In this document: one piece after another, positions 1 to 64,000 of the stretch
Numbering within the stretch: the first letter of the stretch is position 1
How the letters are laid out: the number at the start of each line of letters is the position of its first letter
Program-made: the position numbers and the translations under genes
The notes under the pieces: generated by a model
What the model saw: the letters and a program-made list of their open reading frames with translations, nothing else
The model's database searches: none
What the model was told of the DNA's origin: nothing
Source of the DNA: Bugula neritina
Lineage: Eukaryota > Animalia > Bryozoa
Reading direction: 5' to 3'
Assembly: GCA_964035545.1 (NCBI GenBank)
Contig: OZ037773.1
Span: forward strand, 8,895,751-8,959,750
Length of the DNA: 64,000 nt

Positions 1-154
1 TAGAATACAGATTATTATTTTATTTTTCATGGAAAATAGAGAGGGCAACTTCTTGTAACAAATATGGAGACAGTACACAAATTATAAGTTATTTATTATT
101 TTCATGCAAGGGTAAAACTTGAATTTGCAAATTAATAAAGTATGCATGTTGTAG

Positions 155-303
155 GAAAGCAGAGGAAGATAGTAGGCAATACCCAAGACTTGCGCCACCT
201 TCTAAGGCAACCTGTTCCTGCTGGTATGTGTGTAGTGGAAGGACAACTCTGGGTAACACCTTTCTTCCGCGGACTAATAAAATTTAAAATTAAGCAACAA
301 TAA
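155..303 (+). CDS. Terminal coding exon of an upstream array paralog (copy 0); last beta-propeller blade; rest of gene lies before the window
   Basis: Acceptor tgtag| at 154, phase 1. Reads (G)KQRKIVGNTQDLRHLLRQPVPAGMCVVEGQLWVTPFFRGLIKFKIKQQ*. Same 149-nt length and GMCVVEGQLWV motif as exon 20959-21107; also matches 32075-32208. Confidence 0.85.
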
Positions 304-759
304 TTGTGTTCTGTTTGCAGTGTACATGTCTTGTGGAAACAAAATTGTGTATTAAGTGACTTCTATGTTACGTGTTGCAATTTACACTGTGTAGTTTAGT
401 TGACACTCTGCTGTATAGTACATTTTATACATGATTTATAGGTCATTAATGTGACAACAACAATTACCTTTCACAGTTATTTGCCTTTTTTGTATCGAGA
501 TTTTAGAGTTGTCTCCTTTTTCAACCTATTGATTCCTAATATGTTCAGTAACTTATATAGAAATATCACCTTAACTATGATAATAACAAACTCTCTAGAT
601 GTAGACTGTATGGGATGAACTTTTTTAAATGCATGAAGATGATTATACTATTCAGGTCAGAGTCTATAGTTCACATTATATCCCATGTGTGTCTCATAAA
701 TTAGTTGTATGCACTGTTTTGTAATCAAGGAATCAATTTGAATCTAGATTTATAGTAGC

Positions 760-1045
760 TAGTATTATTTAGTTGTAGTAGTATTATTTAGTTGTAGTAG
801 TATTATTTAGTTGTATAGTAGTATTATTTAGTTGTAGTAGTATTATTTAGTTGTAGTAGTATTATTTAGTTGTAGTAGTATTATTTAGCTGTAGTAGTAT
901 TATTTAGTTGTAGTAGTATTATTTAGTTGTAGTAGCATTATTTAGTTGTAGTAGTATTATTTAGTTGTAGTAGTATTATTTAGTTGTAGTAGTATTATTT
1001 AGTTGTAGTAGTATTATATTGTTGTAGTAGTATTATTTAGTTGCT
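760..1045. repeat. 19-bp minisatellite (tagtagtattatttagttg)n
   Basis: About 15 tandem units. A shorter array of the same unit sits at the paralogous site ~32658-32752. Confidence 0.95.
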
Positions 1046-1687
1046 AATAATAAAAATGATAAAATCCAAACAGTTGTGAAATCATCTAGCAATGTGCTAT
1101 ATTAATATAAAACTCATGCAAAGCTATAATTGATGAGAGAAGAAACAGCAAGTCTATAGTTGGACACAGAGATTGAGCTAACTGATTATTGCAAAAGTTA
1201 CCAGTGTTGAATACATAATTTTATATATATTTATAGTATATTGAATTGTCTTCCCCTTGACCTACATGTACCATGTACCTCTACATGTCAACAAAGTAGT
1301 AGTTCTCTTACTTCGATCAGCATACTAAAACATAGAGGCCATGCAGTGACTTCCTGTAAACTAGTAATAATAGTGATGACCCTGCAGGAGGAGAAAACAC
1401 CTCTGAATACAACTGATATATAATTTATATAGTCAGCACGTAGCTGGGAACTGGGACTAACATATTCAACAGTTATAAGCTCAGTTACACCCTTCTAGAA
1501 TATTCTATTCTTATATCACACTTATAGTTGACAGTCACTCTGTAAGGTGGAAATGTACTCATGTGTCTTATCTCGTTTATTTGTATTAACATAGCTACGG
1601 AGATGAAACTGGAAGATGACTACTAAACAGTGGGGAAGAACTGGGAAAAACCTAACATGCAGTCACGTGACCATATACTCTTGAGTA

Positions 1688-3017
1688 GGGGTAACGGGGG
1701 CACAACGGGCCGAATTTTGCATTTGTTGCTCTCATTCGTCTGTTTTTCAAGTTACTAGTTCAATAATTTCTGGTCTTAATGCTTCATCTGTTGTCTATTA
1801 CAGGTACCAGTTTGTTGTTTCTATCTCTTTCACAACTTTCAGAATAATGAAATTTTCATGACGAAAAAATTGGCCCATTGTGCCCCGGTACCGGGGTACA
1901 ATGGGCCACTGGGTAGGACACAACAAATATATTGAAATTTTGCGTATTTTGTTACATCTGATCTTTATTTATTTAATATTACAAATAAATAAAGATACTC
2001 TTTCAGATCTACAGCAAAATTCATGTTTTAGCTGTACAGTTTGTGCCACGACAGATAGCAGAGGAAGGCAAAATCAAACACACGTCACTAGGTTATGCAG
2101 TGCGATTATCATTACTGTTTAGAACTAAAAATGTTCTGTTATTTTCACTTCAGAGGAACGTTTATTAAAAAAACTTGTAGTAACAGTAGTAACATGTATT
2201 ACAAAATTCCGAGTGGACTTTTTTTTATGAACTGTAGCTAAGATGCATGCATGGCTGAGGTTTGTGACTGGAGTGCGGAAGGGAGAGGGGAGAGCAAATG
2301 AGCGAATCACAATTTATTTCAGTCAAATACATGTATATTCCCTCAATGGTGTAATATATAATGATTATCATGACTATATCTACTATAAGTAGCAACAGCA
2401 GAGTGTTTTGTATTATGTATAAAATGGCAAAGCTTTAACCTCACCAGATGTATATATTAGGGGAGCTTCAACTTGTAGTTTCGTAGTCTTACCATGATGA
2501 CTTTGATATTTTACAAAAAGGTCAGAAATGGCCATGTCTATAAATTTTAGTAACATTTCAACCAACTTTTTGGGCACACAAACTAATAACAGTGATCAGG
2601 GTGCATTAATCAGGTGGCCCATTGTGCCCCGGTCAGTGTGGCCCATTGTGCCCCGGATGGCTAAATTGAAAATAAATGTGCCTCAAGGAAAATTTATTTC
2701 AGTGTTTGCTGTTATACTTGTTAAGCAATGTAGAGACAAGCAATGGCAACCATATTAGTAAAATATAGGCTTCTTGCCTTTGAGTGTAAAAAATTATAAA
2801 GCTTTAACGACATCCTAAAAAATTTACAAAAAGTAGGTAAAAACAGTTTTTCACTCGCCTTTTTAACACATATGTTCCGCAAGTGTTGAAACTACAAACG
2901 CTGAATAATTATGTCAATATCTTTTTAAGAAAAAAAAATCACAACTCTAAGTCAATAAGTTCTCTCACAATTACGCCGGCTTTTTGTACCCCTATGACCG
3001 TTGTGCCCCGTTACCCC
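1688..3017. mobile_element. Non-autonomous DNA transposon with TA target duplication (Tc1/mariner-pogo type)
   Basis: TA|GGGGTAACGGGGGCACAACGG ... CCGTTGTGCCCCGTTACCCC|TA; internal repeats ggcccattgtgccccgg; no transposase ORF; second copy at 16141-18807. Confidence 0.9.
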
Positions 3018-4218
3018 TATTATCATTTATACTGTAGCAAGAAAGCAACTGCCTGATTTAAGCTAATCTCTAATAGGCTCTTTTATTAGGAGAAAATATC
3101 TTAGGCACCCAGCTGAAATGCACATATAAACCTTACAGAATTTAGTGAATTTCGTATATTATTGATTGGAATCTTACTCATTGTCAGATCACCACTTATT
3201 TTCACTACATACTAACTCAATGTCTTATTAACAATGTTTATCATAAGTATACTATTTCGTTTTATCAGCCAATTGAACAGTTGAACAGATATGATCTTCA
3301 ATTTTTTTTCCACAGGTTGTAAAAGCACATAATTATGTTAGGAAAAATATCAGAAGTATACAATGCTTACTTTCAACCCCTATTATAGCTTTAGATCAAA
3401 CTTTTTTTAGTTTTCCTTTAATGACTTTCAGAATGGCAGCTTGCAGCTAGCTAGAGAATTTCTTTTTAATTTACTTAAATGAAAGCATTTCAAAAAGCTG
3501 TGAAGTTCACATGATAATATATGAATTATCTAGCAAATTTATAGATTACGAATTTCATAAGAATCAGTCAGTATGTATATCTGTAATGTGGGAATATAAA
3601 AAACCTGTCAATTCACTACATACTTCTACTTGCATGTTTAGTATGTAATACATTGACATACAGAGTCACAGCTAAAAATAGGAGTTATCAGTACACCAAC
3701 ATAATACTTGGTGGAAAAGAAATTTGTTGTGAGTTCTATGAATTTGTTTGCTTAAACTTGAGCAAAAGTTGCTCATTAAATATATATTATTATTTCAGTT
3801 ACAAATGTGTCAAAATGGTAGCATATATTTAATGAATATATAGGTAAATACAATATAATATAGTTATAATTTTTAGGTTTGTATGTGGGTATTTTTGTAT
3901 GATCCAATTGGCGCATTGTAGACAGTTACGTAAACTCCAAATGATTATAGCGTGAGAATAATAATAATATGATAATGTGTATCGTTTATACAAGATACAA
4001 TAATAAGAAAACTTTACATCAGTCAGAAAGCTAATGCAATTGTTTACACAAGTGTTTACTGTTAGCCCAGCTAGTCCTTTCTGACACCTGAGAATATTTT
4101 CCCTCGTTACCGTAGGCTAGCCTTCATCCCGTTTGGAGAATTGAGGAGCAGTCGCACATCATCAGCCACGTGGTCGCTGTATGACAAACGGGGCAATATA
4201 GGAAAACGCTATGACTAG

Positions 4219-4435
<217 letters not shown>

Positions 4436-4442
<7 letters not shown>

Positions 4443-4636
4443 GAAATAAAATGAGATTTGATTAATATAATGGCATTTATTACTAGTAGTTTCGTACACA
4501 AGAACGATGTGCACTCGTCAGATAAATTAGCCACATAGTGGCTAATTTATCTGACGAGTGCACATCGTTCTTGTGTACGAAACTACTAGTAATAAATGCC
4601 ATTATATTAATCAAATCTCATTTTATTTCTTCTAAT
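4436..4636. repeat. Perfect palindrome, 99-bp arms with a 3-nt loop (probable foldback/MITE remnant)
   Basis: 4436-4534 is the reverse complement of 4538-4636; loop ATA. Confidence 0.9.
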
Positions 4637-4705
4637 GTTTACGCTCTAGATTTATTTCTATAGAGCACTCTAGTAACGTTTTATAAACACTCATTTTACT
4701 ATATA

Positions 4706-7263
4706 CACAGTTAGTTTAAGGTCATTACTTTCCACATTCAGGCACTGCTTTATGTTATATATAAACGGTTTCCAGGGGATAGCTCGAACAGTTTTTGTCT
4801 CACATTAACAAATTTTACATGAAAAGATAGCTCTTGCATTCCTCTTTCATATACTTTTTTAATTTTTCAATAAAAAATTTTCTGAGAAAGTTGTTGCATA
4901 ATAAGTAAAATTTTACACCCTCCATGTTCCACTGCTGTAGCACAGGGGATTCATTTTATAAAGTCTAAAAGTTAAACTTGACATTCCTTAATATGTTTTC
5001 TCTAATATACTTTCTTTGTTTTTTGAAATTCTGTTTATGCTCTTCACAATTTGGTAAAAACATACACCATTTTGCAAGTTTCACTGCAATTATCTAAATT
5101 CTTCATATGGTGGTTCTAGCTACGCTCCTGTGACTAATTATAACATTCCTAGTACGTTTGCCGCTCTGCGCTATCACAATAACATATAGTACCCTCTCGC
5201 ACAAATTGGCAATCTATTGGATTTCTGCCAATATAATGTTCCCTGTTTTACATTAGCACTTAGCTGAATCATCTCACTATGTTACAATCTATTGACAATG
5301 CCTCAGCACAACATAATTCTTTGTTTGTTTGGCAGAGTTAATTTCAGCTAAATCACTTCACTTTGCAGTCTTGTCAGTAAAGGTCTGTCTATAGTGCAGC
5401 AGTTGTACTTCCAGTTTCTCTAATTCACATATGATTATTTTAAGTACATTGTATTCTATAAGATCAATTTAAAGTTTAGCCCAGTGTTCAGTAGCTAAGT
5501 ATTATGCATGTATGTTGTCTTACTGTTGAACAAAAGTTAAAAAAAACTTTACAATTATAGCCATATTTATTATACATGCGTAGGATTTGCATAAATTGAC
5601 AAAAAAAAATGCAGCATAATAGGATTGAACCATGACCAACCAGCTTCTCGCTGACGCCTTTAACCTCTGGACCACGCAGTCATCGTTAAAAAATTGCCAA
5701 CTATATGAGTAACTATGAGTACATAAATATTTTGCGCGCAAATGGGTTATAATTATTAGGCTGTCAATTCATGTTGATAGCAGTCAACTGTTGCAATAGT
5801 CTCGGGTTACTAGCAAAGCTAATGGTTTTGAACAAATAACCCAAAAGTTTAAAAATAAGTAGCTTGCGTATTACTAGCTACAAAAACAGGTCTGAAATAG
5901 ACTGGTAAAGCAAGCTCTTATTGTAGAGTTTGCAGATGTGCTCTAAAATAAAACTTAAACTGTATGCTATTACATAAGTATTTGTATGCGAGAGATATAA
6001 ATGGACATTACTGAGTTTCTGGAAAACAACATACTTGAAGTTAACTTTGACAATGGTGTTTTCTTTTCATCATAGCTAGCCTATAGCATAAATCTCTAAT
6101 CATATGAATCTTTATGAAGCCCACAGCTCATGTAAGGGTGGCAATGTAATTTGAAACGAACAATTATGTTGCTGCATTGTGTCTAAGGTATATTAGAGAG
6201 CAGAATTTGGTTTTACTAGCCTACCCCAACGGCATTCTACAATGCAGCTTATATGCTGGCAGTTGTAATAAGTACAGCCGATAGCAAGGTTACTATCACT
6301 GCTAGCTCTGTGCAGTATGTAACCTCTTGAATAATTGCGCCAATTTTAAACTCTTGGAAGTTGGCCAAGTTATCATATCGCAGCCAGCCACCGGAGACAA
6401 AGCATCAGAGCTATTCATATAATATTATACTGATGCACTTGGTAGCAGAGTGGCTAATCTAATATAGTTCATAGTTCAACACCCTTTACTTTGGGAATAC
6501 AGCCTCTTTTTTTAGGTTTACCTTACAAAGCATGAACATATCTAAACTGATATTCTGATAATTTAGAGGTACATTTTGAAAACTAGGTTAATTGCACTTG
6601 TTTGCACAACAACAATAATAAAATAGATATTATGCAGTATAATAAAAACACACATAATACTATATAATATATTATAATGATAATAATATAATATTATAAG
6701 TACCATTACTGCATTTTATAAATCACATGGTTGCCAAAAAAATGTATCACAAATTTTGTAATTATACATCAAAAATAGAACTATAGCTAGGCAGCAGGTT
6801 AGAATAGAGTAAATTTTTAAAACATGAAATCATGATTTGACTATTGTTTTATTTAGGCCAACCAACCTAGGAATACAAGATTGGGTTTTAGCTGACAGTT
6901 TATAACATTTAGCTTTTGAGCCAGCAGCACTGGCACTTGTGAAGTATAGGCAAAGTTAGTGAAGCGAGACTAACAAGCACTCAAATACAAGGCATATTGA
7001 GACACAATAACAAGTCAGGAGCGTATAAATTGAAAAGAATGTGGAAGGGGGACTATGTTTTTCAACAAGCTATAACTTAAACATGAATTGGCTTTTGAAA
7101 AAAATAAAAAAGTATATTGGAGAACATAAGTTTCTTTATCTTTTCATATTTTTTTTGTTCCTGTGACATTCAACCTGTTCGAGCTATCAGTGGAACATTG
7201 TTCATATAGAACATAAAGCACCTGGCAAAGAGCCAGAAAATGAAAAGTGTGACCTTAAACTAA

Positions 7264-7268
<5 letters not shown>
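4706..7268. mobile_element. ~2.56-kb non-autonomous DNA transposon with CACAG...CTGTG termini (CMC/EnSpm-like), flanked by TA
   Basis: TIR cacagttagtttaaggtca / tgaccttaaactaactgtg. Near-identical inverted copy at 12543-15118. Absent from the paralogous site near 23490. Confidence 0.9.
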
Positions 7269-7341
<73 letters not shown>

Positions 7342-8650
7342 TCACCTCGAAGTTCCATGACCCATTACAATATAGGTAAATTAAAATAGCTGCTATAATA
7401 TAATACTACAAGTACAATGCAGTGTAAGTGGTTATTATTTAATAGACAAAGGTATTTAATATAGACTAATATTTATGTGTGGACCTGCAGTAGATGAGAA
7501 ATACAAGATGACTTGTAAGTCTGTACAGGATGTGATGTCACAGAGCAACAGGTATATTATGGTAAATCTTGCGTTACTTTCTCAATACTTTGGAGTTGTC
7601 TTCACACACAGTGTGAAATAAAATACGATTTAAATGAGTCTACATAGTATAATCCTGTGTAATAGTTAATTTTTACAAACATATCGGATTAAAAAGTAAA
7701 TGAATTTTTTCTGAATGAGTGGTTTTTATTCATGTCACAGCCTTTACTTGTCTTATTGTTTGGCGTCTAAGAACACAGCTTCTTGAAGCAATTAATTCAG
7801 TCTAATGAATGAGAATAGTCTGTTGGCAGATTATAGAGGCGTAGAACCAAAGACATTATGGTACTAAGGCTAATCATAACTATACTTAGATTTAACTATT
7901 TGAATATAATTATTATACTAAACAAAGCACTACTTAGCCTGAGAATATGAAGGTACTGAAGCTATAATGTTGATGAATGAGTTGGTTTTGATTTCTAAAG
8001 CTGCGAGCAAATGAATCAAAAATGCTTAATTTACTGGTCAACAACTGTGCTGTTATTCTGAAATGAGAATGTATATAAATTGTTTTCTTAACATTCAATA
8101 TAAGGTTTTGCTGAGCTGCTCAGTCTATGCAATCACAATTATCAAAACATTGTTATGGGTTTATTTAAAAAAGTCTACCAATACACTAATTACAGGCTTG
8201 ATTGGCTTTTGCTTTTAAAATTTTAGACTTGAGGCGAAAGAAAACAAAAGTGAAGCTTAGCATGAGAAATCTTATACAAACATTAGTATGACAAAAGCTT
8301 AAGTTTAGTTTTTGTAAGGGTTTTTCAGAAGTTTTGATTAGCTATTGTAGACTAAATTATTGTTTTAATTATGTTGGGTGCAACTTGTTGAAAGTAACTG
8401 TGAAGGGTAATGACAAAAGCAGTAAGCAGTCAATTGTTGTATAGGCATTACAATTTGAGTATAAAGAACAAATCGATGAGAGGGAGAGTCTATATTATAG
8501 CAGCTAGTAGCTGCATGAGTGCTATTTAGTATTCAATATCTGATTGTTGAATAGGCTTCAAACGTGTATATAAGTTTCTAAGAATCCTCGAATACGTCTG
8601 GCAGATGAGTGTATTTTAATTATTCTTTACATATTATATACATTGTGGCA

Positions 8651-11600
8651 ATGGAACAAGCAGTATCAGAAAGCTCTGGATCTGTGGACTTTAAAGGATG
8701 TAGTGACATACCACTCTGTGTTCTGGTTACAAGTAGAACTACTACTCTGCTTAAACGTGGCATAGCAACTCTTCTAGTGAGAAACACTCAATTTGATGCA
8801 GCAGACCTGTTTCACAATATTGTGAAGTTTCACTCTGATGGTTTGTCTGTAGCTGTTTTAAAAGAGATCAACATTATTGCTACTGTTTTGTCAAAGTTGC
8901 ATCACCCTAACCTTGTGGATATCCAAGGAATTCGTCTTGACATCTCATGGGATCATAAAAATAGAGTCCTCCAAAATGTGCCAAGTTCTTCAAAAATCCA
9001 GCTAAAGAACATTGAAGACAATCTAATACAAGAGATAAGCTCTGGTATCCAACTTCTGGAAGATGACATCATCAAATCTTCCCCAACTGTAGACACCCTG
9101 ACATTTGTAGAAGAAGCTATGACGAAACTCCAGTCCCCCACACCAGCTGAACAGAGAGAAGCCATAGAAGGTCTGGTGGCAGGACTAGTGGCTGGTGTCC
9201 TTGATAAATCTCCTCTCAGTCTGACACGTCTGAGAGACATGTTCCAGGGTGAATTTCCAGAAACTGTAAATGAGTGTCTTCAATATATAGACAGTAGTCA
9301 CTCTCAAATATTGGATAATGGTGGAAAGCTTGAAGGAGATCATGAAATACAAGAACTTCTGGCTCAATACAAGAGATGTGTGAAATTCTTTGTTGGTGAT
9401 TTAAGATGTCTTCCATTCAAATCATCAGATATTGTAAGTTCTTCCTATTAGAAGTCTACAACATAAATAAATGAGACAAAATCATAATAGTATTTGCAAA
9501 GCTTATAAAGAGTTTGCTATTATTTAACTATTTACAAGCTTGCAATAATTTTTAATATTGCAAGCACCTAAAAAGATTATTTCTATAAGCAAGCACTAAA
9601 AGTTTTACACCTATAGCTACCATCTTTGAAAATAAGTATAATCATACAAATGACCTTGATTTTGAAATTAAAATTTCTCATCAGTCTACTTGTTGTTTAG
9701 ATGTTTGAACTGTTTGACAAACTTTTCCTCAATGCTGAAAGCTGTAATGCCATATTGTAAAACTCCGACCAATTCTTTATCATTGTATAATTTTACAGAT
9801 CACCAAAGATCTGGTGGAGATGAGGCCAACTGCTGAAGAGTTGACACTCATTATTACAGGATATGATTGGTGAGTGACTCAATATGTACACCAGTTTAAC
9901 TACCTTCTGTTCTCTTACTTTGCAGAGTAGATAAACATATTGGCTCCTACTGTAATGTACACTAAAATATAATATTCTCCTCTGTCAGGGTGATTTCAAG
10001 AAGAAAGAGCTCTGATAACACAGACACAGATAGAATCAACTTGCTGGCAAAGTAAAATACTATATATTTATATCCTAGTGTTCATTGTGGTGTTAGCTAA
10101 CTTTATATATTTTGCCAGTTTCAAATAGTCCAAAGCTTTATACAGACTATACAAAGTAATATGGTGATTACCAGGATGTTTATATGTTTCCAGAGAACAG
10201 CATTCTATCTGGAGACAAGCCAACCACCATCTGGCTGGTTTATTAGATGGTAAGGAGTCTGGTGCCTTAGATGAGACTCCTGGAGACACTGAAGAGCTGC
10301 AAGAGAAGGTAACTCTATAAGTAAATCATAACTATTAGCCTAGGGCCACACGGTGCGTATTTTCGCATGCAAAAATTGAAATCACGAGCAAAGGTGTCCA
10401 CTGTGCGCGTTGAGAAAACGATCGCACTTGTTGCTCTGCATTCTCAACGCAAGTGCGAATCGTCTCTGTCGTCGTCACCTAATTGGCTGGTATAGTTATT
10501 CAGCGAGCCCAATTTTTTTATTTTAGTGCTACATTCCAGTAAATTGCGTTTTATTAAAAGCGAGTGCAATTTAAAAATGAAAGCTTTATTTATCACGCAT
10601 CACTGACGCTACAGTGGACACCTTTGCTACTTGTGATTTCAATTTTCCCATGTGAAAATACGCACCGTGTGGCCCTAGGCTTAGTTTATAATCTTGATGC
10701 TGATAATCAATACTCTATAACACATGTCATTAACCATGCTAGGGATTTTTTGATAAGCTTTGAAATGCTTTCAACTCAAACCAAATACAGTTTATGAACA
10801 TGGATAATGTATATATGTTACTGGAATGAGTTATAAAACTAACTGTAGCCATTGTATGAAATAGCATGCCATTAAAGCAATCTTTGAGGCCAAAATGAAT
10901 TTTATTTTATATTTTTATAGAATACTGATTTGACTACACAAGAAGTAAACAGTCCTGCACAAACCTCTTCTCAAAGTAAGTACAATAAACTTGTGCTCCA
11001 GTCATTTTTCCCGAATTATGATTAAGTATCAGTACTGATACCAGAATGCTGTTTGTAACAGTGTATTGGGTCTTCTATGAGTTTATTTCATTACGGTCTT
11101 TTATTAGCAATTGCTCTTTACTAATGAGATATTTTATTGTACATATTCTGACTAATACTAACAAAATAGTAATTGCTAGTATACGACAGTTTCATTTTAG
11201 ACAATATGCATTACACCTAGACAAAACTACTCAAATTATGATTATTTTGATGCATCTATAAGACCTACAGATTAATTTCCCCTTAAATTATTTTTTTTAT
11301 TATGAGCAGGAGGAATAAATTTCTTCATTACAGAAAAATTAGTTCACTTATAAAAGGCATATTTTCATTATTAGCCTTTTATTTCAGCTACACCCACTTC
11401 AAAGCATCTGGGTGGCCTTCAAACAGTTCCTTCAGATGTCCCACTGTGTGTTTTGATTGTGAACAGAATTAGAACATTGTTGGTGAAAGCATTAGCCTTT
11501 CAGTTGGTTAGAAAATCAGAATACAACATGGCCGACCTTATTGATGGACTTTCTTCAGTACTTCCTGCCGATTATGGTAAAACCAGCATCAAAGAGCTCA

Positions 11601-14600
11601 ACATCATTGCTAAAATCATATCAAAGATTCAACCTAGAGAAGCAGTAGAAGGTCAGAAAACTCCCGGCATCATTAAATGGGACAACAAATACAACAGATT
11701 GAAAAACGTTCCAACAGGGTTGAGAGTTCAACTGGCAAGTCTTCCATCTTGGTCACTAAAAGTCCCTTGCTTGAACATCTCTTTATTAGAAAAAGACATC
11801 ATCAAATCTTCTCCAACAGTAGAGACATTGACACTTGTCGAAGAAGCTATGAAGAAACTGGAGTCTCCCACACCAGCTAAACAGATAGAAGCCATAGAAG
11901 GTCTGGTGGCAGGACTAGTGGCTGGTGTCCTTGATAAATCTCGACTCAGCTTGACACATCTGATAGACATGTTCCAGGGTGAATTTCCATCATATGTCAT
12001 AAACCTCCTCAAAACTATCAACAATAACCAAGTCCAGATAATGGATAGTGGCAAGAAGATTGAAAATATGGAGTTGAGAGAAGACCTTATCACTGCATTC
12101 AATGATTGTGTGACTTTTCTTATAAAAGACTTCAAGTGTCTCCCAGTCACAGCACCAGAAGAGGTTAGTATGTTAACATAGCATGTTTTGTTTGCTGCTT
12201 TTAATAGTCATGAAAAGTGGTAGATTTTAGAAAGACAATACAGATATTTAAAGTAGCTATTATAATTTTTATTTACATCTCCAAAATTTTATTTTGTGGC
12301 TATAGATACTGTAAACTTCAATCACAGTCGCTATCTCCCTGATAATCCCTGATTGAAAGTTGTTTTCAAGGTGTTGAAAACTTTTTTCTATTGTGGCTAA
12401 TGCCTTTTCTAACATATAACATTTGCTGAGATTAAACTCATTGACATTCACTTATAAGCCAGTGCTCTAACTACTAGACTACTGCTGCTCTTGTGAGCAG
12501 TGTGGAGCCACCATAACTTCTTGGTTTGTAAACAGAATGCTACACAGTTGGTTTAAGGTCATACTTTTCATTTTCTGGCTCTTTGCCAGGTGCTTTATGT
12601 TCTATATGAACAATGTTCCACTGATAGCTCGAACAGGTTGAATGTCACAGGAACAAAAAAATATGAAAAAATAAAGAAACTTATGTTCTCCAATATACTT
12701 TTTTATTTTTTTCAAAAGCCAATTCATGTTTAAGTTATAGCTTGTTGAAAAACATAGTCCCCCTTCCACATTCTTTTCAATTTATACGCTCCTGACTTGT
12801 TATTGTGTCTCAATATGCCTTGTATTTGAGTGCTTGTTAGTCTCGCTTCACTAACTTTGCCTATACTTCACAAGTGCCAGTGCTGCTGGCTCAAAAGCTA
12901 AATGTTATAAACTGTCAGCTAAAACCCAATCTTGTATTCCTAGGTTGGTTGGCCTAAATAAAACAATAGTCAAATCATGATTTCATGTTTTAAAAATTTA
13001 CTCTATTCTAACCTGCTGCCTAGCTAGTTCTATTTTTGATGTATAATTACAAAATTTGTGATACATTTTTTTGGCAACCATGTAATTTATAAAATGCAGT
13101 AATGGTACTTATAATATTATATTATTATCATTATAATATATTATATAGTATTATGTGTGTTTTTATTATCCTGCATAATATCTAATTTATTATTGTTGTT
13201 GTGCAAACAAGTGCAATTAACCTAGTTTTCAAAATGTACCTCTAAATTATCAGAATATCAGTTTAGATATGTTCATGCTTTGTAAGGTAAACCTAAAAAA
13301 AGAGGCTGTATTCCCAAAGTAAAGGGTGTTGAACTATGAACTATATTAGATTAGCCACTCTGCTACCAAGTGCATCAGTATAATATTATATGAATAGCTC
13401 TGATGCTTTGTCTCCGGTGGCTGGCTGCGATATGATAACTTGGCCAACTTCCACGAGTTTAAAATTGGCGCAATTATTCAAGAGGTTACATACTGCACAG
13501 AGCTAGCAGTGATAGTAACCTTGCTATTGGCAGTACTTATTACAACTGCCAGCATATAAGCTGCATTGTAGAATGCCGTTGGGGCAGGCTAGTAAAACCA
13601 AATTCTGCTCTCTAATATACCTTAGACAAAATGCAGCAACATAATTTTTAGTTTCAAATTACATTTGCCACCCTTACATGAGCTGTGGGCTTCATAAAGA
13701 TTCATATGATTAGAGATTTATGCTATAGGCCCTATCTGTGCTAGTGTATGATGAAAATAACACACCATTGTCAAAGTTAACTTCAAGTATGTTGTTTTCC
13801 AGAAACTCAGTAATGTCCATTTATCTCTCGCATACAAATACTTATGTAATAGCATACAGTTTAAGTTTTATTTTAGAGCACATCTGCAAACTCTACAATA
13901 AGAGCTTGCTTTACCAGTCTATTTCAGACCTGTTTTTGTAGCTAGTAATACGCAAGCTACTTATTTTTAAACTTTTGGGTTATTTGTTCAAAACCATTAG
14001 CTTTGCTAGTAACCCGAGACTATTGCAACAGTTGACTGCTATCAACATGAATTGACAGCCTAATAATTATAACCCTTTTGCGGCGCGAAATATTTATGTA
14101 ATGATAGTTACTCATATAGTGCGCATTTTATTAACGATGACTGCGTGGTCTAGAGGTTAGAGGCGTCAGCGAGGAGTTAGTTGGTTATGGTTCACCCCTG
14201 TTTTGTCGCAATTTTTTTTGTCAACTTATGCAAATCCTACGCATGTATAATAAATATGGCTATAATTGTAAAGTTTTTTTTTAACTTTTGTTCAACAGTA
14301 AGACAACATACATGCATAATAATTAGATACTGAACACTGGACTAAACCTGAAATTGATCTTATAGAATACAATGTACTTAAAATAATCATATGTTAATTA
14401 GAGAAACTGAAAGTTCACCTGCTGCTCTATAGACAGACCTTTACTGACAAGACTGCAAAGTGAAGTGATTTAGCTGAAATTAACTCTGCCAAACAAACAA
14501 AGAATTATGTTGTGCTGAGGCATTTTCAATATATTATTGTAACATAGTGAGATGATTCAGCTAAGTGCTAATGTAAAACAGGGAACATTATATTGGCAGA

Positions 14601-17600
14601 AATCCAATAGACTGCCAATTTGTGCGAGAGGGTACTATATGTTATTGTGATAGCGCAGAGCGGCAAACGTACTAGGAATGTTATAATTAGTCACAGGAGC
14701 GTAGCTAGAACCACCATATGAAGAATTTAGAAAATTGCAGTGAAACTTGCAAAATGGTGTATGTTTTTACCAAATTGTGAAGAGCATAAACAGAATTTCA
14801 AAAAACAAAGAAAGTATATTAGAGAAAACATATCAAGGAATGTCAAGTTTCACTTTTATACTTTATAAAATGAATCCCCTGTGCTACAGCAGTGGAACAT
14901 GGAGGGTGTAAAATTTTACTTATTATGCAACAACTTTTTCAAAAAAATTTTTATTGAAAAATTAAAAAAGTATATGAAAGAGGAATGCAAGAGCTATCTT
15001 TTCATGTAAAATTTGTTAATGTGAGACAAAAACTGTTCGAGCTATCCCCTGGAAACCGTTTATATATAACATAAAGCAGTGCCTGAATCTGGAAAGTAAT
15101 GACCTTAAACCAACTGTGTAGAGTTCTATCAGAGAAAGTAAAAGTGTTCCTGAAAAAATTAAAATGGACTTACGTTTGTAGCTATAGTAGAACATCAAAC
15201 CATCTGCTCATTTCTGAGCATTTTTATTCATAGTTCTTGATATTTGAATGTTTAGCTTGCTCTGAACTTTAACAGTGCTATCATTGTTGCAGGCATGTAA
15301 TGAATATCTACGGCACTCTTTAACTGCCGATGAGTGGGAAATGACATTCTCACAGTATGACAGGTATTATGAGGCTATAAGTATTTTTTGTTATTTAAAT
15401 TAAATATCTTTAGCAAACATATATGAAAACATTGATGTTGTATTGTTTAATGTTCTTCACATGTTAAGAGAATTTGCATTTTGCTTTAAGACTTTTATAT
15501 AATGTATTTTTCCTACTAATTATAACTTACCAATAATATGTGCAAACCAATCAGCTACATTTGTAAAGTATGAGAATCAACACGAAAAATATTGAAAGCA
15601 TAGTTGGCCTGATTAAATGCAAGCTAGGTTTGCAGAGAAATGATATTTATATTGCTCATATCTCTAAAACGCTTTCTCGTTACTTGTAGCTACACTCCCT
15701 CCAAAACTTAGATGTGTTTAATTCTTCTCAATGACAATGTGTATGTGATTCTCTCCTCAAAAACAAACAGTGGCAGTTTTTGTCAAAATATGGCAAACTG
15801 AAAGTGCTAATTTTTTCTTTTCTCAACTTCAGAATCATCAGAAATATTGACAACACTGATGGAGCTAGGACAGAGGAAATAAATCTTTTAGCAAGGTAGG
15901 ATACTGGACGATCCTTAGCACACTTTCTCAGTGTAATCAGTTTTACTGATATAAATAAGCTCATTGTATGCATTCACAAGTTTCACTAATCTGAAGCCAT
16001 AATACAAGTTGTATCTTATTTTAGTGAACAGTTCAGTTTATGGAAGAAAACAAATCAATTGCTGGGAGATTCTATTGGAGTACCAAACATTGCTGACATA
16101 AAACCCAGCTACAAGGTACACTTCAAAACAGTCTTCTATAGGGGTAACGGGAGCGCAACGGGCCGAGTTTTGCAGTTTTTGCTCTCATTCGTCTGTTTTT
16201 CAAGTTACTAGTTCAATAATCTCTAGTCTTAATGCTGCATCTGTTGTCTATTACAGGTATCAGTTTATTGTTTCTATCTCTTTCACAACTTTCAGAATAA
16301 TGAAGTTTTCTTGACGAAAAAATCGGCCCATTGTGCCCCAGTACCGGGGTACAATGGGCCACTGGGTGGAACACAACAAATATATTGAAACTTTGCAGAT
16401 TTTGTTGCATCTGATTTTTATTTATTTAATATTACAAACAAATAAAATTATTCTTTCAGATCTACAGCAAAATTCATGTTTTAGCTGTACAGTTTGTGCC
16501 ACCACGGATAGCAGAGGAAGGCAAAATCAAACGAACATCACTTGGTTCTACGGTGCCATTATCATTACTGTTTAGAACTAAAAATGTTTTCTTTTACACT
16601 CCAGAAAAACTTTTAATAGAAAAAAACTTTAGTAACTTGTACTACATAAGTCTGAGTGGACTTTTTTCTATGAACTGTAGCTTATAAGGTGCATGGCTTC
16701 GGTTTGTGGCTAGAGTATGGAAGGAAGAGGGGGGAGCAAATGAGCAAATCACAATTTATTTTAGTCAAATACATCTATATTCCTTCAATGATATAAAGTA
16801 TAATAAATATCATGGCTATCTACTAGTAGCAACAGCAGAGTGTTTTGTATTATGTATAAAATAGCAAAGCTTTAACCTCACCAGATGTATATATTAAGGG
16901 AGCTTCACCTTGTAGTTTGGTAGTCTTACCATGATGTCTTTGATATTTTACAAAAAGGTCAGAAATGGCTATATCTATAGATTTTAGTAACATTTCAATC
17001 AACTTTTTGGGCAAACAAACTAATAACAGTGATCAGGGTACAATAATCAGGTGGCCCATTGTGCCCCGGTCAAGGTGGCCCATTGTGCCCTGAATGGCCA
17101 AATTTGACACAAACGTGCCTTAAGAAAAGTTTATTTTAGAGTTTGCTGTTATACTAGTTAAGTGTAATAGTATTATATTTAAAGGATTGCTCTATCTTAG
17201 TTTATTACAATCACATTATAATTATGAACTATAATCTAATGTGTATGCAAACAATTGTGACTTTGCAAAGGGATATATGCCTAGAAAACAGCTTTTCAAA
17301 ATTCCAATTTTGAGGGAGGTAAAATTTTCAGCCATGAAAAAGAATAGCCTAATACGTGACGTGTGAACGCCAGTAACTATGCTGCACGTGCTAACTATAA
17401 CGCTAGTATTCAAGGTTGCTGAGCGCAACATCAACCAATAACGCTCAAGCAGTTACAGTGCGCTATATAGGTCAGCTTTGGTGGGCCCGTAATATTGCAC
17501 AATCTGACCTAGTTTAGATCGATCGCAGGCATTCATCCTAAAGAATGCATGTTTTTGCAATGCTTTTTTCTATGTTTACAAGCAAAATATGGCCTAATGT

Positions 17601-20600
17601 TATCACATACATGTTATTAAACATGTCAAAAAACTATAGATTGAGATAATTCACATTTGCACTTCTATAAATATACAAATTACGAGCTGAAAGATCACAT
17701 CTCACAGTCATATTTCTATAGTTATTCATTTGTATAGTCACGTGACCAGCAGGAATGCTGGCGCTGTTACGTCACATTTCCCAGCTCATTTCAAAATCGG
17801 CGTTTTGGCTGTTACCAATCTACACCCTCAACTTCAACTAACTTTTTCTACCTTTGGTCAAATGCTTTTTGTCAATGCATGTTTAGAAAAACACAATAAT
17901 ATGTGTGTTTGACCTAAATGGCCATTTATTAGACAAGATAGAGCAATCCTTTAAAGTTCACTAAAATATCTTTATTTGGAAATCACAACTGATCACTACG
18001 AACACATATCTAAAACTGACAATATATACAAACAAAAAGGATAAAGAGATTTAGAACACAAAGGAACAAAGCACAACTATATTAATATTTATAAAACAGG
18101 TTACATAACTGCGTGCACATTACATTAAGCAATGTAGAGACAAGCAATGGCAACAATATCAGTAAAATCTATGCTTGTTGCTTTTGAGTGTAAAAAGTTA
18201 TAAAGCTATTTTACAAAAAGTAGGTAAAAACGGTTTTTCACTCGCCTTTTCAACACTTATGTTCCGCAAGTGTTGAAACTACAAAGGCTGAATAATTATG
18301 TCAATATCTTTTTATGAAAAAAAAAAATCGCAATTCCAAGTCAATAAGTTCTCTCACAATTTGGCCGGCTTTTTGTACTCCTATGACCGTTGTGGCCCCG
18401 TTACCCCTGTAGTGAATTTCCCAATTCACTATATTATGTGAGTCTACTTATACAAAGCTACTGCACCAGGTTGATCACGTTATTATTTACAAAGGTACAA
18501 TAAATGAACTACTACTAAATTAATTGCACGATTACATAATACTGAGCACTTTGTACGCAACTACTCTATGCCAAGTTCCAAGCTGCTCTGCCCGGCTAGC
18601 TACTTAGCTTGCTTCCACTATGAGTAGCTAGCTCCACCTGATATCAATTAACAGTCCTTCCTGATTGGCTAGTATTAGTCGTGCCACTGTCGACCATAAG
18701 ATGCATGTCGGCTGGGAGTCGATGCCTCCACAATAAGATAACATAGAGTCGACCCTTTCGATATATAAACTAGACCACTAATTGCATTACTAAATCCACT
18801 ACACCCCTACTACAGTTATTATACTATAGTGGCAGTAATACATAGCACAAGTATATAGTAGTGATATGCTATCTTATTCTTTGTACTATATTTATAGAAG
18901 AAAGATGAATATTCAACGCTAGTTGGAGAAGCTGCTAGCTACAGCAGCTCTCAACTTGAAGGTATGAGTCTAATGGAGAATCTGAAACTAAGTGAAGGAG
19001 CTGCCGGAGACAGCAGCTTTCAAAGTAAAGGTATGACTATATATGATGTATATAACATGTTAAGTAAAACTATTAAAGTGTAGTGAACTAGAAATGCTAA
19101 ATAATTCATTACTTTACATATTATATTTAACCTACAAACTTGAAATCACTTTGATTGTGTTGTTTTATACATAGTATCTTTATATATAGAGGGTTGCCTA
19201 CAGTTACTAGCTATATACATTAAACAATATGTCACTAATAACATTTGATGAAATGCTTTTTTTGATAATATTATATGTGTATTTTATGCATATCCTTCTA
19301 TTTGAGTATATAGTATTTATTTATAGAATTTGCTTCACAGCTTTATATCTATTTATAATATAATCTAGTAATATCGGTAATGTTGCAGCTGGTACAGAGC
19401 TTCAATACAGTCTAGGTGATTACTCTGTTATCTCTGGAGGTCCCTACACTGATGTAACTGATGGTGGAGGGCATAATATACTAGTTGGTAGAGAGGGAGG
19501 GTTTGATGTATTGGATACTAGTAAAGTATCTGAATCTAGCAGTAGTGTAGGAGGGAGGAGATATGAGATAGTGAAGTCTGTCAGAATAGAAGGGGTGGGT
19601 TTTGTTTGGTCAATACAGAGATATGAGAGCTGTATATATACTCTGTGTAGAGTATATGATCAGTTTCAAGTAGTAGTGTTTGATGCTAACACATATGTTG
19701 AAGTAAAGAGATGGTCTGTACCAGAGGTTGTATCACTCCTTACTAGACTAGCTGTGTGTGATGAGAAGGTCTATATGGTAGATCTCATACATAAACAGCT
19801 AACTGTATTCTCTACAGATGGTAAACACCTCACTAATATTACACATTCTAGTTTCATTGAGCCCTCTGCCCTCTCTGTATGCCCTCCACACAGTATCATC
19901 ATATGTGACTACCCAGCTAACAGAGTACATAAACTAGACACTACAACACATAACATCATATGGAGTTCTACTGCAGTGAAAAGACCTGTAGCAGTATGCT
20001 GTGACCACACACGTGGAGAAGTGTGGGTGTGGCCTTATGATACTGACTGTCTATCCATTCTAGACTCTGAGACAGGTATGCAGCTAATCGTGTTGTGTTT
20101 TTAGTTAGTGTCATTACTAACTCACAGTCTATATATAAGGTTTTAGTTCAAACAATTCTTGTGAGCTACCAGGTTTCAACTAATATTTTGTGCACTGTTT
20201 TGTGGGCTAATAATTTTGCTAAACTATGACACATGAAACAATAACAAAGAAACGTATAAAATTGTAGTTTTATAAATTCTATATATCAATATGCCACTTG
20301 AATTCGTTATAGATTTTACTAACTTAATGTTATTACAAACGTCTAATATACCTTTATATTTAAAGTCCTATGTGTTGACCTAGTTTTCTCATTAGTCTTG
20401 AAAAATTTTTCAAATGTAACAGGTAGTTTTATTCAACATTGAAAAATTTTTGAGTACTGTACCGTGTGGTAAAATTACAACTAAGTATATATTTGTATGA
20501 AATTTGTATAAGGTTTACTTTATATAAGTATAAAATAAAACGTAATATTATTAGATGGTATAAAGGGAAAATGTGGTTACAATTGGTGTGTACACTATAG

Positions 20601-21107
20601 AGTTATCTCATCACAACAGTTGGAAAACTTTATGGTAATGTCCGCTGCAGCATCTCAGCTAAACATTCTATTCATGAAATAAATCAACTTCTTGCAAATT
20701 TAACAGAGACCTAGATTCTAGAATCAAATAGAATCTTTGATTTTCTGGTGCAATTGAAAACAGAGAGGGTAACAATATAATATATGGAAAATAGAAAGGG
20801 TAACTAGATGTAATGGATATTGAGAGAAAAACTCCATGTAGTGGATAGAGAGAGGGAAACTCTATGTAATGAATTAGGAGGGTACATGAATTTGAGTTAT
20901 TTAATTTTTTCAGGTGCGAAACTTGAACTTGTAATTTAATCAATAATACATGTTGTAGGACAGCAGAGGCAGATAGTAAGGGATACTCGACCCTTGCGCC
21001 GCTTTGTAATGGAAAGTCTTCTTCCTGGTATGTGTGTTGTGGAAGGACAACTCTGGGTAGCATCTTCATCTCGTGGACTAGTAAAGATTAGAATTAACAG
21101 ACACTAA
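8651..21107 (+). CDS. Array gene copy 1: two tandem catalytically degenerate HEPN-like modules + linker + NHL-like beta-propeller (~1018 aa)
   Basis: Hand-spliced GT-AG exons with consistent phases: 8651-9433, 9799-9869, 9989-10051, 10194-10308, 10921-10975, 11388-12163, 15293-15363, 15833-15895, 16025-16115, 18898-19030, 19389-20075, 20959-21107 (3057 nt, open). Exon sizes match copy 2. Propeller motifs include LAVCDEKVYMVD...LTVFSTDG, PSALSV..IIICD..RVHKLD and PVAVCCD..GEVWV. Start codon is probable, not certain. Confidence 0.85.
10338..10680. mobile_element. PIF/Harbinger (Tourist-like) MITE in an intron
   Basis: TTA|gcctagggccacacggtgcgtatttt...aaaatacgcaccgtgtggccctaggc|TTA; ~70-bp imperfect TIRs; empty site in copy 2 (~26375). 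Confidence 0.9.
12543..15118. mobile_element. Second, inverted copy of the CACAG-terminated non-autonomous transposon, in intron 6 of copy 1
   Basis: TA|cacagttggtttaaggtca...tgaccttaaaccaactgtg|TA. Reverse complement of 4706-7268 with few differences. Confidence 0.9.
17163..18124. mobile_element. Short solo-LTR-like insertion (TGTAAT...ATTACA, 5-bp TSD TTAAG), itself interrupted
   Basis: ttaag|tgtaat...attaca|ttaag. The empty site is visible in the first MITE copy (~2720, gttaagcaatg). Confidence 0.75.
17183..17950. mobile_element. TTAA-target non-autonomous DNA transposon (Kolobok-like AGG...CCT termini)
   Basis: TTAA|aggattgctctatct ... agatagagcaatcct|TTAA. Confidence 0.8.
18408..18803. 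mobile_element. Solo LTR (TGTAGTG...CACTACA, 4-bp TSD CCCC; Gypsy-like)
   Basis: TG...CA termini with a 4-bp duplication; related copy at 35546-35899. Confidence 0.85.
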
Positions 21108-24100
21108 TGATTTTCTGTTTGCTCAGTGAAGACAAAATTCTGCATTAAGTGACTGCTATGAAACTTTTTGTCATTTAGAATAACTAGTTTAATTATTTTT
21201 CTGCTGCAGCAGAAATTCAACTAAACTATATATATTGCATTTTACATGATTTACCAATCATTTATATATTAAACGTAATAAAATAAAGACCTTTCAAAAT
21301 AGTTTTTCTATAGTTTCTGTATTTTAGAGCTTGTTTTATCAACTAATTGAACTATCAGATATTCAGTAATTCATATAGAAATATAACCTCAAATTTGATA
21401 ATAATAAACTGTATAGATATAGATATACTTACTGCATAGGATTAATATTTTATGTAAATACATAAAAATAAACTTCTACCATCCAGTGTGTGTCTAATTG
21501 TCCATAATTCACATTATATTTCATGTGTGCGTTTCATGTGCTCGTAAATTATAGTTGCATATTGTTTTGGTGTCAGGGAATCAATTTGAATCTAGACGTA
21601 GTATAGTGTAGTTTAGTTTCTAATAATAAAAACGAGAAAATTCCAAAAGTTGTAAACTTTATTTTTTAAAATATTTTATTGAGCAAAGTAATATAAAATT
21701 ATTAAAAAAAGTATAAAAAAAATAATAAGAAATATGCAAAAATAAAAATTATGCAAAGCCATAATTGATCAGAGAAAACAAAACAAGTCTTCAGTTGGAC
21801 ACAGAGATTGAGCTAACTGATTATTGCAAAAAGTCACAGGTGTTGAATACATTGAATATATATGTATTATAGTATACTGAATTGTCTCTCCTTTAATCTG
21901 AATGTGCCATGTATCTCTACATGTCAACAAAGTAGAAGTTCACTTACTCCCATATATATACTAACATCACTGTGAGAGACCTGTATAAGCTGGCTATAGC
22001 TAGACTTGTGGTCGCCTGTCACATTAAACTCAATTTTAAAATAGAAAATATCAATAATATATGCTTGTAATCTGTCAGCATCTAATAATGGCCAAGTATT
22101 CACACAACTAAAGGATATTAATTGATGAAGGATCCAACAACCCTGGTGCTTCAGATAGTCTTTTGGAGACTGTCAAGAGATTCCTGGGAAAGCAACTCCA
22201 TATGTGTAGCATAGAGGTAGTGAGATGTCCATACTTTATAAAACATTGTATTAATGGCTATATATCCCAGAGAGCATGGTATCATTTGATAGAATGTTAC
22301 TTCGACTAGTTGCATAACATTTCATGAGACTTAGCCTTTATAACTGCGCAATTTAGCATATGGTATAAGCCATGAGGTAATAATGTGTCTGCAACACGTA
22401 TGTGTGAACTGTAGCGAAATTTTATATTATTTCCTGCAGCAGATCAACTTAACATAATTTTGATTTTTAAAATTGAAGCAAATTTTTCCTTTCCCGTAAA
22501 GATGACACACTGCTTAGATTTTCAATTGACACATGATGAGTTTTTAAATGTATGAGAATAGAATTTCTATCTGGTGTATGCCCTAGTCCTTGTTTACTTA
22601 ATATATTTTATAACTCCATAAGTTAGTTGTGTGCTGTCATGGTTTTGAAAAATCAATTTTAATCTACAATTTAGATAGTAATGTTATTTAGTTTTCAACA
22701 ACAAAACTGAAACAATTTGAACAGTTGTGAACTTCATGATATATGAGTTATCTAGCAAATTTATAGATTACGAATTTCATAAGAATTGGTCAGTATGTAT
22801 TTCTGTAATGTGGGAATATAAAAACCTGTCAATTCACTACATACTTCTACTTGCATGTTTAGTATATGTAATACATTGACATACAGAGTCAAAGTGAGAA
22901 ATAGGAGTTATCAGTCCACCAACGTAATACTTGGTGGAAAAGAAATTTGTTGTGAGTTCTATGAATTTGTTTGCTTAAACTTGAGCAAAAGTTGCTCATT
23001 AAATATATATTATTATTTCAGTTGCAAATGTGTCAAAATGGTAGCATATATTTAATGAATATATAGGTAAATACAATATAATATAGTTATAATTTTTAGG
23101 TTTGTATGTGGGTATTTGTGTATGATCCAATTGGCGCATTGTAGACAGTTACGTAAACTCCAAATGATTATAGCGTGAGAATAATTATAATATGATAATG
23201 TGTATCGTTTATACAAGATACAATAATAAGAAAACTTTACATCAGTCAGAAAGCTAATACAATTGTTTACACAAGTGTTTACTGTTAGCCCAGGTAGTCT
23301 TTACTGACACCTGAGAATATTTTCCCTCGTTACCATAGGCTGGCCAGCTTCATCCTGATTGGAGAATTGGGGAGCAGTCACATCATCAGCCACGTGGTCG
23401 CCTTATGACAAACGGGGCAATATAGGAAAACGCTATGACTAGTCACCACCCATGATATATATAATATTATATATATATATCACGGGTGGTGATATATGTA
23501 TAATATATATCACCTCAAAGTTCCATGACCCATTACAATATAGGTAAATTAAAATAGCTGTTATAATATAATACTACAAGAACAATGCAGCGTAAGTGGT
23601 TATTATTTAATAGACAAAAGTATTTACTCTGGACTAATATTTATGTGTAGATCTGCAGTAGATGAAAAATACAATTAGATGACTTGTGAGTCTGTACAGG
23701 ATGTGATGTCACTGAGCAACAGGTATGTTATGGCAAACTTTCCTTTACTTTCTCAATACTTGGGAGTTGTCTTCACACACTTAAGGCACAATAAAATACA
23801 ATTTAAATGAGTCTACATAGTATAATAATGTGTTATAGCAAATTTTTTACATAAATAGAATTGAAAAGTAAATGATGTTTCTCAGCGAGTGGTTTTTAGA
23901 CACAGCCTTTACTTGTCTTAGTTTAGAGTCTGGAGAACACAGCTTTTTGTAGCAATTAATTCTGTCAAATAAATGAGAATAGTTTGTTGGCAGATTATAG
24001 AGGCGTAGAACCAAGGACATTATGGTACTGAGGCTAATCATAACTATACTTTGATTTTACTGTTTTAATATACTGGTATTATACTAAATAAAGCACTACT

Positions 24101-24708
24101 TAGCCTGAGAATATGAAGATACTGAAGCTATAATGTTAAAAAATTAGTAAGTTATTGATTTCTAATGCTGAGAGAAAGTGTATCAGAAATGCTCATTGAA
24201 TTACTGAGTAACAATTGTGTTGTTATTATTAAATTGTTTGATCATCATTCTATAGATGTTGCTGAGCTGTCTATGCAACTGCAAGTGAAAACATAAGGTG
24301 CAGCTTATATATTTGAAAAAAAACTTTATACATACATTAGGATGACAAAGCAGGGCCTTCAAAGGAGTTGATTAGCTGTAGCAGAATATAATAAGACTAG
24401 GATCAGATGTATTGATTTCATTTTGGTACCTTTTTTCAACTAATTGTGAGAGATTAATCAAAACAAAAGCAGAAGGCAGTCAATTGTTTCATAGGCATAA
24501 CAATTTGGGTCTAAAGGATCAATAAAGGGGAAAGACAATCTATATCTAAACTAGCAGATGAGTACTAGCATTCAATATCTGTCAGGTAAATAGATCTTTT
24601 GCTTGTATAACTTTCTAGAATCTGCATAAAAAACTATTTCTTTTTTGTATGACTATGTCTCACGGATTACTGTAGTTTAACTACTTTTTACATATAAACA
24701 TTGCGGCA

Positions 24709-27700
24709 ATGGCACAGGCAGTATCAGCAAGCTCTGGATCTGTGGACCTTAAAGTATGGAGTGACATACCACTCTGTGTTCTGGTTACAAGTAGAACTAC
24801 TACTCTGCTTAAACATGGCATAGCAACTCTTCTAGTGAGAAACAGTCAGTTTGATGCAGCAGACCTGTTCAACAATCTTGTGAAACTTTACCCTGATGGT
24901 TTGTCTGAAGCTGTTTTAAAAGAGATCAACATTATTGCTACTATTTTGGCAAAAGTACATTATCCAAACCTTTTGAATATCCAAGGAATTCGCCTTGACA
25001 TCTCATGGAATCATGAAAATAGAGTCCTCCAAAATATGCCAAGTTTTTCAAAGGTCCAGCTAGAGAACATTGGAGATAATCTAATACAAGAGATCAGCTC
25101 TGGTATCCAACTTCTGGAAGATGACATCATCAAATCTTCTCCAACAGTAGAGACACTGACACTTGTAGAAGAAGCTATGAAGAAATTCCAGTCTCCCACA
25201 CCAGCTGAACAGAAGGAAGCCATAGAAGGTCTAGTAGCGGGACTAGTGGCTGGTGTCCTTGATAAATCTCCACTCAGCTTGACACATCTGCTGGACATGT
25301 TCCGTGGTGAATTTCCAGAAACTGTAAATGAGTGTCTCCAGTATATAGACAGTAGTCACTCTCAAATATTGGATAATGGTGGAAAGCTTGAAGGAGATCA
25401 TGAAATACAAGAGCTTCTAGCTAAATACAAAAGATGTGTGAATTTCTTCATTGGTGATTTAAGATGCCTTCCACTCAAATCATTAGATATTGTAAGTTCC
25501 TTATATTGGAAGTCTACAACATAAGTAAATGAGACAAAAAATATAATATTATTTGCAAAGCTTATGAAGAGTTCGTTATTATTTAACTATTTACATTCTT
25601 GCAATAATTTTTTATGTTGCAAGCACCTAAAAAGATTATTTCTAAGCAGGCACTAAAAGTATTGCACCTATTGCTACCATTTTTGAAAAAAGGTATAATC
25701 ATACAACTGACCTTGACTTTGAAATTAAATTCCTCATCAGTCTACTTGTTGTTTAGATGTTTGAATTGTTTGAAAACCTTTTCTTCCATGCTGAAAGCCC
25801 GAGGTGCTATATTGTACAACTCCAACCAATTGCATATATCATTGTATTTTTCAGATCACTAAGGATCTGGTAGAGATGAGACCAACTGCTGAAGAGTTGA
25901 ACTTCATTATCACAGAATATGATGAGTAAGTGACTCAATATGTACACCAGTTTAACTCTTTCTATTCTCATACTACACAATGTAGGTATAAGTGTATAAG
26001 CTATTACTATAACACTAAAATATAATATTATATTCTGTCAGGGTGATTTCAAGAAGAAAGAGCTCTGATGAAAGAGATGCAGATAGAATCAACTTGCTAG
26101 CAAGGTAAGAGACTATGTATGCATATCCTAGTGTTTACTGTGGTGTTAGCTAACTTTATATAATTAGTCAGTTTCAAACTGTCCAAAGTTATGAAAAGTA
26201 ATATGGTGATTACTAGATTTTTTATATGTTTCCAGAGAACAGTATTCTATCTGGAGACAAGCCAACCACCATCTGGCTGGTTTATTAGATGGTAAGGAGT
26301 CTGGTGCCTTAGATGAGACTTCTGGAGACACTGAAGAGCTGCAAGAGAAGGTAACTCTATAAGTAAATCATAACTAGTAGTCTATAATCTTGATGCTGAT
26401 AATCAGTACTCTATAACACATATCATTAAGCAAACTAGGGATTTTTTGATAAGCTTTGAAATGCTTTCAACTCAAACCAAATACATTTTATGAACATGGA
26501 TAGTGTATATATCAGTTACTGAAATGAGTTATAAGAATAGCTGCATGCGTGTGCCATTGTATGAAATAGCATGCCATTAAAGCCATCTTTGAGGCTAAAA
26601 TAAATCTTATTTTATATTTTTATAGAACACTGGTTTGACTACAAAAGAAGTAAATACTTCTGCACAAAGCTCCTCTCAAAGTAAGTACAATAAACTTGTG
26701 TCTCAGTCATTTTCCTAAATTATGATTAAGTTCTAGCATTAGTACCAGAGTACTATTTATAACAGTGTATGAGATTTTCTATGAGGTTATTTTATAGCGG
26801 CCTTTTGTTAACAATTGCTCTTTACTAATGAGATATTTTATTGTACATATTATACTAACTAATACTAACAAAGTAGTAATTGCTAGTATACCCCAGTTCC
26901 ATTTTAGACATTATGTATTAGACTAAGTCAAGGCTACTCAAATCATGATTATTTTGATGCTTCTAAGACCTACAGATTGATTTTCCTTTAAATTATTTTT
27001 CTTGTGACATTATTTTATTGTGAGCAAATCATAGCTTAAATTTTTCATTACAAAGAAAGTAGTTCACTTATAAAATGCATGTTTTCATTATTAGCTTTTT
27101 TATTTCAGCTACACCAGCTCCAAAGCATCTGGGTAGTCCTCAAACAGTTCCTTCAGACATTCCGCTGTGTGTTTTGATTGTGAACAGAATTAAAACATTG
27201 TTGGTGAAAGCATTAGCTCTTCAGTTGGTTAGAAAATCAGAATACAACATAGCCGACCTTATTGATGGACTTTCTTCAGTACTTCCTGCCGATTATGGTA
27301 AAACCAGCATCAAAGAGCTCAACATCATTGCTAAAATCATATCAAAGATTCAACCTAGAGAAGCAGTAGAAGGTCAGACAACTACCGGCATCATTAAATG
27401 GGACAACATAAACAACAGATTGGAAAACGTTCCAACAGGGTTGAGAGTTCAGCTAGCAAGTCTTCCACTTGGGCCACTAAAAGTTTGTTGCTTGAACATC
27501 TCTTTATTAGAAGGCGTCATCATCCAAACTCTACCAACCGTAGAGACATTGACACTTGTAGAAGAAGCTATGAAGAAACTCCAGTCCCCCACACCGGCTG
27601 AACAGAGAGAAGCCATAGATGGTCTGGTGGCAGGACTAGTGGCTGGTGTCATTGATAAATCTCCATTCAGTTTGACACGCCTGATAGACATGTTTTGTAG

Positions 27701-30700
27701 CGAGTTTCCACCATCTGTCATAAACCTCCTCAAATTTATCAACAATAACCAAGTTCAGACAATGGAAAGTGGCAAGAAAATTGAAGATATGGAGCTGAGG
27801 CAAGTACTTGTCGCTGCATTCTATGACTGTGTGATTTTCCTTATCAAAGATTACAAATGTCTCCCAGTCACAGCACTAAAAGAGGTTAGTATGTTAACAT
27901 AGCATGTTTTGTTTACTGATTCTAATAGTCATGAAAAGTGGTAGATTTTATGAAGACAATACAGATATTTAAAGCAGCTGTTATAATTTTTATTCACATC
28001 CCCAAAAGTTTATTTTTTGGCTATAGATACTGTAAACTTTCATTACAATTGCTATCTCCCTGAGAACCCCTGATTGAAAGTTGTTTTCAAGGTGTTGAAG
28101 ACTTTTTTCTATTGTGGCATTTATGACAGAAATCCTTTTTTAACATCCAACATATTTTGCTTCAATTAGACACATTGACATTCACTTATAAGCCAGTGCT
28201 CTAACTACTAGACTACTGCTGCTCTTGTGAGCAGTGTGGAGTCACCAGAACTTCTTGGTTTGTAAACAGAATGCACGAGTAGTTCTATCAGATAAAATAA
28301 AAGTGAATTCTTGGTATAATTAAAATGTTGGAACGTCTGGTAAAAAAAGGTTTTCATCATGGGGCTAGAGATTGTTTTTTTATTCTGGCATTTATGTCAG
28401 CATGCCTTTTGTAACATCACTGATGGTTTTTAATAAGAGTAGACTCACTGACGTTCACTAAGCCACTAAGCAATGTGGATCTATCAAAACTTTTTGGTTT
28501 CTATCAGAATGCTATAGAGTTCCATCAGATATAAAAAAGTGAATTTTTGGTAGAATTAAAATGGACAGATTTGTAACTATAGTAGAGCATGAATCCATCC
28601 GCTCATTTCTGAGCCATTTTATTTAGTTTTTAATATCCGATTGCTTAAAGCTTGCTCTGAACTCAATCACTGCCATCATTGTTGCAGGCTTGTAATGAAT
28701 ATCTACAACTCTCTTTAACTGCAGATGAGTGGAAAATGACATTCTCACAGCATGACAGGTAATATGAGACAATACACAAGCTATTATTCCTCATCACAGC
28801 TCTTGCAATATATGGACTTGGCTGAAATATGTATATGTAAATAATCTACATGTATAATATAAGTAAATCAACAGTTACACTCTCTGAGATGAAAAGTATA
28901 GTTGGTTATTTGATTAAATATAAGCTATAATGTTTAATTCAAAAAATTATATTTATGTCGCTTATTACTGGAAAGTTTTCTTGTGCAACTTATTACTATA
29001 CTTTCCCTGAAACTCAGATATCTTCAATTCTTTTCAGCAGCAATAATAACTGTTTCTTGAAAACATAGCTGTGATAGTTTTAGTCAAAATCCACAAACTA
29101 AAAGTGCTAAAATATTTTCTTCTCCACTTCAGAATTATCACAAATATTGACAACACTGATGGAGCTAAGACAGAGGAAATCAATCTTTTAGCAAAGTAAG
29201 ATTTTGAGCCATTATTAAATATTAATATCTGGACAATTGTTTACTTATATTAATTTACAAGTTTCACTATTCTGAGGCCATAGTTCAAGTTGTATCTGGT
29301 TGTAGTGAACAGTTCAGTTTATGGAAAAAGACAAATCAGTTGCTGGGAGATTCTATTGAAATACCAAACATTGCTGACATAAAACGCATCTACAAGGTAA
29401 TTGACAACTATAGAGCAAAGCAAATTGTTCTACTATAGTTATATACTACTAGCTCTAGTACAAGTAGCAGTTGTAGCAGTTGTAGTAGTGGTGGTGGCGA
29501 TGGCGGTGGTGGTGATGGTATCATCAGCAGTAACCATTTAAGGATATAGCTTAGTTGCTTTAGTTGGTCTGACCAGAATAGCTGAAGAAGTATTATATCA
29601 TGTGCTTTATATAATTTGATTGCTTGGTAAATTATCAACCTTGATGGTTCCATTTATGTTTTTGTTATTCCTTGTACTATTTATAGAAGAAAGATGAATA
29701 TTCAACACAAGTTGGAGGAGCTGTCGGATACAGCAGCTCTCAACTTGAAGGTGTGACTCTGATGGAGAATCTGAAACTAGGTGAAAGAGCTGCCAAAGAC
29801 AGCATCTCACAACGTAAAGGTATGACTATAATGTATAGCATGTCGTAAAACATTTTAAGTAATATGAACTACATTTATGCTAAATAATTAATTAGTATAA
29901 TTGGGGTATTGAACCTGCAAATTTGAGATCAGTTAGATTGTCTTATTCTGAGCAAGAGTCTTTGTGTGATGGTTAGCGAACGTATATACTACTCTCACGT
30001 GTTGGGCATCCAATAAGACTGAAGCACGTGATTACCCCTTCCGGAACAGGATGCTTCAGTAAGACAGATAGAGTAGTTAATTAGTAGGAGCGCGTTAGTA
30101 AATGTAGTAGGCTTGTATTAGATTGTAAATGTATTTTCGACACTGGATGTGTCTCTCTTTATTTTATATGAGTACAACAAATATAGTTCATTGTGTCACG
30201 CTACCAACAGAGTAATTCATCTAGTTACTAAGTGAATCCACCATCATTGCACACACGCAGAACCCACCCTAAGATGATAATTGGCAGAATTATTACATTT
30301 GTATACAGAGTTGTCTTCTTAGCTGCTGTGTAAAGTAATGATACTACAGTTAATTGCTATTTCTGCAAATTGAATGCAAACAACCATGAGTGTACAAATT
30401 GCTTTATATAATATTTTATGTGTATTTTATACAATATTGAGTTATAATACATTAAAGCATTCATTTATAAAATTTGCTTAAAAGCTTTATTCATTCTAAT
30501 ATATTCATTTATAATATAATCTGTTAATATATGTATTGTTGCAGCTGGTACAGATTTTCCGTACAGTCTAGATGATTACTCTGTTATCTTGGAAAGTTAC
30601 TGCTATGACGTAGCTGATGGTGGAGGGCATACTATACTAATTAGTAGATGGAAAGGGTTTGATGTATTGGATACTAGTAGTAAAGTATCTGAATCTAGCA

Positions 30701-32208
30701 GTAGTGTAGGAGGGAGGAGATATGAGATAGTGAAGTCTGTCACAATAGAAGAAAGTGGTTTTATTCGGTCAATACAGAGATATGAGAGCTGTATATATAC
30801 TCTGTGTAGAGTAAATGGTCAGCTACAAGTAGTAGTGTTTGATGCTAACACATATGTTGAAGTAAAGAGATGGTCTGTACCAGAGATTGTAGGATACCTT
30901 ATTAAACTAGCTGTGTGTGATGAGAAGGTATATATAACAGATTACAGACATAAACGGCTAACTGTATTCTCTACAGATGGTAAACATCTCACTAATATTA
31001 CACAGTCTATAAGTTTCATTGAGCCCTCTGCCCTCTCTGTATGCCCTCCACACAGTATCATCATATGTGACTTCTCAGCTGACAGAGTACATAAACTAGA
31101 CACTACAACACATGACATCATATGGAGTTCTACTGCAGTGAAGATACCTGTAGCAGTATGCTGTGACCACACACGTGGAGAAGTGTGGGTGTTGTCTTGT
31201 TATACTGACTCTCTGTTCATTCTAGACTCTGAGACAGGTATGCAGCTAATCATGTTTATTGTAAGTTTAATGCCACCACATACTATATATATAGTTTGAT
31301 GTATATGTTGTTTCGGTGTAAATAGGGCCTGTAATACGGACAGGTTTCAAATCTTAACTTTGTGCAATTTTTATATGGCTAATAATTCTGCTAAACCATG
31401 CAGCATATGAGACAATATGAGACAATAGTAATACAACTTCTGAAATTATAGCCTTGTAATTTCTATATACCCAACTTAATGCATACTTGACTACATTAAA
31501 TTTCAATTACTTTTTATTATTGCAAACAGGCCTAATATAATCATATTTCGGTCCCCTTTGTTAGGCTAGTTTTATCATTCTCCTAAGAAAGTTCTTGAAA
31601 CATAATGGCAGTTTTACTCCATATAAGCTACATTCTGTTTAAAAGTAGAACATCTCCTTCAGCATAGAACCTTGTGTTCCAGAGAGCCCTGCACCATGTG
31701 GTTATTGAGTCTAAACGCATGTATAAAATTTAATATAGTATATAGTCCATATAAATATATAATTAAACATATTAAGGTAGAAGTTAATTGTATATTTGCA
31801 ATAAATGTGTAGACTGTAGAGTTATCTCATCACAACAGTTGGAAAACTTTATGGTAATAACTGCTGCAGCATATCAGCTAAACATTCTAATCATGAAATG
31901 AATGAAATTTTTTTCAACTCATATGAATTCTAGATTCTAGAACAAACATTACTATTTGACTTTCTGGTGCCATTTATATGGAAAATATAAATTATAAGTT
32001 ATTTATTATTTTCATGCAAAGGTAAAGCTTGAATTTGGAATTTAATAAAATATATATACTAATACATTTTGTAGGAAAGCAGAAGCAGACAGTAAGCAGA
32101 AGAGAAGACTTTTTATCTTCTCCTTTTGGTATGTGTGTAGTGGAAGGACAACTCTGGGTAGTATCTTCCTTCAGCGGACTAATAAAACATAAAATTGTCA
32201 CCCACTAA
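24709..32208 (+). CDS. Array gene copy 2: two degenerate HEPN-like modules + NHL-like beta-propeller (~1015 aa)
   Basis: Exons 24709-25491, 25855-25925, 26042-26104, 26236-26350, 26626-26680, 27109-27884, 28688-28758, 29133-29195, 29306-29396, 29687-29819, 30545-31237, 32075-32208 (3048 nt, open). Same phases as copy 1. Confidence 0.85.
29965..30297. mobile_element. Solo LTR (TGTGAT...ATTACA, 4-bp TSD TTTG)
   Basis: tttg|tgtgatgg...attattaca|tttg; absent from the matching intron of copy 1 (~19180). Confidence 0.8.
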
Positions 32209-34490
32209 CTGTGTTCTGTTTGCAGTGTGCATGTCTTGTGGAAACAAAATTTTGTATTAAGGGATATCAATGATGCGTGTTGCAACATAGAATAGATAGT
32301 TTAGTTGATTTTCTGCTGTATTGCGTTTTATACATGATTTATTCGTCTTTCATACATCATATGTAACAAACCAATGACTTCAATGTTATTTATCTTTTCT
32401 AGTACCTGCATTTTAGAATTGTCTCATTTTTCAACCTATTGAATCATAATATGTTCAGTAAATTGTATAGATATATCACCTTAACTATGATAATAACAAA
32501 CTCTCTATAGATGTAGACTGTATGGGATGAAAGTTTTTAAATACATACCATCCAGGTTTAAGTCTACAATCAGCACATTATATTCCATGTGTGTATTTTA
32601 TGTCCTCACAATTTAGTTGTATATTGTTTTGGTGTCAGGGAATCAATTTGAATCTAGATGTAGTAGTATTATTTAGTTGTAGTATTATTATTTAGTTGTA
32701 GTAGTATTATTTAGTTGTAGTAGTATTATTTAGTTGTAGTATTATTTAGTTGCTAATAATAAAAATGATAAAATCCAAACAGTTGTGAAATTCATTTTTA
32801 GAAATCATCTAGCCAATGTGCTATATTAATATAAAACTTATGCATAGCTATAATTGATGAGAGAAGAAACAGCAAGTCCTCAGTTGGACACAGAGATTGA
32901 GTTAACTGATTATTGCAAAAAAGTCACAAGTGTTGAATATATTGAATATATATTCACAGTATATTGAATTGTCTTCCCCTTGATTTACATGTGCCATGTA
33001 CCTCTACATGTCAACATAGTAGTTCTCTTACTTCAACCAGTATACAAATAATAGATGCCAGTGGTCCCCCCCCCCCCCCCCCCCCGTAAACTAATAATAA
33101 TAATAATATTTGTCCTTCATTGATGACCTCGCAAGAGAAGATAACACCTCTGAATACAGCTGATATATGATTTATATAGTCAGTACGTAGCTGGGAGCTG
33201 GGATTAATAGATTCAACAGTTATTAGCTCAGTTACACCCTTCTAGAATATTCTATTCTTATATCACTCTGTAATGTGGACATAAACTCATGTTCCTTATA
33301 GATTATTTGTATTACACATAGCTATGAAGATGAAATTGGATTAGGATATGATTATTTCTTCTAACTCTCTACTCTACTCAATAATAGAATAGAAAAGATT
33401 ACTTTCCATCAACTTCACTAGTTGTAACAAAATGAATGCTTGACTCTTGAATCATCAACAGCCTGTTATAACGCCTCTAGCATGTTAGACATTGTATAGC
33501 AGTAATGTTGATATTTTAATTTGGTTTCTCTATGAAGTGCATGTAAAGTATTATTAGCTTGAAGCTCCATCTAGAATTGTACCTTATACAAATAGGTGAT
33601 GTAATACTCACAAGCTGACATGCCTCAATAAATAAAAATTGTAATATGTTTTTCAATATAAAAAGGAAAAGGTAGCTTTAAATGTATCAAACCTTGCTTC
33701 AAACAAAATATATTGGAATGTTGCTCACAGTAAAGATTCAATATAAAAGATATGTAGGTCTTTAAGATGTGAATTGACTTGACAATTTCTACCAATTGTT
33801 CTTAATTTCACCATATCATAACCTTTGCAATCACAATGGCTCATTTTCTACTCATACTCAATAGCTCCTTTTAGTTTGCATGTCCTTATCTTGCAGCTAG
33901 TGGTTCCTTGAAAATCTCCAATTGTGTTTTAACAATTGCTTGCAAAACTTACTCTTAGCCAGCATGCAAAACATATAACCCAAGTAGAAGATATTGTCTA
34001 GCAAAACATAATTATAAACAAAGGTGAAGATATTGTCTACTTCTATAGAATGTAGATCGTCATATACATTGATGCACAATAAGGTTTTGAATATTACGTT
34101 GAATATAAGCTAAAGTCGAAGGGTTGAATATGCCAATAAGCTGGCGGAAGTATAAGTCAGAGAGGAAAGTATTTAAACTGATATCTAGCTTCTAATGACT
34201 AGTTTTTACTGGCAAATATAAGCGTTTTGATACATACTGTATATCTGCTTGCAAAAGCAACATGCCTACTTGCCTTTACCCACTAAAATGAAATAGTGTA
34301 CTAGACGTAAGAGGTTGGCGCATCAATACATGTTGTGGGATCACTAGAAGTAGCACAAAGTGCAAGAGTTACTGAGTGTAACATTAATTTTATTTACACG
34401 TGGTTTGTCCAAACTCCAACGGTCCAACTCTAAACCCTGTGCTGCATCTAGCATACCTCCTACAACTAAACGGTTAGATATAATATTATA

Positions 34491-34909
34491 TGCAGTGATC
34501 TGGCTCCCATCTAGTTTGATGGATATTATTTGATTGGCTGTTTGGCGCACGTGTTATTGTTGATGTCTGAGAAAGTCGCTGTGCGCGTCGACTCAACGTA
34601 CACAATAATTATAATATATCGCTGCATACGCCTAAAGTGGCCATCATTGCAACCATACTTAGTTCTATTTTAAATTTTAAAGTTGTTTATTGCTTTAAAA
34701 GCATCATCAATTAAGTTACAGTAAGATGTTGTAGAGGTTGTAATGACTTTATCATTATGATGATCGATTTCGAGAGCACGCGTACGCCATGACGTTCAAG
34801 GGCGTTAAAAAAATATCGTGCACTTTTAATCAGTAAGCCAATCAGAGACGCTACCTTATCAGCCAATCAGAAAATATCCAGCAACTGAGTGTCGAGCCAG
34901 ATTACTGCA
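34491..34909. mobile_element. MITE with imperfect TIRs, flanked by TA
   Basis: tata|tgcagtgatctggctc...gagccagattactgca|tata; pairing extends ~50 bp inward (tgattggctg/cagccaatca). Confidence 0.75.
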
Positions 34910-35545
34910 TATAGAAACTTCCCAACTAAACAAGGTCCGGCTGTAGTTCGTAGTTACGAAATCTAATAGTAATACTGATAGTAATTGCATTATTGCTTAT
35001 TTTACTTTATTTTCATTTAGTCAGCCGTAATTCGTAATTATTGGCAACTTACCACTAAAATGTAGTAAATCACAGTTTTAGTGGCCTTTACTACTTTGGA
35101 CTAGCCTAAACTCAACAGTGCCACTGCCAGTTTAAGTTTTACTTTTGAATTTTTTTTCAGTTTGAGTTTCACGTTCAGTTTGAGTTTCACATTCTGATTC
35201 ACTCATTCTGATTCTCATTGTCATTCACATTCTTATTGATTTTGAATTTCAATTTCAACTCGCTATTCTAATTTATATAGCTATTGAATGTGAATATGGA
35301 TATATTTATACTTATACTTTAACTTAATTCTTATAATTATACTTATAGTTAATCATAATGTTATACTTATACTTATACTTATAGTAAATGGAATTGTTGT
35401 TGGATTGAATTTGATATTGAGGTTGATAATGATATTGAGTTTCAAAATTTAATTTATATTATTACTATAGTATCAATATTACTACTAGTACTACTATTAG
35501 ATTTAGTATAAGTATTAGTATTACTGTTACTATCAGTTTTAGTAT

Positions 35546-35899
35546 TGTAGTGAATTTCTCAATTCACTATATTATGTGGGTCGACTTATACAAAGCTACT
35601 ACACCAGGTTATTTACGTTATAACAAGTTTATTATTTACAAGATACAAGAATTGAATTACTACTAACATGAATTGTACGATTACATAATAATGAGCACTT
35701 TGCACACAACTACTCTAAGCGAAGTCCCAAGCTGCTGCTTCCACTACGAGTAGCTAGCTCCACCTGCTATCAATTAACAGTCCTTCCTGATTGGCTGGTA
35801 TTAGTGGTGCCGCTGTCGACCATAAGATGTAAGTCGGCTGGAAGTCGACCCTTTCGATATATAAACTAATTGTTAATTGCACTACTGAAATCCATTACA
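35546..35899. mobile_element. Solo LTR, same family as 18408-18803 (TSD GTAT)
   Basis: gtat|tgtagtgaatttctcaattcac...ccattaca|gtat. Confidence 0.85.
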
Positions 35900-36161
35900 G
35901 TATCACTAATAATTTTTAAATACTTTAGGTTTAACTTTTACTTTACTTTAGGTTTAAGTAGAACTAAAATTCACGAGTTTGAGTTCATTTGACTTTCAAG
36001 TTTAGTTTTATGAAAAGTAAAACCATTAATATGTTAACAATAGCAGTTGAATTTGATGTTATATTGTTATTAATATTTAAAGTTTTTCTAAGTATAATAA
36101 TGATTTTGATATTCATATTTATATTATTATTAATATCATTATCATTATGAGTATAATATTG

Positions 36162-36612
36162 TGTTAAATATTAGAGTTACCCTGCCTTGTTACACACCAC
36201 CATAAGAACGCCAATCTAACAGTAACTATTATAAATAGCATTGCCCTTTTCCCTCTTCTAATTATACACTTGGTTGAGACTCATTTTTGTTGACTCATGT
36301 GAACCGACAGTTGGACCGAGTGCGGCTCGTGGATGCCAACAGACCGAATGTCAGTTACCGACATGACCAGTGTCGGTTACCTACATGACGAATGTTCGGC
36401 CCAAGGTTCTGGAAGCCCTTTGTTCTGTTAATATAAAAGGAAGCCCTTTTCGCGCTTCAGTCGCTTGAAGACTGGAGCTCGGACTGGAAGGATCAAGATT
36501 ACAATAAGGATACAACACACATACTATTTCAACACTCTCTCTTGTCTCTTCTATAACAAAGAGTTATTTTCTCTGCCTGATTCCAATCAATAACCCACAA
36601 ACTAATACAACA
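36162..36612 (+). mobile_element. Possible solo LTR
   Basis: TGTT...AACA ends, internal TATAAAAG, short direct repeats and higher GC than the flanks; no TSD found. Confidence 0.4.
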
Positions 36613-37471
36613 TGTTTTTTAATTTAGCTCAGACTGAAGCCACACAAACTAACGCTGCTGTGCTATATGAATGTTTTATGTTAGTAGCACAATACGTTTT
36701 TTGGAAGAATGACTTTTTTGTGTTTAAAATAAACCTGACTTAAAATTTGCATTTTACTTTATCATTATGGTTGCCACTGCAGCATGGTTAACTAGGCATG
36801 TGCAGAGCGGAAGTCATGGACACCTATGAAGCTAGTTCAAACTATACCAACATTTTCAAAGTACATGTTGTATCGAAATAGTAATTTTAATAATCAGACC
36901 TCATAAAAGTTTTAGTATTATTGTGTGTAAACAGTTTTAAGTTGATGTATTTATAGCAATAACGTGCATAATTTAGTAAACTTAATTTAGAGTTTAGGCA
37001 ATGCTCATAGAGCTTATTACCTTATTGTCACTGTGGCGATATTCAGATAGAATAGAGTTGCCCTGCGTGCAAACCAACATGATATTTAATGTATTACTGT
37101 ATTAGGTGTGGGGAAGTGTTGAAGGAATTTTTTAAATTTAATCAATTTTAAAATAAAAATGTCTAATAAATTGTGCTGTAAAATATTTCTAAGCACAAAA
37201 GAACTATATGCTATTAAGCATTGCAATATTATGCAGTTTTTGATTTAATTAAGTCTGCCCTACACACATCAACTTCAGAGCTACGAATTATTCTGATTTT
37301 TTATTCGATCTTCTGTATATAAATTCCTTTATTGTTTAAGGCACCATTTCATTTCAATATTTTGCTTCGTAAGGTGTTTTAGCTTTAAACATTTGGGTGC
37401 AATTTATGATTTTTTAGCCTAGAGTTCTTGCCCTAATTTATTCTAGTTTCTTTTTTAGATATTTATGAGAA

Positions 37472-40400
37472 ATGGCCATCAGAACAGATGCTAGCTATAA
37501 TGACATAGGATTCTGTGTGCTGGCTGGTTGCAACACTGAAGCTGTTCTTCGCCAGTCCATAGCCTCTGTGTTGATCAGAGAATTGGATTCAAACTATCAT
37601 CGATTAGCAGATGTGGTGGGGCGAAGGGTAAACTTTCAAGATGACAATGACTATATAGATCAAATAATCCAAGTGGCCAACACTATTACTGGAGAGCATT
37701 CCGTGGAAGATTGGGAAAACTTAAAAGGTAAAATTCTTGGAAAATTTACAAGACCCAAGTCGTTATCATGCGTTCATCTGTCAGAACTGATTGACGCTGT
37801 GGAGAAAAGCTGGAGTGTTGACCATCGAAGTTGTGTAGATGAGTTGATCTTCGGGTTACTACAGCTTGCTCTTCAAAGTAAAACACTCGACAGGCGATAC
37901 CGTTACACTTTTGCTGATTTGATCAAAATGGTGTGCCCTGGTAAAGCTGATACTGTTGGTTTACCGCTGTTTGCCAACTCTCCCATTTCTAATCCTATGA
38001 CCCCAGGAGTATGTGGTAGACTGCACAATGTCAAAAAAACTCGCAATAACATAGTTCATGAGGTTCTTCATTTTACTAGTGAGAGAAAAGAGTTTGAAAT
38101 CAATTACACACGTGCTGTGAATTTCTGTGTTACAAATTTCAACTGCTATCCACTAATAAAAGAGGTAAAATATTATAGCATGTTGGAAATATAGTTGAGT
38201 GATTTTGTTTAGCTTTTAATATTATAAACACATGTTGATATATGTTAAATGACAATTATTTATACATTTTGTATTGTAAAAGAAAGCCTGAAGTTTCTGT
38301 TGTAGACTGTGTTAGATGACCTTCAAAATATTACACTAAACCTACCTGGCTATGGCGCGATTAAAGATGCTTATGAAATGTAAGTAGATGAAATGCAAAT
38401 GAACCAAACTTTGGACCGTTTGCTATAACTTTGAGGTTTTGGATAAACCTTGTGCTATGTAAGATTTTGTAGTATCTACTTGTAGTTAGACTGAGAGTAA
38501 TACTATAGTATCTACTAGTAGTTAGACTAAGAGTAATACTATAGTATCTACTAGTAGTTGGACTGAGAGTAATACTATAGTATCTACTAGTAGTTGGACT
38601 AAGAGTAATACTATAGTATCTACTAGTAGTTAGACTAAGAGTATAGTATATACTAGTAGTTAGACTAAGAGTAATACTATAGTATATACTAGTAGTTAGA
38701 CTGAGAGTAATGCTATAGTATATATTAGTAGTTAGACTGAGTGATGCTATAGTGTCTACTAGTAGTTGGACTGAGTGATGCTATAGTATATACTAGTTGT
38801 TAGACTGAGAGTAATACTATAGTATCTACTAGTAGTTAGACTGAGAGTATAGTATCTACTAGTAGTTAGACTGAGAGTAATGCTATAGTATCTACTAGTA
38901 GTTAGACTGAGAGTATACTATCTACTAGTAGTTAGACTGAGAGTAATACTATAGTATATACTAGTAGTTAGACTGAGCGTAATACTATAGTATCTACTAG
39001 TAGTTGGACTGAGTGATGCTATAGTATATACTAGTAGTTAGACTGAGCGTAATACTATAGTATCTACTAGTAGTTAGACTGAGCGTAATACTATAGTATC
39101 TACTAGTAGTTGGACTGAGTGATGCTATAGTATATACTAGTAGTTGAACTAAGAGTAATGCTATAGTATATACTAGTAGTTAGACTGAGAGTAATGCTAT
39201 AGTGTCTACTAGTAGTCGGAGTTTAGCTCTCTTGTTGACTCTGTTGTAGGTCAGCAGCACAAAAAGGTCTATCTGCAGGAGAGATCAAGTCTCGTTTAAA
39301 GTTAGTCTCTTTTATTATCTTCTAATCTAGTGATCAGTCAATAAGATTATGAATTTGTGTCGATTGGTAGCAGAGTTTGGTTACATGAAGCTGATTTACT
39401 AATGAAACTATTTGTGAGAAATTGGTAACTTACAACTTGACAGAATTGAATTGCTCTCTAAATCGTAATATATTGGATATTGTTAAACTGATTTTATAAA
39501 TCTCTAGCCTATTAATTAGAAATCTGGAAAATTATCTAATAAGTACAAACAATGTTTATGTTCAAGCCAATGGGAACACCAATATAATGCCTAATATTAC
39601 CTCAATATCTTCTTAACTTCCTCTCAATATTTCCACAACGTCCCCTCCTATATTTCAAGAATTTTCCCGGCATGATTCTTGCATAGAAAGCGTTTAAGGC
39701 AAATGTTCTCAAGAAAAGCAACTTTTGCTGAGCTTAGAAATTTGCTCAATTTCGTTGGACCCCCAGTTTGTCTCGATTTTTATTCAATTTTAATTCTTTC
39801 TTCCTGGTAACGTTACCAAGCATAAGCTGCTCTACAAGGGTCATTCTTTACACGGATACACTGAAATAGAATGTGCTTCATGAAGGTGTAGTTTTGGTAA
39901 TGGTTTGCATTTATTTGGTAACTATTTTGTTTGTAAGTTTGTAAGAAATCAGAAATATTTATTTGTGATTAGCTATAAGTAGTTGAAAAGTTATTGATTT
40001 TAAAATGTTTTATTCTCGCAGGAAATATGATATGTGATGCGTGAATTAAAAGGCTTATGCTGTTTAGAAAAAGGATATAAATTAGCACTTTGCTTTGACT
40101 GGCATGGTTATCTTATTCTACCTTACTATCACCTGCAGACAACTGGAAACTTTACAACGGAGAGCTAATAAGGCAGTTGAGAAACTTGATAAGGCTATTC
40201 GGTATCAGGAAAGAGGAGATTTACCTCGATCTCGAGCTGAAATGTTGGAAGCAAAAGGACTCCTGACTGCAGGTATAATAATCAATTGCTTTGTTCAAAC
40301 ATTAAGTACAGTTTAGCATTTTTACTGTTCTGCTTTCAGCCCTATTTCACTCTGTACTCTCTATTTCACTCTGTACTCTCTATTTCACTCTGTACTCTCT

Positions 40401-40922
40401 ATTTCACTCTGTACTCTCTATTTCACTCTGTACTCTCTATTTCACTCTGTACTCTCTATTTCACTCTGTACTCTCTATTTCACTCTGTACTCTCTATTCC
40501 ACTATGTACTCTGTATTTCACTATGTACTCTCTATTTCACTATGTACTCTCTATTTCACTCTGTACTCTCTATTTCACTCTGTACTCTCTATTTCACTAT
40601 GTACTCTCTATTTCACTATGTACTCTCTATTTCACTCTGTAATCTCTATTTCACTCTGTACTCTCTATTTCACTATGTACTCTCTATTTTACTCTGTACT
40701 CTCTATTTCACTATGTACTCTCTATTTCACTCTGTACTCTCTGTTTCACCCTATAAACTCCTAATACATTACTGTTGGTCTCAGGAATATAGTATTGGTT
40801 ACCCGCTTTCTAAAAATAGACTGAATGTTGAGAAAGGGCAGAAAACTCCGACAATAACTTGTGGTACTTTATAATATATTCTAGTTTTGTATTAATTTTC
40901 AGGTGGAAATACACACAAGTAG
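37472..40922 (+). CDS. Putative catalytically intact HEPN-domain ribonuclease (~323 aa); single-module paralog of the array genes
   Basis: Exons 37472-38164, 38306-38379, 39250-39300, 40139-40272, 40903-40922 (972 nt); in-frame TGA just upstream of the ATG. Motifs CVLAGCNTEAVLRQSIA (ExxxR), YTFADLIKM and RLHNVKKTRNNIVH (RNxxxH). Intron phases 0,2,2 match each array module. Confidence 0.75.
38470..39215. repeat. ~36-bp intronic minisatellite (agtagttagactgagagtaatactatagtatctact)n
   Basis: About 20 variant tandem units. Confidence 0.95.
40342..40745. repeat. 19-bp intronic minisatellite (ctatttcactctgtactct)n
   Basis: About 21 tandem units. Confidence 0.95.
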
Positions 40923-42083
40923 TTTAAAGAGAAGTGATTTAGACAGCCAGCTGTTATATAACATTTCCAGCCTACAAGGATAATGCACTGGTAACTACGA
41001 ACTGGTAACTATGCAGTGATAACTACGCACTGGTAACTATGCACGTAGGGAGATAGTTTGCATCCATTAGATTATTTTATAGTTTTACAATGTATTCCAC
41101 ACTTTGCATTTATACTGCAGTTTTGTAACACCTTTTTATTAGATTTTTTATTATTTCCTAATTTTTTATATGCACTTGTATTGTGAATTTATCACTTGCA
41201 AGAACTTTGTATAAATTTCTGTAGATTAAACATCTTCAGTTTTGTAGATGTTACACTTTCAAGTTCTATAGTTTTTACCCTCTTTACTAAAACCAACTAA
41301 AATTGAATATTTTTAACATATATTTATTCTTAGTATCAACTTGGTACAACTTTTTACTCAGTAATCAAGCTGTATAGCCTTAAATCACACATTGAATAAT
41401 ATTATTATATATTTTGTAAAAATGATGCGTTCTACATCAAATGTTTTCACATCCTCTATTATGCCTTTTGCTTTGTTCAAGTAGGAAAATTTAAATCCTA
41501 GTTTTTTCCATTTTAGTTTGATTTTGTAAGCCGTTATATTAAATAAAATTAGTTAGTTGATCTCTTCTACCTTGATTCAAGTTTATTCATAGACTCAGGG
41601 CTGACTACACTCATAATGAGTTAAGGCAATTGGACAGAATGTATCATAGATGGTTGGCAATAAATAAATATACCCAAAAGGAGGATTTTACATTTCCCTA
41701 CCTTTTAGATGCATCGAAATCCTAAAACTTACAGAAAAAGTACTGCGTACTAAACCTGTTTTTGACAAGGTCATGGTATAGAAGGGAGGGAAGAAGGGCA
41801 AGTAGTGGAGAGGGGGGTAGTGGGAGAAGAGAGGGGGAAGGGGGTAGTAATGTTTGATAAACAGTAAAGGCTGTTGATTTTGCCAAGAACCTGCTAACTT
41901 TATTTCAACTATGCAGAGAATATAAGAAAACTTACATCTGAAATATAGTTTCTAAAAATAAAGAAGTTCGCACACTACATACATTAGAAAGTATCCTACC
42001 ACAAGTTAAGTAAACAATACATCATGCTGCAGGCTAAATAGACAATCTGGAATAAAATATTATGTCGTCACATAGACTAAGGT

Positions 42084-45000
42084 CTACATCCCAACAGGGG
42101 TGTCTCCTGCTTTAGCTTCAGTATCTTCCTCACTGATGTCTAGCTTAGAGCCTTCGCCATGAGTTGAATATTCAATACGGGGCACATCCATGCCAGCCTA
42201 GAATATAGTAACGTAGAGCAACAAATCCTACACTTCTTTGAATCTTGATTGAAATGAAATGCACACATAATAGTTGGCTGCTTTTAGGGGCTAAAGTATA
42301 TACAAACATAAGTTCCTATCAAACGCACCAGACAGTCTAAGTACAACCAATAGAATTGAATCTCATAGTATTAACTCGGATACTGTTAAAGAGAGAGAAA
42401 CTATGACAACTCACCCGCGCATTTTCACACAAATATTTGAAGTTTCCAGGATCAACGGTGAAAGGTTTGACTATTTCCCTAAACTCCTCGTATGATAGGA
42501 GAACGTTGGGTTTACCAGCTACTTTCAGCTCCTGTAATAATCAACACTGTGCACTACAATGAGCTATACATAGTACGGGCATAGCCATGTTTCCAGACTG
42601 CATTATATTAGGGCCAGGGGAGGGGGGTACGTGGAAGTCAGTGACAGCCTGACAGCTGTAGCAGTGGCCATTTTACGTTTAAGCTTTGAGAAGGCCGCAT
42701 TTGAAGCGTTACTTCATATACAACAAATACTTATCTATTCAAACAATGACACTCCCTGCATATCACAAAGTTACAAATGTTGAAGATAAGACATTCCCGC
42801 TGCCCACAGATGCTGCCTCTAGATGCTGCCAGTTACGTACCTTCTGATTGAAGAGTACTTTGACAAAGTGTTTGTTGCTGGAGTTATCTTTCCACAGTTC
42901 ATACGCAATAGAAGACGCATACGTCGGCCAGTTTCCGTCGAAACAGCCGAGAGAAAGGAGTAAAGGCATTATCATCGTGTCGTGACTAGAGTAAAGGCAG
43001 AGCTTGGGAACTCTTGTACTACCTGCAACATTACTCTACTACATACAACACTAACTACAACATTACTCTACTACATACAACACTAACTACAACATTACAT
43101 TACTACATTTTACGCAACAGGAAAACAGACTGTATTTCAATCATAGAGCTTCCTTGTAGTTTGAGTGTCACAGGTTATTATAATTTTTAAGCTTTTGGTA
43201 ACCACGGTGACAGTTCAGAGGTGAAGTCTTGCTGATACAAAGTAGAGCATCTACCATACTGTTGAGCTTATTATACTCTAACTAGAACAGACAGACAGCC
43301 TGTGCTGGTTGGTCACTGGCCAATCAGGAAGTAGCTGCTGCTAGAAAGTCAGCGATTAGAAAGTCAGTGACTGACCTTTGAGTGCCTCGTCCATCCTACT
43401 CAGCACGGTGTGGTTGAAAGGACCAACAGCAAGTTTCAGTCCCATCGGCCGGTCACTTGGTGTGCCTGTGATGCACTGTATGAAGTCAAGCTGAGCCTGG
43501 AGTAGACATCATTGCATAGTGAGATAGACCTCAATATATAGAGAGATACACATCATTGTATAGTGAGACAGACATCATTGTATAGTGAGACAGACATCAA
43601 TGTATAGAGAGATAGACATCAATGTATAGAGAGATAGACATCAATGTATAGAGAGATAGACATCATTGTATAGAGAGACAGACATCAATGTATAGTGAGA
43701 CAGACATCAATGTATAGTGAGATAGACATCATTGTATAGAGAGATAGACATCAATGTATAGTGAGATAGACATCAATGTATAGAGAGATAGACATCAATG
43801 TATAGTGAGATAGAAATCAATGTATAGCGAGATAGACATCATTGTATAGAGAGATAGACATCAATGTATAGTGAGATAGACATCAATGTATAGAGAGATA
43901 GACATCAATGTATAGTGAGATAGAAATCAATGTATAGCGAGATAGACATCATTGTATAATGAGATAGAGATCAATGTATAGAGAGATAGACATCATTGTA
44001 TAGTGAGAAAGACATCAATGTATAGAGAGGTAGACATCATTGCATAGTGAGATAGATATCAATGTATAGAGATGTATCATAGTGAACCAAGCAAAAGGTG
44101 TACCTGACGTAGAATTCCGTCGTAGAGATGCTCAAACTCGCGAGGGAGAGGCAGGCCATGAGCTTCTCGGGTGAAGATGTTGTCCTGTACATTTATTATA
44201 TTCCAGCCATGATCCTCGGGGAAGTCCACCCACTGATTCAGCTTAGCCATTAACTTCTGCAAAGCAACCAATAGAACGCTGTGTTATATATGTATGGATG
44301 TAGAGCCAATAGAACGCTGTGTTTCATATGTGTGACTGTACAACCGGTAGAATTCACTGTTTGTAAAACATTATCATAAACAGAGCGTATCTTCAGCTAC
44401 TCCTCCTAACCTTTTTAGACTGAGCTCTAAGACTTTCCAGGTGATTTGAAAATCATAGAGTTTTTATAACGTTCTGACTCTTGGAGAGAATATAACAAAA
44501 TTCACAAAATTTATCTTTACGACTTGACAAATTGCCAGATAATGAATTATGAATCCCGTCAGCATCACACATAGAAAACTAATATGCTACAAGTTCTGAT
44601 ATTGTAGGATGAAAATATTGATTGAGGATGCAAATGTTAATTTTACATGACATTTGCAAGTAGACGAACTGCATACAAAGAGATGTAGAGAACTACATAC
44701 AAAGAGACCTACAGTACTACATCCTCTAATGCCGCACTCCGAAACCTTTCCTGTGTGGTCAAAATAATGGAGCTAGTAGCAACTGCTTCAAATGATAGCA
44801 ACCATGAAATTATGCAAATTTGGCATTCATGTATTAAATTAGCTTAGATAAGTTGGTTAAACTATTTTTAGATAATTCAAATTAAAATAGCATGCTTGTT
44901 ATTATCAACACGGATCAACAGGCATTGTTTCCACTGCTCTATTTAAATATAATTTTGGTTATGTAACTCTAGAATTTCACATCGTAGCCTAGTTATACAG

Positions 45001-48000
45001 CTGGTAATGAATCATAAATTAGACAGCAGAAATTAGAAGACTGTCCGACTCTGCCTTGAAGTTTTTTTTTGTAAAAAAATCATTTCAATTGAACCTACGA
45101 AGCTGATTCTAAATATTAATACTACAGCTCTGTAACAAACTATTGATCAGTTGATCAAATATCTTAATTTTGCAATAAAATTCAACACTCTCTGCTACCT
45201 TTTATAACAAACTTAACTACATATTATCAAAAGATGAGTGTAAAACATAACAGACAGCCTAACGTGTGCTTAGAAATTACATAATGTGAGAGAAAGTAGC
45301 AGAGTTAGATCAACACAAAATTGTAAGAACTATTGGCAACAGAAATTAATAGAATAGTTACAAGGATTTCATTGTTTCCCAATTTATTGCTGATATTACC
45401 TGAAGCAAGCTTATTTCAATTATCTATCAACCAATGGCCAGCAGAGTACTAGCACCACTTGACAATCAACATAACACCATTGGGCATATTATTCTATTCA
45501 CAATATTCTCACACTGACATATCACAAGCTACTGTAAAAAAGAGAAAGCAACTCTACTCACAGCTCTCTCGGCGCTGGTGTCGTTGAGGTGAGTAACTCC
45601 GTGAGAGCAGATGTCCTTCAGACACTGACAACAACCAACGTTGGGGTAGATAGACTCCTCCGTGTAATACTCTATGTGAAACTTAGGCTAAAAAGTAAAC
45701 CCATCAAAGATAGGGGAGTGAATGATAAACATTAATTCCACTTGTGACCCAAACAGCATAGTAATGGTGGTACAGCAACATGGTGGAGAAAAATATGTTG
45801 ATACACGCATTAACTAATAACTGGAAATTTAAAAAATAATTTGGTTGACATTTTCTATGCTCTTATGTTACGAGGTTTACAATTTATTACCTGCAAACTA
45901 ATCATTAAACTACTAGCATCCTAACAGTTATCGCCACATTATGGTCACAGTTACAGTATGACCACAGTTACAGTATAGTCACAGTTACAGTATAGTCACA
46001 GTTACAGTACAGTCACAGTTACAGTGTAGTCACAGTTACAGTCTAGTTACAGTATAGTCACAGTTACAGTCACAGTTACAGTATAGTCACAGTTACAGTA
46101 CAGTCACAGTTACAGTATGGTCACAGTTACAGTGTAGTCACAGTTACAGTATAGTCACAGTTACAGTATAGTCACAGTTACAGTATAGTCACAGTTACAG
46201 TGTAATCACAGTTACAGTCTAGTGACAGTTACAGTATAGTCACAGCTACAGTATAGTCACAGTTACAGTGTAATCACAGTTACAGTCTAGTGACAGTGTA
46301 GTCACAGTTACAGTATAGTCACAGTTACAGTATAGTCACAGTTACAGTATAGACACAGTTACAGTATAGTCACAGTTACAGTGTAGTCACAGTTACAGTG
46401 TAGTCACAGTTACAGTGTAGTTACAGTTACAGTGTAGTCACAGTTACAGTATAGACACAGTTACAGTATAGTCACAGTTACAGTGTAGTCACAGTTACAG
46501 TATAGTCACAGTTACAGTATAGTCACAGTTATAGTGTAGTCACAGTTACAGTATAGTCACAGTTACAGTATAGTCACAGTTACAGTGTAGTCACAGTTAC
46601 AGTATAGTCACAGTTATAGTGTAGTCACAGTTACAGTATAGTCACAGTTACAGTATAGTCACAGTTACAGTGTAGTCACAGTCATAGTATGCTCACAGTG
46701 ACCTTCACCTTAGTATTCAGTCCCCTCAGATGCTCAGCGCTGAACATTCCGGCCACAACCCCCTGAAGAGACTCCAGAGTTCTCTTGATGAATGTAGACC
46801 TCAGGTAGACGTCGTCTGCGTTGAACTCGTTCTGCAGCAACTTGTGTTTGTGAATGTATCTACGCCGGAGGTCAAGGCCGAGATTGTAGCAGTGAGTCAT
46901 GCCTACAGATGTGAGTTGTCCCCCCAGCATACCACCCTTAAGGAGAGTGGACCCATATCTACAACACCAAGACGATGAGAATCTCTTAGGGCTGGGTGCC
47001 TTACCTAGAAACTCCATTTTTTCAATACCCAACAATTTTAGCTTTTCATTGGTTGGCTGCTTTATGTTGAAACTTAATTTTTCTCAATACCCCAAAACCT
47101 TTTCTGACTTGCTTATTGGTATAACAAACTAGAATGTATGAAGATCTCATTAAAACAGGAAGACATAAAGAGAGAACACAACTCTCACCTCTTGTTCACG
47201 GGTGACTTGTCGAAGCCCACAGCCGGGTTGTCCTCCAAATCTACGATGTCAAAGTCGAAGTCTGTGTGAGGGAGTATCGCCTGAAAAGATCTCCGGTCAT
47301 AAGACGCCTCTTTGATACCTGGTGTGAGCCGTATCGGAGTTCTAGCTCCGTGCCGGAACACCACCTGAGAAATACACAGCTCTTTGTTCTATCATAACTA
47401 TCAACTCTATTACCTACGAGCTACAGTATAGTTTAGATTTATCAACTTTGTTGAAAGATGCTGAAGAACATAGATACTCATTGCCTGGACATCCCCAACA
47501 AGAATTTGATGCAGGTGGTATGAATTAAAGTAAATAATTTAATTACTGGACAAAAGAAAGAGAAGCAGAGGTCATCTATTGGCAATCACATATCTCTCTT
47601 GGAAGTAGTGAAGTTGAAACTATATTTAGAGTCCATTTATGTAAATGTAAATCAAGTGCCTGGTGTTGTGTATGAGCATTCAAATCTAATCACAATATTC
47701 TATTGTGTTTAGAATAGAGGCCAGCATATAAAACTCTTGAAAGTAACTTTAGAAAAACTAATTTTAAGTATCAGCATACCAGGGCTGCAGGTAACAACAT
47801 AGATACTCACTATTTAAGCATAAAACTATAGAAAATATCTGATATCAAAGTTCTGAAGTTAATGACAAATGACTAACCTGAGATTGAATGAGGGTGTAGC
47901 CTTCTGTAGAACTTTCAAAAGGCATGGGAGCTGATCCACATGTTCCTACGTCCAACCCTAAAGCTAGGATAGAGCTGCTTAGCCCTTTCTTTGCTTTCTC

Positions 48001-48570
48001 GTATAAACCTTGCAACCGGTTGCTCAGGAGACTGCACACGACTTTGCAGTTGAATATTGCGTGATGACTTGTAGTTGTACCATTGTATTTGTTGCCATGA
48101 CTTTGACACAAATTGAAATATGAGCTATTACATGCAGTTTCAGTTACATAATCATAATTCTTTGACCTAAGGCTAATGGCATAATCATTGCAATCACTAC
48201 CAGTATCACTATGTGCTTCAAGTTGAAGCTCATTGGCATTACTCTTAGTCTTACTCTGACTATTGATGTGACTCAGAGTCAGACTGTGATTTGAATTAGA
48301 ATAGGCGTCGGGTACCGGTATATCAACGGGATACTTATGCTGGTGTTGAGCTTGAGCTTGAACTTGAAGTTTGACTTTATGTTCATGTTGATATTGATCC
48401 AGACTTAGATTGTCCAACAGCAACTGATACTCACTCTGACTCTCATGGTGAGTTAGTCTACTCAACTCTTCATCTTGGTATTGAGGTGAAAAATCATAAC
48501 ACCAAAAAGGTGAACTCCACCGGCACAATTTCGTTTTAGTGCATTCTTGTTTGCACGTTGATTTGCTCAT
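42084..48570 (-). CDS. ACP6: Histidine acid phosphatase, lysophosphatidic acid phosphatase type 6-like
   Basis: Exons (minus) 48570-47878, 47364-47189, 46958-46709, 45687-45562, 44256-44104, 43496-43376, 43022-42841, 42531-42415, 42197-42084. Motifs VVFRHGARTP, LKGGMLGGQLTSVG, RSTFIKRTLESL, LYSSHDT. 5' end uncertain. Confidence 0.85.
43503..44075. repeat. 22-bp minisatellite (tagacatcaatgtatagagaga)n filling almost a whole ACP6 intron
   Basis: Tandem units between the exons at 43496 and 44104. Confidence 0.95.
45940..46690. repeat. 17-bp minisatellite (gtcacagttacagtata)n
   Basis: About 40 tandem units next to an ACP6 splice donor. Confidence 0.95.
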
Positions 48571-49173
48571 AATTAGAAAATATCCCCTTAAACTTAAATT
48601 GAAGAGGGTCTAAATTAGTAAATAGCCATTACTGATTACATTTACTAACTAACCGTAGTCTAGAGTAGGCGTAGCCAAAGATCTGTGGAGAAACACGGTA
48701 GATCACGCATCAACTCACAAATCAATACCTGCTAGCAACAATTCCTAGTTTCCACGAGATGTGGGTACCCAACACTCTCGTATATAAAATGTTCGCAAAA
48801 CTTAATTCCAAGGCTACACTATTTTTTTAATATTCAAGGTGTGAATTGTCTCCTCTCGAACAGCTAGCGTTGTAACATGACACCCAGGTAACCTTGAGTT
48901 TAACCAAAATAATTTTCCTTTTTATTTTATTGACTGAAATTCGTGCCATCTTTAAAATTAATATACACAAACTGTTATATACCAAATGGAAAGTTTATGA
49001 ATTGCGTACAGATGAAACTGAGTGTTATTATTTTGTAATGGTGGCAATTTGAATTTTGTACTATTATCGAACATAAGACAGGTTGACTTCACTATCAAGC
49101 GCATATATTTTATTAATGTCGTTAACAATATATATAATACATATAACTTATTATAACTGTTCTAAATTGTCTT

Positions 49174-53156
<3,983 letters not shown>

Positions 53157-54486
53157 TTTTATTTTTTCTACTGTCCTACAATCGGCGAAAAAAATACGTG
53201 ATTTTTGAAAAACATGACAATGTTTTATCACCGAAAGAAAACGGCGTGTAAGAGACAACATTATATTTAATTTACAAAAGAGCACAACTCTAGTCTACTG
53301 TGATTTCACTCTGAACTTGTAATGGGAAATCTTATACATGAATAATGATATCTATAAATTATGGGTATAACAAAAAATTATGCAATTATCGACAATTGTG
53401 ATCATAATACATAACATTGAAAGTTTTCTCGAGCTTAATAAACTTTATTTCGAAACAAGTAACTTGTACATAATATGTATAAATATATATGCCAAAAAGC
53501 TAAATGACTTCATTGGTTCAGACTTCTAAACGTTCAAAAGGCGCCTGAAATGATATCGTGATCGATAATATTGATTATCAAGAATGAAGAACGGGGAATT
53601 TTTGTCACGTGAGAGTCACGCGGTACTATACAAACCGAAACTACACTAATAAAAGTGCAATGGCAACGCAAGCATTTGTAACTTCGAGGCTAATCAAGTA
53701 ATTGTAGTAATTGCATTGTGTAACTACCAAGCCAAACACCAATAGTAGATTAACCGTCTATTTTTAAACCAGTACGACAATTAAATTAGCTGTAAGCTAA
53801 AGCATACTACCAAGTTGAAGTTGCGCCTCAATCAATACTGGAAGTGCCTGCAACTGCACTGGTGACTGTAAGTGTAAGTATGCATTAGTGATTAGACTAG
53901 TCTTACTCCTGGAATTAGATTTACTTTTACTTTTTGTGATTAGTTTCAAATTTAATTATTACATATCTATATTATTAGTATTACAGTTTAAATTTCAAAG
54001 TAGTTTTTGATTATATTTACTTATTAGTCTTAGATTTTATTTTAATAATTAATTTACTTTATCAGTTTTAGTTTATGTTAATCAGTTAAACTCACGTTAA
54101 AACTTAATACAATGTTAGTGTGATTGATGATTACTGATTAGCCTCAGCTTTAGGCTTTACTCTTAGCCCTTAGCCTTAGGGTTTAGGCATTACTAACACA
54201 TCAACCTCAAGTTTAAATTGAGCAAATAATTCTTGACCATTTAATTTTAATGTAAGTGTAATCATAAAGACCACTAGTACTAATAAACTTCAACTTAATT
54301 TAAAATTAATTATAAAGATTAATAATTGACTTAAACTTTAAGTTAAAGTTAATCATAATGATTAAAACAACAAAACTTCCAACATCATTTTTTCTATTTC
54401 TTATTAAACTTTTTAATGAAAATGAAATAAAAAACTGTTTCAATTTTGATGATGTTCAATGAACTTTTAGCTGTTTCGTTCTCCAG
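53157..54486. promoter_or_regulatory. Probable bidirectional promoter region between PSMC6 and the DENND3-like gene
   Basis: Head-to-head start codons 1.4 kb apart; E-box GTCACGTGA at ~53604 followed by GTCACGCG. Confidence 0.45.
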
Positions 54487-54535
54487 CAATTTACAAGACC
54501 TCTACTATGCACCAGCCTATCTAATACCTATCAAC

Positions 54536-57500
54536 ATGTCTTCGGATCTCAAGCTAAACAACCTTGTTGATCTGCTTTTGGTCATCGGCTCTGACCCTAG
54601 CTCTGGGCTTGAGCTGTTGAAGAGTTCCAGAGCCTTTCAATCCAAGAGTAAATCGAGAGAAAATGAAGCCAAATATGATAGCAGTAGCCAATCTTACAAT
54701 GGTAGCATGACAAGCTCGAATGACATGAATGCAAACAGTGTTGACCTCCCAGGTGAAGATGACGATCTGATGATGAAACTTACCGATCCAGAGGCTAATT
54801 ATGACGCTAAGGTGAGTTCTGTCTGTCAGAGGTGAGTTCTGTCTGTCAGAGGTGAGTTCTGTCTGTCAGAGGTGAGTTCTGTCTGTCAGAGGTGAGTTCT
54901 GTCTGTCAGAGGTGAGTTCTGTCTGTCAGAGGTGAGTTCTGTCTGTCAGAGGTGAGTTCTGTCTGTCAGAGGTGAGTTATCTCCGTCAGCTCACTTTATT
55001 TAAAAGGATTTTTATTAGGAAAAATATTCTTACAGTTTTGTCTCTTCAATAAATAGTTTGTGTAATTGCTCTAATCATTACTTATTCACTCACTCTGACT
55101 ATACTACTCATATACTCCAACTATTATTATAGGTCTTGCAGATGTTCAGCGCTAAGTTAGCCTCATATCCACACAGGGGAGACGACGAACAGTTGGTTGG
55201 TTACCCACATCAATTGCTAACTTCCTGTGTCCCCTCGCAGTACCAAGGCTCAGATGAACTGGATGAGGAATATGACGAGTTTGACAGTGCTTCACCATCT
55301 CTTTACCTGAAGAAGTCAGTGTATACAAGTATCTCTTCTACGTGGTTTCCATCATGGCCTGCTGTTATCATCATTATCATCTTATTATCAAATTGATTGT
55401 GATGTCCCTAATGGGTGCCAGGCTGGAAGAGTGTGCAGCATTTAGTAGTTTTATGATCACCTTTCCTTTCCCGCCGTGGTCCTGAGTGGATGGCGGATTA
55501 ATGCCTCCCCCCTCTCCCTCCTGGTCTCATTAATTCACTCAGTCATTTAAACCCAACTGCCCATTCTCGGTGGGCTACACTCTACACCAACAACTCAACA
55601 TGTTGATATGATGCCTAGTTTGCTGTATAGTAATAGAGTGAAAGTTGATTACTACAGATATGAGTGACAAGACTATGTCTATTTTTCATCCATTCCTGTG
55701 CGTTATATTGTTGATCACATCACAACTAACCTAGTCAAGAGACTCTATATTATCCCCTCCATGTCCTCCCCTCCACATACTCTTCATATTATCTCCTTCA
55801 TACCCTCTCCATGCGTTCTTGTCTGTTCTTCCTTGTTGCTCTCCGTTTTTATATAATTTGAAACAAGGGACTTCATTGAGTTTCCAACTCTCTTCTGTCT
55901 TCCAAATGTACATCTGAAATTTCAAAGCATTGAATGATGAAAGTGTCTAAATATTCTCCAAGGCTCAATAAATAAAGCTTTTTGATCATAACAATTGTAC
56001 AATCTACACATTTTTTTAATTATTTTCATCTAGCTAAGTAATATTTGAATCATAATTTTATATTCCACATCTGATGTTTGTTGGTGTTAGTATAAGCAGG
56101 TAGTCACACCTCTATATAATCATGGTTATCTTTCTCAACAGGTCTCCAATTTACAGTTTAGTCTGTCAAGTGGTAATAAATATATTATAGTGCATAACCC
56201 CATCTGCCTGTGTGTCTGTCAGTTTATCTGTCTATTAGTACATTGTGGTAGGGTTAAACTAAAACAGAGTGTAACTTGCTAAGGATTGTGGGAAAGCTTT
56301 TTTGTATTACCACTTACCCTGAAATGATGTTAACAGATTGGTAATGAGTTTTTGTGGCTTATAAGGGATATTAGTGGTAGTTTAGAGCTGTATTAATATT
56401 CACTGTGTTGTCAAAAAGCAGTTAGTAATTGAAATGACTTGACGAAAGGTGTTCTATTTTTAGGATGGCTCATGGAATCCTGAAAAAAACCATCACTAAT
56501 TTTTCATTGTTTATTAGTATACCCTGCCAATGCACTACAAAACATGTTTCCTGCAGTGTCTCAATCATGTTGTATATCATCTTGTCTATTTTATCTCTCT
56601 TTTACATTAATTTATCTTAGTGACTCATTTTTATTAGAGTATCAAAGTTTTCGTGACTTTGATAAGATAATAATGACATATATTTCAGTTTATTATGATG
56701 TTAACACTAGTTGAGTTCAAGGTAAATGCAATGACTAACTACTAGCCACAGTTGGAGTTATTATATCTTGCTTCGGTTACACTAATTATCATTAGGTATT
56801 GGAAGAGGAAACTGTTTAGTTACCTCTTTAAGGCTAGAGCTATTGGTTGTTATACTTGATAAATGCAAGGAAAGTAGCCCTATTTAGTTGTAAACAATTT
56901 TTAATTTAATGACTCTAATTGTTTGAAAATCAGTGCAGCACTAGATCATCTACTGACTCACTACTGACTATGATTTACGGACTATGAGCTACTGACTATT
57001 AGTTACTGGCTGTGAGTTATTGACTGTAAGTCACTGACTATTAGTTACTGACTATTAGTTACTGACTATTAGTTACTGACTGTGAGTTACTGACTGAGAG
57101 TTATTAACTGATTCTAGTAAACTCAGACGACAATCTCATCAAGCTCTGAGGAGACGTGGTGGAATACAGACCCTCACTGAGGAGATAACTCCCCATGAGA
57201 AGCTGTACCGTAGCAGTTCTCTTAGTGTTGCAGGGCTGGGTGCAGGTCAGTAAGTCCAATCAGTGAAGGTTTTACATAACAAGTTGATTCTCTGGCTTTC
57301 CCATACCAGAGCTCTGATCTGCTGCAGATAGGCTCTGATCTGCTGCAGATAGGCTCTGATCTGCTGCAGATAGGCTCTGATCTGCTGCAGATAGGCTCTG
57401 ATCTGCTGCAGATAGGCTCTGGTCTGCTGCAGATAGGCTCTGATCTGCTGCAGATAGGCTCTGGTCTGCTGCAGATAGGCTCTGATCTGCTGCAGATAGG

Positions 57501-64000: not shown

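Follow-up and report, generated by a model that had tools for sequence, protein, structure and literature searches.

Background

The HEPN superfamily has an all-alpha core of four helices arranged as two alpha-hairpins, commonly separated by an insert. HEPN domains are defined by an Rx4-6H motif close to the last core helices, with a polar residue (N, D or H) following the arginine, and by an upstream E-x3-[KR] motif (Anantharaman et al. 2013, PMC3710099). The closest described animal systems are the DZIP3/hRUL138-like expansions (PF18738), which are lineage-specific and fused to recognition or signalling domains, with a proposed role in defence; the fusion partners listed are TPR, RING, ankyrin, CARD, NACHT, Death, and LRR, with NHL not among them (PMC3710099). 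Two HEPN domains in a single chain are found in Cas13, where the pair is active, and in Swt1, where an inactive dyad accompanies a PIN domain; the Swt1 dyad has lost the motif and has been proposed to bind or sense RNA, and the KEN domain has likewise been assigned to the HEPN superfamily (PMC3710099). In TRIM-NHL proteins, a C-terminal six-bladed NHL propeller is carried as a recognition module behind RING, B-box, and coiled-coil domains.

RNase L, an antiviral protein, combines an ankyrin sensor, a pseudokinase, and a KEN/HEPN RNase, and requires ligand-induced dimerisation. Animal HEPN expansions, which occur in marine invertebrates in the case of the DZIP3/hRUL138-like group, have been predicted to act either as antiviral RNases or as receptors for RNA. 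To our knowledge, almost no animal HEPN expansion has been studied, and bryozoan immunity is essentially unknown. Conceptual models for control by a linked partner are provided by the toxin-antitoxin pairs HEPN-MNT (HepT/MntA) and RnlA/RnlB and by plant sensor/helper NLR pairs.

The locus described here lies in a stretch of 64,000 nucleotides of Bugula neritina DNA (GCA_964035545.1 OZ037773.1:8895751-8959750), hereafter the window. It is a real and novel architectural variant among animal HEPN expansions, with a mechanism that is proposed by analogy, and it has the appearance of a recognition system that is specific to this lineage and has not been described. Within the literature library searched, no paper contained 'HEPN' together with 'NHL repeat'.

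Results and discussion

Anatomy and expression of the array genes

The original prediction described at least three tandem paralogs, two of them complete, and the sequence strings quoted in it were all found in the window. Genes B (12 exons, 8651-21102, + strand, approximately 992 aa) and C (12 exons, 24709-32203, + strand, 992 aa) had intact ORFs with GT..AG at every border, and gene A ended at 155-303. The protein order in genes B and C was module, linker, module, linker, NHL propeller. As predicted, each module consisted of one large exon and three small ones, and its intron phases were 0/2/2; the small exons measured 71 nt, 63 nt, and either 115 or 91 nt. Modules 1 and 2 were 48% identical (E 2e-75). 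The features, all on the + strand, were as follows.

155..303 (+), gene A, last propeller exon and stop codon, from translation; homologous to 32075-32203 and 20959-21102
8651-9433 (+), with tail exons 9799-9869, 9989-10051, 10194-10308, gene B module 1, HEPN-like without the motif (motif column SSHSQILD)
10921-10975 (+), gene B linker from module 1 to module 2, 55 nt, Ser/Thr-rich; homologous to gene C 26626-26680
11388-12163 (+), with tail exons 15293-15363, 15833-15895, 16025-16115, gene B module 2 (motif column NNQVQIMD)
18898-18961 (+), gene B linker, followed by NHL propeller exons 19389-20075 and 20959-21102 (weak NHL/DUF5128 Pfam matches)
24709-25491, 25855-25925, 26042-26104, 26236-26350 (+), gene C module 1 (RNA junctions 25925>26042, 26102>26234)
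26626-26680 (+), gene C inter-module linker, phase 0 to phase 1 (RNA junction 26680>27109, GT..AG; loose RNA ends match the exon)
27109-27884, 28688-28758, 29133-29195, 29306-29396 (+), gene C module 2 (RNA junctions 27873>28686, 28755>29130, 29195>29306)
29687-29750 (+), gene C linker, followed by NHL propeller exons 30545-31237 and 32075-32203, the latter with the stop codon (RNA junctions 29394>29685, 29748>30543; propeller dN/dS >1)

The remainder of gene A precedes the window, with modules and a propeller exon at C9:8888980, 8891895, and 8894347. The whole array on C9 comprises five tandem genes, three of which touch the window; in each of them a single HEPN-like module or a pair precedes an NHL propeller at the C-terminus.

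Splicing and expression of the array genes, which the original prediction had left to RNA data, were confirmed by RNA contigs from four studies of ordinary samples, in which GT..AG junctions led from module 1 through the linker and module 2 into the propeller. Nearly all junctions of gene C were backed by spliced contigs. The contigs were mostly 90-95% identical to the locus, so many of them derive from paralogs or sibling species. Transcripts of gene C were seen to run on beyond 31237. No signal-like or membrane-like segment was found in the array proteins, which look soluble and probably intracellular.

The single-module gene and its relationship to the array

A gene encoding a 323-aa protein with one homologous module follows the array genes at 37472-40919 (+), and both E-x3-R and R-N-N-I-V-H are retained in it. 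Its features were as follows.

37472..38164 (+), exon 1, coding for a 231-aa HEPN-fold domain that contains a helical insert of approximately 115 aa (AF2 model; orthologs P0001-P0003)
37538..37552 (+), E23-x3-R27, located on helix 1 and corresponding to the second of the conserved HEPN motifs (sequence TEAVLRQ)
38042..38059 (+), R191-N-N-I-V-H196, an Rx4H motif whose arginine is followed by a polar residue (R, N, and H invariant in P0001-P0003)
38306-38379, 39250-39300, 40139-40272, 40903-40919 (+), tail exons completing the 323-aa product

The exon lengths were 693, 74, 51, and 134 nt, plus a terminal exon of 17 nt. A four-exon, phase 0/2/2 layout shared with the array modules had been proposed; the phases did agree, but the fifth, 17-nt exon had been overlooked. 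A spliced ortholog transcript (L001/P0002) was found with the same splicing and with a 3' UTR matching 40897-41015.

Homology between the array modules and the 323-aa protein was weak by pairwise comparison (E 7e-5 over 28 aa) and clearer when profiles were aligned with hhalign (probability 78%, E 1.8e-5, 196 columns spanning both ends). A joint family HMM and tree bridged the single-module and array-module groups through an intermediate paralog, L033. The homology originally put forward is supported.

Both HEPN motifs were missing from all array modules, which bears out the proposal that these modules are catalytically dead-looking beside a neighbour that keeps E-x3-R and R-N-x3-H. The 323-aa gene was also said to be the single paralog with an active motif. 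It is the only carrier of RNNIVH within the window, but genome-wide RNxxxH was retained in three paralogs, L005, L007 (RNKVVH), and L033 (RNRSVH). The E-x3-[KR] motif was present as E23-A-V-L-R27 in the 323-aa protein and its orthologs, was reduced to E without the basic residue in L006 and L007, and was missing from L033 as well as from the array modules. RNxxxH occurs in both deep clades of the tree, and loss of the motif is therefore derived.

Evidence for a HEPN fold

The AF2 model of the 323-aa protein, the only paralog modelled, was built from an alignment that included 29 paralogs and was all-helical (pLDDT 82, pTM 0.83), with a long N-terminal helix, two C-terminal helices, and a helical insert between them. 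Approximately 98 core residues across 7..227 superposed on HEPN structures with Z 7-9.2. These matches included:

2hsb, Z 9.2
Roquin, Z 8.9
1wwp, Z 7.8
sacsin, Z 7.5
1ufb, Z 7.5
HepT, Z 7.4

Among 48,161 representative chains, HEPN proteins made up at least 10 of the 13 best in an unbiased structure search and 11 of the 11 best in a second ranking. The search tool's own note gives chance values of up to approximately Z 13 for models made of helices, a range that takes in the Z of 7-9 obtained here; the fold is therefore called from HEPN enrichment together with the motif and not from any one strong match. Foldseek with the 323-aa model returned nothing significant (all E >0.5), and the best TM in an ESM Atlas shape search was 0.43. 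A language-model search, taken as a lead only, placed invertebrate clusters with PF18738 HEPN_DZIP3 and PF18731 HEPN_Swt1 as neighbours of the family.

These results allow the domain to be read as an unrelated helical bundle, HEPN-like by convergence, in which RNNIVH is a chance or non-catalytic string. The chance Z scores, the Foldseek and ESM Atlas values, and the Pfam HEPN models, none of which was significant for any of the 29 family members, are all in keeping with that reading. It is nevertheless improbable in our judgement: the two structure rankings were topped almost purely by HEPN proteins, the language-model neighbours, as a lead, point the same way, and R-N-x3-H is conserved at the expected place in the orthologs and in two distant paralogs, as is E-x3-R in the orthologs, the type and order of the two motifs in the 323-aa protein being those that define HEPN. 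A HEPN-like fold, as originally predicted, is supported by the structure rankings for the model of the 323-aa protein, though Foldseek did not recover it. For the dead modules, a HEPN fold is deduced from their relationship to this protein (hhalign probability 78%). By analogy with other HEPN RNases, the 323-aa paralog is most likely a metal-independent, homodimeric endoribonuclease.

PF18738 had no match at E <=5 in the 29 members, and a genome-wide scan with this model found a single locus, C6:308951, away from the array. The family differs from the DZIP3-like expansions, whose clusters were its language-model neighbours, in that PF18738 fails on every member and most Bugula copies are catalytically dead. 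Searches outside Bugula data found no sequence relatives.

The NHL propeller and its diversification

The propeller region spans approximately 275 aa in two exons. The propeller exon of gene C matched PF01436 NHL (E 3.6e-4, 20.9 bits against a cut-off of 20), and DUF5128, a six-bladed propeller, was matched as well. On the repeat profile and size of its sequence, compared with approximately 270 aa for such a fold, the C-terminal domain is a six-bladed NHL propeller. No Pfam match to RING, B-box, or coiled coil was found in the large exons scanned (the four module exons and the propeller exons). The array proteins share the terminal recognition propeller with TRIM-NHL proteins, whereas their N-terminus is formed by one or two dead HEPN-like modules in place of the TRIM domains.

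The original claim of a variable propeller was borne out. The dN/dS of the propeller exon was 0.92-2.07 (mean 1.47), compared with 0.19-0.70 (about 0.43) for the modules, indicating diversification of the former and purifying selection on the latter. The bootstrap P(dN>dS) was >=0.96 in 4 of 10 propeller pairs; the dN/dS pairs are non-independent and come from an array with evident gene conversion. Variable sites were clustered along the propeller (runs test, z -2.46), and the autocorrelation of variability was strongest at lags of 42-44 residues (approximately 0.18), fitting one blade of approximately 43 aa. At least 147 NHL propeller exons lie in arrays genome-wide, so propeller diversification is a habit of the B. 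neritina genome.

Decay of redundant duplicates, with the high dN/dS expressing lost constraint, would account for the several propeller pairs with dN/dS near 1. That reading is very improbable and was largely refuted: in genes B and C, every one of the 24 exons is intact and bordered by canonical splice sites, transcription and splicing were both observed, the modules that these genes encode evolve under purifying selection, and dN/dS is significantly above 1 for some propeller pairs. The conservation of the dead modules means that they do something.

Alternatively, the array proteins could be post-transcriptional regulators of host mRNAs, comparable to TRIM-NHL proteins such as Brat and LIN-41, in which propeller and dead HEPN modules would bind RNA and fast evolution would be due to targets that relaxed or shifted once the genes had been duplicated, and not to conflict. 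The NHL propellers of TRIM-NHL proteins bind RNA, and the array genes are expressed in ordinary RNA samples in four studies. Inactive HEPN domains have also been proposed as RNA-binding modules (PMC3710099). We consider such a role rather unlikely, because dN/dS >1 that is concentrated in per-blade patches across five young tandem copies is what arms races over recognition typically produce, unlike conserved regulators, and because the family was not found outside Bugula data.

Linkage of the array to the putative RNase

The five-gene array is the only module-NHL array in the genome, and it is flanked on both sides, including beyond the window, by single-module genes. The single-module clade consists of three genes at C9:8.859, 8.933, and 9.019 Mb, all within 160 kb around the array; the upstream flanking gene has a degenerate motif, RHQIIL, in which the His is lost. 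Clusters of dead modules on C6, C8, C1, and C5 have no detected propeller and no active neighbour, so the linkage of array and active paralog is seen at one locus only. L033 stands alone on C1.

The original prediction took the propeller proteins for sensors whose dead HEPN pair binds and gates the active neighbour. In this model, the composite Rx4H site of the neighbour would stay incomplete until the propeller binds a ligand, as in sensor/helper NLR pairs or toxin/antitoxin pairs. In such a split between sensor and executioner, the dead dyad would sequester RNxxxH monomers, and ligand binding would free them to form an active RNase dimer. HEPN sites are indeed composite across a dimer (PMC3710099), and the clustering of the whole clade around the sole module-NHL array, the constraint on the dead modules (dN/dS about 0.43), and the helical tail exons common to the modules and the active protein, which could mediate hetero-oligomers, are consistent with the proposal. 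Against it, the one-locus linkage could simply be left over from tandem duplication, the flanking gene on the upstream side lacks the His, dead-module clusters elsewhere have no active neighbour, and an RNxxxH paralog is isolated on C1. Paired HEPN domains in one chain usually associate with each other, and, by comparison with Cas13 and Swt1, self-pairing of a two-HEPN chain would be no less likely than its pairing with a third protein. Both the gate and the release of monomers are distinctly doubtful. A functional coupling of the array proteins to the active paralog is possible.

In the preferred reading, the array encodes a diversified set of recognition proteins, and their family consists of Bugula-specific, very divergent HEPN-fold domains; to this model as a whole, both parts taken jointly, we assign a probability of roughly 0.5. 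The propeller would bind a variable ligand (perhaps a protein or RNA of pathogen, symbiont, or allogeneic origin), with the loop patches, one per blade, evolving under positive selection. The two dead modules would pair within one chain as a non-catalytic platform for RNA binding or assembly, and the neighbouring 323-aa paralog would most likely act as a homodimeric RNase. The family may have an immune role.

Compared with Cas13 and Swt1, these candidate recognition proteins have no guide RNA or PIN domain, and their dyad is joined to an NHL propeller that is diversifying. Every module also contains a sizeable helical insert and ends in a helical tail encoded by three exons. The proteins resemble RNase L in linking a putative repeat-domain sensor to a HEPN module; RNase L has sensor and active RNase in one chain, whereas the sensor-like Bugula chains carry dead HEPN only and the active HEPN is encoded separately. 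The top structural matches of the 323-aa model include HepT toxins, yet the candidate partner here would be a paralogous pseudo-enzyme rather than a nucleotidyltransferase (HepT/MntA) or an unrelated antitoxin (RnlA/RnlB).

Conclusions

The locus is compact and testable, and it brings together catalytic and pseudo-catalytic paralogs of an orphan HEPN family, the latter fused to a propeller clearly marked by positive selection and adjoining a probable active RNase. It extends the known fusion partners of HEPN to NHL propellers and shows that an NHL propeller can be mounted on an N-terminal chassis besides TRIM. If a pseudo-enzyme does gate an enzyme here, this would be a new logic in animal innate immunity, and a split between sensor and executioner would give animals an equivalent of paired NLRs or of toxin-antitoxin abortive infection, with the pseudo-enzyme as the gate. 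B. neritina hosts a bryostatin-producing symbiont, and a diversified intracellular recognition family may therefore be relevant to symbiont control.

Organization of the array

The DNA of the window is AT-rich and contains four large paralogous open frames on the forward strand (8609-9451, 11453-12181, 24709-25524 and 27075-27902). Comparison of the window with itself delimited two whole tandem units, B and C, and its first 1.6 kb resembled the tail of a unit of this type (gene A). Weak Pfam matches to NHL repeats and a six-bladed propeller were obtained in frames 19511-20104 and 30589-31299.

Features of the window, at C9:8895751-8959750, and of the surrounding locus on assembly piece C9
155-303, forward: last exon of gene A
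7296 to ~21950, forward: unit B, module-module-propeller
23455 to ~33030, forward: unit C, module-module-propeller
37472-38164, 38306-38379, 39250-39300, 40139-40272 and a 17-nt terminal exon at 40903, forward: single-module gene (L005), 323 aa
42700-47400, reverse: histidine acid phosphatase (VFRHGARTP...), by eye from exon translations
49700-53300, reverse: 26S proteasome AAA-ATPase subunit, by eye from exon translations
59350-63620, forward: DENN-domain protein, by eye from exon translations
Locus order including flanks, all forward: L006, single module; g1 and g2, module and propeller; A, B and C, module-module-propeller; L005, with RNNIVH
86 kb beyond L005, reverse: L007, single module

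A phase-consistent model of gene C gave an uninterrupted ORF of 992 aa across 12 exons, with GT..AG at every border, and gene B has 12 exons that match this layout and an intact ORF. Each module (a HEPN-like domain with its tail exons) is encoded by a large exon followed by exons of 71, 63 and 115/91 nt, with intron phases 0/2/2. Modules 1 and 2, which share 48% identity (E 2e-75), are separated by a 55-nt Ser/Thr-rich linker exon (phase 0 to 1), and a 64-nt exon connects module 2 with the propeller, which is itself coded by a 693-nt exon and the terminal exon. Both the tandem module-module-propeller paralogs and the four-exon, phase 0/2/2 module layout of the original prediction are thus borne out, with units B and C complete and an array tail at the window start. 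Judged from their translated exons, the downstream neighbours look like ordinary housekeeping-type animal genes, and no tRNA genes were found within the 64-kb window.

A tract of ~200 bp encoding ...SSPTVETLTLVEEAMKKLQSPTPAEQREAIEGLVAGLVAGV... is conserved between the modules (9059-9267, 11789-11989, 25117-25325 and 27510-27718); here modules 1 and 2 are 83-90% identical as DNA, with 48% protein identity elsewhere, pointing either to gene conversion from module to module or to extreme constraint on the helix concerned. Within the single-module gene, introns 2 and 4 contain long tandem repeat arrays (38470-39216 and 40286-40874), the second of which yields spurious open frames (YFTLYSLFHSVLSISLCTL...) that might be taken for coding sequence. 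Array introns and intergenic stretches carry dispersed repeats with 87-94% identity (1686-3018 versus 16139-18408; 3477-4256 versus 22705-23480), probably transposon fragments that were either co-duplicated or inserted after the duplications. A long TA/TATATA-type microsatellite at 4124-4534 gives poly-(IY) open frames when read in either direction, and comparable tracts are found beside several paralog loci (L007, L028 and L031).

Expression and splicing

RNA contigs from four runs, belonging to four separate studies, were aligned to window positions 25400-31399. Junctions with GT..AG borders were recovered at 25925>26042, 26102>26234, 26680>27109, 28755>29130, 29195>29306, 29394>29685 and 29748>30543, together with approximate junctions at 25490>25855 and 27873>28686, and loose contig ends agreed with the linker and terminal exons. 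Since these junctions skip introns across gene C, module 1, the linker, module 2 and the propeller are joined in RNA. Most contigs were only 90-95% identical to the window, so many of them derive from paralogs or sibling species. One junction, 26348>29685, bypasses module 2 and fits g1 and g2, the upstream array genes with one module. An ortholog of the single-module gene (317 aa) is encoded by a 1110-nt transcript contig (SRR4125604) that is spliced identically and whose 3' UTR matches window 40897-41015. The feature is real and expressed.

Ab initio annotation of the Bugula neritina draft genome (GCA_010799875.2, VXIV02000533.1, locus L003), an assembly that carries a close homolog, gives three pieces for the ortholog, namely a module-1 protein of 324 aa, a fragment of 66 aa and a model longer than 514 aa. 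Two exons that are used according to the RNA contigs, the 63-nt one and the linker, are missing from it. A reading of modules 1 and 2 as separate genes was rejected, since the linker exon matches both in phase and RNA junctions connect them.

Structural assignment of the single-module protein

The HEPN superfamily is characterized by an all-alpha four-helix core with inserts, by an Rx4-6H motif with N, D or H after the R, and often by E-x3-[KR] (PMC3710099). The 323-aa protein of the window carries R191-N-N-I-V-H196 and E23-x3-R27. An AF2 model of the 240-aa exon with four close orthologs reached a pLDDT of 34, and modelling was usable only after genome paralogs had been added; with 29 family members, the 231-aa domain was modelled at pLDDT 82.1 and pTM 0.83, with a long helix at 10-38, a helical insert of ~115 residues and helices at 178-195 and 201-222.

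Foldseek against the PDB returned nothing at E <= 0.001 for this model. VIA-align against 48,161 representative chains placed HEPN proteins at the top of the ranking: AF_0298 (2hsb; Z 9.2), Roquin HEPN (8.9), 1wwp (7.8), sacsin HEPN (7.5), TT1696 (7.5) and SO_3166 HepT (7.4), single Z values that lie within the chance range of helical bundles, the argument being the near-exclusive enrichment of HEPN proteins. A Cas nuclease, MtlR/YggD, other HEPN toxins and Csm6 came next, and in a second structure ranking all 11 of the 11 best chains were HEPN proteins. The Rx4H of HepT-type toxins fell within ~5 residues of R191-H196, a rough offset of aligned ranges and not a residue-level match. A HEPN fold is assigned a probability of roughly 85%.

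In the ESM Atlas, shape comparison reached a TM of at most 0.43, with unnamed bacterial clusters, and a feature search that used a dead module (one without catalytic motifs) gave no usable match. Profile search of PDB sequences produced no match. Pfam detected no HEPN family among seven exons and 29 family members, one of which matched HEPN_RiboL-PSP at E 0.06, and the sole PF18738 locus of the genome is unrelated. A language-model search pointed to invertebrate clusters with PF18738, PF15112 or PF18731 (scores 0.86-0.92), which serve as a lead only.

Family relationships and motif loss

Pairwise BLAST between the single-module gene and the modules detected the N-terminal helix only (E 7e-5), and profile-profile comparison aligned 196 columns including both ends (probability 78%, E 1.8e-5). 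The assembly (216,009,554 bases) was searched with both profiles, which located ~24 modules, all accommodated by one HMM and one alignment. The predicted homology of modules and single-module gene is supported by these comparisons.

The tree groups L005, L006 and L007 in a single-module clade, with all module-type sequences as its sister group. L033, a locus on C1 whose ortholog is P0009, combines the long architecture of the module type with a retained R-N-x-S-V-H, and thereby bridges the two groups. As RNxxxH is present in both deep clades, its loss is the derived state. Array modules 1 and 2 are sisters, which places the internal duplication before that of the array genes. At the motif column the array has SSHSQILD in module 1 and NNQVQ[IT]M[DE] in module 2. 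KEDVQN/KEDVLN stands there in the clusters on C6 and C8, and RHQIIL in L006, the single-module gene that precedes the array. Across the genome-wide family alignment RNxxxH is kept only by L005, L007 (C9:9019354, minus strand) and L033; the claim of a single active paralog therefore stands within the window but not genome-wide.

Selection on modules and propeller

dN/dS was calculated by the Nei-Gojobori method on exact exon limits, the pairs being non-independent. Values were 0.19-0.70 for module 1 (ten pairs, mean 0.43) and 0.31-0.51 for module 2 (three pairs), with bootstrap P(dN>dS) <= 0.08 in module pairs. The propeller exon gave 0.92-2.07, exceeding 1 in nine of ten pairs, with bootstrap P(dN>dS) >= 0.96 in four of the ten; its mean of 1.47, against 0.43 for module 1, agrees with the hypervariability originally predicted. 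Variable columns (86 of 229) were clustered (runs test z -2.46), and autocorrelation was strongest at lags of 42-44 residues (coefficient ~0.18), the length of one NHL blade, a pattern that fits a single diversifying face. At synonymous sites the modules diverged by 0.13-0.26 and the propeller by only 0.04-0.11, a disparity that points to gene conversion or to separate histories.

Distribution

Among 1.84 billion representative proteins, seven matched the module profile: five Bugula module-type sequences or fragments, one short fragment and one repeat-protein false positive. The 29-sequence profile matched only Bugula-type proteins among 5.8 billion, the single named match being "hypothetical protein EB796_007686 [Bugula neritina]".

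Further dead-module clusters lie on C8 (8.23-8.25 and 7.18 Mb), C6 (15.63-15.65 Mb), C1 (32.88 Mb) and C5 (14.24 Mb). The genome-wide propeller search found no NHL exon near them and the single-module profile no single-module-type gene, so both the HEPN-like-NHL fusion and its link with single-module genes are observations from one locus. The dead modules of C6 and C8 are paired 3-4 kb apart, with an 'EQHxLWSxANSH' tail exon before or after them (L026 983-1207, L028 1127-1339, L027 3117-3332); from this arrangement, genes with several modules but no propeller probably occur there. Directly downstream of the C1:32.88 Mb module, minus-strand frames (L022 2775-3706) resemble a retroelement integrase/polyprotein.

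Proposed function and novelty

Following HEPN precedent, the 323-aa protein would be an active, homodimeric RNase. By analogy with Cas13 and Swt1, the two dead modules may pair intramolecularly and would form a non-catalytic RNA-binding or assembly platform; a role of this type has been proposed for inactive HEPN domains (PMC3710099). The propeller would bind a variable ligand. The array proteins showed no signal-like or membrane-like segment and, going by predicted segments, may be intracellular.

The original prediction held instead that the dead HEPN pair gates the linked active RNase. All three single-module genes cluster around the sole module-NHL array, and the tail exons are common to modules and single-module gene, both of which hint at such control. 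Complex prediction of module 1 and module 2 with the active domain as partner scored 0.00, with alignments unused and the partner fold uncertain, and weighs neither for nor against binding. Gating is considered unlikely, and the platform is the role proposed here.

Genome-wide, the propeller-exon search recovered at least 147 NHL exons, arranged in large tandem arrays, so that NHL propellers count as one of the major expanded classes of this bryozoan; very large arrays occur at C6:9.1-11.6 Mb, C3:30.8-31.3 Mb, and C8:5.4-5.8 and 10.0-10.35 Mb. The literature search retrieved no paper combining "HEPN" and "NHL repeat". The 2013 HEPN survey lists TPR, RING, ankyrin, CARD, NACHT, Death and LRR as partners of DZIP3-type animal HEPN domains (PMC3710099), a list without NHL, whereas the Bugula array modules are joined to an NHL propeller. 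The array is a new architectural variant of the lineage-specific animal HEPN expansions, with a diversifying NHL propeller.

Follow-up and report, generated by a model that had tools for sequence, protein, structure and literature searches.

We find in the bryozoan Bugula neritina a seemingly Bugula-restricted family of HEPN-like proteins, in which modules that have lost their catalytic residues appear to be kept by selection for a role in binding or assembly that needs no catalysis. We give this reading a probability of roughly 60%. It is based on two neighbouring genes in the window, the stretch of 64,000 nucleotides that was analysed (positions below count from its first letter), and on their relatives elsewhere in the genome. 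If correct, the ancestor of most family members would have lost the Arg and His of the Rx4H motif and the Glu of ExxxR. The modules would then form a conserved N-terminal part retained by selection, and the NHL-like propeller that follows them would be the variable recognition part. By comparison with Roquin, sacsin and Swt1, the dead modules may act in binding or assembly, with RNA, nucleotides or another protein as the partner.

Both genes lie on the forward strand. Gene 1 begins with module 1a (exon 1, 8651-9433), an open frame of 261 codons with an ATG start and a GT donor, which carries HSQILD at the aligned motif position. Four linker exons of 71, 63, 115 and 55 nt follow (exons 2-5; 9799-9869, 9989-10051, 10194-10308 and 10921-10975), bounded by AG/GT and keeping the frame; exons 2 and 4 are matched by the B. 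neritina model P0004. Module 1b, with QVQIMD, occupies exon 6 (11388-12163, 776 nt) and was recognized by its open frame, splice sites and alignment. Linker exons 7-10 of 71, 63, 91 and 133 nt (15293-15363, 15833-15895, 16025-16115 and 18898-19030) were placed by their splice sites, and the last exon (19389-20104), which codes for an NHL-like beta-propeller, by a phase-1 acceptor conserved in five genes. Gene 2 has the same order: module 2a, with HSQILD (exon 1, 24709-25491; open frame, alignment and an AF2 model with pLDDT 88 and pTM 0.89), linker exons 2-5 (25855-25925, 26042-26104, 26236-26350 and 26626-26680; the unique stop-free combination, with splice sites), module 2b, with QVQTME (exon 6, 27109-27884; open frame, splice sites and alignment), linker exons 7-10 (28688-28758, 29133-29195, 29306-29396 and 29687-29819; splice sites) and a last, NHL-like beta-propeller exon (30545-31299). 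In this gene 2 exon Pfam recognizes one NHL repeat, which scores 20.9 bits where the cut-off is 20; DUF5128 stays below cut-off.

An earlier note on this DNA, made from its letters, had given identical exon lengths for the two genes (783/71/63/115/55/776/71/63/91/133). These lengths are indeed equal in genes 1 and 2, with AG/GT boundaries throughout, and modules 1a, 1b, 2a and 2b are open and free of stops, as it had said, in exons of 783 nt (a) and 776 nt (b). Given those lengths, gene 2 has a unique stop-free AG/GT model and gene 1 a homologous one. The note had also spoken of four array modules. All four frames are open, but the array is larger and comprises five intact genes with eight modules in all. 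Three of the genes lie upstream of the window, two of them with a single module. Exon lengths are the same in all eight modules, the frame is unbroken across all eleven exons and the splice sites are retained in all five genes. The predicted proteins have about 980 residues in the two-module genes, of which the propeller exon codes for some 235-250, and are shorter in the one-module genes. A search for transcripts of the array genes returned none, the matches being genomic sequences or predicted models only; for the b module there is no transcript evidence, since a word search with it returned a-type proteins only.

The reference for the lost residues is the ORF of a solo paralog on the same strand (37472-38194), in which ExxxR and RNNIVH are intact according to the motif alignment and an AF2 model. 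MAFFT alignments reproduce the correspondence that had been drawn by hand: RNNIVH aligns with HSQILD in 1a and 2a, with QVQIMD in 1b and with QVQTME in 2b. The Glu of ExxxR (TEAVLR in the solo paralog) likewise corresponds to T in the a modules, R in 1b and K in 2b. Neither the HEPN motif Rx4-6H nor the acidic residue of Ex3[KR] is found in the modules. With R, H and Glu gone, RNA cutting through the canonical HEPN site is almost certainly impossible for them, and we infer a loss of activity.

One could suppose that the modules remain enzymatic by way of other residues, for instance the His that stands at the former Arg position of the a modules together with the Asp that replaces the motif His. 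This second position does hold an acidic residue (D or E) in eight of eight array modules, and there is a precedent in HEPN-T, where some members have D for H and another conserved H elsewhere (PMC3710099). However, the His of the a modules is replaced by Tyr in other Bugula copies (P0005 and P0007) and by Q or K in the b modules, and the invariant polar residues across modules are few, with none adjoining the motif. Such a catalysis is therefore very unlikely. One invariant residue is an Arg two positions before the former Glu, present in 18 of the 18 motif-less modules aligned, where motif-bearing members have Asn. The Glu of Ex3[KR] itself is kept in the clades of contigs C6 and C8.

The loss, which had been reported for the four modules of the window, is not peculiar to them; it is a single old event common to at least 19 modules. 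A genome census gave 23 modules, three with Rx4H, one with R only and 19 with neither R nor H, and the loss is common to 11 more modules on other chromosomes. In the tree the motif-bearing members L026 and P0017 are basal and the a and b modules form sister clades, so that, judging from this topology, the loss of R and H predates the a/b split. Homology of the modules to the RNNIVH paralog is detected directly by phmmer at E ~1e-5; through the C6 and C8 intermediates the E values are 1e-11 to the active paralog and 1e-34 to module 2a. A listing of ORFs made in search of C-terminal domains in the C6 and C8 clusters gave retroelement ORFs only between the modules. A profile search of 1.84 billion representatives found the module family in Bugula-type sequences only; among its four weak matches were two bacterial Big_2 repeat proteins, which were dismissed as spurious.

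All this presupposes that we are dealing with HEPN domains. Another view would be that the family is a lineage-specific helical bundle unrelated to HEPN, in which case RNNIVH is a coincidence and the phrase "lost catalytic residues" has no meaning. Sequence comparison gives this view some ground. Scans of all modules and 24 family members against Pfam and NCBIfam gave nothing at cut-off, the best curated-family score being that of HEPN_RiboL-PSP to one member (E 0.059, below cut-off), and PDB sequences, searched with a profile, yielded matches at chance level only. Foldseek against PDB was blank at E <= 0.001, both with the module 2a model and with that of the active solo paralog (pLDDT 81, pTM 0.83). 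Against it stands a structure search of all PDB representatives, in which the rows spanning both termini are mostly HEPN-superfamily chains for both of these independent models. The active paralog matches 2hsb (Z 9.6), Roquin 4txa (9.5), 1wwp (8.5) and sacsin 3o10 (8.0), and also 1ufb, 5yep and Cas13 9fcv; module 2a matches Roquin (Z 8.7) and 2hsb (8.5), and also DrrA, Csm6, GlnE and sacsin. These Z-scores of 6.5-9.6, all below 10, fall in a range that the tool itself terms common for helical bundles; with Foldseek blank as well, they support the four-helix up-down core at moderate strength only.

The position of the motif argues further for HEPN. In the published definition, helix 3, the penultimate one, ends in Rx4-6H, its R being followed by a polar residue; inserts that separate helices 2 and 3 have been described, and the superfamily admits members without the motif (PMC3710099). 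In the model of the solo paralog the penultimate helix likewise ends in the motif, and RN-x3-H there, together with Ex3R and the insert, fits that definition. The motif also recurs in four divergent members, L001 (RNNIVH), L003 (RNKVVH), L026 (RNRSVH) and P0017 (RNEIVH). A weak lead comes from the ESM Atlas, where the neighbours of the solo paralog include DUF4145-like and RiboL-PSP HEPN clusters; the module itself had no usable match there. We consider a non-HEPN origin improbable. The HEPN identity put forward in the earlier note is thus supported by predicted fold and motif position, but finds no sequence match in Pfam, NCBIfam or PDB. With moderate strength, the models suggest that the modules are HEPN-like, a helical HEPN core carrying a helical insert of about 130 residues.

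Selection on the modules is the second part of the argument. It had been expected that their dN/dS would lie below 1, and codon models give omega values of 0.46 (a) and 0.53 (b), with omega = 1 rejected by likelihood-ratio tests (p = 1.3e-6 and 1.6e-3). Pairwise omega among modules ranges from 0.19 to 0.70, a measure blurred by gene conversion between copies, the tracts of which are evident and which will also have helped the frames to stay open. At local base composition, a frame of 261 codons would be open by chance with P ~4e-9. The introns of genes 1 and 2 differ by 18 indel events in 1281 aligned nt; in the module exons there are none in 1559 nt versus about 22 expected at the intron rate (P ~3e-10). 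The propeller of these genes behaves quite differently, its exon having an omega of about 1.5 (1.53). This exon belongs to a family of at least 149 propeller-type exons and, on its codon substitutions, is fast-evolving under neutral to positive selection.

Could the modules be young duplicates that decay neutrally, their frames open through recency and gene conversion? The copies are only 8-14% divergent and share conversion tracts, and some do die: there is a premature TAA in a b module of another B. neritina assembly and a TAG in one module copy on contig C8. Neutrality is nevertheless extremely improbable, given the rejection of omega = 1, the absence of module indels, the splice sites intact in five genes and the clearly different omega of the propeller exon. 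Because of omega, indels and splice sites we reject the neutral-pseudogene reading, and the evidence supports the view that the modules are maintained under purifying selection.

Several suggestions can be made regarding what a maintained dead module might do. HEPN RNases in many cases act as dimers. The modules could pair, as decoys or regulators, with the solo HEPN neighbours, or a and b could form an intramolecular pseudo-dimer; an RNase would in this way be inhibited, sequestered or switched on. Solo paralogs flank the array on its own contig: the RNNIVH gene at 37472, a copy with RHQIIL that lies about 36.8 kb upstream of where the window begins, and one with RNKVVH downstream. A variable propeller would also be in keeping with a sensor governing a partner. 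On the other hand, origin by tandem duplication explains the clustering equally well, and around the motif-less clusters of contigs C6 and C8 the census shows, for about 1 Mb along the contig, no match that bears the motif. As for an a+b pseudo-dimer, two intact genes of the same array have a single module, so the tandem is not essential. The earlier note had read the array as a maintained pseudo-enzyme tandem that mimics a HEPN dimer and acts as decoy, inhibitor or allosteric scaffold. Homology, predicted fold, residue loss and purifying selection agree with a maintained pseudo-enzyme; the mimicry of a dimer would be a conjecture, which the single-module genes weaken, and the one pointer to the suggested roles is the closeness in the genome of solo motif-bearing paralogs. 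A decoy or regulatory role, or a pseudo-dimer, is in our opinion unlikely.

We know several systems that resemble a non-catalytic binding or assembly domain of the kind we favour. Inactive, motif-less versions of HEPN are known and predicted to bind nucleic acids, and lineage-specific expansions of HEPN in animals are known as well (PMC3710099). The Bugula family resembles them in its predicted four-helix core with an insert and in the placement of Rx4H and Ex3R in motif-bearing members, but its modules match no profile of a curated HEPN family and carry an unusually large insert of about 130 residues, which is helical but includes a short hairpin. Swt1 also has two tandem motif-less HEPN-type domains in one eukaryotic protein. 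Its dyad, however, is fused to PIN, whereas the partner in Bugula is an NHL-like propeller and single-module genes coexist; Pfam found no PIN in the module and propeller ORFs, and none of the other exons is long enough for such a domain. The HEPN domain of Roquin is non-catalytic, broken by an inserted domain, and has a role in RNA binding. In the structure search Roquin (4txa, 4qik) ranks first or second (Z 8.7 for the module, 9.5 for the active paralog); the Bugula proteins differ in having no RING, zinc finger or sequence similarity, and their insert is modelled as a helical bundle.

Two further comparisons concern architecture. The DZIP3/hRUL138-like HEPN proteins of marine invertebrates are likewise a lineage expansion fused to recognition or signalling domains, with a proposed role in defence, but their motif is mostly kept and the listed fusions do not include NHL propellers (PMC3710099). 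PF18738, the profile of the DZIP3 HEPN domain, has a sole match in the Bugula genome (C6:308951), unrelated to the module family, and none in the modules. TRIM-NHL proteins, whose NHL repeats form a six-bladed propeller, resemble the Bugula proteins in their C-terminus, where the latter have a putative NHL-like propeller encoded by one of a very numerous family of exons. In Bugula the N-terminus consists of HEPN-like modules, and no exons for RING, B-box or coiled coil were seen (Pfam gave neither RING nor B-box in the ORFs of modules and propeller, and none was seen by eye in the linker exons). A literature search gave no paper connecting HEPN with Bugula neritina or with NHL propellers.

The family would thus be lineage-specific and of a known kind, that of non-catalytic HEPN domains, the family itself being new. 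It would add to the HEPN superfamily a seemingly bryozoan-only member missed by every profile library, and offer a clean natural case in which a catalytic domain has become a conserved module without catalysis. One and the same gene combines a dead-enzyme part under purifying selection with a propeller under neutral to positive selection, with concerted evolution across the array, as is typical of gene families for recognition or defence. It is tempting, but quite improbable, to go further and see in the array a set of sensors of the innate-immune type, whose diversifying propeller detects a pathogen or foreign RNA and whose dead modules pair with solo HEPN RNases to activate or release them. 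If so, animals would have, in two components, an equivalent of the HEPN nucleases that are gated by a sensor, such as RNase L, Csm6 or Cas13. A spliced relative of the solo paralog, P0002, is present in a public assembly.

The HEPN-like modules of the two array genes in the window (1a and 1b in gene 1, 2a and 2b in gene 2, encoded by exons 1 and 6) are best read as catalytically dead domains, retained as the conserved part of proteins with a diversifying propeller, the NHL-like domain of the last exon. Opposite RNNIVH of the downstream ORF (solo paralog L001, 37472-38194, forward strand) our alignments place HSQILD, QVQIMD and QVQTME, and the Glu of its TEAVLR is replaced by T, R or K in the modules; both losses had been claimed in the earlier note. 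The motif occupies the last residues of the penultimate helix and the beginning of the loop that follows. A survey of HEPN domains describes this same position, a polar residue after the R, an Ex3[KR] motif and inserts between helices 2 and 3 (PMC3710099). For the acidic residue, the survey gives canonical helix 2 as its place (PMC3710099); the "helix-1" of the earlier note is the first helix of the Bugula proteins.

Does the family belong to HEPN at all? Pfam and NCBIfam scans gave no match at cut-off, and a PDB profile search with family sequences and Foldseek with AF2 models were both blank. The AF2 models of module 2a and the solo paralog are confident. When all PDB representatives were searched, HEPN-superfamily chains made up most of the rows spanning both model ends: 2hsb, 1wwp, 1ufb, 1wol, sacsin 3o10, Roquin 4txa/4qik and the HEPN toxins 5yep/7ae2/8xdj, with further rows for Csm6, Cas13, DrrA/GlnE and MtlR-type chains. 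Since their Z-scores (6.5-9.6) are, by the tool's own warning, common for helical bundles, the structural weight lies in the enrichment of HEPN chains and not in any single score. An inserted helical bundle takes up the centre of the module, at roughly residues 46-176. As a weak lead, DUF4145-like and RiboL-PSP HEPN clusters are among the solo paralog's language-model neighbours. We put the chance that the family has a HEPN fold at roughly four in five.

The closest database proteins to this window (C9:8895751-8959750 of a 216-Mb genome; GC ~33%) are hypothetical proteins of Bugula neritina, which mark the contig as bryozoan and not human. All four modules are uninterrupted reading frames, as had been stated. 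For the gene models, AG...GT-bounded, stop-free exon combinations were sought using the lengths proposed earlier (783/71/63/115/55/776/71/63/91/133). These lengths are borne out, because gene 2 has exactly one such combination, gene 1 has the homologous one, and splice sites are canonical throughout. After these ten exons the last exon, with a phase-1 acceptor, starts at 19389 (gene 1) and 30545 (gene 2). Exons were joined solely for this frame check; all searches were run exon by exon. A predicted B. neritina protein (P0004) matches exons 2 and 4. A search for transcripts of the array genes found none. The 133-nt exon 10 (18898-19030, 29687-29819) contains an internal repeat of ~60 nt with a donor-like GGTATGA, and single-module genes have it in a shorter 58-nt form ending at that site.

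The array extends upstream of the window by three intact genes (C9:8863266-8895132), two with a single a module followed by linker exons and propeller, and one with two modules, which brings the total to eight modules in five genes. In all three upstream genes an acceptor-like ttcag stands two bases 5' of the ATG; in genes 1 and 2 its place is taken by gtggca and gcggca, respectively (8639-8650, 24697-24708), so that the 5' ends of the two sets may be differently constructed.

The expectation that dN/dS of the module exons would fall below 1 held. Codon models gave omega 0.46 for five a modules and 0.53 for three b modules, with omega = 1 rejected in both cases (p = 1.3e-6 and p = 1.6e-3); pairwise Nei-Gojobori values were 0.19-0.70 and 0.31-0.51, respectively. 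For the propeller exon of all five array genes (19389-20104, 30545-31299 and three upstream copies), our internal control, omega was 1.53 (pairwise 0.9-2.1), against ~0.5 for the modules. Introns of genes 1 and 2 have diverged by p = 0.137, comparable to exon dS, with 14 indel events per kb and none in the module exons. The rejection of omega = 1, the intact module exons and the propeller contrast together indicate that the modules are maintained.

Active gene conversion qualifies this evidence. Modules a and b have been homogenised along a tract of ~60 codons (alignment columns ~140-200; 9059-9243 versus 27510-27694, 11789-11989 versus 25117-25317), whose low synonymous differences (0.04-0.27, versus 0.5-0.99 elsewhere in the modules) point to conversion between them. 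Gene 1 (10124-11590) and the two-module gene upstream (about -5100 to -3640, counted from the window start) share a block of ~1.4 kb that runs from exon 4 into the beginning of exon 6 with 98-100% identity, and the parts flanking it differ by 8-20%; the block is a recent conversion between genes. Copies are also lost. In another B. neritina assembly (GCA_010799875.2) a b module (L027:12705) has a premature TAA at codon 100, the point at which the NCBI annotation breaks up the gene, and one C8 copy in the present genome (C8:7184180-7184932) has an internal TAG. The family is thus evolving by birth and death.

A profile search of the genome found 23 modules, on contigs C1, C5, C6, C8 and C9. Rx4H is kept in only three (L001, RNNIVH; L003, RNKVVH; L026, RNRSVH) and R alone in one, the solo paralog L002 upstream of the window (C9:8858944, RHQIIL); the other 19 have neither. 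In the maximum-likelihood tree L026 and a distant database protein (P0017, RNEIVH), both motif-bearing, are basal in the insert-bearing clade, and a and b modules are sister groups, a topology under which the residues would most simply have been lost in one old event, older than the a/b duplication. Among 1.84 billion representatives, a profile search at E <= 0.001 returned 12 proteins (eight Bugula-type, two weak, and two set aside as spurious), and the family looks restricted to its lineage.

HEPN domains without catalytic function have been described before, among them a tandem dyad in Swt1, with predicted nucleic-acid binding (PMC3710099), so this kind of domain is already known; what is new here is the family itself and its fusion to an NHL-like propeller. 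The pseudo-dimer and decoy roles proposed in the earlier note are speculation, and the existence of single-module genes argues that the tandem arrangement is dispensable. At least 149 copies make up the propeller-exon family on contigs C2-C9, and C3, C5, C6 and C8 carry many of them in large tandem clusters; no copy among the 149 adjoins the HEPN-like clusters of C6 and C8. Between the modules of these two clusters lie GC-rich retroelement ORFs (L057-L063; C8:8237000-8243500, C6:15633000-15650000) with reverse-transcriptase-like and integrase-like stretches.

Follow-up and report, generated by a model that had tools for sequence, protein, structure and literature searches.

Probable positive selection on one face of the propeller and exchange between copies in a tandem gene array of the bryozoan Bugula neritina

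The window analysed here, a stretch of 64,000 nucleotides of Bugula neritina (Bryozoa; contig OZ037773.1 of assembly GCA_964035545.1, positions 8,895,751 to 8,959,750 of the forward strand), lies in a tandem array of five genes on chromosome 9. The genes encode one or two HEPN-like helical modules followed by a linker and a C-terminal NHL-like propeller, and more than 146 related exons are found across the genome. The two propeller exons at the centre of this study, A (19389–20075) and B (30545–31237), belong to genes 4 and 5, respectively, and, like the other exons of genes 3, 4, and 5 listed below, are on the + strand. Both are bounded by AG and GT and have phase 1-1, with open reading frames from 19391 and 30547. 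Exon A has 228 codons, assigned to blades 1–5 of a six-bladed NHL-like propeller, and exon B has 230, with RNA-contig joints leading in at 30543/30545 and out at 31238. The encoded protein of about 930 residues is probably cytosolic, as no signal peptide or membrane span is evident in its sequence.

The first coding exon of gene 5 is probably the module-1 exon (24709–25491), an ORF with an ATG start that encodes a HEPN-like helical domain, and whose donor at 25491 was set by phase with the next exon rather than by RNA. A small linker exon (26626–26680), with its acceptor placed by phase and its donor joined to 27109/27118 in two RNA runs, leads to the module-2 exon (27109–27884), which is also HEPN-like and helical, is without RxxxxH, and is entered through the GT..AG joint 26680>27109 and left at about 27873–27884>28686. 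Four small linker exons with GT..AG joints in RNA-like contigs follow (28688–28758, 29133–29195, 29306–29396, and 29687–29750 or 29687–29819), the fourth having alternative donors at 29750 and 29819 that are both in phase. The last coding exon (32075–32208) was recognized by its homology to the other copies, and its frame is open to the stop. In RNA contigs, 31238 is spliced to about 32126, a joint that is placed imprecisely because the alleles in these contigs differ in the variable first half of the exon. With the splice joints seen in RNA-like contigs from three studies, the exons from module 2 to the stop join into a single open frame of 652 amino acids (629 in the short form). Since the RNA contigs are 92–99% alike, they show expression of the family, not of the copies of exons A and B specifically.

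In gene 4, the module-1 exon (8651–9433, within an ORF at 8609–9451) shares 85% identity with its counterpart in gene 5, the homology to which also sets its end. The module-2 exon (11426–12175) is a genome-search match at C9:8907176–8907925, limited as the protein match is, and shares 83% identity with the corresponding module of gene 5. The last coding exon of this gene (20959–21107), located by its tblastn matches to the other copies and to the C-terminal ends of full-length relatives, completes blade 5 with strand D and adds blade 6 and the stop; its splice phase matches that of exon A, and its first half is variable while a core, MCVVEGQLWV, is conserved. Gene 3 is represented in the window by its last coding exon (155–303), identified by homology to other copies; the propeller exon of this gene lies outside, stopping 636 bp short of the first position.

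The C-terminal domain is predicted to be a closed propeller of six four-stranded blades of about 45 residues each. An AlphaFold2 model of exon A (mean pLDDT 87.8, pTM 0.86) has 19 strands that correspond to blades 1–5, the remaining strands coming from the last exon. Foldseek searches with the exon model returned beta-propellers, including the NHL domain of Thin (6d69, TMq 0.65) and PknD (1rwi, TMq 0.63). Because WD40 and YVTN propellers score like NHL in these searches, the fold class is firm, but the NHL subtype is less so. At the sequence level, copy B has one Pfam NHL repeat (E=2.4e-4, 21.4 bits with a cut-off of 20), and copy A has no NHL match in Pfam, only sub-threshold ones to DUF5128 (a six-bladed propeller) and MRJP. 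The canonical NHL proteins Brat, LIN-41/TRIM71, Thin/TRIM32, and the sensor domain of mycobacterial PknD have a six-bladed propeller of about 280 residues like that of the array. However, they are single-copy conserved developmental regulators, and the sequence similarity of the array to NHL is marginal.

A TRIM-NHL identity (RING, B-box, coiled coil, and NHL) was considered and rejected, as neither a RING nor a B-box was found ahead of the propeller. No RING-like ORF lies between the preceding gene and the module-1 ATG, and the array is without RING or B-box, both of which are present in the more distant relatives P0027 and P0028. The modules that do precede the propeller had no match in Pfam, and the N-terminal module model had none in Foldseek. 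In gene 5, modules 1 and 2 are 47% identical to each other. The AlphaFold2 model of module 1 (pLDDT 83.6) is all-alpha, and VIA-align ranked HEPN domains first among its matches (2hsb, Z 8.7; Roquin, 8.7; Csm6, 7.2; sacsin HEPN, 6.8; range Z 6.5–8.7), although these matches are weak, in that helical bundles with Z below about 13 may reflect a mere common arrangement. In none of the array genes does module 1 or module 2 carry the catalytic R-x(4-6)-H motif, which is present at the aligned position in a paralog at 37472–38191 (TRNNIVH) and in L067. Among the copies, dN/dS is 0.40 for module 1 and 0.38 for module 2, and the dS of the modules is twice that of the propeller exon.

An earlier note, made by eye from the DNA, had counted 46 amino-acid differences, five codons that differ only silently, and two indels of one codon each between exons A and B, and our recount gave exactly these numbers. 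Its statement that the flanking introns are much more diverged was also borne out: the Jukes-Cantor distance over 300 bp on each side is 0.43, with many indels, versus 0.10 for the whole exon, and the introns are 4–8 times more diverged than the silent sites of the exon. By the Nei-Gojobori method the pair has Sd 9, Nd 56, dS 0.060, dN 0.114, and an omega of 1.9, which is not significant by itself (Fisher p=0.086). The amino-acid changes are indeed clustered, as the note had proposed, but its placing of the patches just after strand A was slightly inexact, as they precede strand A and follow strand B of each blade. In the AlphaFold model they fall on one face, in agreement with the note, with 19 of the 42 residues in the BC and DA loops differing versus none of the 46 in the AB and CD loops (Fisher 5e-8). 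The faces were assigned by strand order in the model, not by coordinates, with the BC and DA loops as the top and the AB and CD loops as the bottom.

Selection was assessed in 15 intact exon variants, comprising the five copies of the long-read genome and ten short-read metagenome contigs, which could be chimeric; the draft-assembly copy L031, which carries a stop and a frameshift, was left out of every test. All 15 have intact frames and conserved splice borders, and on these grounds, together with the spliced RNA contigs, a pseudogene or relaxed constraint was rejected. The dN/dS ratio exceeds 1 in 95 of the 105 variant pairs. When sites were partitioned in advance according to the structure model, the 15 variants gave an omega of 2.61 (LRT 21.3, p=4e-6) for the BC and DA loops, consistent with the original claim that amino-acid change outpaces silent change, and values without significant departure for the opposite-face loops (1.02) and for the strands (1.32). 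When the five long-read genome copies were taken alone, omega was 2.45 for the top loops (p=0.013) and 1.00 for the bottom loops. A dual-rate site test, which gives each site its own rate, yielded a 2dlnL of 78.5 for a positively selected class in the 15 variants. The same statistic was 2.2–8.7 in four simulations of a neutral null that combined mosaic trees with fitted rate heterogeneity and was limited to four or five replicates. The observed dual-rate LRT for the five genome copies alone was weaker, at 19.0. Under the dual-rate model, posterior support above 0.95 was reached at 8 of 42 top-loop sites and at none of the 46 bottom-loop sites.

The conventional M1a/M2a and M7/M8 comparisons gave 2dlnL values of 248, 264, 161 (six partitions), and 57 (five genome copies). 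However, they are badly inflated here: because data simulated under the neutral null returned LRTs of 132–160 and an apparent omega of about 4.4, these tests were not relied on, and the case for selection rests on the dual-rate and fixed-partition tests. In conversion-prone tandem families, therefore, PAML-type site tests can yield spurious LRTs above 100. The whole-exon omega of 1.54 (p=5e-5 versus 1) is modest evidence, as neutral replicates ranged from 0.70 to 1.35. At the 39 most variable codons, which were chosen for their variability, non-silent diversity is 0.415, about equal to intron divergence (p 0.3–0.4), so the excess is one measured against silent sites lowered by conversion. Approximately 13–23 selected residues were identified. 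No one-to-one alleles were found between the genome and other individuals, the best matches being 80–90% alike even in introns. Targeted hypermutation of the DGR or somatic type was considered in passing, and nothing points that way.

Sequence exchange among the copies is evident within the exon itself, as had been suggested. The PHI test is significant (p=0.0005), tracts are common to copies 1 and 5, 3 and 4, and 2 and 3 (p≤0.0004), and the nearest relative switches along the locus. Copies 1 and 5 have an identical tract of 345 nt, with about 78 silent sites, while their introns differ by about 35%. The notion that conversion keeps the scaffold uniform thus stands as far as homogenization is concerned, but not in its implication that the loops are spared. 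The 345-nt tract holds four hypervariable patches, and conversion therefore shuffles loop cassettes too.

The explanation that we favour, and regard as fairly probable, is that exons A and B encode the ligand-binding propellers of two neighbours in the array, whose top face is under positive selection and between whose copies conversion takes place. Diversifying selection at the putative binding surface and exchange of sequence among members are what one expects of a germline-encoded recognition repertoire, and the array shows both. Brat and LIN-41 bind their partners through the top face. The BC and DA loops would form one face, corresponding to the partner-binding face in NHL and WD40 domains, where new amino acids would be favoured, while the strands and the opposite face would stay nearly uniform. 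Conversion or unequal exchange between the copies would move tracts of tens to hundreds of bases, and this exchange may both hold silent divergence in the exon far under the intron level and recombine loop variants into new combinations. The top face may bind a variable non-self ligand, most likely a component, present inside the cell, of a pathogen or virus, and the N-terminal modules may relay the signal through assembly and not through RNA cleavage.

It is improbable, and already disfavoured by the tests above, that there is no positive selection at all, that is, that unconstrained loops drift neutrally, conversion wipes out the silent differences of the scaffold, and the ratios above 1 are an artefact. 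In line with such drift, exon dS (0.04–0.11) is far under intron divergence (0.2–0.6), neutral data simulated with heterogeneous rates on mosaic trees reproduce a strong M2a signal, one neutral replicate reached a whole-exon omega of 1.35, and the diversity of the variable codons is not clearly above intron divergence. However, a converted tract loses its non-silent differences along with its silent ones, so conversion cannot push up the ratio at the codons of the top loops. Moreover, with their own rate scale the top loops have an omega of 2.61 (p=4e-6) when the equally exposed bottom loops have 1.02, the dual-rate LRT of 78.5 is well outside the null of 2–9, and the frames and splice sites are open in all 15 exons. 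If selection is accepted, its agent may still differ from the one we propose. Positive selection on a binding face is silent on the type of partner, and the system could diversify for gamete or larval recognition, symbiont management, or as a selfish or conflict element, with the propeller tracking a fast-evolving endogenous partner. Bugula does have a vertically transmitted symbiont (PMC7576161), and the superfamily to which the HEPN-like modules may belong is common in conflict systems (PMC8195603). Nevertheless, none of these purposes has specific support, and a tandem multigene family whose copies exchange sequence is the usual layout of a receptor repertoire, which makes them poor candidates.

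An allorecognition determinant deserves separate consideration, even though we deem it unlikely. The array would then label colonies or kin, with negative frequency-dependent selection maintaining the variants of the top face, as in the fungal het loci and the fusion loci of Hydractinia and Botryllus. In the closest evolutionary parallel, het-d/het-e of Podospora, propellers in the cytosol serve allorecognition (PMC1805685). Bugula forms colonies, and allorecognition genes were anticipated in the paper on its draft genome. Copies from other individuals are no closer than 72–81% in protein and 80–90% in flanking DNA to any genome copy, and the DNA of another specimen matches the locus only in pieces, 90–99% alike; however, these samples may represent cryptic sibling species, in which case the polymorphism is only apparent. 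As the array protein is without a signal peptide or membrane span, an intracellular sensor fits better than a cell-surface allorecognition molecule, and to our knowledge all known animal allorecognition molecules are surface proteins. Furthermore, the presence of the same pattern in another array, together with the more than 146 related exons, looks like a broad receptor repertoire and not like one or two fusion loci.

The selected propeller of the Bugula array can be compared with several known systems. The HNWD genes of Podospora anserina (het-d, het-e, and het-r; NACHT-WD40; PMC1805685, PMC2873952) likewise form a multigene family with a cytosolic beta-propeller as the recognition domain, in which a few positions of the interaction face are under diversifying selection and the rest is kept alike by exchange within and between members. 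In contrast to HNWD, where WD40 repeats are swapped as whole units and repeat number changes, the Bugula array exchanges whole-exon tracts between tandem genes with a fixed number of blades. It also has HEPN-like modules and no NTPase in place of the NACHT NTPase and the HET or other effector, and no counterpart to RIP mutation. Within B. neritina, a 10-copy TRIM-NHL array on chromosome 3 has the same propeller type and patchy pattern (M1a/M2a 2dlnL 88, whole-exon omega 0.57), from which the chromosome 9 array differs in having HEPN-like modules instead of RING and B-box, a higher whole-exon omega of 1.5, and a larger proportion of variable sites.

Antiviral TRIMs such as TRIM5alpha, TRIM22, and the fish finTRIMs, which have positively selected loops in their B30.2/SPRY domains (PMC2533329, PMC3137616), resemble the array in their tandem lineage-specific expansion, intracellular location, and C-terminal binding domain with selected variable surface loops. 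However, their variable domain is a SPRY, whereas that of the array is a propeller, and no ubiquitin ligase makes up the N-terminus of the array proteins. Oysters, amphioxus, and sponges have lineage-specific expansions of proteins in which HEPN or Death-like domains are fused to beta-propellers; these have been read as immune sensors whose propellers are said to diversify via recombination (PMC8195603). Those proteins also come from marine invertebrates and combine a predicted N-terminal effector or adaptor with a variable C-terminal propeller. They differ from the array in that their propellers are of the WD40 type, their adaptors are DED/TRADD-N, and the text consulted reports no site-level selection test, while the array modules are HEPN-like and without the catalytic motif.

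Vertebrate NHL-bearing TRIMs are a slowly evolving group (PMC2533329), and a selected binding face on an NHL-type propeller is therefore unexpected for this fold. Searches of the literature turned up no report of NHL repeats in bryozoans and none of diversifying selection on propellers of the NHL type. More tentatively, and with less confidence than we have in the selected face itself, the array may belong to an undescribed class of animal intracellular non-self receptors, with pseudo-HEPN signalling modules and an NHL-type propeller whose top face is diversified by selection and by conversion among the tandem copies, as a bryozoan counterpart of the fungal NWD/het genes. The array is probably also an animal example of the fungal way of building a repertoire, with a propeller scaffold that stays uniform, a surface under selection, and copies that exchange sequence. 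We know of no characterized immune-receptor or allorecognition genes in Bryozoa. With five genes and a defined face, the array is a testable candidate and, if it is indeed a receptor of that class, might offer this phylum's first molecular entry point to immunity or to the recognition of colony and kin.

The window is positions 8,895,751-8,959,750 of chromosome 9 in the 216-Mb assembly, and a near-identical protein is on record for Bugula neritina. In this assembly, five close copies of the propeller exon lie in tandem at a spacing of 10-20 kb, and more than 146 more distant copies are found in arrays on other chromosomes. The two exons compared in the earlier note, exon A (19389-20075, gene 4) and exon B (30545-31237, gene 5), are copies 4 and 5 of the tandem set, and copy 3 ends 636 bp upstream of the window start. 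Both exons have AG/GT borders, with frames starting at 19391 and 30547, respectively. The counts given for this pair were reproduced exactly in a codon alignment (46 amino-acid differences, five silent-only codons, and two one-codon indels), and the adjoining introns are, as claimed, more diverged, with a JC distance of 0.43 plus many indels over 300 bp on each side versus 0.10 in the exon. Nei-Gojobori estimates are dS 0.060 and dN 0.114, and the resulting omega of 1.9 is, for this pair by itself, not significant (Fisher p=0.086).

Further variants of the exon, 72-81% identical in protein, came from two presumably Bugula-associated JGI metagenomes (13 variants) and from a Bugula draft genome (one). 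The selection tests used 15 sequences, namely the five genome copies and the ten JGI variants with DNA retrieved, all ten of which are intact with unchanged splice borders; the draft-genome copy L031 (10570-11253), with an in-frame TAA and a frameshift, was excluded. Its close relative L032 (300-1016), from a JGI sample, is intact, but 11 codons of its blade 5 (SGEVWVWSHYT) are duplicated internally. No clear alleles of the genome copies were recognized among these variants, because their introns are merely 80-90% alike. Another specimen sequenced in the same project (run X3) yielded DNA contigs that align to window positions 26350-32349 as short pieces only, mostly 90-99% alike. The array locus may be highly polymorphic or variable in copy number.

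Among the 15 sequences, dN/dS exceeds 1 in 95 of 105 pairs (mean dS 0.107, mean dN 0.145). In our own GY94-F3x4 implementation, model M0 gave an omega of 1.54, and M2a was favored over M1a by a 2dlnL of 248 on a single tree, 161 with six partitions each on its own tree, and 57 with the five genome copies only. The M7/M8 site test proposed in the earlier note likewise gave 264, but standard site tests proved inflated under a simulated neutral null (omega <=1, three data-fitted rate classes, and the exon cut into sixths with separate trees). Since single-tree analysis of these neutral data also returned LRTs of 132-160, with a spurious positively selected class at an omega of about 4.4, the standard M1a/M2a and M7/M8 values are not trusted at face value. 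Two other tests withstand this control. A dual-rate model, which has free site-rate classes in null and alternative alike, gave a 2dlnL of 78.5 versus 2.2-8.7 in the same neutral simulations, and 19.0 with the five genome copies only. The partition test used codon classes defined in advance on the structure model and gave each class a separate rate scale. The 42 codons of the BC and DA (top) loops have an omega of 2.61 (LRT against omega=1 21.3, p=4e-6), versus 1.02 for the 46 codons of the AB and CD (bottom) loops and 1.32 for the 121 strand codons, neither of which is significant. The five genome copies only gave 2.45 for top loops (p=0.013) and 1.00 for bottom loops. The N-terminal modules served as an internal control: across these five genes, their dN/dS is 0.38-0.40 and their dS about double. 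These results support the proposal of diversifying selection confined to loops.

In a propeller, the BC and DA loops necessarily share one face, and the AB and CD loops the opposite one. With faces assigned from strand order rather than from model coordinates, the A/B pair differs at 19 of 42 top-loop and 0 of 46 bottom-loop residues, so that the predicted clustering of changes on one face appears to be borne out on the modeled fold. Sites with a posterior >0.95 are distributed similarly, both in the partitioned M2a (top 15/42, bottom 1/46, Fisher 4e-5), in which the majority of selected strand sites directly adjoin a BC or DA loop, and in the dual-rate model (8/42 versus 0/46, p=0.002). Insertions and duplications of other variants also fall in top loops. 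In one such variant, L035 (1627-2352), four codons are duplicated in the DA2 loop and the BC3 loop is lengthened by a 10-codon insertion; length changes therefore hit the top face as well.

The gene conversion envisaged in the earlier note is present, but not as homogenization of the scaffold alone, since the loops are carried along. PHI was significant both among the five genome copies (p=0.0005) and among all 15 sequences (p<0.0005). Copies 1 and 5, 52 kb apart, share an identical tract of 345 nt (codons 36-151) that covers 72 polymorphic sites (p<0.0002); with ~78 silent sites in this tract and introns that differ by about a third between the two copies, chance identity has a probability of about 2e-14. 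Shorter common tracts link copies 3-4 and 2-3 (p=0.0004), and the nearest relative of a copy switches among upstream intron, exon, and downstream intron. As four hypervariable patches lie inside the 345-nt tract, conversion spreads and recombines loop variants, beyond cleaning the scaffold.

Three studies supplied RNA-like runs, and their contigs, which match the window at 92-99%, were the basis for the structure of gene 5. These contigs contain GT..AG joints at 26680>27109, 28755>29130, 29195>29306, 29394>29685, and 29748>30543, and less precisely positioned joints at 27873>28686 and 31238>about 32126; none of these occurs in a DNA run of another specimen that covers the introns. After phase checking of these joints, the exons are module 2 (27109-27884), four linker exons (28688-28758, 29133-29195, 29306-29396, and 29687-29750 or 29687-29819), the propeller exon (30545-31237), and a last exon (32075-32208, from the imprecise joint), which together form a single open frame of 652 residues (short form 629). 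The alternative donors at 29750 and 29819 are both in phase, yielding isoforms that differ by 23 residues immediately N-terminal of the propeller. Two probable exons farther upstream match in phase, a small one (26626-26680) and one of 261 codons with an ATG start (24709-25491). The family is expressed and spliced in this pattern, as seen at family level rather than for copies 4 and 5 specifically. In gene 4, a 2.6-kb inverted duplication (4704-7270 and 12541-15120, 96.8% identical) flanks both module exons, which accounts for the doubled distance between propeller exons 3 and 4. Tandem-repeat blocks lie downstream of the array (38470-39220, 43503-44073, 57311-57793, 58350-58735, and 60178-60426), and ORFs spanning some of them translate into simple repeats.

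The propeller exon model (mean pLDDT 87.8) has 19 strands forming blades 1-5, and the last exon encodes the remaining strands. Foldseek matched it to beta-propellers generally, such as those of Thin (NHL domain) and the PknD sensor; Pfam NHL gave a marginal match in copy B only. The two N-terminal modules, modeled as helical domains, are 47% identical to one another and occur in 20 copies in the B. neritina genome, with no match outside Bugula in protein databases and none by Foldseek. VIA-align ranked HEPN domains top (Z 6.5-8.7), a score that the tool itself notes to be weak for helical bundles, and no R-x(4-6)-H motif was found in the array modules. A 240-codon ORF at 37472-38191, a distant paralog of these modules, keeps an RNxxxH motif (TRNNIVH) where they have lost it and may be an active HEPN RNase adjoining the array. 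Neither RING nor B-box was found in the array genes, and the protein has no evident membrane span or signal peptide. Distant relatives with the same propeller type carry a protein kinase (P0008) or RING/B-box (P0027, P0028) in front, the array having HEPN-like modules where the RING end stands in the latter. Together with the 1-1 phase of the propeller exon, which suits exon shuffling, these relatives suggest that it has been shuffled onto different N-termini.

An array on chromosome 3 (C3:30789800-30875700, exons L068-L078) comprises 11 propeller exons spaced 7-11 kb apart, one of them truncated (L074). Analyzed for 10 copies, it shows a conserved frame and variable patches as in the chromosome 9 array, with an M0 omega of 0.57 and an M1a/M2a statistic of 88 by the standard test alone. 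The nearest parallel is the HNWD family of Podospora, in which WD40 repeats evolve in concert and four surface positions per repeat are positively selected (PMC1805685; PMC2873952). TRIM5 and finTRIM are alike in logic, but on SPRY loops, and vertebrate NHL-bearing TRIMs fall in the conserved group (PMC2533329). In our limited literature collection, we found no report of NHL propellers under diversifying selection or of such bryozoan genes. Oysters, amphioxus, and sponges have expanded sets of HEPN or Death-like domains fused to variable WD40 propellers, interpreted as immune sensors (PMC8195603). A role of the Bugula array in allorecognition is possible; most likely, its product is a putative intracellular sensor of non-self.

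Follow-up and report, generated by a model that had tools for sequence, protein, structure and literature searches.

The first coding exon of a five-exon gene in the bryozoan Bugula neritina encodes a domain that looks like a divergent, lineage-specific branch of the HEPN superfamily (Pfam clan KNTase_C), and we judge it probable that the domain founds a new family of that superfamily and that the copy described here is, by analogy with known HEPN proteins, a metal-independent RNase. The gene lies within the stretch of 64,000 nucleotides that was analysed (the window, whose numbering is used throughout). That the protein cuts RNA, forms dimers and serves in defence is proposed. Prokaryotic defence has HEPN RNases among its core effectors (Cas13, Csm6, HepT and the Abi systems), and to our knowledge there are only a few cases in animals, for example RNase L and Ire1 besides the expansions predicted for DZIP3 and CXorf38. 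The Bugula domain would add a HEPN family that current profiles miss and that is confined to Bugula as far as the databases show. If the protein truly cuts RNA it would provide a simple system in which to ask how active and pseudo-HEPN paralogues work together in an invertebrate whose bacterial symbiont is transmitted vertically; otherwise it would join the many helical proteins that are lineage-specific and evolve fast.

Gene structure and expression

Exon 1 is the ATG-initiated part of a reading frame that is open from 37472 to 38194 (+), with an in-frame TGA two codons before its start codon; a donor of consensus type (AAAGAG/GTAAAA, GT at 38165) lies at 38164/38165. The mRNA-like contig L033 is collinear with the window from 37457 to 38164; its 5'UTR exon was looked for in the window and not located, so that an acceptor at 37458/37459, and with it a 5'UTR intron, is presumed. 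The coding introns are defined by GT..AG joints (38164/38306, 38379/39250, 39300/40139 and 40272/40903) seen in contigs that come from four RNA-like runs belonging to four studies. As these contigs carry EB796_004020-type letters (a sister lineage or allele) and the stretch 37472–37860 lies outside their coverage, the spliced expression counts for the sister lineage and not directly for the window haplotype; in that sister lineage the gene is spliced and expressed. The 3'UTR beyond the exon 5 stop reaches at least about 41015. The product of 323 aa is a cytosolic-type protein with the HEPN-like domain in its N-terminal 231 residues and a short coiled-coil-like tail from exons 2–5 (Table 1). 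Its length and tail equal those of NCBI KAF6037658.1, and the window gene is the local copy of the B. neritina hypothetical protein EB796_004020. The original prediction had placed an N-terminal domain within a single exon and both points are correct, as EAVLR (residues 23–27), YTFADLIKM, LHNVKKTRNNIVH (184–196) and YTRAVNF (212–218) all lie in exon 1 and four more small coding exons follow downstream. Comparison with the sister-lineage mRNA gave a dN/dS of 0.66 overall, i.e. weak constraint, with 0.86 for residues 41–140 and 0.32 for residues 141–231, and the motif-bearing third is the most constrained part of the exon.

Table 1. Positions in the window of the coding exons and of the predicted elements of the exon 1 domain.
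Feature	Position	Strand	Basis or remark
Coding exon 1	37472..38164	+	231 codons, phase 0 end; whole HEPN-like domain
Predicted helix 1 (residues 7–38)	37490..37585	+	AF2 pLDDT ~90; column conservation
Internal helical module (residues 42–135, five helices)	37595..37876	+	AF2 model; the 'insert' of the original prediction
YTFADLIKM (residues 145–153)	37904..37930	+	Short helix 147–154 in AF2 model
Predicted helix 178–198	38003..38065	+	Counterpart of HEPN helix-3; AF2 model and position rule of PMC3710099
R191-N192-N-I-V195-H196, Rx4H catalytic-type motif	38042..38059	+	Sequence, conservation
Predicted last helix (residues 205–222)	38084..38137	+	Counterpart of HEPN helix-4; F208, Y212, V216
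Coding exon 2 (TVLDDLQNITLNLPGYGAIKDAYE..)	38306..38379	+	tblastn with P0001 tail, AG/GT sites, spliced joints
Coding exon 3	39250..39300	+	tblastn with P0001 tail, AG/GT sites, spliced joints
Coding exon 4 (coiled-coil-like KQLETLQRRANKAVEKLDKAIRYQERG...)	40139..40272	+	Spliced joints, AG/GT sites; P0018 has same tail
Exon 5 start	40903..40922	+	Final six codons and TAG stop

Predicted fold and its nearest relatives

In the AF2 model of the domain (pLDDT 81.9, pTM 0.83) helix 1 holds EAVLR, with E23 at 37538–37540 and R27 at 37550–37552, together with a near-invariant R36. The five helices of the internal module (residues 42–53, 61–73, 78–92, 99–112 and 118–135) include W81 (37712–37714), which is unchanged in all 25 sequences, and a conserved acidic helix, D/E124-L-I-x-G-L. 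After the short YTFADLIKM helix there is a long low-confidence loop (155–177), and the last two helices are joined by a loop of residues 199–204. The four-helix HEPN core would be made up of residues 7–38, one helix from the 118–154 region (either 118–135 or 147–154), 178–198 and 205–222, with a conserved helical bundle of about 90 residues nested within it. An insertion of about 120 aa had been predicted here; the gap from EAVLR to YTFADLIKM is indeed 117 aa, and the extra module of the model covers a shorter stretch, about residues 42–135. This 'insert' is a helical module, ancient and conserved, in which one Trp never varies, and in the structural search residues 55–145 alone match generic four-helix bundles.

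An exhaustive structural search with the target model (48,161 chains, 50 rows listed) gave 2hsb (AF_0298; Z 8.9, rmsd 2.7, 97 residues aligned) as the best whole-domain match and Roquin 4txa (Z 8.7) as the second-best match listed, with 1wwp (7.9), 5yep (7.3), sacsin 3o10 (7.1), 1ylm (7.0), Csm6 6tug (6.6), 7ae2 (6.6), 1wol (6.3) and 8xdj (6.3) also recovered, although all Z values (8.9 or less) are moderate and within the range where generic helical bundles can score. HEPN entries made up at least 13 of the 50 rows listed, and the best nine rows of a second look were all HEPN. An ESM-Atlas fold search with the target returned HepT-like and DUF4145 rows. The model of a paralogue that is 22% identical (L037, pLDDT 73) matched 2hsb at Z 6.0 and also retrieved 1wwp, Roquin, the AbiA C-terminal region, AbiF, Cas13h and HI0074; the two models were built on one shared family alignment and are therefore not fully independent. 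The language-model neighbours of the target and of the 22%-identical member belonged to the HEPN clan only (RiboL-PSP, RnlA/RNase LS, Csm6, DUF4145 and Cas13a), at scores below 0.9 that were rated as leads only. Foldseek against the PDB gave no match at E ≤ 0.001 with either model, the weak top rows for model 1 being Csm6. HEPN cores are built from two alpha-hairpins that make an up-down bundle of four helices and frequently hold an insert, and for both models HEPN structures are the best whole-domain matches, at Z values that are moderate for helical proteins.

A profile search against the Pfam HEPN families had been suggested as a check, and no HEPN sequence profile recognises the domain. 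Pfam scans of 23 members of the family and 8 more, and an NCBIfam scan of the target, gave no family above cut-off, and the family profile found nothing among PDB sequences. The best sub-threshold match was between residues 163–243 of the paralogue L030 and PF18735 (13.8 bits against a cut-off of 28.4, E 0.054), covering the motif-bearing C-terminal part of the PF18735 model; the target itself has no PF18735 match. Rows for ArdA, GMIP-FCH and similar Pfam families were dismissed as sub-threshold noise. Membership of the DZIP3 family (PF18738, cut-off 27 bits) was rejected, there being no match even at E ≤ 10 for any member, and the profile works in this genome, where it scores 74 bits at a separate locus (C6:308951). 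Hhalign of the family profile against the Bugula DZIP3 domain gave a probability of 0.1%, which also counts against membership. A word search from the Bugula DZIP3 domain gave its own orthologue only.

Among known systems the minimal HEPN/HepT toxins of HEPN-MNT (2hsb AF_0298, 5yep SO_3166, 7ae2 and 6m6u) match over 96–100 residues at Z 8.9 to 6.6. HepT is a dimeric metal-independent RNase with R102 and H107 as its catalytic pair (7ae8/7ae2), and the HepT-type and Bugula domains are alike in that helix-3 ends with R-x4-H, the R being followed by a polar residue. The Bugula domain, however, has no detectable sequence similarity to HepT and is twice the HepT-type length because of the nested module, and its gene is an animal, multi-exon gene without an MNT partner and with a coiled-coil-like tail. 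RiboL-PSP-HEPN (PF18735) and the RnlA/RNase LS HEPN are the nearest named language-model neighbours of two divergent members, but these are bacterial families whose associated domains are absent from the Bugula gene, and the PF18735 match is below the curated cut-off. The HEPN domain of Roquin (4txa and, at Z 7.5, 4qik) aligns across model residues 6–228; it is likewise an animal HEPN, with a large domain inserted between its N- and C-terminal halves. In Roquin this is the ROQ winged-helix domain and the HEPN is without catalytic residues, whereas in Bugula the insert is a helical bundle and Rx4H is intact. The DZIP3/hRUL138-like HEPN (PF18738) is a family with lineage-specific expansions in invertebrates, in which RNxxxH is 'mostly conserved' ahead of a last helix rich in aromatic residues, and in which fusion to immune-type modules is common (PMC3710099). 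Like the Bugula family it is an animal family, expanded in marine invertebrates, but PF18738 matches another Bugula gene and no member of the Bugula-only family.

The RNxxxH motif and alternative readings

The domain belongs to a family of about 28 loci in 12 subfamilies, found in Bugula only; the paralogous loci form tandem clusters, and the single-exon module and the next exon are common to all. An uncharacterised animal family with a helical insert had been foreseen, and a Bugula-only family with a large helical module inside a HEPN-like fold is what emerged. In the AF2 model the penultimate helix carries R191-N192-x-x-x-H196 at its C-terminal end. In HEPN domains Rx4-6H falls where helix-3 closes or where the loop to helix-4 begins, and the residue next to the R is polar (N/D/H; PMC3710099), so that the claim of an intact RNxxxH is upheld, and the motif is at the canonical place. 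In shuffles of the target protein RN...H occurred in 3% and the generic Rx4-6H in 75%, which makes the motif alone weak evidence. What goes beyond chance is the helix-end position together with the occurrence of R, N, V and H at fixed aligned columns in 5 of the 12 subfamilies and in all close orthologues. These four residues are conserved in five of five motif-bearing subfamilies and in at most one of the seven others, [KR]xxRNxxVH is the sole block specifically conserved in the motif-bearing subfamilies, and comparison of orthologues and paralogues indicates that the motif is lost as a block in inactive-type versions. Conservation of RNNIVH among orthologues, on which the original prediction was said to depend, was found in P0001, P0002, P0003, P0018 and P0020. 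On a midpoint-rooted tree motif-bearing subfamilies lie on both sides, at least two to four changes being needed, and the motif is thus most simply ancestral with several losses. The family divides cleanly into small proteins that keep the motif and copies that are without it and are fused to NHL propellers, the motif being lost in array copies with such a fusion; each adjacent tandem gene carries two motif-less domain copies and a variable NHL-type propeller, and motif-less modules of the array lie at 8651–9424, 11453–12160, 24709–25488 and 27075–27881. The proposal that 'ExxxR' is a HEPN signature did not survive, as the paralogues have S, A or K in place of R27. Four of five motif-bearing and three of seven motif-less subfamilies retain E23, and D/E124 is widely conserved; the optional conserved acidic residue of HEPN belongs to the N-terminal half, near the motif, and is placed in helix-2 (Anantharaman et al. 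2013, PMC3710099).

The domain might have a HEPN-like fold and yet be no nuclease but an adaptor that binds RNA, nucleotides or proteins, as HEPN does in Roquin or sacsin; it could, for instance, pair with motif-less modules encoded by the array genes nearby. The high rank of Roquin, non-catalytic and split by a large insert, the fast evolution of the gene (omega 0.66) and the seven of 12 subfamilies that are without the motif but still open and expressed are in keeping with this. The joint retention of R, N, V and H in five subfamilies and all orthologues, as the sole separating columns, is instead the pattern expected of a used active site and not of a scaffold, and the motif-bearing third is where constraint is strongest, so that we regard an adaptor as rather unlikely. 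Slightly less likely again is an unrelated lineage-specific helical bundle in which RNxxxH and the HEPN-like structural matches are coincidental. Four-helix bundles are common, language models may key on the motif, RN...H arises in some shuffles, and HEPN is without any sequence-profile support, with moderate Z for a helical protein and nothing significant from Foldseek. Against coincidence, HEPN is a tiny share of the 48,161 chains and yet supplied at least 13 of the 50 rows listed and the best nine of the second look, the 22%-identical paralogue and alignment-free language-model features give the same result, and the motif falls exactly at the Rx4-6H topological site. The suggestion that the single-exon core arose by retroposition or was acquired horizontally, from a bacterial toxin, which could appeal to the whole domain lying within one exon and to bacterial families as nearest language-model neighbours, is very improbable given four confirmed coding introns besides the presumed 5'UTR intron, some 28 tandem-clustered paralogous loci that share the module and the following exon, a GC content equal to that of the surrounding DNA, and a profile search of 1.84 billion representatives that matched Bugula only and found no prokaryotic relative, the few bacterial matches being Big_2 repeat artefacts. 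P0012 and P0014-16, considered as distant relatives, were rejected as such bacterial Big_2 repeat proteins.

Proposed activity and partners

On the preferred reading of a HEPN RNase, R191-N-N-I-V-H196, with which the third core helix ends, would occupy the HEPN Rx4-6H active-site position and, by analogy with HepT, Csm6, Cas13, RNase L and RnlA, the protein would most likely be an endoribonuclease that needs no metal. HEPN cleavage is expected to leave 2',3'-cyclic phosphate and 5'-OH ends. Pairing of two HEPN domains would create the active site by bringing their R/H motifs together, and the short coiled-coil-like tail encoded by exons 2–5 is a candidate pairing element. A complex prediction with two copies of residues 1–231 gave a score of 0.10 against a mark of 0.32, controls not having been run, and counts neither way. 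A more speculative extension, which we think improbable, would make the motif-bearing small protein the catalytic half of a two-component immune system specific to bryozoans. The NHL-propeller tandem genes would sense a ligand, and their pseudo-HEPN modules would then pair with (or release) the active HEPN and so switch on RNA cleavage, in an animal analogue of the sensor-gated HEPN RNases (RNase L, Csm6 and Cas13).

Fold and family assignment of the domain

The AlphaFold model of the target protein, built from a 26-row alignment (pLDDT 81.9, pTM 0.83), is all-helical (helices 7-38, 42-53, 61-73, 78-92, 99-112, 118-135, 147-154, 178-198 and 205-222), and in it the R191...H196 motif is placed at the end of helix 178-198, where the loop leading to the final helix begins. 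Foldseek returned no significant match for this model, the top weak rows being Csm6, and a second look at its list indicated that the top nine rows were all HEPN. With the exhaustive aligner HEPN proteins rank first among matches that take in both the N-terminal helix and the C-terminal pair of helices, and residues 55-145 on their own match generic four-helix bundles. Matches of the target model were AF_0298 (2hsb, Z 8.9, rmsd 2.7 over 97 aligned residues), Roquin (4txa, 8.7), 1wwp (7.9), SO_3166 (5yep, 7.3), sacsin HEPN (3o10, 7.1), YutE (1ylm, 7.0), Csm6 (6tug, 6.6), HepT (7ae2, 6.6), ST0689 (1wol, 6.3), 8xdj (6.3) and GlnE (3k7d, 6.3), although a Z under about 13 can arise from helical bundles in general and no single value is decisive. 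HEPN chains make up a very small share of the 48,161 representatives, yet they dominate the match list. A second model, of the paralogue L037 (22% identical to the target, pLDDT 73.1), matched 2hsb, 1wwp, Roquin, the AbiA C-terminal region, AbiF, Cas13h1, HI0074, HepT and sacsin at Z 4.5-6.0. The ESM-Atlas fold search listed HepT-like and DUF4145 clusters, and alignment-free language-model neighbours of both proteins were exclusively HEPN-clan families (RiboL-PSP, RnlA/RNase LS, Csm6, DUF4145 and Cas13a; scores 0.82-0.90, which the tool treats as leads only). Structural and language-model evidence agree, and the domain very probably has the HEPN fold.

Sequence profiles were uninformative. The target matched nothing in Pfam or NCBIfam, nor any PDB sequence, and the 31 relatives scanned yielded a single sub-threshold match, between the motif-bearing end of the paralogue L030 and RiboL-PSP-HEPN (E 0.054). 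The Pfam comparison proposed with the original prediction placed neither the target nor its relatives above threshold in any described HEPN family. Membership of DZIP3 was rejected: PF18738 scores 74 bits against a different gene of this genome and matches no member of this family, and the hhalign probability was 0.1%. Since no profile of a described HEPN family, DZIP3 among them, recognises the domain, yet it agrees with the superfamily in core structure and motif, it is classed as an undescribed HEPN family, publicly annotated only as 'hypothetical protein'.

The gene matched by PF18738 (L006, G000:C6:308951-309898) is a true DZIP3-type HEPN gene, its domain split by an intron of simple repeats that keeps the frame; NCBI model EB796_004162 (P0017) reads through this intron as THSITTHS... 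repeats, probably an annotation artefact.

Conservation of the motif

The four strings on which the HEPN call had been based are all present in the 231 codons of 37472-38164, at the coordinates predicted (see table). Every member has a helix at the N-terminus and, at residues 123-129, a conserved acidic helix (E/D-x-L-[IV]-x-G-L); the Trp at position 81 (W81) is invariant, and the last helix, with F208, Y212 and V216, is likewise shared. As these features are shared, the supposed insertion of about 120 aa, which is indeed a helical stretch within the domain, is part of the ancestral domain and was not inserted recently; across the family it measures between ~60 and ~130 residues. In the HEPN superfamily the Rx4-6H motif is found where helix-3 ends or the loop to helix-4 starts, inserts within the domain are frequent, and the optional acidic residue lies in helix-2 (Anantharaman et al. 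2013, PMC3710099). ExxxR did not hold up as a signature: paralogues have S, A or K in place of R27, and enrichment of E23 is only weak.

The RNxxxH motif fared better. Five subfamilies (the target clade, two P0013-like clades, L010 at C9:9.02 Mb and L030 on C1) retain R191, N192, V195 and H196 as a set, along with a basic residue at 188. In the other seven, to which all four array modules of the window belong, the set is replaced as a whole; no other columns separate the two groups. In shuffles of the target protein RN...H occurs in 3% and generic Rx4-6H in 75%, so the motif alone is insufficient for the claim, which is carried by conservation and position. When the tree was computed with the motif columns left out and rooted at its midpoint, clades with the motif fell on both sides of the root, the simplest reading being that the motif would be ancestral and was lost several times independently.

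Exon 1 was compared with sister-lineage mRNA (90% nucleotide identity, dS 0.15). dN/dS was 0.66 overall, 1.25 for residues 1-40 (few sites), 0.86 for residues 41-140 and 0.32 for the motif-bearing residues 141-231; the counts are small and indicative only, but the gene is fast-evolving and constraint is strongest at its catalytic-type end. Many defence genes evolve quickly.

Characterised HEPN RNases are metal-independent endoribonucleases whose site is built on pairing of HEPN domains. By analogy the target protein would be such an enzyme (HEPN RNase families are listed in PMC3710099), its active site forming when two HEPN domains pair. The protein is small, consisting of the domain and a ~90-residue tail with a charged, heptad-like stretch and no Pfam match; this tail may be a coiled coil and is a candidate dimerisation element. 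The clean split between small motif-keeping proteins and adjoining propeller-fused pseudo-HEPN tandems suggests a testable sensor–effector hypothesis.

Features of the target gene and its neighbours (window positions unless marked as residues)
Feature	Position	Strand	Remark
EAVLR	residues 23-27		exon 1
YTFADLIKM	residues 145-153		exon 1
LHNVKKTRNNIVH	residues 184-196		exon 1
YTRAVNF	residues 212-218		exon 1
Joint 1	38164/38306		GT..AG, RNA-like contigs
Joint 2	38379/39250		listed by tool as 38378/39250, TG..AG; RNA-like contigs
Joint 3	39300/40139		GT..AG, RNA-like contigs
Joint 4	40272/40903		GT..AG, RNA-like contigs
Motif-less modules, two tandem array genes	8609-9451, 11453-12181, 24709-25524, 27075-27902	+	two domain copies per gene
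NHL-type propeller exons, array	19511-20104, 30589-31299	+	after the two modules in each gene; NHL repeat E 3.6e-4
Histidine phosphatase branch-2 exon	46682-47035	-	downstream neighbour
AAA ATPase exon	50698-51045	-	downstream neighbour

Gene structure, expression and origin

ORF scanning and translation gave a plus-strand frame from ATG 37472, with an in-frame TGA two codons 5' of it, to a stop at 38194; a consensus splice donor (AAAGAG/GTAAAA) follows codon 231 at 38164/38165. Only three close proteins were found by word search (69-81% identity), one of which, P0001, is encoded by L033, a spliced, mRNA-like contig of 1,110 nt, and the P0001 tail was used to locate the further exons in the window. 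Contigs from four RNA-like public runs (four studies), aligned to window 37300-42300, revealed four joints; the TG..AG ends at the second arise because the contigs differ by one letter there, the window having GT at 38380-38381. Joined, the five exons encode a protein of 323 aa that closes with GGNTHK and the stop codon at 40920-40922. Cluster look-up identified its public counterpart as Bugula neritina hypothetical protein EB796_004020 (KAF6037658.1), likewise 323 aa and with the same tail. Identity to the nearest named B. neritina proteins is ~81% for the target gene and 94% for a DZIP3-like gene. The RNA-like contigs carry EB796_004020-type letters at exon 4 and leave uncovered the first two thirds of exon 1, where divergence is higher, and so support splicing and expression of an orthologue or allele, not strictly of the window's haplotype; the runs themselves derive from a sister lineage or allele.

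Four window-versus-contig differences are listed in exon 4 (40139-40272), at 40185, 40192, 40200 and 40211. Each changes the encoded residue (L>I, K>M, R>W, E>D), and the contig versions are those of EB796_004020. The tail may be under diversifying selection. Satellites occupy most of introns 2 and 4, a 36-bp one at 38470-39216 and a 19-bp one at 40342-40749 respectively, each of 21.5 copies, and spurious ORFs at 40286-40874 arise from the latter.

Retroposition or horizontal origin, raised originally for the single-exon core, is not supported, the gene having four confirmed coding introns. Collinearity with L033 is lost at AG 37457-37458, which points to a further intron in the 5'UTR. The single-exon module and a related next exon are common to all paralogues, which lie in tandem clusters; GC content is that of the surroundings, and the searched collections held no prokaryotic relative.

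Copies, distribution and neighbours

A family profile seeded with the target and its in-window paralogues found 24 single-exon copies in the 216-Mb genome (contigs C9, C6, C8, C1 and C5). It did not list a further, distant P0013-like subfamily of three tandem genes (L034, L037 and L038, G000:C9:10449208-10501824, 10.45-10.50 Mb), which keeps the motif as IRNxIVH or TRHKIVH. Among 1.84 billion cluster representatives the profile matched 14 proteins, 10 of them Bugula-type; the other four, bacterial Big_2 repeat proteins, are spurious. Judged by the databases searched, the family is restricted to one lineage. Marine invertebrates are already known to have lineage-specific HEPN expansions; our literature search found no paper tying Bugula to HEPN in the sense used here.

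Two single-copy paralogues have the motif intact, L010 (G000:C9:9019147-9019851, minus strand) as TRNKVVH and L030 (G000:C1:20587471-20588193, plus strand) as QRNRSVH; L011 (C9:8858935) has kept R and lost H (SRHQIIL). In NCBI model EB796_004025 (P0022, 1230 aa) modules A and B belong to a single protein together with the propeller. The HEPN/propeller cluster ends at ~41 kb in the window, and the 3' neighbours of the target (42763-51045, minus strand) are ordinary housekeeping-type genes.
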